This document shows positions 1 to 64,000 of a DNA stretch of 64,000 nt, piece after piece; the first letter of the stretch is position 1, and each line of letters starts with the position of its first letter. This stretch comes from a virus. The stretch covers positions 14,879 through 78,878 of IMG/VR virus record IMGVR_UViG_3300044568_003163. One strand, 5' to 3'. Made by a program: the position numbers and the translations under genes. Below the pieces are notes generated by a model that was given only the letters and a program-made list of their open reading frames with translations, had not been told where the DNA came from and made no database searches.

Positions 1-240
1 TCTAGCCCAACCATATATAGATCTTTGTTTCGTTGCTGTGTAAATATTTAACTCTACTAAAGAATCTTCTATATAGTAAAATATCAATTGTCCAAATTCT
101 TGGATTACTGCAATAATTTGACCAAATGGCGAAGATTTCGATAACACTGAGCCTGCTTGATTGTATGTATCAATCAACCAATTTCTGATCTTTAATTGTA
201 TATCATTAAAGGATATTTTATTTGTTTCTAAAAATTTCAT
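1..240 (-). CDS. partial CDS (N-terminus only; continues past window start); possibly baseplate wedge gpJ/gp6-like
   Basis: Minus-strand ATG at 240, 13 nt after stop of gp25-like gene; open frame MKFLETNKISFNDIQLKIRNW... runs off the window edge; synteny with W-J order of P2/T4-type baseplate operons. Confidence 0.4.
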   Translation of the reverse strand, partial: MKFLETNKISFNDIQLKIRNWLIDTYNQAGSVLSKSSPFGQIIAVIQEFGQLIFYYIEDSLVELNIYTATKQRSIYGWAR

Positions 241-253
241 TGTTTGTTTTTCT

Positions 254-625
254 TTATGGTTCGACTGCGTAACCAGCAACTTTTGTTCCGTCTATTAATA
301 TGTCTAAAATTATAGTGTCCCATACTTCTCCTTTTAAGAAGTTAACGTCGACATCTAAATTAATGCCTTTAAATGTTTCTTGATCGATATATTTTAAAAA
401 CTGAGTCATCGCATCTTGTTTAATATGCGAAGATCCTTTTGATGTCGACCAAATATATGCATCTAAAGATAATCCAAAATCAGGATCGCCTAAAACACTC
501 CCTTTAGGAGTAGTCAAAATCATTTCTACTTCCTGCAAAAACATTTCCATTCGATTATTAGTTTCAATTTCATCGGCATCATAATAAGGATATGTGTCCA
601 TTTTGAAATATAGGTCTATAGCCAT
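254..625 (-). CDS. baseplate wedge protein, gp25/GPW family
   Basis: 123 aa; motif TPKGSVLGDPDFGLSL matches T4 gp25 TRKGSRPFDPEFGCDL (recalled); size typical of gp25/gpW. Confidence 0.75.
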   Translation of the reverse strand: MAIDLYFKMDTYPYYDADEIETNNRMEMFLQEVEMILTTPKGSVLGDPDFGLSLDAYIWSTSKGSSHIKQDAMTQFLKYIDQETFKGINLDVDVNFLKGEVWDTIILDILIDGTKVAGYAVEP

Positions 626-641
626 ATTAGTAGTTTATTTA

Positions 642-1388
642 TTAAGAACCTCCAGAAGTAAAGAAAAAATCCATTCCTTCTTCTTCTTTTACTTCAGTTT
701 CGATTTTTTCGATTTCTTCTTTACCTTCGTCTCGAATCAAATCATAATTAATTTTAATTCCACCGGGTAAATTGAAGTCGAAAGTTCCAAGAATACGAGA
801 AAGTTGAACTTTACATTTAGCAACTACATATCGGTAGAATATTTCGTCGTTCATCAAATGTTCTAAAGGTATTTTTGCGTAGCACATTGCAACACAATCT
901 CTATTAGGAGTTTCTCCACCAATAAATAGTCTATGCGAGTTTCTATTGTAATTAAAACTAATAGTGTGATTAATTATGTGTGATGCAACATCCATCCAAT
1001 ACATATTTAATGTATAGTACATTAAGTTTTCAGTACCTTGTCCTAATGATACAGAATCAGAAAGAAACAATCTTTCAATACCAAAATCCGCAGTACCATC
1101 AAAAGACATAGATCTAGCAAAATCTTCTTTTAATTTTTTAAGTTGCCAAACCGAAAATACACAATCTGGCATAGTAACAGTTCTATCTGTTTTAAATTGA
1201 GTTTGTTTAAATAACTCAGTCGTAATAAAATAATATCTTTCTTCGACTGCATCTTCGTATTTTTTATAAAACCAATCAGCTGAATATTTTATGATTCTAT
1301 TTATTTCCGGAATAGGAACCGTAAATGGTAATGCACAAGCAACAGAAAGTTCTTGTTGTACGTTTGCTATGAATTCATCGTTCGTCAC
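642..1388 (-). CDS. hypothetical protein (baseplate module)
   Basis: 248-aa ORF, 4-bp overlap with upstream gene, within structural operon. Confidence 0.5.
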   Translation of the reverse strand: MTNDEFIANVQQELSVACALPFTVPIPEINRIIKYSADWFYKKYEDAVEERYYFITTELFKQTQFKTDRTVTMPDCVFSVWQLKKLKEDFARSMSFDGTADFGIERLFLSDSVSLGQGTENLMYYTLNMYWMDVASHIINHTISFNYNRNSHRLFIGGETPNRDCVAMCYAKIPLEHLMNDEIFYRYVVAKCKVQLSRILGTFDFNLPGGIKINYDLIRDEGKEEIEKIETEVKEEEGMDFFFTSGGS

Positions 1389-2749
1389 AGTTGGTTAAAT
1401 TTTTTTGTAGGTATAATGATTTGGTCTCCGGCAACAACATAACCAGATTTTAGTGGCTGATATTGTATAACTTTTGTATCTTTCGATACATCAGCAAATA
1501 AACCTATTTTTCCTTTTTTGAAAATACCTTTAGTCATTTTGCCATTTAGTACTCCATTCATTCCATCGAACTCGCAATCTATTAAATTAGTAGTTCGATT
1601 AGAGAAAGAATTCATTAAATTGCAATTCGTAACAATAGAATCTAGATATACGTTTGATTGTATAATTGTTGCATTAACAATTTTACAGTCGTAGAAATCC
1701 GATCTATGGAAGATACCATTTTCAATTTCACAACTGATAAATTCAAGACCTTCTATTTCTTTACATTTAATTTTTGCATCTCTAATCTGTATTACTGAAA
1801 GTGTTGAATCGTAGTTAATTTCGAATTCGTTATTAGAAAATTGGCAATTAGTAAATATTGTAAAAAGACGATCTCGGAGTATATTGTAATAAGATTCAAG
1901 TACTTTTTGATCTGAAACTAAATCTGCGGTAAATTTAACTTTAGGAAAGTTTTTCTTAAACAGAGCATAGTCTAAATAAGATTGTCTAATCTTTTCTTTT
2001 ACGGAAATAGCCTTTTCAAAAGCCTTAAGATTTTCTTTTGTAAATGATTTATTTATTACGCAATCCCATGAAGTAACAATAAATTGATTGATAGTATCTA
2101 GAACAAGACCTACTTTAGATTGATAACCGGAACCTCCAATATATTGCATTCTCAAAAATCCTTGATTAAGGGTTTCGAAATTAATGCCACAATTTTGAGT
2201 AGATGGAATATCATAAACTCTTGGATCTACGGCTTCTGCCTCTCTCGGTATAAATTTTTGGGTTGGTTCGAATCTTATTATTGATTGCGAATTAAACGAA
2301 TCCTTCCTAGAAGGAAACGCTTTATAGACTTTCTCTTCGTCAAACTCTAATATAAATTTAAGTTTGTCAATATTGTCTATTTTTGTAGCAGTTGAAAAAA
2401 GAGTTCCTTTAAAAGGTCCTTTCTCTTCGTCTAAAAATTTTAGATCTACGAAGAAATTGTCGTTTCTTCCAGTAGAACCATTTCGTTCAATCCATTTTAA
2501 TAAATCGATAGTAATTAATCTAGCATCTCTACATAACATAAAGCTAGTAGAAAAATGATACACACCATCTTCTGATCTTTTTAATTGGAAATTATACGAA
2601 GAAGCTTCATTTGGAGAAATCTTCGTCTTAAGTAATTTAGACAATTCGGAAACTGCTGATTTAGGCTCTTTAGTAGATTCAAAATCAGCAGTTATGCGAA
2701 TTAAAGATTTTTCAAATAAAGCTGTTAAATTGTAGGAGTTGAAATTCAT
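1385..2749 (-). CDS. hypothetical structural protein with C-terminal repetitive beta-helix-like segment
   Basis: 454-aa ORF; C-terminal short hydrophobic-polar repeats (CEIENGIFHRSDFYDCKIVNATIIQSNVYLDSIVTNCNLMNSF); location in baseplate operon. Confidence 0.5.
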   Translation of the reverse strand: MNFNSYNLTALFEKSLIRITADFESTKEPKSAVSELSKLLKTKISPNEASSYNFQLKRSEDGVYHFSTSFMLCRDARLITIDLLKWIERNGSTGRNDNFFVDLKFLDEEKGPFKGTLFSTATKIDNIDKLKFILEFDEEKVYKAFPSRKDSFNSQSIIRFEPTQKFIPREAEAVDPRVYDIPSTQNCGINFETLNQGFLRMQYIGGSGYQSKVGLVLDTINQFIVTSWDCVINKSFTKENLKAFEKAISVKEKIRQSYLDYALFKKNFPKVKFTADLVSDQKVLESYYNILRDRLFTIFTNCQFSNNEFEINYDSTLSVIQIRDAKIKCKEIEGLEFISCEIENGIFHRSDFYDCKIVNATIIQSNVYLDSIVTNCNLMNSFSNRTTNLIDCEFDGMNGVLNGKMTKGIFKKGKIGLFADVSKDTKVIQYQPLKSGYVVAGDQIIIPTKKFNQL

Positions 2750-2782
2750 CTATAGCTTTCTTTTATTATATATTCCAGAAGG

Positions 2783-3946
2783 CTACATAGCAAAATCAAC
2801 TTTTTTAGATTCTTTATCGATTCTAGTTATTTTAACGTCAATTTCTTGACCTACTTCTAATTCAATATCTTCTCTTAAATAAGTTTTGTGAAGTAGACCA
2901 ACTATTTTAGGTTCAATCTCTACGAAAGCACCATATCTAACGATCTTTTTAACTCTACCTGTAACTGTTGATGGAACTTTATATCTATCTTCGATATCGT
3001 CCCAAGCAGATGGTTGAACTTCAATAACTTTCTGTGAAAGTACAATTTTATCGTTATCAATAATTTCTTTGATGTAGAATTCAATTGCATCACCTGGTTT
3101 AATTTTTTGAGCATCGAAATTATCAACATTTTCAGGAAGAATATCGTTTCTACCAATAAGACCAGTTAAGCAACCGTTGAATTCCGCAAATATACCATGA
3201 CGTGAACATCCAGTTACAAATCCTTTGTATAAAATACCCATTTGTAACTCTGATATCGTTTGTGGTACTAAAGCCTTTAGATATTCTCTATGAGATACAA
3301 CAATATAATCTTTCTCTTTTGAGTAGTTTATAGCAGTAACATAAAGAGATTTACCAATAAGGGCATCAAAATCGATTAATTTGTTCATTCCACCAAGAGA
3401 ACCTGGCATGAAACATTGAACTCCGGCGATATTTACAAAATAACCTCCATGGATTAATTCAGTCACAATTCCAAGATAAGCCATTGGTTTTCCTATTGCA
3501 TCTAATAACTCATCACGTTTCTTCGAGATAATGTTCTTAGAATAAGAAGCTTGAATGTTATAAACTGAATTAGTGTGGGTTGTACCAACTCGATCAATAA
3601 TTACTTCAATAGGAAATCCTACTTGAATGTATTTAAGGTATTCTGGATTTTCTTTTCTTAGCTCGATCATTGCATCTTCTCTCCAATTGATGTCAATAAT
3701 TGCATGATCTGCATTAATAGAAACTACTGTTCCTTGTACTACTGAACCAGTTTTAGGTTCAACGAAATTAGTAAGAGAACCTTCATAAAGCTCGTATAAT
3801 TCTTGAGCATAAGGTGCTGAACAATAAATTTTAGAAGAATCTCCTGTATGTTTTTTGATTCGTTTATTTATTGTAAGTTTTGTAGGATTTTCAGATTCAA
3901 AAGAATCCCAATCAAATTCGCCATTTGGCGTTTTTAGTTCTTGCAT
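2783..3946 (-). CDS. S1 RNA-binding domain protein with four S1 repeats (ribosomal protein bS1 homolog)
   Basis: 387 aa; four ~75-aa repeats with S1 signature G-V-G-V--I---GAFV-I--G--GLLH/GLI (e.g. VTGRVKKIVRYGAFVEIEPKIVGLLHKTYL...VGQEIDVKITRIDKESKKVDF). Confidence 0.7.
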   Translation of the reverse strand: MQELKTPNGEFDWDSFESENPTKLTINKRIKKHTGDSSKIYCSAPYAQELYELYEGSLTNFVEPKTGSVVQGTVVSINADHAIIDINWREDAMIELRKENPEYLKYIQVGFPIEVIIDRVGTTHTNSVYNIQASYSKNIISKKRDELLDAIGKPMAYLGIVTELIHGGYFVNIAGVQCFMPGSLGGMNKLIDFDALIGKSLYVTAINYSKEKDYIVVSHREYLKALVPQTISELQMGILYKGFVTGCSRHGIFAEFNGCLTGLIGRNDILPENVDNFDAQKIKPGDAIEFYIKEIIDNDKIVLSQKVIEVQPSAWDDIEDRYKVPSTVTGRVKKIVRYGAFVEIEPKIVGLLHKTYLREDIELEVGQEIDVKITRIDKESKKVDFAM

Positions 3947-4005
3947 TTTTTAAATGTTAGAAGGTTAAAGATTATTGTAGTATTTTATTATATATCCAAG
4001 GCATC

Positions 4006-4419
4006 TTATGAAATTTTGGCCTTAGGTGAATCTTCAGTAGATTCTCCGGTGTATTCAGTCGAATTTATTTGACTTGCTATGTCTGAAGCAGTAAGAACTG
4101 CAGCTGCTGGAGTAGCAGTAGCAGTAGTATCTGTGGCTGGAGTCGGAGCAGATGGACCTTCAGCAGCAACAGAATTAGCGTTTACTCCTACTTTGATTCC
4201 TTGTGGAATCACGATATCTGCTGATTTTATATAAGCATCAATTGCATCGGCTACTTGATTAGCAAATACTGTAGCTGCTTGTTCTATTGCAACTGGTTGA
4301 GGCTTTTCTACGGGATTTTCGGAAGCCGCATTATTATCTAAAACTGCGATAAATGTTTTCCATCCATCAGCATAAGCTTTTTGAATTTGTTGATTGAACG
4401 TTGGTTTGTCTAATGCCAT
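4006..4419 (-). CDS. hypothetical protein, Ala/Thr/Pro-rich C-terminus (possible spike-associated)
   Basis: 137-aa ORF start overlapping stop of spike gene (ATGA); low-complexity PTPATDTTATATPAAA tail. Confidence 0.45.
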   Translation of the reverse strand: MALDKPTFNQQIQKAYADGWKTFIAVLDNNAASENPVEKPQPVAIEQAATVFANQVADAIDAYIKSADIVIPQGIKVGVNANSVAAEGPSAPTPATDTTATATPAAAVLTASDIASQINSTEYTGESTEDSPKAKIS

Positions 4420-5288
4420 TATAAAGTTTTTACGGATTTTTGTGATAATTCTCCTGGAGTCATTTTTTGATTAGGAGGAGATGTAGGAGAACCTAAGTTA
4501 CCTGTATGTGTATGCTTATTAAAGAGTGCCATAAATTTTTCACCTAAAACTAAACTTTGAGCAGCACCAGCACCTAATGATATAGATGATGCATGATTGA
4601 TCGTAACAGAAGCTCCAGATTTAATGGTTATAGCTCCACCGGATTCGATATCGGTAGTGGCAGATGTCTTCACTAAAGTTTTACCGGAAGTAGTAACTGT
4701 AGTATCTCCGGTTATTGTAACATTCAATTTAGCATCGCCAATTATATTGATGTTATTTTTATGATAGATGTTCATTGTACCATCATCTAACATTTCTACG
4801 ATACTTTTTCGCGAATCCGTATGTAAAATGATAGATTTATCCGGTCGTATATTAATTTGACTATTCTTATAATCTAACATCAATCCTTTTTGTTCAGTAA
4901 AGTAAACCTTTACAAATCCTTCGGTTATCGTGTCGTAAAGTAAAGAGTGAGCATTTGTATATGAGCCTTTGATTTCGTCTCGAAGTTGATCTGATATATT
5001 CTGTAAGAAAAAATACTCAGGATGTCCAGTATTTCCACAATCAAATTTAATAGAAACTAAAGAACCTACTTTAGGTACAGAATAAAAACCACCACCAGTA
5101 TCTGATCCACCAGTATGATTATTTCCTGGATATGCCCACGGTATATCGGCAGTTGGAATTTCATCAAATTTCCCAAAAACTTTAACTTTAATTCGACCCA
5201 TTTTCTGTGGATCTGCCACATCCATAACTTCTCCTAACCACGTAGTAGATAGTAAGTCATCAGCGTATGCATTTTGGTCATTTATCAT
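4419..5288 (-). CDS. baseplate central spike protein (gp5/gpV/VgrG-like OB-fold N-terminus)
   Basis: 289 aa; N-terminal WLGEVMDVADPQKMGRIKVKVFGKFDEIPTADIPWAYP resembles gpV/gp5 OB-fold motif (V-D--DP---GR-KVR-P-------PWA-P); C-terminal Thr/Gly/Ser-rich beta-strand repeats. Confidence 0.7.
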   Translation of the reverse strand: MINDQNAYADDLLSTTWLGEVMDVADPQKMGRIKVKVFGKFDEIPTADIPWAYPGNNHTGGSDTGGGFYSVPKVGSLVSIKFDCGNTGHPEYFFLQNISDQLRDEIKGSYTNAHSLLYDTITEGFVKVYFTEQKGLMLDYKNSQINIRPDKSIILHTDSRKSIVEMLDDGTMNIYHKNNINIIGDAKLNVTITGDTTVTTSGKTLVKTSATTDIESGGAITIKSGASVTINHASSISLGAGAAQSLVLGEKFMALFNKHTHTGNLGSPTSPPNQKMTPGELSQKSVKTL

Positions 5289-5321
5289 ATCTTATTATAT
5301 GAGGTTTAAATTGTTTTGTTT

Positions 5322-6722
5322 TTATCCGTAAATATTACCTAAACTTGCTCTATCATCTGTATCATTTCGTAAAGATTTACTAGGTCCGGAATTTAATATA
5401 GCAGAAGCAGCATTGACTATTGCCGTTGGATCTCCGGTTAATGCTCCAGCGGCTAAACCTCCAGCAGTAGTAGCAGAAAATCCATATATGTTACCCATTA
5501 ATAATTTACCAATTGATGAACTAATAAGTCTTTCTATTTTATCAGCGGCTAAAGAAGCAAAAGGCAATATTGCGTTATATTTTGGATTTAATACTGAAGA
5601 TAATCCATAAGACATTTTAGTTGGATCGTCTCCGCTTTGTAATTGTCCAAAGGTCGATGTATTATCTTTACCACTAGCTTGAGACGATGATAGAGATGCA
5701 TTATCTACTGCAGCACCATCTAATAGGTTTATAATTGTATCTTGTATAAATTGATCGTTCGAATAAATGTTGTATAAATTTACTTCTTCTACCGATTTAT
5801 AATTAAATACTATTTTTTGAGTAGCTTCTGCATCAGCTGAAGCAGAAGATATTTTAGTAAGATGAACGTTAGATTCGTCAGGTAGCCATTCACAGCTATC
5901 AAATTTGAATAAAAATCTATTGATATATGGATTTATTGTATTTGCAGATTCGTTACCGTCGGATGGTGAGATTGCATCTTTAATACCTTTAATAGGATCT
6001 TTTTTAAATTCCTGAATTTTATCTTTTATTTGACTTGTTGGTGATTTTTTAGAATCATTACCATACGGATCCTTACCTAAAAGTGTTTCATTTTGTTTTT
6101 GTTGTTCTGCATTAATATCAGGAATACCTGCCATCCTAGAAAGATCTAATAATCCACTAGGAGAAGGTTTTCCTTCTCTATTGATAGTTCTAAGTTCATA
6201 TACGTAAATATAAACAGTAAAAGTTCGTAAATTATAAGGAACAATTTCTCTACGATATTGATAATCAAAACACGATTTTCTATAAAGGTCCATCAACGCC
6301 GACATTCTTAAGTCAATAGATTCTAAACAATCGATTGATATTTTTCTATCTTCTGGAAGTTTAGATATAAACTCCTCTTCATGAAATCCTCTTTTCCATG
6401 CATCAGCTAACCCATCGATTGATTGAAAGAACCACGGAGTTGTTTTATTTATTAATTCTAAATGAGATACAAATTTCTTAAGATATTTAGCTCTCGCTAA
6501 ATCTCCAATATTATTGAGATAATTTAACGCGGTATTAGGCATTTCATCATTATAACATAATAATTTACCTTCTGGTTGATTAAAAAAGAAAAGTAATTTA
6601 AACCCAAGATATGTTGGATCTTGATAAAGCAAATATGGGTTCGTTGCAAAATGAAGATTAGTCTTTTTAAATTTATTAAGACCAGGATCTGTATATTTTG
6701 AACTTTTTAACGATAATGGCAT
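5322..6722 (-). CDS. hypothetical protein; putative baseplate hub (position of gp27-like gene upstream of spike)
   Basis: 466-aa ORF immediately upstream of spike gene; no motif recognised. Confidence 0.4.
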   Translation of the reverse strand: MPLSLKSSKYTDPGLNKFKKTNLHFATNPYLLYQDPTYLGFKLLFFFNQPEGKLLCYNDEMPNTALNYLNNIGDLARAKYLKKFVSHLELINKTTPWFFQSIDGLADAWKRGFHEEEFISKLPEDRKISIDCLESIDLRMSALMDLYRKSCFDYQYRREIVPYNLRTFTVYIYVYELRTINREGKPSPSGLLDLSRMAGIPDINAEQQKQNETLLGKDPYGNDSKKSPTSQIKDKIQEFKKDPIKGIKDAISPSDGNESANTINPYINRFLFKFDSCEWLPDESNVHLTKISSASADAEATQKIVFNYKSVEEVNLYNIYSNDQFIQDTIINLLDGAAVDNASLSSSQASGKDNTSTFGQLQSGDDPTKMSYGLSSVLNPKYNAILPFASLAADKIERLISSSIGKLLMGNIYGFSATTAGGLAAGALTGDPTAIVNAASAILNSGPSKSLRNDTDDRASLGNIYG

Positions 6723-8284
6723 TAGTAGTTTTTATTTTTAGAAGGGATATTCCATTCTCTTCTTATTAAATTCAATTTCATCTTCACTGGTCCAGGTGAT
6801 GAATAAGTATATTTTATAGTGTTGATAACGTAATATCCACTAATATGTTCGTTCTTAATCTGATCTCTAGGATCCGTGCCAGATTTTTCTTTTGTAGTAG
6901 GGTCGGCATCTCCTGAACCACTTTCACTACTTCTTCCTCCAGTAGCATCTGCACTAGGATCAGGTGCTTTATCATATCCACCATCTTCTCCTAAAGCAGT
7001 ATCTCGATCTTTCATTTTTTCCATTCTAGTAGGATCCTTAGCAGAACCTTCATATATCAAAATAGGAATTCTCATATATCGATACAAATAGAAATTCATA
7101 CCAGCTAATTCAACATCGATACTAGTTTTATTAATTTCTTGTAGATTTTGGAAATTAAGTAAACCAGAAAATATATAGCTAGGATGTACGTTATCTGCCG
7201 ATTGCTTTCCTAACCACTTATATTTTACTTGGGATTTATAAGAATCATCACCCTTACGTCCTTTAGGTAGTATTGATTCTGTTTCTGATCCAGGAGTAGT
7301 TAAAGGATCTACAAACGTACTAATATATTCTGGTTTACCGGCACTGTCAATATCTAAGTATTGAGAATATCTCTTATATCCATTTTTAATCCAAACAGCA
7401 GCACTATTATTATTTGGTGCCCAATTTTCAATAAATACATTAGTTCCTGTTCTATCAGCTCTATTTGTTAGTACTAATGTACCTTTAATAGAATCCTTTA
7501 CGTCTTGTTGATTATATCCACCACTGGCAGGAGATGCCATACTTATATTAACGGTCTCAGTTTTATCTTCTAAATCAAATTGCTTATTGACATTAACTAA
7601 ACATAAATAATAATATGGGTCAATATACCAAGTAAAAAATGAATCATCATCTTTATAAACATTACATAAAGTGTCTTTTACGAAATGTTCGTATGTATCA
7701 AATGCACATATACGAGTCATTGAATCATCGGTTGAAGTTTCATTAGATGCAAAACCTAATTTAACGTCTTCGCATACCGTTTGTAATTGATCGAATGAAT
7801 TAGCGCTAGGAAATGATTTGCATCTTTCTGCTAAAAATCCTGGTATTTTCATTATACCTCTAAAAGAATATGATTGAGTTGCAGGACTACCGGAAATATC
7901 CATTATATCAAAATCTATTCTTATAGGTTTTTGATTATCTTCATCTGGTGGTTTTAAATATAAAGATATAACATCTCCATCAGTAGGAGCATCTAAAGAT
8001 AATTTACCTTCACTGTCATTAATTGCTAAGTCAAGAGTAGGTATATGGCTAGTCAAATCTAACGCCATATTAGTTATTTGGTCTTGATCGAATCGTGAAG
8101 AATTTACCATAATCAAAGGCATATAAGCACCCCATCTCGAAGTATTCTTCGTATTTACTGCTGGATCGATGGTTTCGGCAGCTTCGTCTCTGGCTTCTTT
8201 TGATTCTGTGTCTTGTTGAGTAATCAGATCGACTTTAATCTTTGGATCTATTATTGATACAATACTTCTTGATATAGTACTCAT
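6722..8284 (-). CDS. hypothetical structural protein
   Basis: 520-aa ORF, overlapping stop/start (ATGA) with neighbours, structural operon. Confidence 0.5.
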   Translation of the reverse strand: MSTISRSIVSIIDPKIKVDLITQQDTESKEARDEAAETIDPAVNTKNTSRWGAYMPLIMVNSSRFDQDQITNMALDLTSHIPTLDLAINDSEGKLSLDAPTDGDVISLYLKPPDEDNQKPIRIDFDIMDISGSPATQSYSFRGIMKIPGFLAERCKSFPSANSFDQLQTVCEDVKLGFASNETSTDDSMTRICAFDTYEHFVKDTLCNVYKDDDSFFTWYIDPYYYLCLVNVNKQFDLEDKTETVNISMASPASGGYNQQDVKDSIKGTLVLTNRADRTGTNVFIENWAPNNNSAAVWIKNGYKRYSQYLDIDSAGKPEYISTFVDPLTTPGSETESILPKGRKGDDSYKSQVKYKWLGKQSADNVHPSYIFSGLLNFQNLQEINKTSIDVELAGMNFYLYRYMRIPILIYEGSAKDPTRMEKMKDRDTALGEDGGYDKAPDPSADATGGRSSESGSGDADPTTKEKSGTDPRDQIKNEHISGYYVINTIKYTYSSPGPVKMKLNLIRREWNIPSKNKNY

Positions 8285-8841
8285 TAATTAGTTGTTTGAG
8301 TGAATTTTCCAGTTGATGACATCGAAGGAGCAAATAAGATATTCTCTCCGTCTGTTTTATATGGTACTTCTCCATTTCTAAGGAGATTTGTTGGTTTTAT
8401 TTCGGTTGCTCCATTAACTCTTTTATTTGCTATTTTTTGCAATTGAGCTATTCTAGCAATATCTTTCTGGCTAGCCTTAGTTGGATCTAAAAATAAAGCT
8501 TTTGTATCTATTATTGCCTGTGTTTGCGTTAGTTTTTCTTGTCGATAAAATTTAAGACCAGAAGCTAAAGTAGGAATTACTATAAAATCATATAATTCCA
8601 TAGAAAATGGATTAGATATTTGATTAAATTTTAAAATCATATCCACATAATCAATCGAATTATATGAATCATAAGAAATTAAATCCGGTCTACATATATG
8701 TCGATCTTCAATTAACATAACCTTAGCAATCTGTAAATTAGGATCAGAATAAGATATTTTAAAATTGTTCTCAAGAAAATCCATCACCATGATTCCCTCT
8801 CGTTTCATTTCAGATTTTAAGTCAAATAAGTGAATTTGCAT
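8284..8841 (-). CDS. hypothetical protein
   Basis: 185-aa ORF tightly packed in operon. Confidence 0.5.
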   Translation of the reverse strand: MQIHLFDLKSEMKREGIMVMDFLENNFKISYSDPNLQIAKVMLIEDRHICRPDLISYDSYNSIDYVDMILKFNQISNPFSMELYDFIVIPTLASGLKFYRQEKLTQTQAIIDTKALFLDPTKASQKDIARIAQLQKIANKRVNGATEIKPTNLLRNGEVPYKTDGENILFAPSMSSTGKFTQTTN

Positions 8842-8844
8842 TTG

Positions 8845-10548
8845 TTATCTTATTGTTTTTGCTGATTGGGTAACCTGTTCTGGTGTGTGATTAGGGAATC
8901 TAGAAGTAACAAAATCATGAGGTATTTGACTAAAATCTTGAGTTTTGAGCGAATCTGCTTTAGATTGACCTCTAGGCGTTACACCACCATTCTGTCCGCC
9001 ATTTCTTCTATTACCTGCATATTTAGTTTCTTGTGAAGGAGAAGTCAAATAAGTTCTACCGTTTCTAGAAAACATACCTAATATTTCAGTTCTATCTCTA
9101 GGTCTTGCTGGTGCTAATTTACATGTTACTCTTACCTTTGAAGGAAAATCGTCAAAACCTAAAGCTCCATATACCTCTACGTCAGTTTCAGTCAATACTA
9201 AGTTACCAATAGATATTATTGGATTTGCTGGGTTTCCTACCATTAGGTGCCATTCTCCAGTAGATTCTCCGGAAAGTAAAGCATTAAGTGCTTGTACACC
9301 AGGTCTACCCATTTTATCTAAAGCTCCACCTGCTATCTGAGACATTAAATTACCTCCCATAGTTTTTGCAGCATTCTTAATTCCTTCCCATGATAAACCT
9401 TTACCTCCAGAAAGACCGTTAAGTTTTCCAGAAATACCAGAAACTAGAGAATCAAAATATCCACTATAATCACCAGCTGCTAATTTATCCGGATCACCAA
9501 TAGGCTTCATTTGACGAGGATTTCCTCCATAATACCTAACATCACCTCCCCAGAAAGTACCTCTATTCATCGTACATATCATTATATTTGATAGTAAATC
9601 TAACATAGCAACTCTAGGATTTACTCCATCGATACTTCTAAGTTCATATTCAAATACGACTGTCATATCTTGCTTAAATTCTAGCCCAGTATCTCTAATT
9701 TGCATAGTTTTGATAACATCGATAGGACCAAATACTACATTTTCATTTTCGTATGGATTGAAACTATTAGTTGCAGGATTATTTGTTCGAGCAGCAGTTG
9801 ATGCAGCGGTATCTGTAATAGACATTAAAGATTTAATCAATCCACCACCTGGAAGTCCTTCCATTGCACCGGCCTCATTACCGTATCCAGGCTGAGATTC
9901 TTTAGTTTGTAATTCTGCAGTTAATTGCTTAAAATTTAATTTATGATTCCATTTAAGACCTACACTTTCCCATTTATTAGTATCTCCATCTACCCACGTA
10001 ATTAAACGTGCTATATCCGGATTCATATTCTTTTCTTTTGAAAATAAATCATCTTCAGGAGGCAGTTTAAATCTTCTAAGAGTTACCATATAATTATTAG
10101 GAACTCTACCATAATTTCTACACCAAAGGAAATCTTCCCATGCATATTCAACCGCATTAGATTTTCCTTCTCTACTCCAAGCTATAATATTCGAAGACGT
10201 AGGATTAGTTCGTAATTTTTGTAATGCTTCATCCTTAATACGGTTTGGTGAGTCTAAATAATCTTCTGGAGCGATAGCTACGGAATTCTGTTGATTAACA
10301 AAGAAAATCGAGTATCTGTTAAAAATAGCAGGCTTTCCTTTTTTATCGTAAGTTAGGTATTTTTTACCTGTACCTTTACCGTCTTTACCCTTTATTTCTA
10401 CACTAGATGGACCAGGAAAATCTTGGTCTTCAGTAGTGTAATATGTACCAATTCTCATTCCAGTGTTTGGCGGTTTTGGTGGTTCGTTTTCTGGACCGAT
10501 AGCATTATTGGTATTGCCTGACAGAATTGACGGTATGGGTGCAGCCAT
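8845..10548 (-). CDS. hypothetical structural protein (Gly-rich)
   Basis: 567-aa ORF; Gly/Asn-rich segments; structural operon context. Confidence 0.5.
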   Translation of the reverse strand: MAAPIPSILSGNTNNAIGPENEPPKPPNTGMRIGTYYTTEDQDFPGPSSVEIKGKDGKGTGKKYLTYDKKGKPAIFNRYSIFFVNQQNSVAIAPEDYLDSPNRIKDEALQKLRTNPTSSNIIAWSREGKSNAVEYAWEDFLWCRNYGRVPNNYMVTLRRFKLPPEDDLFSKEKNMNPDIARLITWVDGDTNKWESVGLKWNHKLNFKQLTAELQTKESQPGYGNEAGAMEGLPGGGLIKSLMSITDTAASTAARTNNPATNSFNPYENENVVFGPIDVIKTMQIRDTGLEFKQDMTVVFEYELRSIDGVNPRVAMLDLLSNIMICTMNRGTFWGGDVRYYGGNPRQMKPIGDPDKLAAGDYSGYFDSLVSGISGKLNGLSGGKGLSWEGIKNAAKTMGGNLMSQIAGGALDKMGRPGVQALNALLSGESTGEWHLMVGNPANPIISIGNLVLTETDVEVYGALGFDDFPSKVRVTCKLAPARPRDRTEILGMFSRNGRTYLTSPSQETKYAGNRRNGGQNGGVTPRGQSKADSLKTQDFSQIPHDFVTSRFPNHTPEQVTQSAKTIR

Positions 10549-10575
10549 GGTATAAAAGACTATTTTATTATATAT

Positions 10576-11151
10576 CTACCCTATATTCTCGATGAATTTT
10601 TTAGCTTCATCCGAGGTTGCGAATAAGTCAGAAAATGCTCGTTCGATTCTAATCGAATATTCTGCAGTAGAGTTTAATTTTAAAGGTCCATCATAAGGAG
10701 TTCTGAGAACTATTTTACGAATTGCCCTTAATTTTTGAAGTAAGAGATATTCACCTATTCGATTAAATAATTCCATCATCTCATTTTTTGTTTTCACAAC
10801 TAAATTTGATTCGATGCAAAATCGATATTTAGAAGATTCCCCTAACCAATTCTCCATTTCAGTAATGGTCTTAATTTCTTTTGGTATTTGTATCGGTTTT
10901 GGTTTTCCTTTATAATTAGTAAGGAAAGATTTCCCTATAAAATTAGATTTAAGGAAATGAATATTATCATAGAATTTGATAATTCGTATAGAATATACTG
11001 GGATGTTTTCTTCGAAGTAAACTTCTTCAATAATTCCTTTTATAGGAATCATTACTTCTGGGTCGTAAGTTGAAGTTAATAATGCATGGCAAATACTTCT
11101 TTTATCAAGGATTTGGGTTTTTATCATATTCGATTTGTGTTGCGGAATCAA
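10576..11151 (-). CDS. hypothetical protein
   Basis: 191-aa ORF. Confidence 0.5.
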   Translation of the reverse strand: MIPQHKSNMIKTQILDKRSICHALLTSTYDPEVMIPIKGIIEEVYFEENIPVYSIRIIKFYDNIHFLKSNFIGKSFLTNYKGKPKPIQIPKEIKTITEMENWLGESSKYRFCIESNLVVKTKNEMMELFNRIGEYLLLQKLRAIRKIVLRTPYDGPLKLNSTAEYSIRIERAFSDLFATSDEAKKFIENIG

Positions 11152-11509
11152 ATTCCGATAAGAGCAATTCGTCTTCTATATTTGTATCTATCAACAGATG
11201 ATAGTATACTGGAACGTAACACCCTACAAAAAATCCTTTTAATCGATCGATGAATTCTGCGTCTATACTTTCACTAAGCATATAAACAAAATCTGTTTTT
11301 CTACACAATCTAAATTTGTTTAGTTTTTTAACTATTTGAAAATTCACTATATCATCAGACGGCGGTATTTTAGAAGAATCATTGTTGGTCAGTTTTTGGT
11401 GTATTTCATAAAAATTAATTACATCGGAATTTTTCTTCCTTACAAAACTGCGCTCAAATGAATCTCTACCACATTTAACAATAAAAACATTTTTAGACAT
11501 TATTGGCAT
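11105..11509 (-). CDS. hypothetical protein
   Basis: 134-aa ORF; 46-nt overlap with downstream gene suggests the true start may be internal. Confidence 0.45.
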   Translation of the reverse strand: MPIMSKNVFIVKCGRDSFERSFVRKKNSDVINFYEIHQKLTNNDSSKIPPSDDIVNFQIVKKLNKFRLCRKTDFVYMLSESIDAEFIDRLKGFFVGCYVPVYYHLLIDTNIEDELLLSEFDSATQIEYDKNPNP

Positions 11510-11843
11510 TTTCTATTAAGACCTTTTTTAGAACTTTTAGATTTTTAATCTCTGAATTTAGCTCTTTGATTCTATCATCTATTTCTTCTACTTTAGGTTG
11601 ATATTTTTCTCCCCAATCAACATAAAAATCAATTTGCTCAGCATCAAAATCCGAACCCAATTCCAACCCTAAATCGTTTGAAATATCTTGAAGCAAATCA
11701 ATGATATCATCGAATGAATTAGGATTAGTTTCGTTGTCGGTCTTATAAACTTTAAGCTCTTCAGTTTTTTCTTGATTAGATCGAGTATCTGTTACGGTTC
11801 GGATTACTCCGTTTGACGAATTAATTAACTCAATTTTTATCAT
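11493..11843 (-). CDS. hypothetical protein
   Basis: 116-aa ORF, acidic, coiled-coil-like C-terminus. Confidence 0.5.
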   Translation of the reverse strand: MIKIELINSSNGVIRTVTDTRSNQEKTEELKVYKTDNETNPNSFDDIIDLLQDISNDLGLELGSDFDAEQIDFYVDWGEKYQPKVEEIDDRIKELNSEIKNLKVLKKVLIENANNV

Positions 11844-11854
11844 GGAATTTACAT

Positions 11855-12184
11855 TTAAGCTTTTTGAGCCTTTTTAATTTCGGCTAATTTGAGTGGTTTT
11901 TCAGATGAGCCCCAAACTTTTATAGTTTTAACCCAATCTTCTATATACTCATCAATTTCTTCTGAAGTCTTACCGTCAGCTTTCATTGCTTGTATAATTT
12001 TAGTTTGTTTATCTTCATAATAAGCTTCTTCAGATTCAGCAACCGCTGATGCCATAGCATTATTAAGTTTTGCTCCTCTTTCAATAACACCAGACTTATA
12101 TTCAGCGTATTTGGCAGGATCAGTTTTCTTTAACATTTTCTCATATGCTCTTCTTTGAGCACGTGATTGTGACATACCTTTCAT
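11855..12184 (-). CDS. hypothetical Lys/Glu-rich protein
   Basis: 109-aa ORF. Confidence 0.5.
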   Translation of the reverse strand: MKGMSQSRAQRRAYEKMLKKTDPAKYAEYKSGVIERGAKLNNAMASAVAESEEAYYEDKQTKIIQAMKADGKTSEEIDEYIEDWVKTIKVWGSSEKPLKLAEIKKAQKA

Positions 12185-12387
12185 TTTTTGTCGGGTTTAG
12201 CGTTAGTTTTCTTTGTTGTTATTTTATATATCAGTGGTGGAAGTTCCTCTCCGTCAGTCTCACATAATTTGTAATACTTAATCATCGAAGTTAAACTGTT
12301 TCGGAATTCTTCCAATTCTAAAAGTGAATCGAATTCTATTTGAAAATTTTTGTCGGCATAGGGATTATCGACTAGTCGGCTTTTCAT
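12181..12387 (-). CDS. hypothetical small protein
   Basis: 68-aa ORF with 4-bp overlap to next gene. Confidence 0.45.
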   Translation of the reverse strand: MKSRLVDNPYADKNFQIEFDSLLELEEFRNSLTSMIKYYKLCETDGEELPPLIYKITTKKTNAKPDKK

Positions 12388-12949
12388 TTTTTATGTCATC
12401 TTTTTCGACCTCTTCTTCAAAATACGAAGAGATTTTTTCCTTAATTGAAGTTTTGACTGCTTCAGTTATGGATTCTATGTTTATTTTTTCGGTAGAAGAC
12501 TTTATGATTTCATCGATGACTTCTTCTCTATCAAACATCAGATCTAATAATTCAAGTACTTTCTTTGTTGGTATTTCAAAATCGAAATCTACTAAAAGGG
12601 TGACTGTTTCTTTTTTCTTTTGTTTGTCGAGTATGATTTTTATAGGGTTCTGTTCTACTACCTGTGCAATATGTTGTGCTGGCTGAGGTTCGTTTCCTAA
12701 AAGTTTTTCCATTTCTATGAAATGGTCTACGGTTTTTGGAGATTCGATCTCGGGTTGTTGACTGTTTTTATAATTGAAAGTTTCTTCGTCAATTTCCTTC
12801 AATAGATTTTGAATGTCCGAAGTAGGCACGACTCTTCCACTTTCAAAATATGTATTATTACTTTCGTCTTCTGCTAAATAAGTTTCAACTCTTCCTAAAC
12901 GTGAAGTTGAAATCCATTCATATCTTTTTTTAACTTCTCCTGGTTCCAT
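12365..12949 (-). CDS. hypothetical acidic protein (possible tail fibre assembly/chaperone by position)
   Basis: 194-aa ORF directly downstream of tail-fibre gene. Confidence 0.45.
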   Translation of the reverse strand: MEPGEVKKRYEWISTSRLGRVETYLAEDESNNTYFESGRVVPTSDIQNLLKEIDEETFNYKNSQQPEIESPKTVDHFIEMEKLLGNEPQPAQHIAQVVEQNPIKIILDKQKKKETVTLLVDFDFEIPTKKVLELLDLMFDREEVIDEIIKSSTEKINIESITEAVKTSIKEKISSYFEEEVEKDDIKNEKPTSR

Positions 12950-13016
12950 AAAATTAGTTCTATTTAATTTTTATTTTATGAACTAAATATAAAACTGTTT
13001 CTATCATAAATTCTGA

Positions 13017-15976
<2,960 letters not shown>

Positions 15977-15977
<1 letters not shown>

Positions 15978-16522
15978 TATATAATGCTATTAATTTGTAG
16001 ATCTACTCTAGGGTTATATTTAGTAATGTTGCTCTCAACATATTTTTCATCAACATAGCATGGATCCATATAAGAATTAAGTCTAACTGTTATAGTACTA
16101 TTAATATTTCTTGAGTAATTATTGAATAAAGTATTTAATAGGTTTTCATATCTAATCACTTCGCTATCTCGAAATTCCTTTCGAAAAGAATCGTATTGTA
16201 TACTTTTTACGAAATATCGATTTTCACTAATGTTGTAGAACTTGTAATTATTGATAAAACCGATATTTTGATTTTCTAATTCGAGGTTTTCGATAATAGG
16301 GAAATCTCCAGCCGAACATAGATATTTAGGCGAATTTAAAATACTAGCAAAAAAAGATGTAAAACTTTCTATTGTATTGAAATTTCTATATCGATGACCT
16401 TTCTTACCAACATCCCTAATTAAAAAACGAACTTTAATACTTTTGATTTTAATTCCTCGTTTTTGTAGATCTACGACAAAGTCGTTATTTCTTTTGATTA
16501 ATAATCCGTCCACGTAGTACAC
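15977..16522 (-). CDS. hypothetical protein
   Basis: 181-aa ORF, stop overlaps start of tail-fibre gene. Confidence 0.5.
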
Positions 16523-16592
16523 TTTATTTTATATATCCTACAAAAAAAGCTTCCAAGCGGAAGCTAATGAATATCTAAAACGATAGATTATT

Positions 16593-17021
16593 TTATTGAA
16601 TTCTTTTAGTTTTGTCTATTAATTCAGGAAAAAAGAAGGACACTTCAGTAAGTGCATTTTCATCTGAATCAGAACCATGTATTGCATTCGAGGCTATAGA
16701 CGAGCCATACATACTACGGATAGTTCCTGGATTAGCTAATTTAGGGTCAGTATCACCTATCAAAGTTCTAAAATCTTCGATTGCATTTGTTTTTTGTAGT
16801 GCAATTGCAACAATCGGTCCAGAAGTCATGAATTTTATTAGGTCATCGTAGAAATCCTTAGATTTATGAACTGAATAAAATTCCGCAGCTTTATCAGGAG
16901 TCAGCATAGTAACTTTCATTCCTACGGTTTTGAAACCTTCAAAGCTAATTCGTTGTATTAATTGATCTGCCGATGCAAATACATCCGGCTTAATCATGGT
17001 CAATGTGTATGTTCCTATCAT
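16593..17021 (-). CDS. ndk: nucleoside diphosphate kinase
   Basis: 142 aa; MIKPDVF, PGTIRSMYG, NAIHGSDS motifs typical of NDK. Confidence 0.85.
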   Translation of the reverse strand: MIGTYTLTMIKPDVFASADQLIQRISFEGFKTVGMKVTMLTPDKAAEFYSVHKSKDFYDDLIKFMTSGPIVAIALQKTNAIEDFRTLIGDTDPKLANPGTIRSMYGSSIASNAIHGSDSDENALTEVSFFFPELIDKTKRIQ

Positions 17022-17024
17022 GAA

Positions 17025-17516
17025 TTATTTATCTTCGGAAAGATAAATCTTGCTGTACCAATCGAGTTTTAATTTTTCAATGTTACCATATTTGATTCCA
17101 CATTCGTCAAAGATGTGAAGATGTCCTTGTTCTCGGTAATCTTCTATCCAATAAACATATTTGAATCCCGAATTAACTAAGATTTTTGTACACATCTTAC
17201 ATGGAGAAAGAGTTAAGAGGATGATGTAATTCTTTGGATCGAATTCTCGGAACTTAGCAATCATATTAACTTCGGCATGAATGAATCCGCTTTCACCTGG
17301 AATTAGGGAATCCTCTTCAGTTCCTGTTACTTCATTTATTGGTGCACCTTTGTAGGAGCCATTATAGCCAAAAGAAGCTATTTTTGTAAAGTTTTTGTGC
17401 AATGCCATACATGCAACTTTTTTAGTTGATGCATTAGATAATGTAGCTATTTGCTGAATCATACCAGCAAAGGTATCAATTTTAAAGTCTATTCTTTCTT
17501 GTGTCATTATTTCCAA
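17025..17516 (-). CDS. dCMP deaminase (cytidine/deoxycytidylate deaminase family)
   Basis: 163 aa; zinc-binding HAEVNMI ... SPCKMCTKIL signature. Confidence 0.8.
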   Translation of the reverse strand: MEIMTQERIDFKIDTFAGMIQQIATLSNASTKKVACMALHKNFTKIASFGYNGSYKGAPINEVTGTEEDSLIPGESGFIHAEVNMIAKFREFDPKNYIILLTLSPCKMCTKILVNSGFKYVYWIEDYREQGHLHIFDECGIKYGNIEKLKLDWYSKIYLSEDK

Positions 17517-18100
17517 TCTGAATTTACGAGTCGAGTCTTAATACTAATTCCTTTTATTTCTTTGCCTAAAGCATCGGCAATCTTAATGTTTTCTCTATCA
17601 TCGTCATAGAAAATAAAATCTCTAAAACCTATTTTAATAAGTTCCATAAAAGCTTGTTTCTTTCTATCGGCAATTGAACCATCAAATCCATTGTTAGGAT
17701 CAGAAACTGCAAAGATATATTTCGGATTGACGTCTACTCCATGATGAGATAGGAATTGATAAATTAAATCTTTGTCGTCTCTAGCAGTAATGATACCTAC
17801 ACGCCTTCCTCTTTGCATTGTTTTCTTAAGTACATTGAAAACTCGTTCTATTAACTTACCGGCTTTTAAGATTTCTAAATTTTTAAAATCGGAAAAATCC
17901 ATTTCATGATGAGCGTGCTTTTCAAATTCATTGAATTCTGCAGGTGACAAGGTAAAAGTTTCACCGGTTTGACTATCATTAACTTTGATTTGTGAATTGG
18001 TAATTACCAATGTATCATCAACGTCAAATATAGTAATCGCTTCGAATTTTTCTTTACGAGTCGGATCTACAAAATCCTGATATTTTAAAAATTTATTCAT
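17507..18100 (-). CDS. HAD-superfamily phosphatase (nucleotidase-like)
   Basis: 197 aa; motif I FDVDDTL (DxDxT), downstream S/T and K/D motifs. Confidence 0.55.
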   Translation of the reverse strand: MNKFLKYQDFVDPTRKEKFEAITIFDVDDTLVITNSQIKVNDSQTGETFTLSPAEFNEFEKHAHHEMDFSDFKNLEILKAGKLIERVFNVLKKTMQRGRRVGIITARDDKDLIYQFLSHHGVDVNPKYIFAVSDPNNGFDGSIADRKKQAFMELIKIGFRDFIFYDDDRENIKIADALGKEIKGISIKTRLVNSDWK

Positions 18101-18112
18101 AAGTGTTCATTT

Positions 18113-18182
18113 AGTTATAAGACAAATATAACAAAAAAGCTCAACATAATGAAATATTGAGCTTAAAAGTTATTAACAATTT
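18113..18182 (-). promoter_or_regulatory. intergenic cassette: TTGTTAATAAC box + hairpin/T-run (terminator) + GTTATATTTGTCTTAT (-7 TAnnTTTG)
   Basis: minus strand reads TTGTTAATAACTTTTAAGCTCAATATTTCATTATGTTGAGCTTTTTTGTTATATTTGTCTTAT, ends ~15 nt before ATG of 17507-18100. Confidence 0.55.
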
Positions 18183-18187
18183 ATTAT

Positions 18188-18721
18188 TTAGTAATCGTTT
18201 TCGAAATCAGCTTCGGTCATGTTGTCATTAACCCATTTTTCTAATTTCTTAGCATCTTTAGTAAGACAAGCAACATGTTGGAAAGATGAATATTCATCAC
18301 CTTCTTCCCATACTGCAACATCCACGTTTATATCTTTAATGTTGTAGATATAACCTGATAAATTAGAACCACCAAAAGGAGCTTCTCCACCAATACCTTT
18401 AAGTTCTTTAATGTTAAGATCCTTTTCTTCTACTCTGTGAGCTAATCCATAATATAAAGCTACTACGAATCGATAATCATCGTCTTCTGACATTGCATAA
18501 GTAACCGAATTGATATTTCCTTTCAATTGTTTAGCGATAGTTTCGAAGTTAGTTTTCATCTTAGCCAGCATATCATCATCTACCTCACCAGTTTCTTGTT
18601 GCATTTTAATCTGTGATGCTAAAGTAGTCTTAGTTTCAAAAGGGAATCCTGTATTATAATCGTATTTTTCGTTAATAAAATTCTCATTAACGAATTCTTG
18701 AAATGTTTGTAAATTTTTCAT
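18188..18721 (-). CDS. CTS-like N-terminal family member (putative capsid-packaged internal protein)
   Basis: 177 aa; N-terminus MKNLQTFQEFVNEN shared with 6 paralogs; resembles T4 IP capsid-targeting sequence MKTYQEFIAE (recalled). Confidence 0.5.
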   Translation of the reverse strand: MKNLQTFQEFVNENFINEKYDYNTGFPFETKTTLASQIKMQQETGEVDDDMLAKMKTNFETIAKQLKGNINSVTYAMSEDDDYRFVVALYYGLAHRVEEKDLNIKELKGIGGEAPFGGSNLSGYIYNIKDINVDVAVWEEGDEYSSFQHVACLTKDAKKLEKWVNDNMTEADFENDY

Positions 18722-18733
18722 TTGTTTATTTGT

Positions 18734-19237
18734 TTAATATCTGTCGTCTTCTTCCCATTCATCATCGCTTCCATAATCATCGTCATCATCATATTCTTCT
18801 TCTTGGTACCATGATTGGTTAGGGTCGTTGTCAGGTTGTTCTGTAAAATCGTGACGATCTGCGTTAAAACGTCTTGGATCTTCTACTAAAGCAGGAAAAA
18901 GCACTTTACCACCTTTTACTCTAGTTTTTGCATGACCAAAAGCTAAATCAATACCTACGTTTCTTAATTCTTTACCAGGTTTTTTATCAGATTCGGTATA
19001 ACCATTCATTTGGGCTAATAACTCATAATAGTCTTTACCTCCAAATACTCCGTAACCTTCGTAACTATTTTCTTCGTATCTAGTACCTTTATCATCAAAC
19101 ATGTAAACGGTAATAGTATTTTGTCTTTCTGAACCAATTTGTCTTCCAGAATCTTGGGTCATCCATGAAAATTGACCTTCATTTAAAGGTTTAGAATTTT
19201 CATTAACAAACTCGCTGAAGGTTTTTAAATTTTTCAT
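18734..19237 (-). CDS. CTS-like N-terminal family member, acidic C-terminus
   Basis: 167 aa; MKNLKTFSEFVNEN...; C-terminal EEEYDDDDDYGSDDEWEEDD. Confidence 0.5.
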   Translation of the reverse strand: MKNLKTFSEFVNENSKPLNEGQFSWMTQDSGRQIGSERQNTITVYMFDDKGTRYEENSYEGYGVFGGKDYYELLAQMNGYTESDKKPGKELRNVGIDLAFGHAKTRVKGGKVLFPALVEDPRRFNADRHDFTEQPDNDPNQSWYQEEEYDDDDDYGSDDEWEEDDRY

Positions 19238-19238
19238 A

Positions 19239-19631
19239 TTATTTACCTAATCCTGAAGTTATTTTACCAACTGCAGCACCCCAATCGTCACCTTTAACGT
19301 CTTTAGAAATACCAGCAATTACTTTGTCAGCAATTTTTTGATCGTATTTATCTCCGTGAGCTTTTTTCAAAAGCGTTTCTGCGTATTCTTTAAAGTCTTT
19401 TTCGTTTTTAATGTCAGCTTCATTTACTTTACCTTCATTAACTATCGAAATACTTTTTATGTAATCGAAAAATTCCGCAGATTGCTCTTCATTTAATTCG
19501 ATAGGTGAAGTAACACCAAATTGTTTAAGTTTGTTTTCGTATAGTTCATTGAACTTATGTGCTTGGTCTTCTTTAGTTTTTGCAACTTTTTGAAGTTTCT
19601 GCTCATTAACGAATTCTGAAAATTTTTGCAT
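19239..19631 (-). CDS. CTS-like N-terminal family member (short variant)
   Basis: 130 aa; MQKFSEFVNEQ... Confidence 0.45.
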   Translation of the reverse strand: MQKFSEFVNEQKLQKVAKTKEDQAHKFNELYENKLKQFGVTSPIELNEEQSAEFFDYIKSISIVNEGKVNEADIKNEKDFKEYAETLLKKAHGDKYDQKIADKVIAGISKDVKGDDWGAAVGKITSGLGK

Positions 19632-19650
19632 TGTTTTATGTTTGTTTATT

Positions 19651-20193
19651 TTATCCGAAATATTCGTTTTCGAAGTATAACAACTCGAAGTTGTTTTCTG
19701 GGTTTATTAATTGTAGTGCATTTAAGAATCCTGCATACTCAGCAGTAGAAGATGTATTTTGCTTAACATAGTCTTGTAAGAATACGAAAGTAGCCATATC
19801 ATTTAATCCAAAAATAGTTTTAGAATTTTCAGAATATGATTGAAGTAAACCATATTCCATGTCGTAAGCTTTTACGATGATGTCAGCCAAATTGTCGAAA
19901 TTCATATCAGTCGTAACTGTAGGAATTGTAGGTTTAACATCCCAATCGGTCATATATTTTTGTAGACCTTGAGCATGAATTAGTTCATCTGTAGCTTCAT
20001 TGTCAAAGAAAACAGCAGCTTTCTTATATTCCATGTTGTGGCACCAGTTAGCAGCACTACGATAGAAATAATGAGCAGTATATTCATCACCTATTCGTTG
20101 ATTGATAAGTTTAACAACTTCACTCCTAAGAGTATTAGGCTTTTTAACGATAGTTGGATCTACCGATTTAATTGATTCGTTTATGATATTCAT
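19651..20193 (-). CDS. ferritin-like protein
   Basis: 180 aa; EYTAHYFYRSAANWC...AAVFFDNEATDELIHAQGLQKYM matches ferritin diiron pattern E..Y.Y.S.A..(L..A.FF)..E..HA..L..Y. Confidence 0.5.
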   Translation of the reverse strand: MNIINESIKSVDPTIVKKPNTLRSEVVKLINQRIGDEYTAHYFYRSAANWCHNMEYKKAAVFFDNEATDELIHAQGLQKYMTDWDVKPTIPTVTTDMNFDNLADIIVKAYDMEYGLLQSYSENSKTIFGLNDMATFVFLQDYVKQNTSSTAEYAGFLNALQLINPENNFELLYFENEYFG

Positions 20194-20226
20194 ATAATAG
20201 TTTTAGTTCTTTTATATATCCAACAA

Positions 20227-20787
20227 TTACATGTTGGCGTCTAGAACTTTTTTGAATGATTTAGCATCAGTAACTTCTTCTCCGTGCAATTCAATAGTTT
20301 CTCTATCCAAATTGATGTAGATTTCTGAACCTTGATATTTCATATCTAAGATAATAGTGCTGTAGTTTTTTCCAATAGCTGTACCACCACTAATTCTTTT
20401 GCCTGCCTTTTCTGCCCATGTAGCAGCCTTTTTAACTAATGCAGTTGCATAGGAACCTTTACGTTTAGCAAATTCCATGATATTAGAAGGTACAGATGCA
20501 GCTTCATTAATTACAGATTCTTCTACTTTAAAAGTTTTGTTTCCTACTTTAACGGTTTTACCTATCAGATCATCAACACCATAAGGTTTTCCTAATTTGT
20601 CTTCGAAAGTTTGATCGTCTGACCAATCATCAGGAGTTTGTAAAAGTTTTGCAATCACATCGGCTTTAGAAGACGATTCAGTTCTACCCCAGTTGTCGAT
20701 AACCTCAGAGTAATAAACTATTTCGATTGCTCCTTCATTAACTGAAGATTCGTTAATGAATTCGTTGAATGTTTGTAAGTTTTTCAT
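20227..20787 (-). CDS. CTS-like N-terminal family member
   Basis: 186 aa; MKNLQTFNEFINES... Confidence 0.5.
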   Translation of the reverse strand: MKNLQTFNEFINESSVNEGAIEIVYYSEVIDNWGRTESSSKADVIAKLLQTPDDWSDDQTFEDKLGKPYGVDDLIGKTVKVGNKTFKVEESVINEAASVPSNIMEFAKRKGSYATALVKKAATWAEKAGKRISGGTAIGKNYSTIILDMKYQGSEIYINLDRETIELHGEEVTDAKSFKKVLDANM

Positions 20788-21176
20788 TATTGATCGATGA
20801 ATTCTCCATTTAGGAATCTAAGTAGAATTTTATCAGTGGGTTGTACATTTAAGTTTCCGTTGATAAAAATCTCATAAGAATCATCAGCATATTTGCCGAT
20901 GCCATAAAGCTCATTGGCTTTAGAGAATTTTTTATTTATATATTCATATGAGAACTTAATAATTCGCTGAGTTCTGACGTTATAAAATCCTAGAGTTCGG
21001 ATATGTTCTCGGATTTCATTTTCATCGGCATTAAGAACCGATTGTGGACTAGGCCATTTGTCAAAAAATGAGTAAATTACCTTTCTAACATTTTTGTTGC
21101 CTGTTTGATTTAACATAATGCAACCAATAAGCATTTTCCAGGGATCGTGTTGAAATTCTTGTTGAATAATTGCCAT
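20787..21176 (-). CDS. HhH-GPD superfamily DNA glycosylase-like protein (short)
   Basis: 129 aa; LIGCIMLNQT...ELYGIGKYADDSYEIF...NVQPTDKILLRF resembles EndoIII/HhH-GPD core. Confidence 0.45.
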   Translation of the reverse strand: MAIIQQEFQHDPWKMLIGCIMLNQTGNKNVRKVIYSFFDKWPSPQSVLNADENEIREHIRTLGFYNVRTQRIIKFSYEYINKKFSKANELYGIGKYADDSYEIFINGNLNVQPTDKILLRFLNGEFIDQ

Positions 21177-21183
21177 ATCTATT

Positions 21184-21822
21184 TTATGCTGATTTTTTTA
21201 ATTTGATTTTCTTTTCAGGTACCGGATTAGGTACATATTGAGAAACTGCTGAATTTACAAACTCCGAAGTCCACCATTCAGGTTGATTATTTAATTTGTT
21301 CCAGGAGACATTCATGTACGTCGTCTTGAACGCATAGTATTTTTTATAAGATATTACAGCATCACTAGATTGATAACAGATTGGCATCGCAGTGGCAAAA
21401 GGAGTAAGGCCTTTTGATATAATGTTTGGTGGATTTAATTTCATCCAATCAATAATTAATTTAACCGAGTGTGGATTGTTTTTCCATCGATTAAGAAATT
21501 CTTGACAAAGTTCTTCTGTGCATTCAATTAGCCAATTGAAATTTTCTTTAGATTCTCGAGTCCATATAGTGCATGGATGATTAACGTGACTGATTGCATA
21601 TGGATGATCTGTGCCATCTGGATGCTTTCTAGGCCAGCCTTTAAATATTTTACTAACTGCATCTTGATTTTCTGCAATTTCTTTCTTTTTGGAAATTCCT
21701 AACGTATGATAGTATGCAGCTGCTAACATTTGTGTGTGTTCGATTATCATTTTTGAAATGTGTTTATCGCAATGCATCTGTGCCGCAATTCTAGGATTTT
21801 CATCCAATACAAATATGTTCAT
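21184..21822 (-). CDS. hypothetical protein (start moved to internal Met MNIFVLDENPRIAAQMHCDKH)
   Basis: 6-frame ORF extends to 21912 through AT-rich cassette; the hydrophobic low-complexity N-terminus is unlikely to be coding; the internal ATG at 21822 lies just downstream of the 21838-21918 cassette. Confidence 0.45.
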   Translation of the reverse strand: MNIFVLDENPRIAAQMHCDKHISKMIIEHTQMLAAAYYHTLGISKKKEIAENQDAVSKIFKGWPRKHPDGTDHPYAISHVNHPCTIWTRESKENFNWLIECTEELCQEFLNRWKNNPHSVKLIIDWMKLNPPNIISKGLTPFATAMPICYQSSDAVISYKKYYAFKTTYMNVSWNKLNNQPEWWTSEFVNSAVSQYVPNPVPEKKIKLKKSA

Positions 21823-21837
21823 TGTAGTTAATTTATT

Positions 21838-21918
21838 TAAAGTAAAAATAATCAAATTAATTGACAAGAAAAAATAAAGTGAGTAGAAGTTATTAACAAA
21901 AAAGGAACTCAATAGAGT
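21838..21918 (-). promoter_or_regulatory. intergenic cassette (GTTAATAAC box + hairpin GGAACTCTATTGAGTTCC + T-run)
   Basis: plus strand gttattaacaaaaaaggaactcaatagagttcc. Confidence 0.45.
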
Positions 21919-21951
21919 TCCTTAATGTGTGCTTCGATTTGTGTTTGTTAT

Positions 21952-22320
21952 TTAGCTATTTAGCTGTTGGTATTCTCCGGTTGTATCATTTACTTTAGCC
22001 AATGAATCAGCATAAAATTTTTGATATAATTTATCGAATCTTCTATCTATCTCAGATTTGAGATTGTCGATATTATTTTCTGTCGCTAAAGTATATTCTT
22101 CGATTCGTCTTCCTCGTTCATCGATATTAGATATTAAGCTTTCTTCAACTTCATCAATTTTACGTTGAGTGTCGTCGTGTAAGTGGTGCAAATCTAAAAT
22201 TTGCTTTTCGTGAGTTATGTCGTTTTTTTGTGCCTTACGTATTCCTCTAACCATCCATATTTGCAGAATGACCAAAAGAGTTGCTAGTACGCTCAACACC
22301 GATATTAAAATTGGTTCCAT
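21952..22320 (-). CDS. membrane-anchored coiled-coil protein
   Basis: 122 aa; N-terminal TM helix ILISVLSVLATLLVILQIWMV then charged heptad-like region. Confidence 0.5.
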   Translation of the reverse strand: MEPILISVLSVLATLLVILQIWMVRGIRKAQKNDITHEKQILDLHHLHDDTQRKIDEVEESLISNIDERGRRIEEYTLATENNIDNLKSEIDRRFDKLYQKFYADSLAKVNDTTGEYQQLNS

Positions 22321-22355
22321 GTGTTTGTGTTTTATTTTTAAATCGAAGCACCAAT

Positions 22356-23501
22356 TTATTTTTTATTCATTTCAAAATCGATCATTTGTTTGATGGTTTC
22401 GTGTAATGATATTGTAATTCCTTTCCATTCTGGATAATCAGTTTTAAATTTAGTCAAATCTGAAATATACCAAATATGGTCACCAATTCGATTGTCTTCT
22501 AGAACTGTGAAGTCGTTCCAATCTTTATGTTCTGGATTTATTTCTCTTAAGATAGAATTTGCCGAATCGATTGCTTCTAGAATCGAAGTTGAATTTTCTC
22601 TACCACCACCTGCATTATAGACTGCACCAGGTATAGGGTTGTTATGATATTCTAAGAACATACTTACTAAGTCATCGGAATGGATATTATCTCTAACTTG
22701 TTTTCCTTTATAACCAAAGATGTTGTAATGTTTGTTGTTGACAATACACTTAATCAAATAAGCAAGAAATCCATGAAGTTCTGCACCTTGATGATTTGGT
22801 CCGGTTAAACAACCACCTCGAAATACAACCGTATTCATACCAAAATATCTGCCATATTCTTGAACCATAATATCAGCAGCTACTTTAGAAGCACCAAAGA
22901 TTGAATGTTTTGTATGGTCAATCGACATAGTTTCGTCTACTTCTATTTGACGAGCAGATAGATTCGAAAGAGCTTCATAACGAGTTTCTTGTTCAACGAT
23001 GTTTAATCGATTAGGAGTATCACCATAAACTTTATTAGTTGATGTGAATATGAATGTAGCAGTTGGACAATATAAACGAGTAAGTTCTAACAGGTTCATT
23101 GTACCTATTGCATTTACTGAGAAGTCAGTCAAAGGTTCTTTTGCTGCCCAATCATGTGAAGGTTGTGCTGCAGTATGTACGATCATTTGAATATCATAAA
23201 CTTCATGAGATTTGCCGAATATTGTAAGTTCGCTATCTTCTAAAGTAAGGCCTTTGAAAATTGTTTCTAATGTTGCATAATCTCGAATATCGATAGACAA
23301 TGGATTAAAGTTTGTTCCATAATCTAATTTCATTTTATTTTCTGATTCTTTCGTAGAAGCATCTTCACCAAAGAAATAAGCTCGCATATCATTATCGATA
23401 CCAACAACATAATAACCTTCATTAATAAGACGTTTAACAGTTTGAGAACCTATCAAACCTGAAGATCCTGTAACAATTGCAGTTTTAACTTTATTTTGCA
23501 T
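22356..23501 (-). CDS. NAD-dependent epimerase/dehydratase (SDR family, sugar-nucleotide modifying)
   Basis: 381 aa; Rossmann motif TAIVTGSSGLIGSQ; YxxxK-type catalytic region (YGASKVAAD). Confidence 0.75.
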   Translation of the reverse strand: MQNKVKTAIVTGSSGLIGSQTVKRLINEGYYVVGIDNDMRAYFFGEDASTKESENKMKLDYGTNFNPLSIDIRDYATLETIFKGLTLEDSELTIFGKSHEVYDIQMIVHTAAQPSHDWAAKEPLTDFSVNAIGTMNLLELTRLYCPTATFIFTSTNKVYGDTPNRLNIVEQETRYEALSNLSARQIEVDETMSIDHTKHSIFGASKVAADIMVQEYGRYFGMNTVVFRGGCLTGPNHQGAELHGFLAYLIKCIVNNKHYNIFGYKGKQVRDNIHSDDLVSMFLEYHNNPIPGAVYNAGGGRENSTSILEAIDSANSILREINPEHKDWNDFTVLEDNRIGDHIWYISDLTKFKTDYPEWKGITISLHETIKQMIDFEMNKK

Positions 23502-24063
23502 TTTTTATAATTGAGTTTTTAATTAAGAGTTTTTCGATTTCTACTATTGATTGTTCAATAGATTTTACAGATGAATCAATTTCGATAAATCGATTTTTCC
23601 ATTTACCAGAATCCGAATGATTTTTGTAATAGTCATAATACCAATCGAACGAATCTTTTTGTTTAATAAAGTCGTTTTGAGAATAGATGATTCGATCTTT
23701 TGGTTTTCGTTCTACGTATTTTTCGTATGTAGTTGAAAGATAAATTATGGCAAAATTATTATCAAGGAGTAAATCACTTAATGAATCATCTTCTTTGATT
23801 AGAGATTTTCTTTCAAAGAATTTTGAGTAAACTAATTCAGAAAGAAAAGAACGATCTAAGATGAAAGTTTCTTCAGGAAATGCAGAGTACATCATATTAG
23901 CCATCACATGAATTCCGTGATAGAATTCATGTAAGTTTTCAATACATTCAGGCATTTTGTCTTTTACTGACATTTGACGGAATCCGTATTTTTTAGAAAG
24001 TATTTCTGCAATCGAAGATTTTCCTGTTCGAGAAAGTCCTTCAAGTATAATTAGTTTTGCCAT
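23491..24063 (-). CDS. P-loop deoxynucleoside monophosphate kinase-like protein (T4 gp1-like)
   Basis: 190 aa; MAKLIILEGLSRTGKSSIAEIL resembles T4 gp1 MKLIFLSGVKRSGKDTTADFI (recalled). Confidence 0.55.
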   Translation of the reverse strand: MAKLIILEGLSRTGKSSIAEILSKKYGFRQMSVKDKMPECIENLHEFYHGIHVMANMMYSAFPEETFILDRSFLSELVYSKFFERKSLIKEDDSLSDLLLDNNFAIIYLSTTYEKYVERKPKDRIIYSQNDFIKQKDSFDWYYDYYKNHSDSGKWKNRFIEIDSSVKSIEQSIVEIEKLLIKNSIIKNAK

Positions 24064-24085
24064 AATTGTTATATGATGAAATCGA

Positions 24086-25375
24086 TTATTTGGTTAAGCA
24101 AGTGCGAATATCATTTACAATTCTATCACATGCAGACTCATATGATTCGTGGTCATATCCTACTTTGTGACATAATTCTCGCATTTGAGTTTCGCCGATA
24201 GTGCCAATCGTATGTAATGCAGTTCTTAATTGATATGCAACATCTTTTACGTCGGGTTTGTGAGTATTAACAGAATCAATTTTCGTGAAGTAAGGATATT
24301 CAGCATGACCAGCTTTTATCATTTTGTGCAGGTAGTTATTTACTCGAGGAAATACTAAAATGTTTTTTGCCATCATAGCTTCGCAATGAGTTACACCACC
24401 ATGAACTTCAGTAACAAATAAATTACAAGCAATATGGGTTTTGTTGATAAACCTTAAATAATCTTCTCGAGTAAATTTTTCGTTATTTGGCATTACTTCG
24501 ACGTGACCTTTTGATAAATCATTAATCAATTGTAATTGTTCATCAGTTACTTTACGAGTAGGATTTAACATTACAGCTCTGAAAGGTTTGTCGGTGATAG
24601 TAGATAAAATTCCAATTGCTTCGGCAAATGAATCGTAATTAGTGTAACGATTTGCAGTATCTGAAATTCGATTACCAAAGTAAATTGTAGGAATTTCAAA
24701 TTTTTCATCGTTATGGTATTTTGCAATTTCTGCATAATGAGCACCTACACCCCATACTGACTGAGGAGCAAGTATTTCTCGAGTTTTAAATAGAATATCA
24801 TAAGCTTCCATTGCTTCTACTCTACCAGCTTCACATTGAAATGCAGCAATATCAGATGCAATAAAAGATTCCATTTGTCTTTCGTAATAACGAATTTTCT
24901 GCGGAACTTTATTTGCAATAGGAGAATCTAAGAAATAATTTGTAGAAATGATTTTCACTTCTTTGTTTCCAATAGTTTCAAATGCAACTCGCCAATTTTT
25001 TGTTAATGTGTTTTCGTCATTAATCATTACATCGACATGAGGAAATCTTACAAGATTTGTTTGATGGTAATCGAAGTTGAAATTGTAACGAGAGGTCACA
25101 GGAGAAATAGGAATAATGTCTTCGTAAATTTGAATTGATGAATGATATTTCTCATCAAATAATTCGTAAATGTCGATCACATCATCGCAATGACCTGCAG
25201 GTGGTAATTTTACAATGAAATGGAATTCGTTAGGATTTTGTTCTAATATGGTTGAAATTATACCAACCGCAATATTAGTACATGCATCGTTTCTTAATAA
25301 CCATTGAGGATAACCATTTCGATTAGTGAAATTAGAAACTTGAATTGCATAAAAGATTGTTGTTTTTTTATTCAT
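24086..25375 (-). CDS. hypothetical protein (429 aa) within nucleotide-modification cluster
   Basis: ORF extends to 25432 but overlaps upstream gene; ATG at 25375 (MNKKTTIFYAIQ) sits 5 nt after stop of 25380-26105. Confidence 0.5.
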   Translation of the reverse strand: MNKKTTIFYAIQVSNFTNRNGYPQWLLRNDACTNIAVGIISTILEQNPNEFHFIVKLPPAGHCDDVIDIYELFDEKYHSSIQIYEDIIPISPVTSRYNFNFDYHQTNLVRFPHVDVMINDENTLTKNWRVAFETIGNKEVKIISTNYFLDSPIANKVPQKIRYYERQMESFIASDIAAFQCEAGRVEAMEAYDILFKTREILAPQSVWGVGAHYAEIAKYHNDEKFEIPTIYFGNRISDTANRYTNYDSFAEAIGILSTITDKPFRAVMLNPTRKVTDEQLQLINDLSKGHVEVMPNNEKFTREDYLRFINKTHIACNLFVTEVHGGVTHCEAMMAKNILVFPRVNNYLHKMIKAGHAEYPYFTKIDSVNTHKPDVKDVAYQLRTALHTIGTIGETQMRELCHKVGYDHESYESACDRIVNDIRTCLTK

Positions 25376-25379
25376 TAAA

Positions 25380-26105
25380 TTACATTTTAGAATAGTTAAT
25401 AGTAGAGTGTGGTAGGTTTTGTATGTAATCAAAATCCTTTTTGAAAACGTGAGCAGAAACTACAGACGAAGAAAATTTACCTGGTTCAACTTCTAGTTTT
25501 TCTGCTAATTCGCAAGTAAATCGACCCCATAAGTACATATCAAGCTTAAGGACTTGTGCCATATTTTGAGATCGCATATGAACATGAACATTTAGCTTTT
25601 CATCTCGGATAAAGAAAGTAGCAGAATCGGTACATGGAAATTCTAAAGATTCGTTTTTATCTAAAAGATTAAGGTCATCTTTATCGAGAATCATAATGAC
25701 TGCTCTTCGAGTATCAGGTTTATCTCGCAATTCCTTTTCGATTGTAGGTAATTGTGATAAAATACGAGGACCATAGAAGGTATTGAAGTTTTCTGGAAGT
25801 TGGTCAGACTTTGGCTTTTCCATAAACTTAGTGACGTTTGGATATTTGTCGATAATTTCGGTTGAGTCTGTGCAACCGTTCATCATCCAACGATAAAAGG
25901 TATCAGCATAATCATAGTCTAATTTACCAATCAACTCGTTCGTAAATTGATAACTGGTTAAATCGAGTACATCATAACTCAATCCTGTAATTTCATGTAC
26001 TTCACCAATGCGAGAAGTAGTTTGAAATTCAGGATTGTCTATAATATGCTGAGAAGTTTGTAAGAAAGCTTCTTCAAAAGTTTCAAATGTAGAATATTTG
26101 TGCAT
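25380..26105 (-). CDS. thymidylate synthase superfamily enzyme; dCMP hydroxymethylase-like
   Basis: 241 aa; DTRRAVIMI, FPCTDSATFFIRDEKLNVHVHMRSQN...KLD closely parallels T4 gp42 DSRRGIMIY...FMCTNTVQYLIRDKKINAVVNMRSND...RND (recalled); Asp at the position that is Asn in ThyA. Confidence 0.6.
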   Translation of the reverse strand: MHKYSTFETFEEAFLQTSQHIIDNPEFQTTSRIGEVHEITGLSYDVLDLTSYQFTNELIGKLDYDYADTFYRWMMNGCTDSTEIIDKYPNVTKFMEKPKSDQLPENFNTFYGPRILSQLPTIEKELRDKPDTRRAVIMILDKDDLNLLDKNESLEFPCTDSATFFIRDEKLNVHVHMRSQNMAQVLKLDMYLWGRFTCELAEKLEVEPGKFSSSVVSAHVFKKDFDYIQNLPHSTINYSKM

Positions 26106-26137
26106 AAAAAATAGTTTTAAATCTTATGCAAAATTTG

Positions 26138-26491
26138 CTATTTTGTATCAAGTAATTTTACTTTAGCAACACAAAGTTTTTCTTTGATTTTATCAGTTTT
26201 GATTTTACCAAATCTAGAGAAGACCATTCGGGTCATATTAGGATTGATTCTATCCTTAATGATATTATCTAGTTCCTCACCTTTAATATTTGAATAAGTT
26301 CTCAATTCAAATCGATCTTCTTCAATGTGAGTTAACATAATTGAACCGTTCATAAAGAAAAGCCTTTTTGCAGTTTCGAAATCTTGCTTCAAAATGAAGT
26401 CGTTCATAAACTCGTTTTTCATAGTCTTATTTAGTGTTAAGACTACCAATGATTCGTTAATGAACTCATCGTATTTTTTAAATGTGCTCAT
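26138..26491 (-). CDS. CTS-like N-terminal family member
   Basis: 117 aa; MSTFKKYDEFINESL. Confidence 0.45.
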   Translation of the reverse strand: MSTFKKYDEFINESLVVLTLNKTMKNEFMNDFILKQDFETAKRLFFMNGSIMLTHIEEDRFELRTYSNIKGEELDNIIKDRINPNMTRMVFSRFGKIKTDKIKEKLCVAKVKLLDTK

Positions 26492-26976
26492 TACTTATTT
26501 AATTTTACCTCTATGATATTTTTAGGTCCTTTAGAAATAGTGGCCTTAGGGAATTCATGTTTAATATATTTAGAATAGAGATTAAGTCTAGCTATGTTTG
26601 TAGTTTCTCCTTTCTTTTTTGCTGGTGTAAATACGAGAATATCTACTTCGGGATGTGTACTTAAGTCTTTCTTAATTACATCTACGACGGTTGCCATTAC
26701 TTTAAATAGTTCTCCCTTATTTGTTACAATATCATCTCTTTCAATGTCTGGATCTTCATCATCCGGAACATAGAATCTCACAGATAAAACGTTGTTTGCA
26801 CCTTCATAATCGTCTATGTCGTCGTATTGTAGTTCTACCGTATATGGATAGCTTGGTGTTTCAAATCCATATATTCTTGCATTGCCATAATCACCATAAA
26901 AATCAGGATGATATGCCTTTGAACTGGAATCTCCTATTTCGTTTAAGAATTCGTCGTATGATGGTAAATTTTTCAC
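26491..26976 (-). CDS. CTS-like N-terminal family member
   Basis: 161 aa; MKNLPSYDEFLNEI. Confidence 0.5.
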   Translation of the reverse strand: MKNLPSYDEFLNEIGDSSSKAYHPDFYGDYGNARIYGFETPSYPYTVELQYDDIDDYEGANNVLSVRFYVPDDEDPDIERDDIVTNKGELFKVMATVVDVIKKDLSTHPEVDILVFTPAKKKGETTNIARLNLYSKYIKHEFPKATISKGPKNIIEVKLNK

Positions 26977-27338
26977 TAGTCTTGTTTTGGTTTTTCGCCT
27001 TTACCTTTTAACCAATCGGCAACATCAGAATCCGTAGTTTCGTATCCTTTAGTTTTTCTAATGAAAGCATTTAAACGAGCATAACCCCATGCAGTATATG
27101 CTGCAGGACCTCTACCAATTTTTTGAATGTTAGGATTAACAGCACCCCAATTAGTTTCAGCTGCACCATAACCTCTTTTAAAGAGCATAGTTAATGCATC
27201 TTCGATTTGAGCAGGAGATCCACCAATAGCTTTTTTAGTTTTTGGATCGTTTGCAAGTTCCTTTATTCTATCATCTACTTTGCTATCTTCATTTAATGCA
27301 AAATCGACGAATTCGTCGTAAGTTATTAGATTTTTCAC
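26976..27338 (-). CDS. CTS-like N-terminal family member
   Basis: 120 aa; MKNLITYDEFVDFALNE. Confidence 0.5.
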   Translation of the reverse strand: MKNLITYDEFVDFALNEDSKVDDRIKELANDPKTKKAIGGSPAQIEDALTMLFKRGYGAAETNWGAVNPNIQKIGRGPAAYTAWGYARLNAFIRKTKGYETTDSDVADWLKGKGEKPKQD

Positions 27339-27346
27339 TTATTGAA

Positions 27347-28156
27347 TTATTTTGGTGTCCAAATCTTTTGAACTTTTTTATTTATATATTCAATGAGTTC
27401 GCTGAAATTAGGATCTAACGCCTGAGAGTCGAATGATTCTTTATTTGTAGAAAACGAAATCTTACCGTAAACTTCTCGAGTATCTAAATATTGAGATATT
27501 CCAGCTTTTCGCAAAGAATCTGAAAATATAACATACTCATATCTACCAGAATTATCGTCATATATAATATTAGGTAAAACTTCGTTCTTAACAAAGTATG
27601 TACAATGTACTACTGGAACTTGGATTAGTCCTTTATATTTTTGATATAATAATGTAGAGTACATATCATCATTTTCGAAATATCCATTGGTATCTATTGA
27701 TGAATGGAAATTTGAGTACATAGAGTTAGAATCTACTGAATGCAATAAAGGTGCTACTACTGGTAAATTAGTGGCCATTAGAGAATTGATAGTATGAGGT
27801 TTGATTATATTATCACAATCTGCGATAAAATAATCTGCCTTTTCGCTCATGGCAAATTGAATAGAGTCTTGTCTAATTGCTCCTAATATTTTAAATCGAT
27901 GAGTATTCCAATCGTGATTTTCTACTAACTTTAGGCTTTCATCTATCGATGAATCATCAAATACCATTTTCCATTTCCATTTCCACTTATTGTACCAATC
28001 AAATAAAACATTAGCAGTATCGTCGTTATTGTCGTTTGTTCGAATATAAAATACCGAGTCCCATCCAAGAGCAGTCTGAGCTAACATACTATCTAAATAC
28101 AATGGTAGTATATGGGCTTTTGATTTTGCGATAATAGGAATTACTAATCTACTCAT
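27347..28156 (-). CDS. glycosyltransferase, GT-A fold (DxD motif)
   Basis: 269 aa; N-terminal IPIIAKSKAHILPLYLDSMLAQT (GT2-like) and YFIADCDNII DxD motif. Confidence 0.5.
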   Translation of the reverse strand: MSRLVIPIIAKSKAHILPLYLDSMLAQTALGWDSVFYIRTNDNNDDTANVLFDWYNKWKWKWKMVFDDSSIDESLKLVENHDWNTHRFKILGAIRQDSIQFAMSEKADYFIADCDNIIKPHTINSLMATNLPVVAPLLHSVDSNSMYSNFHSSIDTNGYFENDDMYSTLLYQKYKGLIQVPVVHCTYFVKNEVLPNIIYDDNSGRYEYVIFSDSLRKAGISQYLDTREVYGKISFSTNKESFDSQALDPNFSELIEYINKKVQKIWTPK

Positions 28157-28572
28157 ATATGTTCTAGAATTTCAAGGTGAGCTTTAATCATTCTAGGTCT
28201 AGCCATTTCAAACGGCATAAAACCAGCCCAATCAACTTCTGCAGCTTGTAATTGAGACTTAGGTATGATTTCGGATTGTAAACCTATTTGGTCTAATGAT
28301 TTAATAGGTACAATATAATAAGTTAACTTCTTCCAGGGTTTTCCTGTTTTAGTTTTGATATAAAATAGCTCCATTTCTGGACCAATCAAATTTCGAGGAA
28401 CATCAATACCAATTTCCTCTTTAGTTTCTCTGATTGCTGCTTCTATATTAGTTTCACCGGCATCAACATGACCTTTAGGGATCGAATAGGTTCCATACCA
28501 TCTTCCATTAGTTGGATGAACTAATAAAATTTGGTCTTTATAGATTATTGCTAATCCTGACGAATGTTCCAT
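28153..28572 (-). CDS. Nudix hydrolase
   Basis: 139 aa; Nudix box GHVDAGETNIEAAIRETKEEIGI (Gx5Ex7REUxEExGU). Confidence 0.75.
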   Translation of the reverse strand: MEHSSGLAIIYKDQILLVHPTNGRWYGTYSIPKGHVDAGETNIEAAIRETKEEIGIDVPRNLIGPEMELFYIKTKTGKPWKKLTYYIVPIKSLDQIGLQSEIIPKSQLQAAEVDWAGFMPFEMARPRMIKAHLEILEHI

Positions 28573-30488
28573 TATTGTTTGATTAAATTTACGATGTCAC
28601 CATAAGTAACAATTTTAACTCCTAGCTTTTTAGCTTTTGCAGTTTTAGAAGTAGCAGAATCGATATCGTCAGTAATTAGATATGTTGAATCGGCAGATAA
28701 AGAAGTTTGAACATAACCATGAGGAGCAATTAATTTAACGAATTCCTCTTTAGTTTTAAATCCAAATTCTTTAGGAGAACCAGTCATTTCGAATTTAATT
28801 GAATTAGCATCGATTACTGTTTTAACTTCAGTTTCTATTATATATCCGTTAGCTTTTATCAGGTCGATTAAACGAATTACGGATTGATATTCAGGAGATG
28901 ATTGATTATAGAAAGGTGCATATGCCTCTCTAGATTTTCCTGAGAAATCTGGAGTTCCACCATCGAATAGTTTAGCAATTTGTTCGGATGTAGAGAATCC
29001 TACATTTTTAAAAGCTAATGAAGCAATGATTCGAGGCATTGTAATTGCTTTACGTTTTTCAAATGATTGTAAAATAATTTCTAATGCTCGACCTTTCTTA
29101 AAGTAACCTGACTTAATAAGATTAGCTTCGTTGAATTTTGTTTTGTCGAATAAATCAAACATGGTTTTAATACCTGCATTATAGAGATTTTCAATAGTAG
29201 CACCACCAACATTATCTAATTCGAATGTACCAATTCCTACTGATAATCGACTAATCAATTGTTCTTTACAATTTGGATTTGTACAAAGTAAATGAACACC
29301 ATCAATTTCAATTTTACATTCTAGAGTAGAACATTGAGCAGGTATGTGATCGTTAATGTCTTTAACAAATACTGGAGTGATTACGTGTCTTACGATAGGT
29401 ATAATATCACCTGATTTTACGATTACAACCTTAGCACCAGGAAATAATCCTTTGGTTTGAATATTTCCAAGATTATGTAATGCAACTCTAGAAACAGTAG
29501 TTCCATCTAAATCGATAGGTTCAAGTATACCAACTGGTTTGAATTCACCGGATTGTCCTAAGTTCCATTCGATTCTATTGATATATGTTACTGCTTCGGT
29601 TGGTGGAAATTTGATAGCCATTGCCCATTTAGGGTGATGGTCAGTTTCACCAATTTTGTTTCTTAATTCATGAGGAAATTTAATTACAAAACCATCAAGT
29701 CCATATTCACAATCATGAATTCGGTAATAATGAAACATATTGAAAATAGTTTCGAATTGAGAAGGAAAGAATGTATGAACAAAATCTGGAATAAGAAATC
29801 CATTACGTTTAAGTATTTCGAATTGTTTAGTCCCATGTTCATAAGCATTATTTTCGTGGATTCGATATTCAAAAGCAATAAAATCAAAATCATTGATTAC
29901 GCTTAAGTCTTTAATTTCATCTCGACCTAAGATACCGGCAACAAAGTTACGAGGATTTTTGTAATCCATCGAATATTTTTCGTTGAATAATTTGGTTTTG
30001 ATAATTACTTCACCACGAATTTCGATTAAACCTGGAATGTTGATTTCGTTAGGAACGATATGCATTATTTTAGAAGTAATATCAGTTCCATGAGTTCCAT
30101 TACCTCGAGTAGATGCAGTAATTAGCTTACCGTTTTTGTAAGTTAAGTTACATGAAGAACCATCAAATTTAGGTTCAGCTTCTAATTGTAAAGTTTTTTG
30201 TAATAATGTACCAGCTGAATTTGTAGATTTTTCGATCCAATCGTTGAATTTTTGAATCGGTAAAGATTTATCTTCTAAATCGTTTACTTGTGTTTTTTGT
30301 AAAGATAACATTGGAGATAGGTGCTGATTTTCTTTTGAAGTATCATCAGATCCTACTATGTTGATTACGTTTGAACCTTCAGCTCTTAGTAAATCTTCTA
30401 ATCTATCGAATGCGGTATCGGTCATTAAAGGATTACCATCGTAGTAAGCTTTCTTAGCGTCTAAATAAAGTTTTTCGTTTGTGTTCAT
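28572..30488 (-). CDS. ligA: NAD-dependent DNA ligase
   Basis: 638 aa; adenylation motif EPKFDGSS...TRGNGTHGTDIT; size and domain order of LigA. Confidence 0.85.
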   Translation of the reverse strand: MNTNEKLYLDAKKAYYDGNPLMTDTAFDRLEDLLRAEGSNVINIVGSDDTSKENQHLSPMLSLQKTQVNDLEDKSLPIQKFNDWIEKSTNSAGTLLQKTLQLEAEPKFDGSSCNLTYKNGKLITASTRGNGTHGTDITSKIMHIVPNEINIPGLIEIRGEVIIKTKLFNEKYSMDYKNPRNFVAGILGRDEIKDLSVINDFDFIAFEYRIHENNAYEHGTKQFEILKRNGFLIPDFVHTFFPSQFETIFNMFHYYRIHDCEYGLDGFVIKFPHELRNKIGETDHHPKWAMAIKFPPTEAVTYINRIEWNLGQSGEFKPVGILEPIDLDGTTVSRVALHNLGNIQTKGLFPGAKVVIVKSGDIIPIVRHVITPVFVKDINDHIPAQCSTLECKIEIDGVHLLCTNPNCKEQLISRLSVGIGTFELDNVGGATIENLYNAGIKTMFDLFDKTKFNEANLIKSGYFKKGRALEIILQSFEKRKAITMPRIIASLAFKNVGFSTSEQIAKLFDGGTPDFSGKSREAYAPFYNQSSPEYQSVIRLIDLIKANGYIIETEVKTVIDANSIKFEMTGSPKEFGFKTKEEFVKLIAPHGYVQTSLSADSTYLITDDIDSATSKTAKAKKLGVKIVTYGDIVNLIKQ

Positions 30489-30573
30489 ATCGTTTTTAAT
30501 TATAGAGTAAATTTAATCAATTTTTCCGATACTAGGAAATGTTTTGACAATTATTTACAAAACTTGTTAACAA
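30489..30573 (-). promoter_or_regulatory. intergenic cassette variant (TTGTTAACAA box ... AAATTGATTAAATTTACTCTAT)
   Basis: plus cttgttaacaattact and taaatttaatcaatttttcc; upstream of ligA start. Confidence 0.45.
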
Positions 30574-31017
30574 TTACTCGTTTCTTGCTATGTCTCTTGA
30601 CACATCTCTAGATTTAATTGTTTCTCGTTTATCATATTCTTTTTTACCTTTAGCTAGAAAGATTTCCATTTTGAAAAGTCCTCTTTCATTTTGAAATATT
30701 TTATAAGGTACAATTGAGTGGCCTTTGATGAGGTCCTTTTGTAGCTTTTTAAGTTCTTGTTTTCGCAGCAACAATTTGCGGTTGCAATCCGGTTCGTGAC
30801 TATTAGGCGAATTCTTTGCAACTGGAATATGAAGGCCTCTGACGTAAAGCTCATCATTCTCAAAAATACAATAAGTATCAGTAAGTCCAGCTAATCCTAG
30901 TCGAATAGATTTTACTTCACTGCCTTTTAATTGTATACCTGCAATTTCTGACCTCAATAAGTGATAATCAAATTTAGCTTTTCGATTGATGACGTTTACG
31001 TCTTTGACTTTTTTCAT
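30574..31017 (-). CDS. smpB: SsrA-binding protein SmpB
   Basis: 147 aa; NRKAKFDYHL, GIQLKGSEVKSIR, KRKLLLRKQELKKL, DKRETIKSRDVSRDIARNE match SmpB conserved blocks. Confidence 0.85.
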   Translation of the reverse strand: MKKVKDVNVINRKAKFDYHLLRSEIAGIQLKGSEVKSIRLGLAGLTDTYCIFENDELYVRGLHIPVAKNSPNSHEPDCNRKLLLRKQELKKLQKDLIKGHSIVPYKIFQNERGLFKMEIFLAKGKKEYDKRETIKSRDVSRDIARNE

Positions 31018-31490
31018 TATTTTAAAAATTTTCTAATTGATGAATTTAATCTCTCTAGATGTTCTTCATTTTGCAAACCAGCAAATTTCGTAACATTATC
31101 AGATATAAAAGGAATACAAATCTTTTTATTAAATACTTCTGCACCTATCCATTCAAGAATAGTGTCTAATTGAGTTATTCCTAAAATATTACCAAATGAG
31201 GTATTTGATGTACCTATTAGCAATATGTTGGTTCCTTTAAGTGTTGATGGATATCCGGAATTATCTATCAATTGCTTAAACATATAAGGAAATGATCCGT
31301 TCCATTCAGGAACTATCATAATGATATGTGTGAAATCTTTCATGTTAGGAATATCATCAGTAGCATTTGCTAAAGTAATAATACTTGTCGCACCTTTAAA
31401 TATTTCGTATTGTATGAAAGACTCACAACCTAAGGACAGCTTATAATTTAAGCCGTCCTTTGATGATTGTGTGAGTATGAGTATTTTCAT
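31017..31490 (-). CDS. flavodoxin-like fold protein (NADPH-dependent FMN reductase-like)
   Basis: 157 aa; MKILILTQSS start and alternating beta-alpha pattern. Confidence 0.4.
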   Translation of the reverse strand: MKILILTQSSKDGLNYKLSLGCESFIQYEIFKGATSIITLANATDDIPNMKDFTHIIMIVPEWNGSFPYMFKQLIDNSGYPSTLKGTNILLIGTSNTSFGNILGITQLDTILEWIGAEVFNKKICIPFISDNVTKFAGLQNEEHLERLNSSIRKFLK

Positions 31491-32500
31491 TATTTTTTAT
31501 CAGCACCACCGATGTTCATCATAACGGATTGTCCACTACCCATCATATAAGTAGGTAAGGCACCATCCCATTTTTGAATCCATTCTAATTGAATAATCTT
31601 AGGATTAGTCGAGATAGAGTTACCTTTGATTTGTAACGCTTTAGCTTCACCTTCAGCTTTTTCGATTGCAATGTTTTTATCGATTTGAGCTTGTTTTAAG
31701 GCTTCATCTTTTTGACGAGTAATTTGTACCATTGTAAGTACTTTTTGCTCTTCTAATTTCTTTTGATTAATGGAAGCTTCATATTGTTTGTTGTAGAATA
31801 CCTCTCTAATTTGAGCAACATCAACAATTATACGATTAGCCGCTAATTCTTTTTGTAGAGCTGCTTGCATTTTCGCTTGAATTTCTGCTCTTTTATCAGA
31901 GTAACAATCAATTGGTGTATATCGAGAAACCGTTAATGGCATAATAGATTTGATAGCCGGTCTAATGATATTTTCTTCAATCCAATGATATTTACCGGTA
32001 GCATCATCTGTACCAGAAGAAATATTTGAATAAATCCAAGAAGCTTCTTTAGGATCGATATGCCAGTTAATAGAAACATCGAATCCCATTTTGATACCAT
32101 CAGAGGTTGGAGCCCAAATAGCATCATCAGCCTGTTTAGCACCTTCTCCTTCAGTACCTGATAATGTATATACCCAAACAGTTTTGTCCATCAATTGAAC
32201 TTGATTATAAGGAGCTACTAAGTGCCAACCAGTAGTTAGCTCATCTGGATCTACTCCAGCAGGTGTAACTACAACTCCTACTTCTTGTGCATCAATTTTG
32301 TATAATGTCATAGACAATAATACTGAAACTGCGAAAACGATTGTACTAATTAATAGTGTAAGTTTTCCTGCAGGAAATTGCATGACTTCGTCATAATTTT
32401 TAGGATCAGCCTCATGTTTGGCGTTGATTCTAGATTGGATCGTTCCAATAATTCCATAAATAAGTCCTAATGCGGACGCAATAATTAAAAATGTTAACAT
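31490..32500 (-). CDS. SPFH/band-7 (prohibitin/HflK-like) domain membrane protein
   Basis: 336 aa; N-terminal TM segments, QEVGVVV...AQIREVFYNKQYEASINQKKLEEQ PHB-domain-like, C-terminal coiled coil. Confidence 0.65.
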   Translation of the reverse strand: MLTFLIIASALGLIYGIIGTIQSRINAKHEADPKNYDEVMQFPAGKLTLLISTIVFAVSVLLSMTLYKIDAQEVGVVVTPAGVDPDELTTGWHLVAPYNQVQLMDKTVWVYTLSGTEGEGAKQADDAIWAPTSDGIKMGFDVSINWHIDPKEASWIYSNISSGTDDATGKYHWIEENIIRPAIKSIMPLTVSRYTPIDCYSDKRAEIQAKMQAALQKELAANRIIVDVAQIREVFYNKQYEASINQKKLEEQKVLTMVQITRQKDEALKQAQIDKNIAIEKAEGEAKALQIKGNSISTNPKIIQLEWIQKWDGALPTYMMGSGQSVMMNIGGADKK

Positions 32501-32523
32501 AGTTTTTGTTTAAAGTGTTTGTA

Positions 32524-32973
32524 TTAATATTCAGATTTTAATTGTTCTCTTATTCTAGCCTCGTACTTTTGTTGGTCTTCGACGGCTTTCGCAACTTTTT
32601 GATTGCATGCTTCAATAAATGCCGGATCTAACAGAGCTTCTAGCTTTCTATCAGTGGTTTCCATTACCATTACTGCATAATCTAAAGCAGATTTTAAATC
32701 GTAAAAGGTTTGTAATCCTTGAGGTTCAACATGATTTCCTGCTCTTACTGTAAATTTGTCAGTTTTCCCTGGTCGTTCGATTTGATAAAATATCACATAG
32801 AATTTAGACAATTCTGCTTTGTGGTGAATTTTACCGTAACGAATAAATGTAACATATTTATTATCACACGAATCCATTTGAGTTTCGATCCTCCATTCAG
32901 GTGGTAATTCTGGTTTTAAAATTTCAGCTCTCCAAATAGGTGCTAAATTTGAAATTTCTTTTTCTGTTTTCAT
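32524..32973 (-). CDS. hypothetical protein
   Basis: 149-aa ORF. Confidence 0.5.
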   Translation of the reverse strand: MKTEKEISNLAPIWRAEILKPELPPEWRIETQMDSCDNKYVTFIRYGKIHHKAELSKFYVIFYQIERPGKTDKFTVRAGNHVEPQGLQTFYDLKSALDYAVMVMETTDRKLEALLDPAFIEACNQKVAKAVEDQQKYEARIREQLKSEY

Positions 32974-32982
32974 TTTGTTTGT

Positions 32983-33471
32983 TTAAAAGTTATGGTCTGT
33001 TAATCGAACGTCAAAATCTGTAAAATTTGCAAAGTCCTTTTCATCGGCTTCTAATCTTCGTTCTACTGTATCAGCATCACTTCGTAATGCTAATCTATCT
33101 TTTCGGATATCAAGTGCAATATCGATGTAAATGATGAACGAATTTTTTCGATCAGCTGCATGTAATTTACTAATTCCGGAAGGCGTCATGATAAACACGT
33201 CATCAGTTAAGTGGAATTGTGAATTTGAAGTTCCATAATTCCAACCATTAAATGAAACATGTTCATAGAAGAACTTTTGTTCAATCATCGTTTGGAACTC
33301 ATTATCTTCTAAGAAGTAATAATCTCTGCCATCAACTTCACCATCTCTTGGAGGTCGAGTTGTATAAGAAACTCCATAACGATAACCTCTGCCTTCTAGG
33401 ATTTTTCGCAAATGGTCTTTGCCGGATGCGGCTTTACCGCAAAGTATAATTCTGGATTTTGTACCTGTCAT
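32983..33471 (-). CDS. gmk: guanylate kinase
   Basis: 162 aa; P-loop CGKAASGKDHL and YTTRPPRDGEVDGRDYYF (GMP kinase signature). Confidence 0.8.
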   Translation of the reverse strand: MTGTKSRIILCGKAASGKDHLRKILEGRGYRYGVSYTTRPPRDGEVDGRDYYFLEDNEFQTMIEQKFFYEHVSFNGWNYGTSNSQFHLTDDVFIMTPSGISKLHAADRKNSFIIYIDIALDIRKDRLALRSDADTVERRLEADEKDFANFTDFDVRLTDHNF

Positions 33472-33728
33472 AATAGGTTATTTAATTTTTGTATGTTTTC
33501 CTTTAGAGTTTCTCTCGTTCCTAAATCAAATGCATGCATTTCATCGGTCGACGAACTTTCTAGATGAAGACCTAATTGAAAAGGACTCATCAAATAAAAT
33601 TCACGTTTTTCTTTAGGAATAGATTGGAGATTGATACGGTCTTTGATGCATTGTTCAATTAGATGAAGTTCTTCTAATTGTTCTTCGATGAGCTTTTTAA
33701 TTGCTTCGGATAGTGAACCGTTTTTCAT
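33468..33728 (-). CDS. hypothetical protein
   Basis: 86-aa ORF, 4-bp overlap. Confidence 0.45.
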   Translation of the reverse strand: MKNGSLSEAIKKLIEEQLEELHLIEQCIKDRINLQSIPKEKREFYLMSPFQLGLHLESSSTDEMHAFDLGTRETLKENIQKLNNLL

Positions 33729-33767
33729 ATTGTGTTTTATATTATATGCTGATTTCTAATTTTGTAT

Positions 33768-34049
33768 TTATAAAGATACTGGCATATTGTACATCATCAT
33801 GCAATAGAATTTTAATGCATGAATATTAGTACCATCGGCATTCGCAATAGCACCTTTTAAATCGTTGTTTACGACGGATTGTACGAAAGAACCACCAGCA
33901 TAACCTATTTCATGGCGAGTACAAATAATAGATGTACCTATATTTACAATGTGTTGTTTATCTTCGTTGCTTAAATTTGCAAAGTTAAGAATGTAATTGT
34001 TGGCATATTTATCGAAGTATGCTTGAACTTGTTTTTTGATGTTTTCCAT
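33768..34049 (-). CDS. hypothetical protein
   Basis: 93-aa ORF. Confidence 0.45.
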   Translation of the reverse strand: MENIKKQVQAYFDKYANNYILNFANLSNEDKQHIVNIGTSIICTRHEIGYAGGSFVQSVVNNDLKGAIANADGTNIHALKFYCMMMYNMPVSL

Positions 34050-34051
34050 GA

Positions 34052-34576
34052 TTAAAATATTCTTGAGTTTTCGTTAATATAAGCAGTTGGGTCGTAAGAT
34101 ACAAATTGAATTCTAGCAATATCTTTACAGTGGTTATCTCGAATACCACCAGTATCATGTGAGAATGCTTCGGCTATTTCCATTTCGATTTGTTTGTAGG
34201 TTTCAGGAGTTGCTTTTGATTTGATTACAACTTTTAAACCTTTACCTGAAGGAGTAATAAATGTTGCATGAACATAGTTTAACTTTTCGGCTTTAGCCTT
34301 TAATGTGATTACATCTTCGACATTATCGATATCTAAACAAATTACACCATTGTATTCTTCTAATCCAGCAATTGAACGGTAGTTGAATTGACCGGTTGGC
34401 GTAAATACTGGCAGTTTGTCCTTTTTATGAGATTTTGAAGGATTTTCGTCTTGACGAATTTCTTCGATAATAGATTTGTACTTGTCACTACGAATTTCTT
34501 CGATGATAGTAGATAATGTAGAGACTTCCACCGGTTTGGTGTTTTTGACTGACTTGAAACGTGTGATTTTTAACAT
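34052..34576 (-). CDS. hypothetical protein
   Basis: 174-aa ORF preceded by class-B cassette. Confidence 0.5.
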   Translation of the reverse strand: MLKITRFKSVKNTKPVEVSTLSTIIEEIRSDKYKSIIEEIRQDENPSKSHKKDKLPVFTPTGQFNYRSIAGLEEYNGVICLDIDNVEDVITLKAKAEKLNYVHATFITPSGKGLKVVIKSKATPETYKQIEMEIAEAFSHDTGGIRDNHCKDIARIQFVSYDPTAYINENSRIF

Positions 34577-34584
34577 AAGTTTGT

Positions 34585-34680
34585 TTTAATTAGATAAGTA
34601 AAACTAATCAATTTAGGTGACATATGGAAATGTTTATTGATTTATTTTTTGAAAGTTATTAACAATTTAGTAATTAATCC
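34585..34680 (-). promoter_or_regulatory. intergenic cassette class B (TTGTTAATAAC ... TTTCCATATGTCA ... AAATTGATTAGTTTTACTTATC)
   Basis: three near-identical copies at 34585, 37346, 51587. Confidence 0.5.
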
Positions 34681-34966
34681 AAGTTGTTAATTTTGTAGTA
34701 CCATCTTTCCAAGGCCAGGATTCCATAGCGGCAACCTCATCGCCATTACAGTATTTATGAATCCATAACCATTGTTCCCAATAATCGTCATCACCTAACA
34801 CTGAATAGAAACCAAAACATAACCATTCGATTTTTAACGAAGGCACAGATTCGCATCTAGGAGTATTGAACTTGTCTTTCCATCTTAATGATTGTTTTCG
34901 TACAATAGGAAGCCATGCAAATTCGTAGTTCCAATAAAATTGAGATGTTCTTTTTGGTGATTTCAT
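34667..34966 (-). CDS. hypothetical Trp-rich protein
   Basis: 99-aa ORF. Confidence 0.45.
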   Translation of the reverse strand: MKSPKRTSQFYWNYEFAWLPIVRKQSLRWKDKFNTPRCESVPSLKIEWLCFGFYSVLGDDDYWEQWLWIHKYCNGDEVAAMESWPWKDGTTKLTTWINY

Positions 34967-35184
34967 TATCTTTCAAGTATTACAAATGAACCAAAATAAC
35001 CATCAAAAACCTGCAATAGATTTTCATAATCTCCTGACATCATTTCGTTTATAATTTTTTCTTTGTCTAATCCTAGTTGCTTAGCGAAATTAGAAGCATA
35101 ACCCATTAGAGCAAATGCATTTCCATCAGGTCCAGTTAAGTCAATAACAATAGGTCCAGTTTTTTCTTTTTTCTCTCGTATCAT
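34966..35184 (-). CDS. hypothetical protein
   Basis: 72-aa ORF. Confidence 0.4.
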   Translation of the reverse strand: MIREKKEKTGPIVIDLTGPDGNAFALMGYASNFAKQLGLDKEKIINEMMSGDYENLLQVFDGYFGSFVILER

Positions 35185-35186
35185 AA

Positions 35187-35393
35187 TTAATTAAAAATGT
35201 AATTGTATAACATAGGTCCGTAAATAATTGCAGATGATATGAATCCGCAAAATGAAATAAATACTGAAGCGACCATAACTAAATCGTCATTCACTCGATC
35301 ATTAGTTTTCCTAAACCAGAATCCAGGATCGTTGTGATATAGTTGATAGCCAATGTTTCCAATCATAAAAATAATCCAAGGTAAGTGTATCAT
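35187..35393 (-). CDS. small membrane protein
   Basis: 68 aa, two hydrophobic helices. Confidence 0.4.
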   Translation of the reverse strand: MIHLPWIIFMIGNIGYQLYHNDPGFWFRKTNDRVNDDLVMVASVFISFCGFISSAIIYGPMLYNYIFN

Positions 35394-35395
35394 AA

Positions 35396-35659
35396 TTAAG
35401 CTTTATAAAAGTTAAGTTCGTAGTTTCCTGAATCCATTCGGTACAAAATGACAGTTAAACATTTTTTAGCAAGATTACCAGTTCGCTTTACTATTAGGTC
35501 CAAATGATAAAATACGGTTTGTCCATATGCTACATGTTCGGTCCATATGTTTTCCGGAAATTTGATTTCGTAATGATTTTCATCAATGATAGATTGATAT
35601 GCATTTTGCAATGCTTCATTTTGAGTAGCGAAATAAGTAGTTGGTTGGTATTTTGACAT
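35396..35659 (-). CDS. hypothetical protein
   Basis: 87-aa ORF. Confidence 0.45.
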   Translation of the reverse strand: MSKYQPTTYFATQNEALQNAYQSIIDENHYEIKFPENIWTEHVAYGQTVFYHLDLIVKRTGNLAKKCLTVILYRMDSGNYELNFYKA

Positions 35660-35671
35660 AATGAATTAGTT

Positions 35672-35750
35672 TAATTTGATATACAAATATAACAAAAAAA
35701 CTCGATATTAAAAAATATCGAGTTAAAAGTTATTAACAAAATAACCAGTA
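35672..35750 (-). promoter_or_regulatory. intergenic cassette class A (terminator for tmRNA + promoter for 35396-35659)
   Basis: minus: TTGTTAATAACTTTTAACTCGATATTTTTTAATATCGAGTTTTTTTGTTATATTTGTATAT. Confidence 0.5.
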
Positions 35751-35751
35751 G

Positions 35752-36126
35752 TGGACCTAGTGGGAATCGAACCCACGTCTTGGAAAGATGTACAATGTAT
35801 TCATTCACAGGCTTAGCAATATTTTCTAACTTTGCAAAATATAAGGTTGGGTTAACACAGTTCCTTACCTTCAACTAACTGAGTGATATTATACTCCTGA
35901 CACTAAGGAGTAATCGCTGTCGAATTTCTGTTCCTGAGTAATCGAGACTCGATTGCTTATGCAGCCATTAAGACTTCACCAGCACCAACGAATGCCATAG
36001 CATCTTCGAAGGTCATTGTTGACTTGTTGTCATTTAAAAAGTTACATAGGTGATTTAAGAGTTTCCGATGCTAACTCTGCCTGCATATCAAAGAACTGGT
36101 CTACCAATCAAAGCCTGGTTAGGCCC
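35752..36126 (-). ncRNA. ssrA: tmRNA (SsrA), 375 nt
   Basis: 5' GGGCCUA pairs 3' UAGGUCC-A (G3:U70 wobble, A73); T-arm GUGGGUUCGAUUCCCAC immediately before acceptor; internal frame ...GCU AUG GCA UUC GUU GGU GCU GGU GAA GUC UUA AUG GCU GCA UAA (tag ending ...VLMAA*); no protein ORF; flanked by terminator hairpins. Confidence 0.7.
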
Positions 36127-36166
36127 ATTAGAACTTCGAGTCTAAATCAATAGACTCGAAATTAAA

Positions 36167-36364
36167 TTAATTAGCTGGTGTAGCAGCTGGAGTAGTTGTA
36201 GGAGTTACAACTTTTAATGAATCAACTTTAGTTGAATCTACTTTTACTGAATCAACTTGAACTGCAGTTGAATCTGTTGAAGTTTCTGTTGTAGCAGTTG
36301 TTTGTTTACAAGATACTACTGTTAATGCAGCAATGATTGCTAGGCTTAAAATTACTTTTTTCAT
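36167..36364 (-). CDS. lipoprotein with VDSxK tandem repeats
   Basis: 65 aa; signal peptide + lipobox LTVVSC; repeats VDSVKVDSTKVDSLKV. Confidence 0.5.
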   Translation of the reverse strand: MKKVILSLAIIAALTVVSCKQTTATTETSTDSTAVQVDSVKVDSTKVDSLKVVTPTTTPAATPAN

Positions 36365-36422
36365 TTCGATTTGTTTTTATATTTATTTAAGTTCTGTCAA
36401 CATCCATGACAGTTTGGATTAA

Positions 36423-36707
36423 TTATTCAGTGATTACTGGTTGGTATTCAAAGGTATCTAAATTCAGGTTGAATTCGCCGTATTTTGCAAATAAGACAGA
36501 TCTAAATTCCTCTTCGTCTAAACGAATTTGCTCGATTTGCTGAGACATTTCTGTAATTTTTTGAATTAGCTCAGTTTTTTCTCCTTCAATTTTATTTACT
36601 TCTTCGCTCATACTTTCAATAAGTTCGAACATTTCTGAATATCTTTTAATAAAGGATTTTAATTTTTCTATCTCGCTAGGAGCAAGTCTTTTTACTTCTT
36701 CTGACAT
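36423..36707 (-). CDS. hypothetical coiled-coil protein
   Basis: 94-aa ORF. Confidence 0.45.
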   Translation of the reverse strand: MSEEVKRLAPSEIEKLKSFIKRYSEMFELIESMSEEVNKIEGEKTELIQKITEMSQQIEQIRLDEEEFRSVLFAKYGEFNLNLDTFEYQPVITE

Positions 36708-36937
36708 TATGATTTTTCTATTTTTTCGAAAGGATATACCTTACTAATTGTTTTATTGAATTCAGCACCTACAGAATCTGACGTTGAAAATTTCACATAA
36801 TCATCTTCAGTTACTCCATCATAACGATACATTGCATCGCCTTTAAAAATTACATAAAGTGATTGTGATTTAAAATCATAACTTGAAGATTCGATTGTAG
36901 ATGAATCATAAGTAACATTTTCGGTAGTTTTTCTCAT
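36707..36937 (-). CDS. KTSC-domain-like protein
   Basis: 76 aa; SLYVIFKGDAMYRYDGVTEDDYVKFSTSDSVGAEFNKTI resembles KTSC domain pattern. Confidence 0.4.
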   Translation of the reverse strand: MRKTTENVTYDSSTIESSSYDFKSQSLYVIFKGDAMYRYDGVTEDDYVKFSTSDSVGAEFNKTISKVYPFEKIEKS

Positions 36938-36952
36938 GTTTATTATATGTTA

Positions 36953-37219
36953 TTAGTTAGTTCTAGAATCAAATTTAAACTTAATTCCATTTGAAATTCC
37001 AAAAGATTTTCGATTTCCTAAATGGTGAAGTTTTTGTGCAGTTTCTTGGTCAACAATTTCTATTTGCGAGTATTCGTTTTTCCCTGAAATTATTGTGTGA
37101 CAGGCTACAGCCTTTGTATCTGAACATTTAACACAGGTAGTAGTAAAAGGTAGAATTTCTACTCGCTTAGGATGGATTTGTTCGCCACATCCTTTGCAAT
37201 ATTTCGTAGTTTCGCTCAT
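36953..37219 (-). CDS. TraR/DksA-family C4 zinc-finger protein
   Basis: 88 aa; CKGCGEQI...TTCVKCS Cys4 ribbon. Confidence 0.55.
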   Translation of the reverse strand: MSETTKYCKGCGEQIHPKRVEILPFTTTCVKCSDTKAVACHTIISGKNEYSQIEIVDQETAQKLHHLGNRKSFGISNGIKFKFDSRTN

Positions 37220-37222
37220 AGT

Positions 37223-37345
37223 TTATTTATTTTCAGTTTCGAATTGATTAGCCGTTTCACTGAAACTAGGTGAGTAATTAGCCATTGATGCATAAGAATT
37301 ACGAGATTCTTGTTGTTCTTTTAATTCGATTTGAATAGAGTCCAT
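37223..37345 (-). CDS. small hypothetical ORF (~40 aa)
   Basis: MDSIQIELKEQQESRNSYASMANYSPSFSETANQFETENK directly downstream of class-B cassette; below 60-aa cutoff of ORF track. Confidence 0.3.
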   Translation of the reverse strand: MDSIQIELKEQQESRNSYASMANYSPSFSETANQFETENK

Positions 37346-37440
37346 AATGTGATTGTTTAATTTTGATAAGTAAAACTAATCAATTTCTACAACATAGAGA
37401 AATTTTTCATCATAAAGTTATTAACATATTATACATACTT
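37346..37440 (-). promoter_or_regulatory. intergenic cassette class B; divergent region with plus-strand fibre gene
   Basis: minus: TTGTTAATAACTTTATGATGAAAAATTTCTCTATGTTGTAGAAATTGATTAGTTTTACTTATCAAAATTAAACAATCACATT-ATG. Confidence 0.5.
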
Positions 37441-37494
37441 TTGGGTATGATATATATTATAAGCAACACCTAGGGCTTAAAACAAATACTACTC

Positions 37495-40476
37495 ATGCCA
37501 ACAGCAAATTACCCTAATAATCAAGATTATCGTTTAAATAAGACTCGTCCTCTTACATGGAAAGAAATGGACGATATGTTCAGAAAACCAAATATTTGGA
37601 TTGGAGATTTTAGTTACGTTCAAGGAATGGTCGTGATGTGGGATGATTCAGTTCCACCAGTTAATAATGGAGATGATGGAACTTTATCTTTTTGGTTATG
37701 TGATTCCGATCACGTATCTTCCAATACTAATACTCCAGGAATATTAAATAGTCCATGGAGAAGAATAGGTGGATTAAGTGTTCCAGGACCTACAGGAGAA
37801 TCGGGTGGTCCTATAGGACCTACTGGAATGACCGGTGCTACTGGTAGAACTGGAATGACAGGTGCAACAGGTTCTACTGGAATGACTGGTGCGGTTGGAC
37901 AAACTGGTGCTACTGGACAAACTGGAATGACTGGTGCTGTTGGACCTACCGGAGTTGGTTTACCCGGATCTAAAGGTGATACTGGAAATATTGGTGCTAC
38001 AGGAATGACTGGGTTAGTAGGACCAACTGGAGCAGGAGTAACTGGTGCTACTGGACAAACTGGACAAACTGGACCTACCGGTTTCAACGGACAAACTGGT
38101 CCTACAGGAATGACTGGTGCAGGAGAAACCGGTGCTACAGGAATGACAGGAATGACAGGTGCTACTGGAATGACAGGACCTATAGGACCTACTGGTGCAA
38201 ATGGAATCCCGATGGGTAAACCATCTGATGCATTAGATATGTATTACGATGATGATCCGTCTTCACAAGGTTGTAATCCTGGTGATCCGCTCAAACTATC
38301 GTTTGATGTAGTACGAACTGGAGTTACTTCACTTGCATATGTAGTAGATAATTCCGGTATTTCGACTGCAGGAGGTACAAAAATATTAATACAAAAAGAA
38401 GGAAATTATTTTATATCGGTAAATGTTAATATAAAAATTCTAACTCCGGTCGACGGTAGAGCCGAAGTTTCTTTAAATTTATATTATGATGATACCTCTG
38501 GAAGCTATACTAAATTCGACGGATTTCAAGGAAATGTTATATTAGATGCAGAAGGTTTAACTCCAACTGGAACATTAAAAGATTCTATTATGATTCAAGG
38601 AATTTTTAATGTAGATGCTAGTTGGATTTCTTCAAACAGAAAAATATATGCCGTATTAGAAAATGCTGCAGCAGGAATTTCTCTTTCATCCATCGTCGTA
38701 TCACCTATTTCTACTTCATTATCTATCATCTCGTTAGAAGGTGGAATTGGTGCTACTGGAGCAGGAGTTGCTGGACAAACTGGTGCTACTGGTATGACTG
38801 GATTAGTTGGACCAACTGGAGCAGGTCAAACTGGTGCTACTGGACAAACTGGTGCTACCGGAGAAACTGGAATGACAGGTGCTACTGGAATGACTGGTCC
38901 TACTGGTGCTGGACAAACTGGTGCTACCGGAATGACTGGTCCTACTGGTCTAGGGTACGATCTTACTTCTTCAATATCTGCTACTGCTGGATTAGGGGTA
39001 AAAGTTTTTACCGTAAATAAAGATGCATCTCTTTCTGCATTTTCCATTGGAAACCGAGTAAGAGTAAGTTCATCTTTCGTAATTTGGATGGAGGGAGAGA
39101 TAACATCATATGCAGGAAATACCTTAATTGTGAATGTTGATAAAGTAGTTGGTAGTGGTGCTTCTGCGAGTAGTTGGGATATCGACATTGCTGGACTTCC
39201 TGGACCTACTGGAATGACTGGAATGACTGGTGCTACTGGAAGAACTGGTAGTACAGGAATGACTGGTGCTACTGGAAGAACTGGTAGTACAGGAATGACT
39301 GGAGCTCAAGGTCCTATCGGACCAGCAGGACCATTTGGTGCTACTGGTATGACTGGATTAGTTGGACCAACTGGATCAGGCACTACATTTATTCATGAAA
39401 CTGCTACTTTCGTAGATCCTAACGGTAGCAACAGTACTGGTGCAGTAGGAGATAAACAAAAACCATTTTTGACGATAGAAGAAGCAATAGGTCAAGCTCG
39501 TTCACGAGCAAACGAACAAGGCGGACCATTTACTATCATCGTATATCCGGGTATTTATGAGGAAAACAAGCAATGGAATTTTGAAAACGACGAAGGAACT
39601 ATTAAATTTATCGGTCAAGTTTATATAGAATTTGATAACCCAAACCCGGTAGATTATTTTATCAAAATGAGTAATTCGTATATTAATTTCGTTGGAGATG
39701 ACCGAGGGACGAATAATTTCCAAATTGGCGGTACTTGTAATACTGGAACATATTTAACCATATCTAGTAAATTCGGTACTAATGTGTATTTATTCGATGT
39801 TCGAAATACTAAACTTAAACTATCAAATATTACAATAGATACAGGATTTTTAGGAAAATTTGGAGTAGATTGGAAATACCCCGGTGGTGGTAGTAAAGTA
39901 GATATTGATAATTGTAGAATGAGATCTATTATACATCCTAATATCGAGGTTTCTGCCGACGGCGCAGTTGATGGTCTTTCTAGATTACCAGATATATTAA
40001 TTAGAGATTCAATTCTAGCATCGGCTTTTGGACCTAATATTGGATATTATGCATTTACTAATGGTTTAGAATCTGAAGCTACTTTATTGATTGATAATAG
40101 CACAATCTATCAAGATCCTACCTATGGAGGTTTAGGTAAATTAACACCTGGATTTCCAACTCCAGTAGGAGGAAAATTACCTCACGTAGACAGTTTCATA
40201 TATTCAACGATGAATCTGGATAACCAATTAAGGTTGATATTTTCTGGGACGAAATTCCATATGAACAAATGGTCTCCACCAGCAGAAGGAAGTGGTGGAC
40301 CTGAAGCTTGCGTACATTTTGATAATTCTGGAAATGATTTCAAACATGACACGATGTCAACTTACACTAATACTCGAAATTTTTTAGGAGCCAGCATCTG
40401 GACTCATGTAGTTGACCATATAACGGAGTTAAAAGGTAGTACGAAATCTCCAATTGAATATATGAACATACTTTAA
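37495..40476 (+). CDS. collagen-like tail fibre/tailspike paralog with beta-helix-like C-terminal domain
   Basis: 993 aa; N-terminus [29 protein letters not shown] homologous to 13017-15977; multiple Gly-X-Thr runs; C-terminal region with repetitive short beta-strand motifs (possible pectate-lyase-like fold). Confidence 0.8.
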
Positions 40477-40946
40477 CCTCTTCGTTTATTATTTCTCTTA
40501 ATTAAATGGGCATACGACCAAATACCTTCATTGGTAAAATTAGTTGGTGCCCATTTGTTCATATCTAATGAAATCCACTCTTCGGTGCCGTCTTTGTTAT
40601 TTGCAATATACATATGGATTTCGTCAACTAAAGACTCGAATTGTTTAAATAGAGAGGTGCCACCTAAAACATAAATTGGTCCTTCTGTGTGCAAGTGTAA
40701 ATCATCCGTATCATGAATTACGTTTACATTCATTCGCTTCCATTTTCTATTTCTGGTAATCACCCACGTATTACCACCTTTCCATTTAGTAATATCATAG
40801 GTTTTTCTTCCAATCAAACATACCTCTTTCTTGAGTAAATCTCTAATCAAACATTCATGATGCCAAATCCTTAATCCAAGGTCTGGTACAGTATTTGATT
40901 GGTTATCTACTATTGCAACAAATATGATTTTTTGATTGTGTAGCAT
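40473..40946 (-). CDS. folA: dihydrofolate reductase
   Basis: 157 aa; [10 protein letters not shown]...LIGRKTY...[11 protein letters not shown] matches DHFR pattern (IWA.D.NG.IG...LPW, GRKT, VIGG..LY). Confidence 0.8.
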
Positions 40947-41242
40947 TATTTAATCCATTCTAAATATCCAAAACGTAAAGCCATTGCCGGTGAAAGTGAA
41001 GAATTTTCTTGCATAGCTTTTAGAGCAAAAATAACAACTTCTACTTCTAATTCGTTTCCTATAGCTTCAGTTAACATTGTGCTAATCCACTTCATTTCGT
41101 CGTCAAGATCTTCTTCGTAATTGAATACTGAAAATCCTTCTTCTCTTAACTCATCTTCATCTAACGCATAAATATTGGTAGCCCAAATTAGCTCTCCGTT
41201 AGAAGGAGCTTCAAATCTTGCAGGTATTCTTTTATCGTTCAT
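40946..41242 (-). CDS. hypothetical protein
   Basis: 98-aa ORF. Confidence 0.45.
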   Translation of the reverse strand: MNDKRIPARFEAPSNGELIWATNIYALDEDELREEGFSVFNYEEDLDDEMKWISTMLTEAIGNELEVEVVIFALKAMQENSSLSPAMALRFGYLEWIK

Positions 41243-41618
41243 CGTAGTGTCTTTTGAATTGTTGAATTAAGAATGGATTAGCCCATTCTTTAAAATCTGG
41301 TTTTGTTTCAATTGCAGTAATTTCTGATAATGAATTTTCATCACCTACTAAAACTAGAGTTTGCCTCATTGAGGTTCCATCTTCCATTATTTTAATAGCC
41401 TTATTTGCATCATCCCATCCTCGTTGAAAGACTCCATCTAACGTACCAATAGCCTTATTAGGTTCATACATTAAATTAGTTAGAGTAGCATTCAAAGTAT
41501 CAGAGACTGCCTGTTGTCGCATTTTGTCGACCTCTTCTTGCGGTACAACATAATCGGTTTTCTCATACCAATAGATTATACCTACTGCTCCTTCTTGGAT
41601 TTCGTATAATGGATTCAT
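41232..41618 (-). CDS. hypothetical protein
   Basis: 128-aa ORF. Confidence 0.45.
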   Translation of the reverse strand: MNPLYEIQEGAVGIIYWYEKTDYVVPQEEVDKMRQQAVSDTLNATLTNLMYEPNKAIGTLDGVFQRGWDDANKAIKIMEDGTSMRQTLVLVGDENSLSEITAIETKPDFKEWANPFLIQQFKRHYDER

Positions 41619-41625
41619 GAGTGTT

Positions 41626-42585
41626 CTATGATAGTATCAATTCAAAAGTTTCAACATAATCTGAAGGTTTTACACCTTCGTTCATGTAAGAAATAATTGA
41701 TTTTTCTTTAAGTTTAGCTTCGACCATAATCCAAGCACCAGTACCCCAATCGGTAATTTCTTCGTAAATCCAATCGGCATGAGCCCTTGCCATTTTTTCA
41801 GGTTGTTCGTGATTTATCGTAGATGAAAAGTGAAAACCTGCTGGTATATTACCCCATGTTGATGCAGCAAGTTTAGCGGCTTCTTCATGAGTTAAATTAC
41901 CACTACAAAATTTATGGTGATGTGAATCGAAAGTAATTGGAATTTTGATATCGGCATAGAGTAAGTCGTACAAATCTTTAACCGAATATTGAGAAGCTTT
42001 GTCGTCGTTTTCAATAACCAAACGAGCTTTAGTAGTAGGATGTAGCTTTTTGAAGTTTTCAATAAATCGTTTAGCACATTCTTCTTTACCGCCTTGTGTA
42101 GTATTTAAGTGAATGTTGATTTGATTCCAATGAGAAGGTTCAAGACCCATAGCATCGAAAATTTGAGAGTGCTGATCTAATTCCTTGATGGTTTTCTTAA
42201 CTACAAATTTACTTTGTGAGCCAAGAACATTGAAAGGTCCTGGATGGAATTCTAGACGTTGGCCATATCGAGTAGCTAATGTACCAGCTAATTGAAGATT
42301 CTTTTCGATCATTGACCAATCTGGTAAATCTTGCAATTCATATTCGGACATCCATGGAAACATATTAGAAGAGATACGAAAGAACTTTATTCCTTTACGT
42401 TCATTCCATTGTATGATTTTTACAAGGTCTTTAACATTTTGCAGGGCTAAAGATGAGACTACTGCATTTGTTTCTCGTTGAGCTTCGAAAGTTTTCTTAA
42501 TCATACTTCGATTAGTAAAAATTCCTTCGCTTTCTTGTAATTCTAGGTTGATGCAGCAATAGCCGATTCTTTCGTGTATATTCAT
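41626..42585 (-). CDS. UV damage endonuclease (UvdE/UVDE)-like TIM-barrel protein
   Basis: 319 aa; N-terminal IGYCCINLEL and FFRISSNMFPW resemble UvdE motifs. Confidence 0.55.
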   Translation of the reverse strand: MNIHERIGYCCINLELQESEGIFTNRSMIKKTFEAQRETNAVVSSLALQNVKDLVKIIQWNERKGIKFFRISSNMFPWMSEYELQDLPDWSMIEKNLQLAGTLATRYGQRLEFHPGPFNVLGSQSKFVVKKTIKELDQHSQIFDAMGLEPSHWNQINIHLNTTQGGKEECAKRFIENFKKLHPTTKARLVIENDDKASQYSVKDLYDLLYADIKIPITFDSHHHKFCSGNLTHEEAAKLAASTWGNIPAGFHFSSTINHEQPEKMARAHADWIYEEITDWGTGAWIMVEAKLKEKSIISYMNEGVKPSDYVETFELILS

Positions 42586-42587
42586 AG

Positions 42588-42658
42588 TATATTTTTATAA
42601 GACAAATATAACAAAAAACCTCGATAAAAGAAAATATCGAGGTGAAAGTTGTTAACAA
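42588..42658 (-). promoter_or_regulatory. intergenic cassette class A
   Basis: plus ataagacaaatataacaaaaaacctcgataaaagaaaatatcgaggtgaaagttgttaacaatt. Confidence 0.5.
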
Positions 42659-43768
42659 TTATTTAGAACCAAATCCGATAGTTTTTCTATCGACTTGCAT
42701 TTCTGAATAAACCTCTTCTTGATTATATACTTCTGATACGGTCATTGGTTTATCGATTGTAGTGTTTTTACCTAAATGGTCAGATAACTTTTGAGCAGCT
42801 TTTTGGTCTAGCTTTTTAAATTCATGTTTTAAGATTAGACGACCTTTACGCAATAGAGCTTCATCGATAGTAGTAATGTCACTGTTGAACGTACAGATAA
42901 TTTGAGTACCTAAGAAGTCTGATATAATTCCATCTGATAGATTTAGCAGTTTATCTACAGTTGCACCACCTTGTTTACGAGATTTAATAGCTTCTTCTGC
43001 ATCTTCGATAATCAAAACTGAATTTGGGAAATCTGCCATTAGTGGTAAAAATCCAGGATCAGTTAATGAATTGATTAGTTGATTAGGTAGATAAATCATC
43101 GTTCTCGTTTCAGCTAACAAGGAAATCAGATATCGAATGTACATAGATTTTCCTGTTCCAGGGAGTCCATGTAAAAGAGCAATTCCTTTTTTGTTTTCTC
43201 GAGAAAGAGATTCCATTAAGTAATCATGTTTAGTAGCCCATTCTTCACCATAATTCATTTCGATATCTAATTCGGGAATGTTGATGTCAAACGATCTTAA
43301 ATCTAAGCCACCATCATCTTGAATCACCATATACACTTTAGTTTTATCTACTTTGTATACTTGCATTTTCATTATATCTTTAATGAATTTTTGTGCAAGT
43401 TCTGCTTTATCAAGCGACCAGTAAAATTCAACTTCTAAGGTATATTCTTTCTTAGTTTCTAAATTGTATTTCACGTAAACAACTAAGTCCTTATCGCCGG
43501 TCTTTAATTTACCTCTAACATTTTTAGGAGCCATTAACTCTTTTTTGTTTTTGAATTTGTAATTGGCTGAAAAAACTTCAAAGTTTTCGTTGAACCATTT
43601 ATCCCATTTACGTTTTGGGATTACGATTCCATTTTCACTCCATTCGCTAGGACAAACATCATTATGCATCCACCAAAAGATGTCTTGATGATTGTAAGCT
43701 TGCGTAGTTTCTAGAGTTTTAATGTGTTCAGATGGATTCATATTTTCTTTTCTTTTTATATGCAACAA
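42659..43768 (-). CDS. AAA+ ATPase with ~190-aa N-terminal domain of unknown function
   Basis: 369 aa; Walker A LLHGLPGTGKS, Walker B LIIEDAEE, SRH ALLRKGRL. Confidence 0.7.
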   Translation of the reverse strand: MLHIKRKENMNPSEHIKTLETTQAYNHQDIFWWMHNDVCPSEWSENGIVIPKRKWDKWFNENFEVFSANYKFKNKKELMAPKNVRGKLKTGDKDLVVYVKYNLETKKEYTLEVEFYWSLDKAELAQKFIKDIMKMQVYKVDKTKVYMVIQDDGGLDLRSFDINIPELDIEMNYGEEWATKHDYLMESLSRENKKGIALLHGLPGTGKSMYIRYLISLLAETRTMIYLPNQLINSLTDPGFLPLMADFPNSVLIIEDAEEAIKSRKQGGATVDKLLNLSDGIISDFLGTQIICTFNSDITTIDEALLRKGRLILKHEFKKLDQKAAQKLSDHLGKNTTIDKPMTVSEVYNQEEVYSEMQVDRKTIGFGSK

Positions 43769-43809
43769 AAGAGGGCAAAAGCCCTCTTAATTGTATGGTT
43801 GTTAAAAAC

Positions 43810-44154
43810 TTATTTTGATAGGTCTCGTGTAGCTTTACCTAATTCCATATCGTTAGGAATTGAATTAACAAAATGATTAAACGAAACATGATATGGATCG
43901 ATGTTATATTTTTCTTCGATAGCTTGGCTTCGTAGTAGTTCATGAGTAAATTCAGTAGAATCTCCGAATTCAACAATTACATGAAATTGGTCTTCCCATC
44001 CTGAATGGAAAATTGCTATACTAATAGGTTCGCCTTCTACCCATCCGATTTTAGCAAATCCAGTCTTTGTAGTAAATTCTGCTGGTTTATCATTTGGCAA
44101 TAAGAATCTTTTACCTATAATTCTTTGCATTAATCTGTCGTCTATTTGTCTCAT
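43810..44154 (-). CDS. hypothetical protein
   Basis: 114-aa ORF. Confidence 0.45.
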   Translation of the reverse strand: MRQIDDRLMQRIIGKRFLLPNDKPAEFTTKTGFAKIGWVEGEPISIAIFHSGWEDQFHVIVEFGDSTEFTHELLRSQAIEEKYNIDPYHVSFNHFVNSIPNDMELGKATRDLSK

Positions 44155-44155
44155 A

Positions 44156-44932
44156 TTAAGAATCTTTTTTCATACTTGATAATTTTGAATAAATTCTTTG
44201 TGCAATCATTTTTGTATCAGAAGGCATTTCTGCTTTCTCATATATCCATCTTAAATATTCCTGATCTTCGGCAAATATAGCTTGAACTGTTTTGCCTGAA
44301 TGTTTACCAAAAGTCAAAGTAACTTCACCAGCTTCATTCTTTGCAAACTTACCAGAAAGGTCGAGTTTTTTGTCTAGTCCAGTAGTTTCATTATGAAGGT
44401 GGTCGAATTCAGTTTCATCAAACCACATTTCCATTTGTTTGAAAAATATGCCAGCAGTTGCAGTTACATCAGCTTCTGCACTATGTGCATTTTGCAAATC
44501 AATTCCTAAGAAACGATTAACTGCGCCTTTAAGGTTACGGGTTTCATATTGAGTCCAGATTCTATATGAATCTAAAATTCTGCGCTTTCTATAATCAAAA
44601 AGCTTTTTAGCTCTCAAAAATTCCTCGAATATTAAAGGAATATCATAATGCAAAATGTTATAGCCACCTAAATCAGAATCACCTAAAAATTCTAAAATCG
44701 AATCGGCAATATCTGCAAATGTAGGAGAGTCCTTAACATCTTCGTTTGTAATTCCATGAACAGCCGAAACTTCTTCTGAAATATTAATGGTTGGATTTAC
44801 TAAAGAATAGAATTTGTCAGTAGTTCCATCTGGATTGTACTTAATAATACAAATCTCGACGATTCGATCTTTTGTTGTGCTCAATCCTGTGGTTTCCACA
44901 TCAAAGAACGATATTGGCTTTTGTAATGTCAT
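44156..44932 (-). CDS. DnaQ-like 3'-5' exonuclease (DEDDh)
   Basis: 258 aa; FDVETTGL (Exo I), HSAEADVTAT (Exo III). Confidence 0.7.
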   Translation of the reverse strand: MTLQKPISFFDVETTGLSTTKDRIVEICIIKYNPDGTTDKFYSLVNPTINISEEVSAVHGITNEDVKDSPTFADIADSILEFLGDSDLGGYNILHYDIPLIFEEFLRAKKLFDYRKRRILDSYRIWTQYETRNLKGAVNRFLGIDLQNAHSAEADVTATAGIFFKQMEMWFDETEFDHLHNETTGLDKKLDLSGKFAKNEAGEVTLTFGKHSGKTVQAIFAEDQEYLRWIYEKAEMPSDTKMIAQRIYSKLSSMKKDS

Positions 44933-44934
44933 AG

Positions 44935-45141
44935 TTATATTTCTCCTTTAATTATTTTCCATCTTATATTTCTTTGCTCTTCTTCAGTAGCAAACTCTAG
45001 CAATTCTAGTGTATTATCTGACCATTCATCTTCAAATGTATAAACATCTGGATCGATCATCCACGAAATAAACGTTTCAAAATCTTGCTTTGCCTTTTCT
45101 CGAATATTTTCTTCGTTTAAAACTCTAATAGTTATCGGCAT
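44935..45141 (-). CDS. hypothetical small protein
   Basis: 68-aa ORF. Confidence 0.4.
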   Translation of the reverse strand: MPITIRVLNEENIREKAKQDFETFISWMIDPDVYTFEDEWSDNTLELLEFATEEEQRNIRWKIIKGEI

Positions 45142-45142
45142 C

Positions 45143-45787
45143 TTATTTTGCTTTATGGTGGTCTAATATTGTCATTGGCTCGTTTCTTTCATTTAGGATT
45201 TGCATAATCTCTTCGATATGATATGGCCTAAATTCAGGAGAACCACATATACCTACATCCATTCGTTTACCACCTCCGAAACGATTATCTCCTTTAAGGT
45301 GTTGATGTCCATGTAACATATAAGCACCATAGTGCATTTTGTTCCAACTAATAATTGGATAGTGACATAAAGTAAAGTTAGAAACTTCAGATGCAGCATT
45401 TGTGATTTTTAATTCTTCATAATGCGCAACATGAGAAAATAACTTTCGATACTCACCACCTAATTTATCTCGTTGGATATGATGATCGTGATTTCCTAAA
45501 ATAAGAACAATGTTATGACAGTTAATTTTCTTACGAAGTTCTTTAACTTCAGCTTCACCACCAAAAGACCAATCACCTAAATGAATCAACCAATCTTTAG
45601 CACCTACATTATCGTTGATGTTTTTAATCATTGCCTCATTCATTTCTGTAGTAGTATCAAAGTCTCTAACGCTATCAATAGGAACATTACCATCGAAATC
45701 TCGCCAGTTAGTTTCACCTCTAACAATATTAGAATGTGAGAAGTGAGTATCTGCAGTTATCCAGATATTTTTAGCCGTTAGTTTCAT
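45143..45787 (-). CDS. calcineurin-like metallophosphoesterase
   Basis: 214 aa; ADTHF, GDWSFGG, GNHDHH motifs. Confidence 0.7.
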   Translation of the reverse strand: MKLTAKNIWITADTHFSHSNIVRGETNWRDFDGNVPIDSVRDFDTTTEMNEAMIKNINDNVGAKDWLIHLGDWSFGGEAEVKELRKKINCHNIVLILGNHDHHIQRDKLGGEYRKLFSHVAHYEELKITNAASEVSNFTLCHYPIISWNKMHYGAYMLHGHQHLKGDNRFGGGKRMDVGICGSPEFRPYHIEEIMQILNERNEPMTILDHHKAK

Positions 45788-46385
45788 TTAAGTATTTTAG
45801 TATTTGTTCTTTGATTCCTAATTGTTTTATGCCTTCGGTAGATTTTGGTGTGAGTACAAAATTCGATAAACCCCAAACTCTGGTAAAATTAACAGACCAC
45901 CTCATAACTTCGATTGCCATATCTAAATCATCAACAGCTACCCAATGAGTTACTTCAGGATGGTCTTTCAAGTATTGCATAATTTCTAAAGAACGTTCTT
46001 GCTCGTATTGTTGATGACGATCCCATTCAAATCCTTCAGGCTTTTCACAACCTATAAATGAAGGTGTAAATGCAATAGGTGCTTTTGAAATTCCTTGTGC
46101 CAAGTAATATGAACTCAATTCTTCTAGATTTGCATGTTTCTTCCAATCTGAAGAAACTACAATTTCAGCACCGGTTTCAGCTAATATTTGATTTAATACC
46201 TTTACCGCTTTTTTATCAAAATCGTCAAAACGATATTCAATAGGAGCAGTCTTATACATTCGATCCCATTCAGGATTTGACTTAAGGTATTTTTTCATTT
46301 TATTAGCTCTGCCACCCCAATTGTTGGAAAGACAAATTACACCGTCGTTATCTAAAAATATTACTTTCATAATAGTTATATGCAA
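45771..46385 (-). CDS. HAD-like hydrolase (paralog A)
   Basis: 204 aa; MKVIFLDNDGVI motif I; paralog of 46903-47391. Confidence 0.5.
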   Translation of the reverse strand: MHITIMKVIFLDNDGVICLSNNWGGRANKMKKYLKSNPEWDRMYKTAPIEYRFDDFDKKAVKVLNQILAETGAEIVVSSDWKKHANLEELSSYYLAQGISKAPIAFTPSFIGCEKPEGFEWDRHQQYEQERSLEIMQYLKDHPEVTHWVAVDDLDMAIEVMRWSVNFTRVWGLSNFVLTPKSTEGIKQLGIKEQILKYLNETNG

Positions 46386-46395
46386 TTATTTCTAT

Positions 46396-46725
46396 TTAGT
46401 ATAAATCCTCTGAATAGAGGGTAGTTTTTAATTCTTTGGTTTGTTTAGCTGCAAAAGCGATTTCTCCACCTTCTTTTCGATTAACAAATCTATTTTTACT
46501 CGTTAGGAATCCTTGTTCATTTTCTCCAATACCATCTTCGGCATGAGTAACGGCTCGTAATCCAGTCAAACAACCGATAGTCCAAATGCATTGTCCATGT
46601 CGATGTCCAGTTACAACAATTCCTCGGTCACAATTTATAGGCAGAACTTGAGGGATGTCTTTCTTTAATGGAATTTCCTTACACCAAATTGCTGCACATA
46701 AAATGTATTCTGGATTATCGTACAT
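46396..46725 (-). CDS. hypothetical protein
   Basis: 109-aa ORF. Confidence 0.45.
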   Translation of the reverse strand: MYDNPEYILCAAIWCKEIPLKKDIPQVLPINCDRGIVVTGHRHGQCIWTIGCLTGLRAVTHAEDGIGENEQGFLTSKNRFVNRKEGGEIAFAAKQTKELKTTLYSEDLY

Positions 46726-46902
46726 TAGACCTTTACTATTTTTTCAACAATAGTTGCTCTTATTGGATAGCAACAAATTCGATCACCTTCTTTATTATAG
46801 AAGACATATGCTCCATTGTCGATAACCATTCGTTGGGCTTCAACCGATTCAGTATACATACTGTTATTTCCGGGTAAAATTCTTAAGCGATAAACTTCCA
46901 TA

Positions 46903-47391
46903 TTATTTTCTGTTTAAAATTCTAATTGCTTTGTTTGTGCATTCATTTGTTAGGCCATAACCTATGTCGATACAATCTGGATGATTGATGTTATTTGAAC
47001 AACAAACAAAATTACCTAATTGACTATCTAACATATCTTCGTCATCATCTAAAATAACATAATTGGTGATTTGATAATATTGGTCTAAGATTGCTTGGAT
47101 CTCATCACCTCGTTGTAACTTTTCACGGAATTCCTCATCTTTTACGTTTCTCCAAAGATCTGGTGTAACTCCGATAAGTTCACCAGCTAATCCTCTCTTT
47201 TCCCACATTGCTTGCATTTTAGCAAGTCCAGCATGTCTCCATGAAGAACTCATTACAATCTTAGCTCCAGTTTCATCTACAATTCGTTTTAGATTGTCCA
47301 TGAAATGTTGATGGAATATTTGACCAAACTCATCGTGACCTTGTCCTATCACGTTAAGCACTCCGTCGATATCAAGAAATATTACTTTCAT
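46903..47391 (-). CDS. HAD-like hydrolase (paralog B)
   Basis: 162 aa; MKVIFLDIDGVL motif I, SSSW motif II. Confidence 0.5.
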   Translation of the reverse strand: MKVIFLDIDGVLNVIGQGHDEFGQIFHQHFMDNLKRIVDETGAKIVMSSSWRHAGLAKMQAMWEKRGLAGELIGVTPDLWRNVKDEEFREKLQRGDEIQAILDQYYQITNYVILDDDEDMLDSQLGNFVCCSNNINHPDCIDIGYGLTNECTNKAIRILNRK

Positions 47392-47657
47392 AACTTAAAG
47401 TATTTGCCTACTTTATCTAGCATTACCATATCTCGATTATCTTTAAAGGGCAGATCATCAATATCTTCGTATAAGTTTTGAACAAATACGTCTGCTTTAT
47501 TTTTTGCAATGTAATTATTAAGTTCCTTACGTTTTAAAGCAATTACAATTTCTTTAAGTTCGTCGACAGATAAGCCATCCAAATCACCAGATCCATCACT
47601 ATAAACTTTGATTTCTCGAGCAAGTGTAATAATAAAATTTGGTGATGATTTAACCAT
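47388..47657 (-). CDS. hypothetical protein
   Basis: 89-aa ORF, 4-bp overlap. Confidence 0.45.
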   Translation of the reverse strand: MVKSSPNFIITLAREIKVYSDGSGDLDGLSVDELKEIVIALKRKELNNYIAKNKADVFVQNLYEDIDDLPFKDNRDMVMLDKVGKYFKL

Positions 47658-47825
47658 TTGATTTGTTCATTACGATTCCTAATTTATTCATATCAGCAAG
47701 ATTTCCTTTAACATACTTTTTATTCCATTCTCCGTATGATAGGTTATAATTAATTTCCACCCAAAGATTAAAACCGCCAAACCATCTGCGAGTCCAAAAG
47801 TATTTTCCTGTTAGTCTTTTTTCGT

Positions 47826-48122
47826 TCATATTAATTGGCCGTTTTCAATTTCTTCGGATCTCTTCAATAAACTAACTTCCTTTCTAATTTCACGTCTCCA
47901 CCATTCCTTTGTAAGCTTAGGATTATGAATGTCCTTATAAATAGTAAATGCTACTTTAGGTTTTGCAATTTCTATTTCTTCACCCCATAAAATCCATTTC
48001 TTACGTTTAGTAATTTCCATACCATCGTAAAACTCGGTATATTCATAACTGTCGCATTCATTAGCTTCGCATTGAACGGCATATTGAAATTTTCTACCGT
48101 CGATTTCTATTTCTTTTAACAT
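47826..48122 (-). CDS. hypothetical protein
   Basis: 98-aa ORF. Confidence 0.45.
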   Translation of the reverse strand: MLKEIEIDGRKFQYAVQCEANECDSYEYTEFYDGMEITKRKKWILWGEEIEIAKPKVAFTIYKDIHNPKLTKEWWRREIRKEVSLLKRSEEIENGQLI

Positions 48123-48313
48123 TATTCATTAGATATTAAGGCACCTAGCCAAGTTAATTCAAGTCCAACAACAAGTATTCTTCCACCGATAGAGTCAAAT
48201 AACCACCAATGCATAGGATTAAAGTCCATAGCAACGAAAGAACCTACTACATAACATGATATATGCAATAGAATATAAAGCGCGAGTTTAAATAGATTTC
48301 TCTTCATTATCAA
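48122..48313 (-). CDS. small membrane protein (holin-like candidate)
   Basis: 63 aa, two TM helices. Confidence 0.35.
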   Translation of the reverse strand: MIMKRNLFKLALYILLHISCYVVGSFVAMDFNPMHWWLFDSIGGRILVVGLELTWLGALISNE

Positions 48314-48533
48314 GTATTTGATTTTGGGTAGTATTAACTGATGCCGGAAATAACATTCGAGTAAGTAACATCATTAAGAACATATCGTTATACGATACGA
48401 AAGGTCCATCAAAAATTCTTGGTACAGTAAGATTCCAAAGAATCATGGTTGGAAATGCAAATACGGCAATTACAATAGCAGCAAGAATAAAATACTGAAA
48501 AGTTGCACTTATTCCGAGTAAGATTGTCTTCAT
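48288..48533 (-). CDS. small membrane protein (holin-like candidate)
   Basis: 81 aa, two to three TM helices; preceded by cassette variant at 48540-48630. Confidence 0.35.
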   Translation of the reverse strand: MKTILLGISATFQYFILAAIVIAVFAFPTMILWNLTVPRIFDGPFVSYNDMFLMMLLTRMLFPASVNTTQNQILDNEEKSI

Positions 48534-48714
48534 AATAAATAGTTTATTGTTATATGTTTGAAAGAGTAAATATAATCAACATTATCTAAAAATGAAAACT
48601 TTAGAGCATTTAGTTATTAACAAATACAACAAAAGCTCAATCTTACGATTAAGCTTTATCGAAGGTATATTAGGCCATACCAATAACCAGGACCTTTTCC
48701 CTAGGGAAATGTCG

Positions 48715-48797
48715 TGACCAAAGAGGGACTCGAACCCTCACGCTCAAAGAGCACCAGCTTCTTAGACTGGCGTGTCTACCAATTCCACCACTCGGCC
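48715..48797 (-). tRNA. tRNA, class II (long variable arm), Leu-like; anticodon loop CUAAGAA ambiguous
   Basis: T-arm GAGGGTTCGAGTCCCTC, D-arm GTGG-AATTGGTAG-ACAC (Leu-type), acceptor with G:U pairs. Confidence 0.55.
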
Positions 48798-48925
48798 GTA
48801 ATGAGCAATCCTATGGAATTACTGCAGTTTATCCAAAGGTCGTATATAGCTTGCAGACTAAGATTCTGCTGGATTTTCACCTTCATAAAGCTGGATATCA
48901 ACGACCCTTATCGCGATTCTCATTG

Positions 48926-48999
48926 TACCCGAGATGGGACTCGAACCCACACTGTACAGGGTTTAAGTCTGATGCCTCTTCCAATTGGGCTACCCGGGC
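48926..48999 (-). tRNA. tRNA, class-I-like, anticodon loop CUUAAAC (UAA) with weak anticodon stem
   Basis: T-arm GTGGGTTCGAGTCCCAT; paralog of 49276-49348. Confidence 0.45.
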
Positions 49000-49159
49000 A
49001 AATTAAAGAAGTAAGAAAATGAACTCCTTAACAGCTGAACGTTCAATAACTTTAAGAATCATTTTGCTTGTATCTCTAGGATTTGCAACTCCTATAAATT
49101 CACAAAATGCTTTTTGTTTATTCATTATTGTTCATTTCAATTTTGTTATTGCATTATTA

Positions 49160-49240
49160 GGAATAACGATACTATAGGACTCGAACCTATACCTTCCAGC
49201 TCGCTCGCCGGAATTCTACCAAATTAAACTAAATACCAAC
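49160..49240 (-). other. tRNA-like element with canonical T-arm but unresolved cloverleaf (possible pseudogene)
   Basis: ATAGGTTCGAGTCCTAT T-arm; no acceptor pairing found by eye. Confidence 0.25.
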
Positions 49241-49275
49241 CTTTTTATCTCAATAACAAAAGATGTCCTTCTTTG

Positions 49276-49348
49276 TACCTAAGGAGGGATTCGAACCCAC
49301 ACTGTCATGCTCCTAAGGCATGTGCCTCTTCCGTTGGGCTACTTAGGC
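49276..49348 (-). tRNA. tRNA, class-I-like with anticodon UAG (Leu codon CUA)
   Basis: acceptor GCCTAAG/CTTAGGT, anticodon arm CATGC-CTTAGGA-GCATG, T-arm GTGGGTTCGAATCCCTC. Confidence 0.55.
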
Positions 49349-49556
49349 AAATTGGTAAGTGATGGCCTACTTGTTACCATCTGTCTCTGTTTAGTTGCAA
49401 CCACTAATCCTGAATGTAGAGAACTTACCTTTTGTTTTATGTTAGCTAATAAACATTGTTTCTAATGTTATTAACATCATCTTTTTAATTTTTGTACATT
49501 ATAATATACATTAAGCCACAATATGACGTGTTTTGTATATTATAGTGTACATTTTG

Positions 49557-49629
49557 AGCTGACAATCAGGATCGAACTGATGACCTCTTCGATACCAACG
49601 AAGTGTTCTTCCAACTGAACTATGTCTGC
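49557..49629 (-). tRNA. tRNA-Thr (GGU)
   Basis: D GTTC-AGTTGGAA-GAAC, anticodon arm CTTCG-TTGGTAT-CGAAG, T-arm ATCAGTTCGATCCTGAT. Confidence 0.65.
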
Positions 49630-49649
49630 ATATTACAGGGTTGTTAATT

Positions 49650-49736
49650 ACCTCTTTCGAGGATTTCGGAGTTGAACCGATAGACAAAATTTCAAGTTTC
49701 GTGTTTAACCAATAGTTGTTTGCTGAAACAACCCTT
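49650..49736 (-). other. tRNA-like element (T-loop GGTTCAACTCC) with unresolved structure
   Basis: between two Thr tRNAs; contains hairpin GTTGTTTCAGCAAACAAC. Confidence 0.25.
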
Positions 49737-49739
49737 TTG

Positions 49740-49813
49740 AGCTGACAGTCAGGATCGAACTGACTCTGTTCCGGGTTACAAATCCGGTGCACCACCATTC
49801 ATGCGTTGCCAGC
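49740..49813 (-). tRNA. tRNA-Thr (UGU), tentative
   Basis: acceptor GCTGGCA/TGTCAGC, anticodon loop TTTGTAA, T-arm GTCAGTTCGATCCTGAC. Confidence 0.55.
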
Positions 49814-49823
49814 ATATGTTTCG

Positions 49824-49894
49824 TTGGGATACTAGGTTTCGAACCTAGGCGGACTGGCTCAAAACCAGTAATGCTACCGTTACATCATATCCCA
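49824..49894 (-). tRNA. tRNA-Gln (UUG)
   Basis: U1-A72 acceptor TGGGATA/TATCCCA, anticodon arm ACTGG-TTTTGAG-CCAGT, T-arm CTAGGTTCGAAACCTAG. Confidence 0.7.
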
Positions 49895-49900
49895 ATGTAG

Positions 49901-49971
49901 TTATCCGAGGTGGATTCGAACCACCAATGACTGCACCAAAAACAGTAGTGTTACCGTTACACTATCGGACA
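49901..49971 (-). tRNA. tRNA-Gln (UUG), second copy
   Basis: acceptor TGTCCGA/TCGGATA, anticodon arm ACTGT-TTTTGGT-GCAGT, T-arm GGTGGTTCGAATCCACC. Confidence 0.6.
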
Positions 49972-49972
49972 G

Positions 49973-50046
49973 TGACCATAATAGGATTCGAACCTATAAC
50001 CGCTGGTTTAGAAAACCAGTGCTCTATCCAATTGAGCTATATGGCC
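49973..50046 (-). tRNA. tRNA-Arg (UCU)
   Basis: D GCTC-AATTGGATA-GAGC, anticodon arm CTGGT-TTTCTAA-ACCAG, T-arm ATAGGTTCGAATCCTAT. Confidence 0.75.
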
Positions 50047-50117
50047 AATTAAGTTCTCCAACCCTGGAACTTATACATATCATCATTAAGCGGTCACATA
50101 GAATGTGAGATATGTTG

Positions 50118-50203
50118 AAGAGAAGATGGGACTCGAACCCACAAACCGAATTAACGGTTAACGGATTAGCAATCCGCTGCAGTACCATTATGCTTACTTC
50201 TCT
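50118..50203 (-). tRNA. tRNA-Ser (GCU), class II
   Basis: acceptor AGAGAAG/CTTCTCT, anticodon arm GCGGA-TTGCTAA-TCCGT, long variable arm, T-arm GTGGGTTCGAGTCCCAT. Confidence 0.75.
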
Positions 50204-50311
50204 ATAAAAAGTTAAAGGCAGAATTCCAAATCTGCATTTTTATTCTAAAACGAGAATAACGTGAGTTTTATCGATACGTCTATCGAGGCAATTATCACTA
50301 CTTTAACTTAA

Positions 50312-50401
50312 TGGAGGAGAGAGTGGGATTCGAACCCACGGAACGCTTTCACGCTCAATAGTTTTCAAGACTATCCTAATCAACCTCTCTAGCACCTCTC
50401 C
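50312..50401 (-). tRNA. tRNA-Ser (UGA), class II, CCA encoded
   Basis: parallels E. coli tRNA-Ser; anticodon arm ATAGT-CTTGAAA-ACTAT; variable arm TGAGCGTGAAAGCGTTC; 3' ...TCTCTCC-T-CCA. Confidence 0.75.
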
Positions 50402-50410
50402 ATTATTTGG

Positions 50411-50485
50411 GGTGGAAGACGGGACTCGAACCCGCGATCTCTAGAACCACAATCTAGCGCTTTAACCAACTAAGCTACAACCACC
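50411..50485 (-). tRNA. tRNA-His (GUG) with G-1
   Basis: anticodon arm CTAGA-TTGTGGT-TCTAG; extra 5' G opposite C73; two U:U mismatches in acceptor stem. Confidence 0.6.
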
Positions 50486-50496
50486 ATGTATAAAAC

Positions 50497-50540
50497 AAAA
50501 AAGCTCGATTCATTTGATAGAACCGAGCTTTGCAATTTAG
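50497..50540 (-). terminator. hairpin + T-run immediately upstream of tRNA-His (terminator/processing element)
   Basis: minus: AAGCTCGGTTCTATCAAATGAATCGAGCTTTTTTGTTTTAT. Confidence 0.45.
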
Positions 50541-50644
50541 TATTTATATTTTCACATAAGAACCATCACACTTCGGTACTGTTTTCAGATCTTGTTAGAT
50601 GCTGAAGCGACGTTAACGATAATGTACTTGAAGTTCTCATTGTT

Positions 50645-50715
50645 TGTAATTTATTATTTTTTATATATACTGTTATATGTCTAAAATTGCTGAGAGTTTC
50701 AAAAAACTTTCAATT
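50645..50715. repeat. conserved AT-rich element (copy 1 of 3) preceding tRNA sub-cluster
   Basis: tatatatactgttatatgtctaaaattgctgagagtttcaaaaaactttcaatttatttt; similar copies at 53225 and 56560. Confidence 0.5.
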
Positions 50716-50725
50716 TATTTTCTAG

Positions 50726-50822
50726 TGAAGACAATTGGGATCGAACCAATGGCACGCCTATGTTCCTTATCGATCATACCAATAAGTACTGAAGGTTGCT
50801 CTACCAACTGAGCTATATCTTC
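50726..50822 (-). tRNA. atypical 97-nt tRNA-like gene with ~24-nt insertion between D-arm and T-arm
   Basis: perfect acceptor GAAGATA/TGTCTTC, D-arm GCTC-AGTTGGTA-GAGC and T-arm ATTGGTTCGATCCCAAT but 46 nt where 22 expected. Confidence 0.4.
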
Positions 50823-50827
50823 ATTTG

Positions 50828-50898
50828 TAGCGGATTAAGGACTCGAACCTCGCCATTGGGTTATGAGCCCGATATGCTACCAATTACACTAAACCGCA
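50828..50898 (-). tRNA. tRNA-Met (CAU), initiator-like anticodon stem, irregular acceptor
   Basis: TCGGGCTCATAACCCAA anticodon arm as in fMet tRNA; 1:72 mismatch. Confidence 0.5.
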
Positions 50899-50900
50899 AG

Positions 50901-50998
50901 ATGACCTTAAGGATTCGAACCTTTAACTTGTTTCCTCTTTTAGTTTTGCAAACCTACTCAATTCTACCGTGCCCAATACACTATTGCCAATCGTCATT
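50901..50998 (-). other. tRNA-like element (~98 nt) with T-arm AAGGTTCGAATCCTT, unresolved
   Basis: T-loop motif; possible GCA anticodon loop TTGCAAA; no clean acceptor pairing. Confidence 0.25.
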
Positions 50999-51039
50999 TT
51001 CGAACATGACAGCCTTAAGTTAATTACTCTTAAGATTTG

Positions 51040-51111
51040 TAGTCCCACCGGGAATCGAACCCGACTTTTCAGGATGAAAACCTGATGACCTAACCGATAG
51101 TCGATAGGACC
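51040..51111 (-). tRNA. tRNA-Glu (UUC)
   Basis: D GACT-ATCGGTTA-GGTC, anticodon arm TCAGG-TTTTCAT-CCTGA, T-arm CGGGTTCGATTCCCG. Confidence 0.7.
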
Positions 51112-51152
51112 AATTAAGTTATATCAAATTCTCCCGCAGAGATACCGACCCA

Positions 51153-51260
51153 TTGCTGAGCCAGAGAGGACTTGAACCTCTGATTCTCAATAACTAATTT
51201 AAAAGAATTAAAGAGTAGAGCTCTTCAACGATTTCGGCATTTCAGCTGGATCTTTATGCC
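51153..51260 (-). other. tRNA-like element (T-arm AGAGGTTCAAGTCCTCT) with AT-rich insertion, unresolved
   Basis: no canonical acceptor pairing found by eye. Confidence 0.2.
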
Positions 51261-51295
51261 AACTTCCTAATCCTTAGTCCGTTTAATTCTTGTAG

Positions 51296-51369
51296 TATTA
51301 TGTACGGGACTCGAACCCGTGTTATCAACGTGAAAGGCTGACGTCCTAGACCAACTAGACGAACATAAC
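51296..51369 (-). tRNA. tRNA, probable Glu (UUC) second copy
   Basis: D CGTC-TAGTTGGTCTAG-GACG, anticodon loop CTTTCAC, T-arm ACGGGTTCGAGTCCCGT. Confidence 0.5.
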
Positions 51370-51373
51370 ATTT

Positions 51374-51586
51374 TTAAGCTTCTTCAGAGACAAGTCCTAA
51401 AACTTCTTCTCTGTAAATTTTATTCAATTCACTTACTTCAATATCGATATTCGTTTGTGGATATCGGTGAAGTAAAATCTTAACTAATCTGATTCGTTTC
51501 TCAGCCAAATCTTGATTAAAGTCCATTTCAATCATTGCATCACTTAAATGAGATTGAATTGCGATTGATAATTTGATAGTTTCCAT
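51374..51586 (-). CDS. hypothetical protein
   Basis: 70-aa ORF directly downstream of class-B cassette. Confidence 0.45.
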   Translation of the reverse strand: METIKLSIAIQSHLSDAMIEMDFNQDLAEKRIRLVKILLHRYPQTNIDIEVSELNKIYREEVLGLVSEEA

Positions 51587-51670
51587 AATGTGATTGTTTA
51601 ATTTTAATAAGTAAAACTAATCAATTTAATTGACATATGGAAATTATTTTTCAAAAAGTTATTAACAATT
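51587..51670 (-). promoter_or_regulatory. intergenic cassette class B
   Basis: minus: TTGTTAATAACTTTTTGAAAAATAATTTCCATATGTCAATTAAATTGATTAGTTTTACTTATTAAAATTAAACAATCACATT-ATG. Confidence 0.5.
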
Positions 51671-51674
51671 TTAA

Positions 51675-51850
51675 AATAAAAAGTTTGTCACCGGCACAGA
51701 TTGGTGAATACCCAAGTACAACCGAATGTACCCGATACCTTACTAACAAAATGAACGGATCTGTGTTTCCTGTATGCGGCAAGTGACCTCCTTCCTTGCT
51801 TGTGTTTCCGTATCGATGTGTGCGGCAACATACCATTTTGAGTTCAACAA
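51675..51850 (-). other. GC-richer non-coding segment with long-range complementarity (candidate structured ncRNA)
   Basis: no plausible ORF; CACAGAT (51695-51701) complementary to ATCTGTG (51769-51775). Confidence 0.25.
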
Positions 51851-51858
51851 ACTTCTTG

Positions 51859-51931
51859 TAGCGGGAGCAGGACTCGAACCTGCGACCTTTGGGTTATGAG
51901 CCCACTGAGCTACCAACTGCTCTATCCCGCA
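51859..51931 (-). tRNA. initiator tRNA-fMet (CAU)
   Basis: closely parallels E. coli tRNA-fMet: GAGC-AGTTGGTA-GCTC, GTGGG-CTCATAA-CCCAA, 1:72 mismatch. Confidence 0.7.
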
Positions 51932-51957
51932 ATATACCTTTTAAGTAGAACCATCAA

Positions 51958-52149
51958 CTATATTTCTGTTGATGATTCTAATTGTCTTAATTTTAAACCT
52001 TCTTCAATTGTTTGAATGATGTCCTCAATTATTTGAGCTCGCGTAACATCAAAGTTACCATTCATTCCATTCAAATCTTTTGCATCAATTGCAATAGATC
52101 CTACTGACTTACCGTCTTTCTGTAATTCAATTACTAATGTATCAAACAT
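51958..52149 (-). CDS. hypothetical small protein
   Basis: 63-aa ORF. Confidence 0.4.
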   Translation of the reverse strand: MFDTLVIELQKDGKSVGSIAIDAKDLNGMNGNFDVTRAQIIEDIIQTIEEGLKLRQLESSTEI

Positions 52150-52214
52150 AATATAGCTTTTTATTTAATTGTTTTATGCAATTTGAAATAAATTGTTTCT
52201 CTTCTTATTAACAT

Positions 52215-52673
52215 CTATCTACAGATTCTATCAGCTACATATGAAGCCGAGCATGCATCTGGTTTACATCTAGCGTTATAACCTAATGATTCTACATAAC
52301 CTAAAGCAGAACGCAGAATTGAATTAGATTGATACTTAGGGTCTGGATTAAAATCCAAATCAATAAATGCAGGTTTTTCAATATCATTAGCTTCAAGCCA
52401 TTGAGCTAATTCAACTGAATCTTCTACCTCTTTCCAAAGTCTAGTAAATCTATCTAAGATTCTAGGAATTGATTTACGAGAGTAGATAACGTGACCTCCT
52501 CGATTACCGTAATGTAAAACAATAACCATTGCGTAAATTGTATTTCTTCCAATATTTTGCGAATCTGAACCGATATACATTTTGATGTCTTTACCAGTTG
52601 CGAGTTTGTCCTTTAAATAAGGAATTAAGTCAATTACTTGACCGTTTGTTAACGATTGAAATTTCCGGTCCAT
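52215..52673 (-). CDS. hypothetical protein
   Basis: 152-aa ORF between tRNA sub-clusters. Confidence 0.5.
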   Translation of the reverse strand: MDRKFQSLTNGQVIDLIPYLKDKLATGKDIKMYIGSDSQNIGRNTIYAMVIVLHYGNRGGHVIYSRKSIPRILDRFTRLWKEVEDSVELAQWLEANDIEKPAFIDLDFNPDPKYQSNSILRSALGYVESLGYNARCKPDACSASYVADRICR

Positions 52674-52692
52674 GATTATTAAATTTATGTTA

Positions 52693-52764
52693 GAGGCGAG
52701 TATAGGATTCGAACCTATGTAACTGATTTTGCAGACCAGCGCCTAACCGCTCGGCCAACTCGCC
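52693..52764 (-). tRNA. tRNA-Cys (GCA)
   Basis: acceptor GGCGAGT/ACTCGCC, anticodon arm CTGGT-CTGCAAA-ATCAG, T-arm ATAGGTTCGAATCCTAT. Confidence 0.75.
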
Positions 52765-52769
52765 ATTTG

Positions 52770-52841
52770 TGACTCTAGAGAGACTCGAACTCCCATCTCC
52801 TGATCCGTAGTCAAGTGTTCTATCCATTGAACTATAGAGCC
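52770..52841 (-). tRNA. tRNA-Arg (ACG)
   Basis: D GTTC-AATGGATA-GAAC, anticodon arm CTTGA-CTACGGA-TCAGG. Confidence 0.75.
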
Positions 52842-52850
52842 ATTATTTTG

Positions 52851-52923
52851 TCGGGAAGACAGGACTCGAACCTGCGGCCTCATGCTCCCAAAGCACGCGA
52901 TCTACCAACTGATCTACTTCCCG
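52851..52923 (-). tRNA. tRNA-Pro (UGG)
   Basis: C1-G72 acceptor CGGGAAG/CTTCCCG, anticodon arm CGTGC-TTTGGGA-GCATG. Confidence 0.75.
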
Positions 52924-52969
52924 TGGCAGAGAGGCTTTTGAAGTGCCCTGCTAGTTCATCTTTTAATTT

Positions 52970-53044
52970 GTCGAATAGACAGGAATCGAACCTGCTAACT
53001 GATACGTCCAAGGTACCCGTGCTTAAAACCTTAGTCACTACTCG
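52970..53044 (-). tRNA. tRNA, probable Pro (UGG) second copy with irregular D-arm
   Basis: acceptor CGAGTAG/CTATTCG, anticodon loop CTTGGAC, T-arm GCAGGTTCGATTCCTGT. Confidence 0.45.
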
Positions 53045-53048
53045 TTTA

Positions 53049-53095
53049 AAAACAAAAAAGCCTGAATCGGTTGAATGATTCAGGCTTTTATATGA
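53049..53095 (-). terminator. hairpin + T-run immediately upstream of tRNA (terminator/processing element)
   Basis: minus: AAGCCTGAATCATTCAACCGATTCAGGCTTTTTTGTTTTTAA. Confidence 0.45.
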
Positions 53096-53224
53096 TGATG
53101 TTACTTTATATCATTCAAAAACCTGCATACCATTCTCACATGCCTCAGGACGAGGGCATTCTACTGTTAACTGCGATGTTGTTAGTATGTGTGAAAGTAT
53201 TAACATTTTAATTTTTATTAGCAA

Positions 53225-53290
53225 AGACTCTTTATCTTTGTTTAGTTCTTTTATATATCTTTTATATGTTCCGTTATTGCGGAAGTTTCA
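53225..53290. repeat. conserved AT-rich element (copy 2 of 3)
   Basis: ttatatatcttttatatgttccgttattgcggaagtttcaaaattattttattc. Confidence 0.45.
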
Positions 53291-53442
53291 AAATTATTTT
53301 ATTCTTTTCTATTTGTGCTTTAATCTTAGCAATCTTTTCTGGACTAGGATTTCTATCTATCGTATACGAAACACCCATCTTGTCCATGTAATCGTAAAGA
53401 AGTTGCATATCTTCATTAGTAGTTTTAGTTGTTTTCATAATA
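53274..53442 (-). CDS. small hypothetical ORF (~55 aa)
   Basis: MKTTKTTNEDMQLLYDYMDKMGVSYTIDRNPSPEKIAKIKAQIEKNKIILKLPQ; below ORF-track cutoff. Confidence 0.3.
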
Positions 53443-53450
53443 ACTATTTG

Positions 53451-53524
53451 AGCGGATATTCGGATTCGAACCGAAACTTCAGACTTGGAAGGCCCACGTG
53501 CTAGCCGTTAAACACCATACCCGC
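53451..53524 (-). tRNA. tRNA-Gly (UCC)
   Basis: acceptor GCGGGTA/TATCCGC, anticodon loop CTTCCAA, T-arm TTCGGTTCGAATCCGAA. Confidence 0.6.
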
Positions 53525-53534
53525 ATTTTGTTTG

Positions 53535-53607
53535 AGCAATAAATCAGATTCGAACTGACGACCTCTACCTTGGCAAGGTAATGCTCTACCAACTGAGCTA
53601 TTATTGC
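53535..53607 (-). tRNA. tRNA-Gly (GCC)
   Basis: acceptor GCAATAA/TTATTGC, D GCTC-AGTTGGTA-GAGC, anticodon loop TTGCCAA. Confidence 0.75.
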
Positions 53608-53674
53608 ATTTGAAGGACTTGCACCTTCTGGACATGGTTTGTTTCGCCTAAGTCGCCATGTCAACAGACCCGAG

Positions 53675-53746
53675 AGGGCAGAGTGAGATTCGAACTCACG
53701 ACCAGTTGATTAACAGTCAACTGCTCTACCGCTGAGCTATCCACCC
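53675..53746 (-). tRNA. tRNA-Asn (GUU)
   Basis: anticodon arm GTTGA-CTGTTAA-TCAAC, T-arm GTGAGTTCGAATCTCAC. Confidence 0.7.
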
Positions 53747-53752
53747 TTATTG

Positions 53753-53863
53753 CAGGAATGTAAGGAATCGAACCTTAGCATCTTCCGAGACAGGGAGTAA
53801 TTTATGCAGAATACAATCTTCGCAGATTGAGTTTTAAGCGTGCTACCATTACACCACATTCCT
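53753..53863 (-). tRNA. atypical 111-nt tRNA-like gene with ~38-nt insertion containing a GNRA hairpin
   Basis: perfect acceptor AGGAATG/CATTCCT, D GTGT-AATGGTA-GCAC, T-arm TAAGGTTCGATTCCTTA; 60 nt between D- and T-arms; inserted hairpin AATCTGCGAAGATT. Confidence 0.4.
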
Positions 53864-53869
53864 GTATTT

Positions 53870-53995
53870 TGTGGGCTCATATGGGCTCGAACCATAATCT
53901 CTTCCTAATGACATCCTACCATACTAAAAAGGAATCGAACCTTAGACTCATTATCGAGAAAGCGCTTTGCCAATTAAGCTAATCGCCCATGTAGT
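53870..53995 (-). other. two tRNA-like remnants (T-loops at 53885 and 53931) without complete cloverleafs
   Basis: TATGGTTCGAGCCCATA and TAAGGTTCGATTCCTT motifs; 5' half GGGCGAT-TA-GCTT-AATTGGCA-AAGC lacks matching 3' acceptor. Confidence 0.2.
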
Positions 53996-54127
53996 GAAGA
54001 ATCCTAGACTCGAACTAGGAATGTCAATTAAGACGCCGGTTTTACATCCTTTAAATTGCTGAATAAACACTTTGCACAGTGTTTGCCTTTTTGGACCGGA
54101 GCGTTTACCAATTCCGCCAATTCTTCA
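53991..54127 (-). other. 137-nt tRNA-like gene (class II, Tyr-like GUA loop) with ~46-nt internal insertion, tentative
   Basis: acceptor GAAGAAT/ATTCTTC, D GCGG-AATTGGTAA-ACGC, T-arm CTAGTTCGAGTCTAG; CCGGT...TGTAAA-ACCGG enclosing AACACTGTGCAAAGTGTT hairpin. Confidence 0.3.
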
Positions 54128-54133
54128 TTATTG

Positions 54134-54205
54134 TTCTCCCGCTGGGAGTCGAACCCAGCCTCATAGATTAAAAGTCTATTGCCCACACCAGTCTGCTACG
54201 AGAGA
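54134..54205 (-). tRNA. tRNA-Lys (UUU)
   Basis: anticodon arm ATAGA-CTTTTAA-TCTAT, T-arm CTGGGTTCGACTCCCAG. Confidence 0.65.
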
Positions 54206-54291
54206 TTGTAAAGTTTTCTATTGCCAACCTCTCAACAGTGTAGAGTATTGACCTATCTATGTTTTCGCTTCATGTTCATTATATTATTTAG

Positions 54292-54365
54292 TGGCCAAGC
54301 CTGGACTCGAACCAGGGACCTTCGCATTATGAGTGCGCCGCTCTAACCAACTGAGCTACATGGCC
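54292..54365 (-). tRNA. elongator tRNA-Met (CAU)
   Basis: parallels E. coli tRNA-Met: GCTC-AGTTGGTTA-GAGC, GCGCA-CTCATAA-TGCGA, T-arm CCTGGTTCGAGTCCAGG. Confidence 0.75.
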
Positions 54366-54481
54366 AAAAATGTAGGGTTATCCGGTACCTACACTGATTA
54401 ATGACAATCAGACCATCGTTCACCACCTGTAAGAGCCTAACGATAGATACTGTACTTGCTTACACTCAAGTATCCGCTGGG

Positions 54482-54555
54482 TAGCGAGGACCGGGATCGA
54501 ACCGGCGACCTTTGGTTTATGAATCCAATGTTACTACCAACTGAACTACCTCGCC
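54482..54555 (-). tRNA. tRNA with CAU anticodon (Ile2-lysidine or extra Met)
   Basis: acceptor GGCGAGG/CCTCGCT, anticodon loop TTCATAA, T-arm GCCGGTTCGATCCCGGT. Confidence 0.6.
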
Positions 54556-54594
54556 AAATTGTAAGTTTTGAATGGACTTACAACCATTGATAGA

Positions 54595-54825
54595 TTATTG
54601 GTGATGAGGAATATACTTTCCGTTCTTAACTCTAACTGCCAGTTTGGTCACGTTAAAATTCCAACAATCAAATGTACTTAATGCAGATCTTTGTTTTGCA
54701 AGACTAATGGCTTGCTTTTCTGCTTTTTCTCGACCTTCTTCCGTTGTTTCGACGAAAAAAGTGGGAGCCTGAACACCAGTCTTACTGGTAGGAACTACTC
54801 TCCAAATTCTCAAATTAGTAATCAT
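54595..54825 (-). CDS. hypothetical small protein
   Basis: 76-aa ORF. Confidence 0.4.
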   Translation of the reverse strand: MITNLRIWRVVPTSKTGVQAPTFFVETTEEGREKAEKQAISLAKQRSALSTFDCWNFNVTKLAVRVKNGKYIPHHQ

Positions 54826-54905
54826 AAGTTTTAGCTAAGCTAGACCTATGAGGAATTGTACGATTTTGTTGACATTTGATTTATATTTTTTTATTATATG
54901 TTCGA

Positions 54906-55352
54906 TTAAGCCAGAGATTCAATAACCTCTTTTACTAATTTTGTATCGGCAAGACCTGGAAATTTCTTAACGAAAGCACCCATAGTCATACCTATTAATT
55001 TTTGTTTGTTTAATTCTAAAACAGAACCGAGTAAAACATTAACTTCAGTTTCAATTTCAGCTCTAGTCATTTGCTTTGGCAAGTACTTTTCAATAACACC
55101 TAATTCATTAGCTTCAGATTCCACTAAATCGAATCGACCAGCTTTTGTAAATTCTTCAATAGATTGTCTACGTTGTTTGATTGTAGAAATTACTGCATTT
55201 AGAACTAACTCATCAGTAAGTGGACCAGCATGCTTTGCCTTTTCAGCATCTTGGATTTTTGCCTTTAATCCACTTAATGCATTCTTCGCAATCGCGTTTT
55301 TCTCTTTGAATGCTACTATATAGTCAGCATTGATTGTTTCTCTTAAATTCAT
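54906..55352 (-). CDS. GatB/YqeY-domain protein
   Basis: 148 aa; LTDELVLNAVISTIKQRRQSIEEFTKAGRFDLVESEANELGVIEKYLPKQM matches YqeY pattern (LS--E-L----K---QRRES-E-F-KAGR-DL---E--EL-I---YLP). Confidence 0.8.
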   Translation of the reverse strand: MNLRETINADYIVAFKEKNAIAKNALSGLKAKIQDAEKAKHAGPLTDELVLNAVISTIKQRRQSIEEFTKAGRFDLVESEANELGVIEKYLPKQMTRAEIETEVNVLLGSVLELNKQKLIGMTMGAFVKKFPGLADTKLVKEVIESLA

Positions 55353-55368
55353 CTTTACTAATTTTTAG

Positions 55369-55449
55369 TGGGCAACAGTGGACTCGAACCACTCCCGTGA
55401 GGACCAGATTTACAGTCTGGCTGCCGTATCCGAACGACTTTTGCGGCCC
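55369..55449 (-). tRNA. tRNA-Tyr (GUA), class II
   Basis: anticodon arm CCAGA-CTGTAAA-TCTGG and variable arm TCCTCACGGGAG as in E. coli tRNA-Tyr; T-arm AGTGGTTCGAGTCCACT; imperfect acceptor. Confidence 0.6.
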
Positions 55450-55458
55450 ATTATATTG

Positions 55459-55532
55459 TGACTCCTCTGGGACTCGAACCCAGGACTCCCTCATTAAAAG
55501 TGAGGTGCTCTAGCCGACTGAGCTAAGAAGTC
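55459..55532 (-). tRNA. tRNA-Lys (UUU), second copy
   Basis: acceptor GACTTCT/AGGAGTC, anticodon arm CCTCA-CTTTTAA-TGAGG, T-arm CTGGGTTCGAGTCCCAG. Confidence 0.75.
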
Positions 55533-55542
55533 ATTGTAATAG

Positions 55543-55616
55543 CAGTCCTAACGGAATTCGAATCCGCAATCTCTTCCGTGACAGGGAAGCGTCATACGCC
55601 AATATGCTGTAGGACT
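55543..55616 (-). tRNA. tRNA-Asp (GUC)
   Basis: acceptor AGTCCTA/TAGGACT, anticodon arm CTTCC-CTGTCAC-GGAAG, T-arm GCGGATTCGAATTCCGT. Confidence 0.7.
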
Positions 55617-55703
55617 ATATAAAAATTATTTAGTTTAAGCTCCTTTAAACCATGTAATTTCAGGGAGCTATTTGAGCTTATGCATGGAACTAAATAATAA
55701 TTG

Positions 55704-55777
55704 CCGAGATGACGGGACTCGAACCCGTGACCTTCGCCGTGACAGGGCGACATTGTAACCAACTCTACTACACCTCG
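55704..55777 (-). tRNA. tRNA-Asp (GUC), second copy
   Basis: anticodon arm TCGCC-CTGTCAC-GGCGA, T-arm ACGGGTTCGAGTCCCGT. Confidence 0.65.
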
Positions 55778-55836
55778 ATTTCTAATTTCACGCTCACACT
55801 ATGCAGTTCTATAAATTAGTAACAGTCTCATCTGGG

Positions 55837-55910
55837 CTCTCCTGACTGGATTCGAACCAGTAACCCTCACCTTAACAGGGTGTCGCTCTAACCGTTGGAG
55901 CTACAGGAGA
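55837..55910 (-). tRNA. tRNA-Asn (GUU), second copy
   Basis: acceptor TCTCCTG/CAGGAGA, anticodon loop CTGTTAA, T-arm ACTGGTTCGAATCCAGT. Confidence 0.7.
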
Positions 55911-55914
55911 ATAT

Positions 55915-55995
55915 TTGATGTTTTAATTATAAGACAAATATAAACAATGTCATTGACATATGAAAATATTTAATCAAATAGTTATTAACAATTTG
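55915..55995 (-). promoter_or_regulatory. intergenic cassette class A inside tRNA array (between tRNA-Ala and tRNA-Asn)
   Basis: minus: TTGTTAATAACTATTTGATTAAATATTTTCATATGTCAATGACATTGTTTATATTTGTCTTAT. Confidence 0.5.
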
Positions 55996-56067
55996 TGGAG
56001 CTACCGGGATTCGAACCCGGAATAACAGAGTGCAAGTCTATCGTGATGCCAATTTCACTATAGCCCC
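55996..56067 (-). tRNA. tRNA-Ala (UGC) with G3:U70
   Basis: acceptor GGGGCTA/TAGCTCC (G3:U70), anticodon arm ATAGA-CTTGCAC-TCTGT, T-arm CCGGGTTCGAATCCCGG. Confidence 0.8.
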
Positions 56068-56077
56068 ATTAAATTTG

Positions 56078-56152
56078 TAGGAGATGACGGAATCGAACCG
56101 ACGACCTTTTGCGTGTAAAACAAACGCTCTAAACCAACTGAGCTAATCTCCT
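56078..56152 (-). tRNA. tRNA-Val (UAC)
   Basis: acceptor AGGAGAT/ATCTCCT, anticodon loop TTTACAC, T-arm GTCGGTTCGATTCCGTC. Confidence 0.8.
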
Positions 56153-56158
56153 AAATTG

Positions 56159-56232
56159 TAGGTAATATGAGACTCGAACTCATAACCTCCTCGGTATCAG
56201 CGAGGTGCTCTAACCAATTGAGCTAACTACCT
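56159..56232 (-). tRNA. tRNA-Ile (GAU)
   Basis: anticodon arm CCTCG-CTGATAC-CGAGG, T-arm ATGAGTTCGAGTCTCAT. Confidence 0.8.
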
Positions 56233-56239
56233 GTGGCAG

Positions 56240-56310
56240 CACGAATGGAAGGATTCGAACCTTCATCGACGGTTTTGGAGACCGGCATGCTACCATTGCA
56301 CCACACTCGT
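56240..56310 (-). tRNA. tRNA-Trp (CCA)
   Basis: anticodon loop CTCCAAA, T-arm GAAGGTTCGAATCCTTC. Confidence 0.75.
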
Positions 56311-56317
56311 ATTTTAG

Positions 56318-56390
56318 TGGTAAGGGACGGGATCGAACCGTCATCATCGGATTTTCAGTCCGCTGCATAGACCAACTTTGCTACCTCACC
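56318..56390 (-). tRNA. tRNA-Phe (GAA)
   Basis: acceptor GGTGAGG/CCTTACC, anticodon loop CTGAAAA, T-arm GACGGTTCGATCCCGTC. Confidence 0.8.
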
Positions 56391-56392
56391 AA

Positions 56393-56435
56393 AAACAAAA
56401 AACCTCTGAATTTTTGAAGATTCAGAGGTTAAAGT
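56393..56435 (-). terminator. hairpin + T-run immediately upstream of tRNA-Phe (terminator/processing element)
   Basis: minus: AACCTCTGAATCTTCAAAAATTCAGAGGTTTTTTGTTTTTGG. Confidence 0.45.
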
Positions 56436-56559
56436 ATATTGTATTAAAATATCGATACTACATCCGAATCACATTGCTATCCACATAATCATTCCCGGCA
56501 AACTTAATCGCCCAGTCAAAATTCATGTTAATATTTATGTTAGTAGTAGGTATCATTTT

Positions 56560-56640
56560 ATTGATGTTTTAATATTGTTTTATATATACTGTTATATGTT
56601 CTAAATTTCAAAAAGTTTCAACTTATTTTTATATTATTTT
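56560..56640. repeat. conserved AT-rich element (copy 3 of 3)
   Basis: ttttatatatactgttatatgttctaaatttcaaaaagtttcaacttatttttatat. Confidence 0.5.
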
Positions 56641-56648
56641 AATCTTAG

Positions 56649-57212
56649 TTAGTCCCACCAAGAATCATATTCTTTAGCGAAGATTTCCATTGCTAAAGCA
56701 AAGTCTTTACTTCTATTCAAATGAGCAATTTTCATACCCATTATGTATTCTTTGTTCTTTTTTCTCAGCTGAGCAGGTGTATATCGCTCATCATTCCTAT
56801 CCATCAATCTGTGGCAATCTGGACGATCTTCGCAAGGAATAGTATAGTAATCTGACTTACCCCATTTAGCGTCATGCTTTTCTCTATATGGCTCGTCGTA
56901 GTTATCTTCATGCACTTTCGTTAATAACTCTAAACATTCAGTCATCGTTCGAATTTGCTTTTCGCGATTCTCATCGACTGTATGGCCATGGTCTTTAACG
57001 TATTTGATATGAGCTTTCAACTTAAAAAGAATTGGTTCCATAATGTAATGGTTATCCCAATCTCTATCTCGCCATACAATAGGCATCCATCGAATTATAT
57101 TCTTAATTCCTCTCACAAAATCCTTGGAAGGAATCTTGACGTATTCCTTCCAATAAAATTTTGCATTGTCTACCGCTTCTTCAACGTAGAACTTAATTCG
57201 TTCGTTTATCAT
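56649..57212 (-). CDS. hypothetical protein
   Basis: 187-aa ORF downstream of RNA ligase gene. Confidence 0.5.
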   Translation of the reverse strand: MINERIKFYVEEAVDNAKFYWKEYVKIPSKDFVRGIKNIIRWMPIVWRDRDWDNHYIMEPILFKLKAHIKYVKDHGHTVDENREKQIRTMTECLELLTKVHEDNYDEPYREKHDAKWGKSDYYTIPCEDRPDCHRLMDRNDERYTPAQLRKKNKEYIMGMKIAHLNRSKDFALAMEIFAKEYDSWWD

Positions 57213-57226
57213 ATTGATGTTATTGA

Positions 57227-58543
57227 TTAACCTTCAGCTTCTTCGGTATCAATTACTCCAGAATCTTTTACGATTCCTTCAAGTACTTTGAATTCGAAAG
57301 ACTTGAATTTGAATGTTTTGTTTACCAAACCACCTTCAATTCTTACACAAACTCCTTCTTTGATATGTCTAGTATCTAAGATAGATGGACCAGTTCCGAA
57401 TGTTTCGACGGTGTTGCTGAAATATTCTCGCAAATCTCTATCATCGAATTTATGAGTGATTGCTTCTAATTCGTTTAAGGTTATCGTAGCAACATGTGGT
57501 ACAGTTTTTACACCTAATTCATTACAACGTTTTACAACATCATTCCAAGCATAATCGATAGATTGACCATCTTCATTAGCAAATGTCATACGGTAAACAT
57601 AAACCTCAGATTGAGTAGGTTCACAACCATAAGAATAAGCCATAGACTTACCGTATTGTTTCGTAAACTCTTTATCACCCATTTTGGTTGTATCAACAGA
57701 TGGCATAATTGCAGCTCCTGTAGATTCGTAACCTACAATTTCAAAATAAACGGTTTCACCTTTTCTTAAGTTACCTTTGAATAAGTTCATTGCTTTATCT
57801 CGGATGGTTGGGTCATGGAATTGATTTGCGGATTTTGATTCTCCTAAAACAACTCTACGAGTACCATTCAAATAAGCCCATTCTTTGTCGTTGATAGCTA
57901 ATCCAAATTTAGTAACAAGTTTTTCTAACCAACCTAATTCTCTAGTCATTTGAACGTGACCAATACGACCTGAAGTACCGTGAAGTTTTTCAGTAATAAT
58001 GATGTGTTGACCCTTTTCAAATTCGTGGATACTCTTACCAAAGTGTCCGGTATCAAAATGTTCTTTGAACATTACAGAAGATCTAGAAACTCGGGTTTTC
58101 TTACCTTGATTTTCTCTAGCAATTTTAGCCGTATTTGGATTTACATATTTGTTACAGATAGGTACACCTTTCCATTCGTCAAATTCAAATCCTTCTACAT
58201 CTAAACCAGTTACCATAATGAATCCAAAGTAATGTAATGGAACCCAGAAACCATCAGAGATTTCACCTCTAAATTTTTGAGCTCTTACTCTTCGGTTTGC
58301 ATCGAACATTCCACCTTTCTCATCTTTTCTAGCATTTAACTCGGCATCACGATAAAGGTTGTTTGCTTTACAGAACTCATCGGATAACTGACCATCAGAT
58401 GGAAAGTAAACTCCTAAATGTCCTTCTAAAGAATCTAAACCAATTACTACTTGATTACCGTGACAAGTTGCTAATTGAACTTTGTCTGCGTTAGGATGTG
58501 GTCTCACGTTTGTCAACCTAGTGACGATTGCATTGTATGCCAT
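57227..58543 (-). CDS. ATP-dependent RNA ligase-like nucleotidyltransferase (Rnl2/Rnl5-like)
   Basis: 438 aa; motif I IIITEKLHGTSGRIG (cf. T4 Rnl2 EKIHGTN, recalled); ~170-aa N-terminal domain. Confidence 0.55.
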   Translation of the reverse strand: MAYNAIVTRLTNVRPHPNADKVQLATCHGNQVVIGLDSLEGHLGVYFPSDGQLSDEFCKANNLYRDAELNARKDEKGGMFDANRRVRAQKFRGEISDGFWVPLHYFGFIMVTGLDVEGFEFDEWKGVPICNKYVNPNTAKIARENQGKKTRVSRSSVMFKEHFDTGHFGKSIHEFEKGQHIIITEKLHGTSGRIGHVQMTRELGWLEKLVTKFGLAINDKEWAYLNGTRRVVLGESKSANQFHDPTIRDKAMNLFKGNLRKGETVYFEIVGYESTGAAIMPSVDTTKMGDKEFTKQYGKSMAYSYGCEPTQSEVYVYRMTFANEDGQSIDYAWNDVVKRCNELGVKTVPHVATITLNELEAITHKFDDRDLREYFSNTVETFGTGPSILDTRHIKEGVCVRIEGGLVNKTFKFKSFEFKVLEGIVKDSGVIDTEEAEG

Positions 58544-58549
58544 GATTTC

Positions 58550-58628
58550 GTATTTTTAATTTATAAGACAAATATAATCAATGTCTTCGACACTTGAAAA
58601 TAATTTCTCATTAAGTTATTAACAATTA
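58550..58628 (-). promoter_or_regulatory. intergenic cassette class A upstream of RNA ligase gene
   Basis: minus: TTGTTAATAACTTAATGAGAAATTATTTTCAAGTGTCGAAGACATTGATTATATTTGTCTTAT. Confidence 0.5.
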
Positions 58629-58740
58629 GTAGTCAGAACAGGATTCGAACCTGTATGGTGTTACCTAGAGTACTCAATACAGAGCGGTAAATCGGTTACG
58701 AACCATTACTCTTAGCGTCTTCCAATTCCGCCACCTGACT
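58629..58740 (-). other. isolated ~110-nt tRNA-like gene (class II Leu-like D-arm) with extra internal sequence, next to RNA ligase gene
   Basis: acceptor AGTCAGG/TCTGACT, D GCGG-AATTGGAAG-ACGC, T-arm ACAGGTTCGAATCCTGT; anticodon arm not resolved. Confidence 0.3.
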
Positions 58741-58756
58741 CGATAGAACTAGCCTA

Positions 58757-59107
58757 TCATGATTGTGTAGATTTAATGTACACAATTATTCCAATGATTG
58801 AAAGAAAGCACAATGCTAATACTGTTATTGCAGGTAAATAATCTTCTTTCTCTCTCCAAATTTTGTAATTATATCGAGGTTCGTTCTGCTTCCACGAATG
58901 GTCTTCAGACTTCTCAGACTTAACATATTTTTTGTTTAGTTTTTTTAGGGATTTCCTAATTTCCTTTTTACATGGTTCAGCACCACAACAATAAAAAAAT
59001 GATATATCTGTTTCGCTTATCAGCTTAGTAGTAGCTTCTTCCTCGCAACAATAACAATAATTTGGTTTCATATTAATACTCTTTAATGAGTACGGTACCA
59101 TCTCCAT
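58757..59107 (-). CDS. Cys-rich protein with C-terminal TM helix
   Basis: 116 aa; CYCCEEE...FFYCCGAEPCKK; C-terminal ITVLALCFLSIIGIIVYI. Confidence 0.45.
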   Translation of the reverse strand: MEMVPYSLKSINMKPNYCYCCEEEATTKLISETDISFFYCCGAEPCKKEIRKSLKKLNKKYVKSEKSEDHSWKQNEPRYNYKIWREKEDYLPAITVLALCFLSIIGIIVYIKSTQS

Positions 59108-59939
59108 GCTCTAAACAGTCAACGCAAAAGATAGTGTCTTTTACTTCTGGCCATCTACCAGCAGTCGGTTCAGTATCGTATTCAGTTACTTTGTGATGGG
59201 GTGTATGTCCGATTACTTGGTCATAACCTTCTAATGCATCCCATCTTAATCTTCTCGGTCTAATCCAAACAGGACCTGCAAATTCTGAATATCCACCAGA
59301 ATCTCCATCTACGTTAAATAAAATATTTAAACGATATTGCCAAGCTTTATTGATAATCTCATCCGGCCTAAGATTCCAATCTCCTTCAAAATCTGCTTTG
59401 AATCGGAAACCGTCTCTTTTAACCGTTGCATGCAATTGGCGTAACCAACCATGAGTTACTCCAGCATGAGTCCATAAAGTTCGCTTTAACCTACCATCGA
59501 TTTCTCTTTCATGATAATATGCGAAAGTAAATTTGTCGATGTTTTTAGTAAACAACTCTTGAAAATCAAATTTCATTTCAGGTCGATAACCTGAACAGAT
59601 TTGATCGGCTACAATATATTGAATATCGTGATTTCCTAAAAGCAAGACTATTTTGTCTGGATATTCGGTTTTTAAATGTATGATTTCCTCTAGATTTAAT
59701 TTCATCTCTAGGTTTTGTACATCAAATGAATCTACGTAATCTCCAACGAAAACGATTTTATCCATTTCGTTAAAAATAGGATAGGTGTCTTCAAACGCTT
59801 CTTTTGCTCCGTTATCTACTTCCTGTCTCCAGCTATTATAGTCCGTTAGAGAGCCGAATAACACAGTCTTCCAGGTATTTCTTCCGTGGATATCTCCGAT
59901 AGACATGATTTTCATTGTAGTTTTCATTTTATGGTTCAT
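59073..59939 (-). CDS. calcineurin-like metallophosphoesterase
   Basis: 288 aa; IMSIGDIHGR, VFVGDYVD, LLLGNHD motifs. Confidence 0.65.
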   Translation of the reverse strand: MNHKMKTTMKIMSIGDIHGRNTWKTVLFGSLTDYNSWRQEVDNGAKEAFEDTYPIFNEMDKIVFVGDYVDSFDVQNLEMKLNLEEIIHLKTEYPDKIVLLLGNHDIQYIVADQICSGYRPEMKFDFQELFTKNIDKFTFAYYHEREIDGRLKRTLWTHAGVTHGWLRQLHATVKRDGFRFKADFEGDWNLRPDEIINKAWQYRLNILFNVDGDSGGYSEFAGPVWIRPRRLRWDALEGYDQVIGHTPHHKVTEYDTEPTAGRWPEVKDTIFCVDCLEHGDGTVLIKEY

Positions 59940-60012
59940 CTTATTTAGTAAACATCGTTCAAGAGATGAACTCTCGTAGATGCCATTTGTACTATGTTAT
60001 ATGCACCAAATA

Positions 60013-60627
60013 TTAATTAGTATCAAAAACTGATTTCAAATTTCTCTTCTTAATTATTTCCTTTAGTCGGTCCACATAAGTATGGTCTTCTGCGTAATTT
60101 TGTCTCAGATACTCAAAATACTCTCCTTCAGTTTTAATATCATAAAGGTAAGTAGAGTAATATAGAGCATAGTCTAATAAAGAGTCTTGCCAATTATCGT
60201 AATATGCATGATTGCGATGAGTTCCTTTAGCTAAGTTTGCTCGTTGTGCAGCTTCACGCATTCCAAACATATTATTATTTTCTTTAAAGATAACTGATTT
60301 GTAATGTCCAGTTTCTAAATATGTTTGTGCCAATACAATATGTGGATATTTAAAATTCAAAGTTTTGATTTTTGCAATCAAAGCAGTTTCCGTAAATTCG
60401 TTGTATTCTCTTATAACAATTAACTTTTCTTCTTGTGATAGGTTTTTTACTTCTACCCTTGGTGCAGTTGCAAATCCTATCGTAAACATTATTGCTATAA
60501 TTGCTAGCAAATACTTAACATATTTTAAAATGGATATTTTCTCGAAATCTAAGGTTTCTTTGTTAAATCTATACATAATTTTTATTTTCGTTAATACTCT
60601 TTTCGAAGTGCTTGGATTACGTCCCAA
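60013..60627 (-). CDS. peptidoglycan hydrolase, glucosaminidase (FlgJ-like) domain with N-terminal membrane anchor (endolysin candidate)
   Basis: 204 aa; TM LLAIIAIMFTIGFA; LAQTYLETGHYKSVIFKENNNMFGM matches glucosaminidase domain core; overlaps next gene by 37 nt so start may be internal. Confidence 0.55.
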   Translation of the reverse strand: MGRNPSTSKRVLTKIKIMYRFNKETLDFEKISILKYVKYLLAIIAIMFTIGFATAPRVEVKNLSQEEKLIVIREYNEFTETALIAKIKTLNFKYPHIVLAQTYLETGHYKSVIFKENNNMFGMREAAQRANLAKGTHRNHAYYDNWQDSLLDYALYYSTYLYDIKTEGEYFEYLRQNYAEDHTYVDRLKEIIKKRNLKSVFDTN

Positions 60628-61193
60628 GCATCTTCTAATGCATCATGAGTTACTGCACCAGGAATTCCACCTCGTTCTTTGCATTCGTTCAATGATGGCA
60701 ATGCATAATCATTTGCCCAATCTACATAAAGAATAGATGGGTCTAAAATTCTGTTTCTAAACTTAATACATTTCTTAAATGCTGGTAATCTTTCTAGGAA
60801 CAATTTATCGAAGGTTCCAAAGTTTTTACCTGCTACGTTAATAGTCAATTGTTCACCATATTCACCGAAACCATTGTCTACTAAGAATTGATGAAGTAAA
60901 TTTACTGCTTCTGCAGGACTTCTGAATTCCATACCAGTTTTTTCAATCAACTCACATCTAACATCTTTCTTACTGATTAGGTATTTATTGATGTTTGCAA
61001 TTAAGTCTTTGTTCATGTTAATTGCAAAATGAGAACCTTCAATTCTTTCGTGTAGCAAAGCAACGTGGAATTTAGGAAGCTCCTGATATGGGAGCTTCGT
61101 TTTCGTATCTTCTATGATTGCACCAATAGAAAGAATTTGGTCGCGTTTAGAATCGATTCCTGTGGTTTCGATGTCGATTGAAACGTATTTCAT
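60591..61193 (-). CDS. DnaQ-like 3'-5' exonuclease (DEDDh)
   Basis: 200 aa; SIDIETTGID and HDALEDAWD motifs. Confidence 0.75.
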   Translation of the reverse strand: MKYVSIDIETTGIDSKRDQILSIGAIIEDTKTKLPYQELPKFHVALLHERIEGSHFAINMNKDLIANINKYLISKKDVRCELIEKTGMEFRSPAEAVNLLHQFLVDNGFGEYGEQLTINVAGKNFGTFDKLFLERLPAFKKCIKFRNRILDPSILYVDWANDYALPSLNECKERGGIPGAVTHDALEDAWDVIQALRKEY

Positions 61194-61468
61194 TATTTAC
61201 TTTCTTTAAGGATTACCTCACCGTTACCGGTTAAATTTAAAACTGATCCTTTATCTTGTTTAAAGGTGTAAGTTTCAGCAGAATCTTTTGCTGTCATTTT
61301 ACGAGTCAAATACCATAGGTCAGATTCACCTTTCCAAGTAACATTTACTAATTTTTCTCCAGCCGGTAAATCGACTGAATATGTTCCACCAAAAGATTTT
61401 GCTCTTTGATTGTCGGTACATGATACCATTACTAATGCCAATGCGGCTACTACAAATAATTTTTTCAT
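61193..61468 (-). CDS. lipoprotein (spanin/exclusion candidate)
   Basis: 91 aa; signal peptide + lipobox VMVSC. Confidence 0.5.
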   Translation of the reverse strand: MKKLFVVAALALVMVSCTDNQRAKSFGGTYSVDLPAGEKLVNVTWKGESDLWYLTRKMTAKDSAETYTFKQDKGSVLNLTGNGEVILKESK

Positions 61469-61483
61469 AATTTTAGATTTTAG

Positions 61484-61957
61484 TTATTCAACGATTTCGA
61501 TTGCTGGTTCGTAAGACTCATCGTCAAAAGTTTCCATAATAGGTTCAGTTGGAAATTCTTCCTCTTCAACTGCAGCTTTTTTACGAGAAGCTTTAAGAAC
61601 TGGCAAATACATTTTTAGCGGTTCGTAATCTTTTTCGATTGGTGTAGATTTACCGCCTAAATCTTTCCATTCTACGTATTTTCTATCTAACTTCATTTGT
61701 ACAAAATGAGCAGAACATTCCCAGTAGATAGTTTCACCATCTACCTGTTCGGTAACAATCATGTGTTCGTTAGCCGTCATTCCATGAATTTTGAAGGTTC
61801 GGTCATTATGAGTAAACTCAGTTCCTATGTCTTCGACACTTACTAAATATTTAGTAATTAGGTTTTGTGTGAACACATTTAGTTGTTTTTGGTAATGAGC
61901 CGCTAACACTGGTGTTACGTTAGCCTTTTGTCTCATTAATTCTCGTTCTTTAGCCAT
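61484..61957 (-). CDS. hypothetical protein
   Basis: 157-aa ORF. Confidence 0.5.
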   Translation of the reverse strand: MAKERELMRQKANVTPVLAAHYQKQLNVFTQNLITKYLVSVEDIGTEFTHNDRTFKIHGMTANEHMIVTEQVDGETIYWECSAHFVQMKLDRKYVEWKDLGGKSTPIEKDYEPLKMYLPVLKASRKKAAVEEEEFPTEPIMETFDDESYEPAIEIVE

Positions 61958-61986
61958 TTTTTGTTTTAGTTGTTTTTAGTTTATGA

Positions 61987-63186
61987 TTAGTCTTCAATTA
62001 CTTCTTCGATAAATTGTTCAACATCTGAGTCGAAGTCTTCCTCATCTGGTGTTTTGTCAGTGATACCGAAGATTTTGTTAAACTTAGCTTCTTCAGAAAG
62101 TAAGATTTCCTTTTCTTTCTGAAGACGTTTCTTAATATCATCGTCTCTATCTAGACGTTTTTGGTCGTATTCAACTTCGTTTACGTTATCTAAAGAGAAG
62201 TAAATCTTTTCATGTTTAAATCCTCGACGGTTTTTAGTTACTTTTGCGTATCTATCACCAGAGAATTCAGATGAATATCGAAGTTCAATCATTCCGGTAG
62301 TATTGTGTTTTAATTTATTGGATCCTACGAAATTACCACCTTTGGTAACTTGTTGAATCGCTAAAAATGAAGTGTATTTGTTTTCGGCATTTTTACCTTT
62401 ATTGTTTTGGACCATTATATCAATCATCCATTTTTCAGCTTGAGTACGATTCATTCCTGAAGAAGCTTGAATAGATTCTTGAACCTCGACGAAGGAGTCG
62501 ATAAGTATAATATCCCATCCTTGATTGTAGGTTGATTCTAATACTTCGGCAGCATTATCATCGAGATAATCACAAAGAAATAATGTAGGGATTTTACCGA
62601 AAGCTGGATATCGTTGAACATAACCAAACATATCGATATCGTTCATTTCGCCTGAGATAAATAAGACCTTTTTAGAAGGGTCGTTTTTCTTGATTTTTGC
62701 AAGGATATCAAGAGTTTGAGTAGATTTACCAATTCCTGGGTCACCTATAATCATGTAGTTTGTAGCAGGATAGATTCCACCTTCAGATGAAAACATATAG
62801 TCGATTGAATCGTTAGTTTTCATTGGAATAAAGATTGAAGGGTCGTAAGATAAATCAGCAACTTGTACTAAGTTAATTTTTACTGGAGTTTTAATCATAG
62901 GATTTACGGTAGAAGTCGAAGTTTTTCCTTTGAAAGGTACGATGAAATATTCATCTTTTTTATCTGAATTGGATTTTAAAACCCAGTGTTGATTTGAACG
63001 ATACATTCCTTGGAATGTAAAATCAGTGTTTTCGAATTGTTCGCCTATCGTGTATTGATTTGCGAATTTAGAAGCCTGAAAACGTTTTTGGCATTTAATA
63101 AGGATTGCGTTTGAAGTTTCGATTCTTTCCATAAATAGTGTAATTAGATTAATTTGATATACAAATATAACACATATATTTGACAA
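61987..63186 (-). CDS. RecA-superfamily ATPase (DnaB-C/RadA-like)
   Basis: Walker A MIIGDPGIGKST, Walker B DIILIDSF; first ~19 codons are low-complexity and lie in promoter cassette, start likely Met at ~63129. Confidence 0.55.
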   Translation of the reverse strand: MSNICVIFVYQINLITLFMERIETSNAILIKCQKRFQASKFANQYTIGEQFENTDFTFQGMYRSNQHWVLKSNSDKKDEYFIVPFKGKTSTSTVNPMIKTPVKINLVQVADLSYDPSIFIPMKTNDSIDYMFSSEGGIYPATNYMIIGDPGIGKSTQTLDILAKIKKNDPSKKVLFISGEMNDIDMFGYVQRYPAFGKIPTLFLCDYLDDNAAEVLESTYNQGWDIILIDSFVEVQESIQASSGMNRTQAEKWMIDIMVQNNKGKNAENKYTSFLAIQQVTKGGNFVGSNKLKHNTTGMIELRYSSEFSGDRYAKVTKNRRGFKHEKIYFSLDNVNEVEYDQKRLDRDDDIKKRLQKEKEILLSEEAKFNKIFGITDKTPDEEDFDSDVEQFIEEVIED

Positions 63187-63224
63187 TAAAAAATGTTTTG
63201 ACTAAAAGTTATTAACAATTTGAA
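63140..63224 (-). promoter_or_regulatory. intergenic cassette class A
   Basis: plus atatacaaatataacacatatatttgacaataaaaaatgttttgactaaaagttattaacaatt. Confidence 0.5.
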
Positions 63225-63440
63225 TTAATAAATTTTTGCAAAAACACTATCGTTGACAAATTCCGAATTTTGATTTATCTCTTCGATCTGTTCATCGGTC
63301 ATAGGCACTCCATCGTAATCAGCAGACACAATATAAGCGTCGCAGAAATCTGGATAATCTTTAAAGTCGATATTATCTACTACTACGTTACTGATTTTTT
63401 TGACGTCGATTTCTTCTTTAGGATTTTTTGAATTTTTCAT
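63225..63440 (-). CDS. hypothetical small acidic protein
   Basis: 71-aa ORF. Confidence 0.45.
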   Translation of the reverse strand: MKNSKNPKEEIDVKKISNVVVDNIDFKDYPDFCDAYIVSADYDGVPMTDEQIEEINQNSEFVNDSVFAKIY

Positions 63441-63530
63441 AATTGTATTGGTTTAAATTGATATACAAATATAAGCAAAAAACTCGACATATGGAAATGT
63501 CGAGTCATATAGTTATTAACAATAAAATGT
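63441..63530 (-). promoter_or_regulatory. intergenic cassette class A with CCATATG-containing hairpin
   Basis: minus: TTGTTAATAACTATATGACTCGACATTTCCATATGTCGAGTTTTTTGCTTATATTTGTATAT. Confidence 0.5.
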
Positions 63531-63547
63531 ATTCAGGCGCTTGTTAA

Positions 63548-63970
63548 TTATTTAATTGTTAAAGTTTTCGGTTTAGCTTCTTCAGCAATTGGAATATCGA
63601 TGGTCAGTAAACCATGTTCCATTTCTGCTTCTGCGAGGCTCAAGTTAAATTTAGACAAAGGTATTCGATAACCTAAGTCAAACGATTTACGGGAAATACC
63701 TTTATGGTAGTAGTTTCTCTTTGTACTCTCTTCAACGTCTTTGTTGTGAGAGATTTTAAGGACATCGCCTTCAATTGAGATGTTGATGTCTTCTTTAGTT
63801 AGACCTGTTCCGGCAACTGCAAAATGTAGGCCGGCTTCATCTTCGTATATGTCTACAGGATGACCAATTCGAGTATCAATCACTGGAGCGAAGAATGAAT
63901 CGTTGTTAAAGAAGTTTTTAAATAAGACGTCAAATGCGTCCATGTCTCTAGTTATTCTAGTGTGTGTCAT
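63548..63970 (-). CDS. small heat-shock protein (Hsp20/alpha-crystallin family)
   Basis: 140 aa; alpha-crystallin core HPVDIYEDEAGLHFAVAGTGLTKEDINISIEGDVLKISHNK ... RKSFDLGYRIP. Confidence 0.8.
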   Translation of the reverse strand: MTHTRITRDMDAFDVLFKNFFNNDSFFAPVIDTRIGHPVDIYEDEAGLHFAVAGTGLTKEDINISIEGDVLKISHNKDVEESTKRNYYHKGISRKSFDLGYRIPLSKFNLSLAEAEMEHGLLTIDIPIAEEAKPKTLTIK

Positions 63971-64000
63971 AGTTCTTAAATCTATTTTTTTTATTTTTGA

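What the first reader, a model, noticed from the sequence alone, without database searches (positions are those of the whole stretch)
48715..58740. Several over-long tRNA-like genes with internal insertions (possible intron-containing or permuted tRNAs) beside an RNA ligase
Seen in sequence: within and near the tRNA array, at least six T-arm-containing genes are too long for tRNAs. Their approximate spans are 50726-50822 (97 nt), 50901-50998, 51153-51260, 53753-53863 (111 nt), 53991-54127 (137 nt) and 58629-58740 (110 nt). Several have perfect acceptor stems, D-arms and T-arms, but carry 24 to 46 extra nucleotides between the D-arm and T-arm; one insertion is a GNRA-capped hairpin, AATCTGCGAAGATT. 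Inference: these insertions are too short for group I introns. They could be small protein-spliced introns, unusual variable arms, or decoy or regulatory tRNA-like RNAs. The genome also encodes an ATP-dependent RNA-ligase-like enzyme (57227-58543), two calcineurin-type phosphoesterases and HAD phosphatases, and the 110-nt tRNA-like gene sits directly next to the ligase gene. This suggests a tRNA cleavage and repair or splicing module.
Basis: partly seen in the sequence, partly recalled or inferred. Interest (0 to 1): 0.65.

Follow-up and report, generated by a model that had tools for sequence, protein, structure and literature searches.

The report
Phage tRNA-shaped RNAs lacking anticodon arms
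The over-long "tRNAs" in this uncultured phage's tRNA cluster are real tRNA-shaped RNA genes whose anticodon arm is replaced by variable inserts; two belong to large phage-wide RNA families I could not find described, and none is tied to the RNA ligase next door.

Summary
Four of the six elements are complete tRNA frames that are too long: A 50726-50822, D 53753-53863, E 53995-54126 and F 58630-58740. Each has a 7-bp acceptor stem, a D arm and a T arm, and the extra sequence replaces or expands the anticodon arm. B is a diverged member of a different conserved RNA family. C is only a fragment. F belongs to a phage-specific family found in at least 120 IMG/VR contigs, which fall into 104 unrelated DNA groups. 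Its acceptor stem, tRNA-Leu-type D arm and T arm are nearly invariant, while the middle varies from about 20 to 130 nt. None of 85 members tested has a canonical anticodon arm. The B family (35 contigs) has a structure supported by covariation. E and A show compensatory changes against their homologues, so they are selected RNAs. Only E could yield a plausible anticodon loop (CC|GUAAA) if spliced. ARAGORN's intron calls are almost as frequent on shuffled inserts. The ligase link is incidental: 0 of 120 F loci hold a ligase homologue, and 1 of 64 ligase loci holds F. The closest characterised analogue is T4 RNAC, whose function is still unknown. Best reading: these are non-decoding tRNA-like RNAs matured with the array. 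Their function is inferred, not shown.

The parts
50726..50822 (-). Element A. A 97-nt tRNA-like RNA: acceptor GAAGATA/TGTCTTC, D arm GCTC-AGTTGGTA-GAGC, T arm ATTGG-TTCGATC-CCAAT. The anticodon arm is reduced to a 3-bp outer stem. Inside it are an internal loop and the hairpin CTTAT[11 nt]ATAAG.
   Evidence: Rfam tRNA 44.4 bits, with 13 model positions replaced by 34 nt. Found by my detector. The homologue L001:7276-7373 has two compensatory changes in the acceptor stem and one in the anticodon stem (C-G to U-A), and its hairpin loop differs.
50901..51012 (-). Element B. A diverged member of the 'B family': a 5' hairpin GTCAT-GTTCGAAA-ATGAC, then GATTGGC, a D-arm-like segment, GAGTA plus a variable hairpin, and the T arm AAAGG-TTCGAAT-CCTTA. 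The acceptor helix seen in the family is broken in this copy. The conserved leader AATTAACTTAAGGCTG lies just upstream, at about 51011-51026.
   Evidence: The family motif occurs in 35 IMG/VR contigs, one copy each. The consensus structure has 21 pairs, 12 of them with compensatory changes; 98.3% of cells are paired and 0 of 500 shuffles reach that. B is 100% identical over 95 nt in L001, where the neighbouring sequence is about 92% identical.
51157..51252 (-). Element C. A partial tRNA-like fragment: T arm AGAGG-TTCAAGT-CCTCT and a 6/7 acceptor GATCCAG/CTGGCTC, with no D arm. Probably a degenerate remnant.
   Evidence: Read directly from the sequence. Missed by my detector and by Rfam. The whole segment is absent from L001, where about 45 nt separate the two tRNA-Glu genes.
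53753..53863 (-). Element D. A 111-nt tRNA-like RNA: acceptor AGGAATG/CATTCCT, D arm GTGT-AATGGTA-GCAC, T arm TAAGG-TTCGATT-CCTTA. Only the outer 3 bp of the anticodon stem (CUU/AAG) remain, around a 51-nt insert that includes the hairpin CAATCT-GCGA-AGATTG (53815-53828).
   Evidence: Rfam tRNA 45.8 bits. Found by my detector. No homologue was found: BLAST against all fetched loci gave nothing, and its 3' end has no exact match in IMG/VR.
53865..53990 (-). Region G, between E and D. It holds two T-arm hairpins (TAAGG-TTCGATT-CCTTT and ATGG-TTCGAGC-CCAT) and a D-arm-like segment, but no complete acceptor stem. It may be a degenerate tRNA-like element plus an upstream hairpin for D.
   Evidence: Read directly from the sequence. 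A weak partial Rfam tRNA hit at 53928-53981, 20.7 bits.
53995..54126 (-). Element E. A 132-nt class II tRNA-like RNA: acceptor GAAGAAT/ATTCTTC, A73, tRNA-Leu-type D arm GCG-GAATTGGTAAA-CGC, anticodon stem CCGGT/ACCGG, variable arm GTC-TTAATT-GAC, T arm CCTAG-TTCGAGT-CTAGG. A conserved 44-nt insert lies between the loop nucleotides CC and GUAAA.
   Evidence: Found by my detector. Against the homologue L003:6520-6648, 11 of 34 predicted pairs are compensatory. All 7 acceptor pairs are changed, and there is one change each in the D stem, anticodon stem, variable arm and T stem. The insert keeps AAACACUGU, UUCAGCAAUUU and GUAAAACCG. ARAGORN -i calls Tyr(GTA) in both homologues, but with different splice points.
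58630..58740 (-). Element F. A 111-nt member of the 'F family': acceptor AGTCAGG/TCTGACT, A73, Leu-type D arm GCG-GAATTGGAAGA-CGC, T arm ACAGG-TTCGAAT-CCTGT. In place of the anticodon arm is an irregular long hairpin (AGAG/CTCT, GTAA/TTAC, GGTT-CGT-AACC), followed by a 25-nt variable region.
   Evidence: Rfam tRNA 31.1 bits, with all 17 anticodon-arm positions replaced. The family is described. The L001 copy has 1 mismatch in 97 nt plus a 30-nt hairpin inserted in the D loop.
57227..58543 (-). ATP-dependent RNA ligase, with an N-terminal OB domain and a nucleotidyltransferase domain. It is adjacent to F but not linked to the tRNA-like RNAs.
   Evidence: Pfam PF21189 (8e-8) plus PF09414 (4e-7); PHROG 968 'RNA ligase'. 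A weak profile match of the OB domain to Naegleria gruberi RNA ligase, E 0.02. Co-occurrence with F elsewhere is 0 of 120 and 1 of 64.
58540..58627 (-). Promoter-like 88-nt repeat between F and the ligase start codon. It suggests that F and the ligase belong to separate transcription units.
   Evidence: Four copies, at 48568, 51583, 55906 and 58540. The sequence contains TATATTTG, which matches the TAnnTTTG box. Reading that box as a Bacteroidota promoter element rests on my own knowledge.

Best explanation
The over-long genes are non-decoding tRNA-like RNAs, not tRNAs awaiting splicing.

Each keeps the parts of a tRNA that make the acceptor/T-arm minihelix and the D/T elbow. The anticodon arm is replaced or extended by hairpins that vary in sequence and length.

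The elements lie on the same strand as the tRNA genes. A, B, D and E sit among them, while F lies beyond the ligase. A discriminator base followed by C comes after A, E and F. From this I infer that they are transcribed with the array, cut out by RNase P and the 3'-end enzymes, and given a CCA end like ordinary tRNAs.

F, and probably E, keep the elements that bacterial LeuRS is reported to need: A73, U8-A14, G18/G19 with U55/C56, and a Leu-type D arm. They lack any anticodon. They could therefore be bound, and perhaps charged, by LeuRS, but they cannot decode.

The most likely role is a stable tRNA-shaped carrier. The invariant top half would provide maturation, stability and recognition by a conserved partner. 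The variable arm would be the specific module.

Shown here:
- the anatomy of each element;
- conservation and covariation;
- membership of the F and B families;
- absence of anticodon arms;
- absence of any linkage to the ligase.

Inferred only: processing, charging and the carrier function.
For: Anatomy. Four elements are complete tRNA frames, and shuffled sequence yields none. The Rfam alignments place the extra sequence in the anticodon arm.

Selection on the RNAs.
- E shows 11 compensatory pairs against L003.
- A shows 3 compensatory pairs against L001.
- F has 1 mismatch in 97 nt and B has 0 in 95 nt against L001, where the surrounding DNA is about 91% identical.

The F family.
These loci plus those fetched earlier gave 164 copies, of which 141 distinct elements (66-181 nt) have a 5' acceptor partner.
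- The carriers fall into 104 DNA groups with no other similarity.
- The 5' acceptor and D arm are invariant even though they were not part of the search pattern.
- The same 23-mer from this phage's true tRNA-Leu(UAA) has 0 hits.
- Only 18 MAG contigs among 185,579 species genomes carry the F 23-mer.
- Variants with compensated acceptor or T stems exist.
- 0 of 85 members have a canonical anticodon arm.
- 50 of 79 members have a 5-bp closing stem at the anticodon-stem position, against 37 +/- 4 in shuffles.
- Members sit among tRNAs on the same strand, and 132 of 145 have A73, nearly all followed by C.

The B family. 35 contigs carry it, and covariation supports the structure, with 0 of 500 shuffles reaching the observed values.

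LeuRS recognition. For bacterial LeuRS, A73 and the tertiary core are critical and the anticodon arm is dispensable for aminoacylation (PMC2377443).

Precedent. T4 RNAC is a 139-nt RNA in the T4 tRNA cluster with a T arm and an acceptor-like stem.
Against: - There is no expression or end-mapping data of any kind.
- The function of the variable arm is unknown. It has no shared motif, only a weak folding z-score of -0.9, and no antisense target within its own locus.
- F members were collected with an exact 3' pattern, so invariance of that end follows from the search itself.
- The invariance could reflect frequent horizontal transfer rather than a sequence-specific partner.
- E keeps a full anticodon stem, and both homologues could yield a CCGUAAA loop if the insert were removed.
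- D has no homologue, so selection on it is untested.
- C and G look like decay products.
- No partner protein emerged from the neighbouring genes.
Confidence: 0.5

Rival explanations
1. They are intron-containing tRNA genes. A protein endonuclease would cut out the insert, and the phage RNA ligase, helped by phosphoesterase or HAD healing enzymes, would join the halves into working tRNAs.
For: - E keeps a 5-bp anticodon stem. In both homologues, conserved CC lies 5' of the insert and GUAAA lies 3' of it, which would give a 7-nt loop with anticodon GUA and A37.
- E is class II, as bacterial tRNA-Tyr is.
- Lak megaphages were reported to carry 'enigmatic introns' in tRNAs, including Tyr(GTA) (bioRxiv 10.1101/356790).
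- The phage encodes a ligase, two metallophosphoesterases and two HAD_SAK_2 proteins.
Against: - A, D and F have no exon halves that could rebuild an anticodon arm, and 0 of 85 F members do.
- ARAGORN calls introns in 81 of 142 real F members and in 66 of 142 with shuffled middles, and the assigned isotypes are scattered.
- E's spliced loop would have C33 instead of the near-universal U33. ARAGORN's own splice points differ between the two homologues.
- E's discriminator base differs between homologues (A versus G).
- I could not draw a bulge-helix-bulge motif for E by inspection.
- No endonuclease or kinase appeared among the annotated neighbours.
- The E insert is more conserved in sequence than the exon stems, which is unusual for a passive intron.
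- The ligase and the RNAs do not co-occur elsewhere.
Confidence: 0.12
2. They are decoys or sponges. Their tRNA-shaped top half would soak up a host factor that attacks or senses tRNA acceptor ends or elbows, such as toxins that modify the 3' end, or LeuRS itself. The middle would matter little.
For: - Only the acceptor stem, D arm and T arm are invariant, while the middle is free to vary in sequence and length.
- Several copies occur per genome, for example at least 7 within 5 kb in L082, which would raise the dose.
- The sequence-level invariance of the acceptor stem suggests a sequence-specific binding partner.
- The family is confined to phages.
Against: - The middles are conserved, with compensatory changes, within subfamilies: the L123/L156/L143/L190 group, and the D-loop hairpin module shared by L001 and L142.
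- Long middles persist despite pressure on phage genome size.
- No defence system aimed at this scaffold is known.
- Nothing here tests binding.
Confidence: 0.2
3. They are decaying duplicates of tRNA genes, that is pseudogenes picking up insertions. At most they are kept as RNase P/RNase Z processing signals for the array transcript.
For: - C and G are incomplete.
- C is an insertion/deletion difference relative to L001.
- D has no homologue.
- B's acceptor helix is broken in this window.
- tRNA-like modules come and go between close relatives: L001:1967-2067 is an exact extra module.
- The hairpin loop of A in the window contains UGGUAU, resembling the Thr(GGU) anticodon loop of the window's own tRNA-Thr.
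Against: - E, A and the B family keep their helices through compensatory changes.
- F and B are more conserved than the flanking genes.
- The F scaffold is invariant across 104 unrelated phage groups, whereas genuine tRNA-Leu genes in the same loci vary freely.
- Acceptor stems in A, D, E and F are perfect.
Confidence: 0.13

Closest known systems
Bacteriophage T4 RNAC (species 1 RNA, rnaC; NC_000866 70908-71046)
   Same: It is encoded inside a phage tRNA cluster on the tRNA strand. It is about 139 nt long. It ends in a canonical T arm (CCGGG-UUCGAAU-CCCGG) followed by an acceptor-like 3' strand that pairs with the 5' end (CGAUUCG/CGUUUCG), enclosing about 100 nt. Its function is still unknown (PMC3014915; PMC9697503).
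   Different: I saw no recognisable D arm and no sequence resemblance by eye. It is a single gene in T4-like phages, not a multi-copy family with an invariant scaffold. Homology was not tested formally.
'Enigmatic introns' in Lak megaphage tRNAs (Devoto et al., bioRxiv 10.1101/356790)
   Same: These are phage tRNA genes 'substantially larger than expected', with inserts conserved across cohorts, and they include a Tyr(GTA) case. One insert is itself predicted to look like a tRNA. That parallels the second T-arm-like hairpins inside some F-family middles and element E.
   Different: The Lak inserts were interpreted as introns from tRNAscan-SE's eukaryotic mode, and their mechanism is unknown. 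Here most elements cannot regain an anticodon arm. I did not have the Lak sequences to compare.
Intron-containing tRNAs of archaea and eukaryotes (endonuclease plus ligase) and bacterial tRNA group I introns
   Same: The insert lies in the anticodon region of a tRNA frame. An RNA ligase gene is present in the genome.
   Different: There is no bulge-helix-bulge motif, no canonical 37/38 insertion position and no endonuclease gene. The inserts of 24-51 nt are far too short for group I introns, and Rfam gave no intron or ribozyme match. The exon halves do not rebuild an anticodon arm, except possibly in E.
Engineered 'tRNA scaffold' for expressing recombinant RNA (Ponchon and Dardel; from my own knowledge)
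   Same: The acceptor stem, D arm and T arm are kept. The anticodon arm is replaced by an arbitrary RNA, which is then processed and stabilised like a tRNA. This is exactly the architecture of the F family.
   Different: That scaffold is a laboratory design. No natural counterpart was found in my searches, and a carrier function for the F family is not demonstrated.
tmRNA and YrlA (bacterial Y RNA-like) tRNA mimics
   Same: They are non-decoding RNAs that keep a tRNA-like acceptor/T-arm module.
   Different: The window has its own canonical tmRNA at 35749-36126. In YrlA the tRNA-like module is permuted, with its ends in the Ro-binding stem (my own knowledge). The Rfam YrlA model gave only sub-threshold hits on ordinary tRNAs: 19-23 bits against a threshold of 69.
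Phage tRNA repair systems (T4 Pnkp + Rnl1; DraRnl/NgrRnl-type Rnl5 ligases)
   Same: The window has a ligase with an N-terminal OB domain plus a nucleotidyltransferase domain. It also has metallophosphoesterase and HAD_SAK_2 'RNA repair' phosphatase domains, in a phage with a large tRNA array.
   Different: No polynucleotide kinase was identified. The repair genes are scattered across 45-60 kb of the window. There is no co-occurrence with the tRNA-like RNAs.

Membership tests
Canonical decoding tRNA | 7-bp acceptor stem, D arm and T arm with a T-psi-C-type loop | tested here: met
   Met for A, D, E and F. Not met for C, which has no D arm, or for B, whose acceptor helix is broken.
Canonical decoding tRNA | 5-bp anticodon stem closing a 7-nt loop with U33 and a purine at 37; total length about 72-93 nt | tested here: not met
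   The Rfam alignments replace 11-17 anticodon-arm positions by 34-51 nt in A, D and F. E has 51 nt between the strands of its anticodon stem. 0 of 85 F-family members have a canonical arm.
Protein-spliced intron-containing tRNA (archaeal/eukaryal type) | Removing one internal segment restores a canonical anticodon stem-loop | tested here: not met
   Impossible for A, D and F. For E it is possible only as CC|GUAAA with C33, and the predicted splice points are inconsistent between homologues. ARAGORN's intron calls are no better than on shuffled inserts.
Protein-spliced intron-containing tRNA (archaeal/eukaryal type) | A bulge-helix-bulge motif at the exon-intron junctions, and a splicing endonuclease gene | tested here: inconclusive
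   I could not draw a bulge-helix-bulge motif for E by inspection. The RNAalifold structure instead shows a 7-nt one-sided bulge. No endonuclease domain appeared among 20 neighbouring ORFs scanned with Pfam. The rest of the genome is unknown.
Group I intron in a bacterial tRNA gene | A self-splicing intron of at least about 200 nt with the P1-P9 core | tested here: not met
   The inserts are 24-51 nt. There was no Intron_gpI or ribozyme hit in the permissive Rfam scan of 48500-59000.
Permuted or split tRNA gene | The 3' half is encoded upstream of the 5' half, or the halves lie at separate loci | tested here: not met
   All four frames run in the order acceptor 5' strand, D arm, insert, T arm, acceptor 3' strand.
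F family (defined here): tRNA-Leu-type scaffold RNA | 5' AGUCAGG-UG-GCGGAAU(U)GGUAGACGC and 3' UACAGG-UUCGAAU-CCUGU-CCUGACU-A, with a non-canonical middle | tested here: met
   Window F matches, with two differences: GGAAGA in the D loop, and U66 giving a G-U pair. E shares the D-arm type, A73 and the class II layout, but has different, covarying stems. It is therefore at most a distant relative.
B family (defined here) | A 5' hairpin with a GUUCGAAA loop, a 7-bp acceptor-like helix, the D arm GUGU-AAAGGC-GCAC, GGAGUA plus a variable hairpin plus GAAAGGGGAC, and the T arm AAGG-UUCGAAU-CCUU | tested here: inconclusive
   Window B has the hairpin, the leader, a D-arm-like segment, GAGUA, a variable hairpin and the T arm. 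Its acceptor helix accounts for most of the unpaired cells in the alignment.
T4 RNAC-type stable RNA | Encoded in a phage tRNA cluster; a T arm plus an acceptor-like stem enclosing a long non-tRNA segment | tested here: met
   The architecture was compared directly with the T4 sequence. Homology, stability and RNase P processing were not tested.
tRNA-Leu identity set for bacterial LeuRS | [quoted passage not shown] | tested here: inconclusive
   The sequence elements are present in the F scaffold: A73 in 132 of 145 members, U8, the GAAUUGGUAGA D loop and the UUCGAAU T loop. Variable-arm geometry and actual charging cannot be tested with these tools.
Ligase-linked tRNA repair or splicing module | Conserved genomic association between the RNA ligase and the tRNA-like RNA genes | tested here: not met
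   0 of 120 F-carrying loci hold a ligase homologue. 1 of 64 ligase loci (L001, the nearest relative) holds F. A promoter-like repeat separates F from the ligase.
Rnl5 (DraRnl/NgrRnl) RNA ligase | An N-terminal OB domain followed by an adenylyltransferase domain | tested here: inconclusive
   Pfam PF21189 OB domain at residues 6-103 and PF09414 at residues 180-412, both just above their cut-offs. The profile match to the NgrRnl OB domain reaches only E 0.02. phmmer found nothing.

The most novel reading that the evidence does not exclude
The F and B elements may represent a new class of phage non-coding RNA. They would be natural 'tRNA scaffolds' in which an invariant tRNA-Leu-like top half drives maturation, stability and recognition by a conserved partner. 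That top half might be chargeable by LeuRS, but it cannot decode. The scaffold would display interchangeable hairpin modules in the anticodon-arm position and in the D loop. Phages of freshwater bacteria, probably Bacteroidota, would carry up to about nine different versions and use them as a modular RNA toolkit in phage-host or phage-phage conflict.
Probability: 0.3. Interest if true: 0.85.

Novelty: new variant of a known kind. Interest (0 to 1): 0.68.

Why it matters
Phage tRNA arrays are usually read as codon-usage or anti-defence supplements, and anything that tRNA finders reject is ignored or labelled a pseudogene or an 'intron'. This window points to a different picture.

- A sizeable share of the genes in such arrays are tRNA-shaped RNAs that cannot decode.
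- One type has a scaffold that is invariant in sequence across at least 104 otherwise unrelated phage groups, while genuine tRNA-Leu genes in the same fetched loci vary freely.
- That degree of constraint implies a specific, conserved molecular partner that has not been identified.
- It also offers a route into the 50-year-old question of what T4 RNAC-type RNAs do, and into the 'enigmatic tRNA introns' of megaphages.
- If the scaffold-plus-cargo reading is right, it would be a natural version of the engineered tRNA scaffold and a source of stable RNA modules.

Tried and rejected
- **ARAGORN intron mode.** It calls Thr, Tyr, 'Stop', Gln and Lys for the candidates. It also calls introns in 66 of 142 F elements with shuffled middles, so I rejected it as evidence.
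- **Ribozymes, group I introns and other Rfam families.** A permissive scan of 48500-59000 found nothing beyond tRNA.
- **Close relatives among cultured phages.** None were found. Only tRNA-sized or generic T-arm hits appeared.
- **A host tRNA origin for the F scaffold.** Only 18 MAG contigs carry it and no bacterial tRNA does. One of those contigs places it next to terminase genes.
- **A shared motif in the F middles.** None was found; the top k-mers were leftover D-arm sequence.
- **Strong folding of the middles.** The mean z-score is only -0.9.
- **Antisense targets within each element's own locus.** No excess over shuffles.
- **A conserved neighbouring protein.** The best cluster is present in 11 of 120 loci.
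- **Ligase linkage.** Rejected.
- **More homologues.** For E, a pattern search found only the L003 contig. For D there were 0 hits. For F's own middle, only L001 and L132 matched, plus one chance hit in coding sequence.
- **A formal covariation test of the F scaffold.** Not run, because my detector selects for pairing, which would make the test circular.
- **PDB match for the ligase with a single sequence.** None.
- **Literature searches for a prior description of such families.** Nothing direct was found in the open-access library. Subscription-only papers were not searched.

Full report
**1. What the window is**

The window comes from an uncultured tailed phage. It encodes tail fibre proteins, an NAD-dependent DNA ligase and a tmRNA at 35749-36126. 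It has no close DNA relative among 50,697 deposited phage genomes.

On the minus strand, ARAGORN finds 35 tRNA genes between 48714 and 56390. Rfam adds a few more.

**2. Checking the observation**

I wrote a plain detector. It requires a 5-bp T stem with a TTCRANN loop, directly followed by a 7-nt strand that pairs 7/7 with a strand 60-170 nt upstream. That upstream strand must be followed, after 2 nt, by a 3-4-bp D stem whose loop contains GG.

- In the window it finds 22 hits of normal tRNA length, plus exactly four longer than 95 nt: A (96 nt plus discriminator), D (110), E (131) and F (110).
- It finds nothing in 50 block-shuffles of the window.
- The Rfam tRNA model matches A, D and F from position 1 to 71 above its gathering score. 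It does so by skipping the anticodon arm: 13, 11 and 17 model positions are replaced by 34, 51 and 43 nt.
- The gene order is the normal one, so nothing is permuted.
- B and C are weaker. C has a T arm and a 6/7 acceptor but no D arm, and the whole segment is missing from the nearest relative. B is discussed in section 6.

**3. Relatives of the window**

I used the ligase protein to fetch 13 viral loci and 51 metagenome loci. A further 5 loci came from the YqeY-like protein encoded inside the array. Only L001 (ligase 91% identical) and L003 (71% identical) share the array.

- *A versus L001.* The D and T arms are identical. Two acceptor pairs and one anticodon-stem pair are changed on both sides. 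The loop of the inner hairpin CTTAT[..]ATAAG is entirely different.
- *E versus L003.* 11 of 34 predicted pairs are compensatory. All seven acceptor pairs are changed, and there is one change each in the D stem, anticodon stem, variable arm and T stem. Blocks of the insert are identical: AAACACTGT, TTCAGCAATTT and GTAAAACCG.
- *F versus L001.* There is 1 mismatch in 97 nt. B has 0 mismatches in 95 nt. The surrounding DNA is about 91% identical.

These are selected RNAs with tRNA-like helices.

**4. The F family**

L068 held two elements with F's ends but unrelated middles. I therefore searched IMG/VR for F's T arm plus acceptor 3' strand, CAGGTTCGAATCCTGTYCTGACT.

These loci plus those fetched earlier gave 164 copies, up to seven within 5 kb.
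- The copies give 141 distinct elements of 66-181 nt.
- The 5' part was not in the search pattern, yet it is also nearly invariant: AGTCAGG-TG-GCGGAAT(T)GGTAGACGC. That is an acceptor strand plus a D arm of the type seen in this phage's own tRNA-Leu(AAG).
- 132 of 145 elements have A73, nearly always followed by C, as the window's normal tRNAs do.
- The 120 carrier loci fall into 104 groups with no other DNA similarity.
- As a control, the equivalent 23-mer of the window's genuine tRNA-Leu(UAA) has no match in IMG/VR. Genuine tRNA-Leu genes in the same loci have freely covarying acceptor stems.
- In 185,579 species genomes the F 23-mer occurs in only 18 MAG contigs. Many are assigned to freshwater Bacteroidota, and one places it beside terminase genes.
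- The family is absent from cultured phages.

**5. What the F middle is**

- None of 85 members with a recognisable D arm has a 5-bp stem plus a 7-nt U33/R37 loop at the anticodon position; 0.25 were expected from shuffles.
- 50 of 79 non-redundant middles do start with a 5-bp stem that closes an arm at that position, against 37 +/- 4 in shuffles. The arm encloses a median of 28 nt and is followed by about 15 nt.
- There is no shared sequence motif and only weak excess folding.
- There is no antisense match within the element's own locus.
- Within subfamilies the middle is conserved, with compensatory changes. One example is GYGU/ACRC in L123/L156/L143/L190.
- A hairpin module inserted in the D loop (GCTTATARTGTGAGAAATCCTGYTATAACGA) is shared by two elements with unrelated middles, again with a compensatory change.
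- A second T-arm-like hairpin occurs in 5 of 119 middles, against 0.19 expected.
- Diverged scaffolds with compensated stems exist, such as AGCCAAG/CTTGGCT, AGCAAGG/CCTTGCT and GACCGAG/CTTGGTC. My detector selects for pairing, so I did not treat this as an independent test.
- E shares the D-arm type, A73 and the class II layout, so it may be a distant relative.

**6. The B family**

B's T arm led to another family. The motif TATGGTGTAAWGGYGCACAG occurs in 35 IMG/VR contigs, once each, and several of these contigs also carry F elements.

The consensus runs as follows: a leader, a hairpin with a GUUCGAAA loop, a 7-bp acceptor-like helix, an invariant D arm, GGAGUA plus a variable hairpin plus GAAAGGGGAC, and a T arm.

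RNAalifold predicts 21 pairs, 12 of them with compensatory changes. 98.3% of cells are paired. None of 500 shuffles reaches any observed measure, and versions with the partners slid by 1-3 columns pair at only 34-55%.

Window B has all the parts, but its acceptor helix is broken.

**7. Introns and the ligase**

- ARAGORN in intron mode of 142 F elements. It also of 142 when the middles are shuffled, and the isotypes are scattered. Its calls for A, D, E and F therefore carry little weight.
- No ribozyme or group I intron matched in Rfam.
- E is the only candidate for splicing. Removing the 44-45 nt between the conserved CC and GUAAA would leave the loop CCGUAAA, with anticodon GUA and A37 but C33, in both homologues. 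This recalls the Tyr(GTA) 'enigmatic introns' reported in Lak megaphages.
- Several points count against splicing of E. U33 would be lost. The discriminator base differs between homologues. The insert is more conserved than the exon stems. I could find no bulge-helix-bulge motif.
- The ligase has an OB domain plus a nucleotidyltransferase domain (PF21189, PF09414), with a weak profile match to the Naegleria RNA ligase OB domain.
- The window also encodes two metallophosphoesterases, two HAD_SAK_2 'RNA repair' phosphatases and two RNase T-type exonucleases. A tRNA repair capacity is therefore plausible.
- However, none of the 120 F loci holds a ligase homologue, and only L001 among 64 ligase loci holds F. 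A promoter-like repeat also lies between F and the ligase. The adjacency is incidental.

**8. Mechanism**

What is shown is the anatomy, the selection on the RNAs, the family membership and the absence of anticodon arms.

From the shared strand and the discriminator-plus-C that follows A, E and F, I infer that these RNAs are cut out and given a CCA end like tRNAs.

The F scaffold keeps the elements reported as critical for bacterial LeuRS: A73, U8-A14, G18-U55 and G19-C56. The anticodon arm is dispensable for aminoacylation (PMC2377443). Binding or charging by LeuRS is therefore possible, but decoding is not.

The sequence-level invariance points to a specific partner, which I could not identify from gene neighbourhoods.

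I favour a stable tRNA-shaped carrier with a variable specificity arm. A decoy for factors that target tRNA ends is the main rival. Decay products explain C and G, and possibly D.

**9. Comparison with known systems**

The closest characterised analogue is T4 RNAC (species 1 RNA). It is 139 nt long, lies in the T4 tRNA cluster, and has a canonical T arm and an acceptor-like stem around about 100 nt. Its function is still unknown.

Over-long tRNA-like genes in phage tRNA clusters are therefore not a new kind of thing. What I could not find described is a multi-copy, phage-wide family with an invariant tRNA-Leu-type scaffold and interchangeable middles, or the B family. My literature search covered open-access papers only.

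Noticed in passing
window 35749-36126 (-): A full-length tmRNA gene (Rfam RF00023, 68 bits, model positions 1-374). The phage carries its own trans-translation RNA in addition to the tRNA array.
   Followed up: no
window 48568-48626, 51583-51670, 55906-55993, 58540-58627: Four copies of a promoter-like repeat of about 60-88 nt. Read on the minus strand it ends ...TTGATTATATTTGTCTTATAAA. It contains a TAnnTTTG box, which from my own knowledge is typical of Bacteroidota promoters. The repeats divide the array into transcription units and hint at the host phylum.
   Followed up: partly
window 50492-50531, 53049-53088, 56392-56431: Three copies of a terminator-like hairpin followed by a T run on the minus strand (AAAGCTCG...CGAGCTTTTTTGTTTT). 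One lies immediately upstream of the first tRNA, tRNA-Phe.
   Followed up: no
window 53865-53990 (-): The spacer between E and D holds two further T-arm hairpins and a D-arm-like segment, but no acceptor stem. It may be a decayed tRNA-like gene, or an upstream hairpin for D like the 5' hairpin of the B family.
   Followed up: partly
window 49166-49238 and 49740-49813 (-): Two odd tRNAs of normal length. One has an 8-nt anticodon loop (ARAGORN 'tRNA-???', agcg). The other is seen only by Rfam (37 bits) and by relaxed ARAGORN settings, as Thr-TGT.
   Followed up: no
L001:1967-2067: In the nearest relative, an extra 101-nt tRNA-like element (acceptor AGCTATG/CATAGCT, good T arm, no anticodon arm) is inserted exactly after F. 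The window lacks it. tRNA-like modules are gained and lost as precise units.
   Followed up: partly
L001:1838-1868 and L142 (168-nt F-family element): The same 31-nt hairpin module (GCTTATARTGTGAGAAATCCTGYTATAACGA) is inserted at the same D-loop position in two F-family elements with unrelated middles, with a compensatory A-U to G-C change. Other members (L097, L126, L178) carry different hairpins at that position.
   Followed up: partly
L116:13030-13101 (-): A canonical tRNA-Lys(UUU), with the loop CUUUUAA, that has the same AGTCAGG/CCTGACT acceptor stem and ACAGG/CCTGT T stem as the F family but a class I D arm. This may be a clue to the origin of the scaffold.
   Followed up: no
window 54906-55352 and 52215-52673 (-): Protein genes embedded in the tRNA array: a free-standing YqeY/GatB-tail-like protein (PF09424, 2e-31) and a PF04308 RNase H-like protein (2e-22). 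From my own knowledge, YqeY-type domains bind tRNA.
   Followed up: no
window 45143-47391 (-): A cluster of a metallophosphoesterase (45143-45787) and two HAD_SAK_2 'Swiss Army Knife RNA repair' phosphatase-domain proteins (45771-46385 and 46903-47391), just downstream of the tRNA array. No kinase was identified.
   Followed up: partly
L027:12045-12157 and 12856-12981; L067-L069 (about 7429-7562 and 9289-9439); L068:9518-9637: Further over-long tRNA-like elements of 112-151 nt, with other acceptor stems, in more distant phages. The phenomenon is not limited to the F and B scaffolds.
   Followed up: no
L197:1598-3444 and about 7114: On a 214-kb contig of a Chitinophagia MAG, an F-family element lies a few kb from the terminase small and large subunit genes. 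This is either a prophage or a mis-binned phage contig, and it gives a possible host lead.
   Followed up: partly
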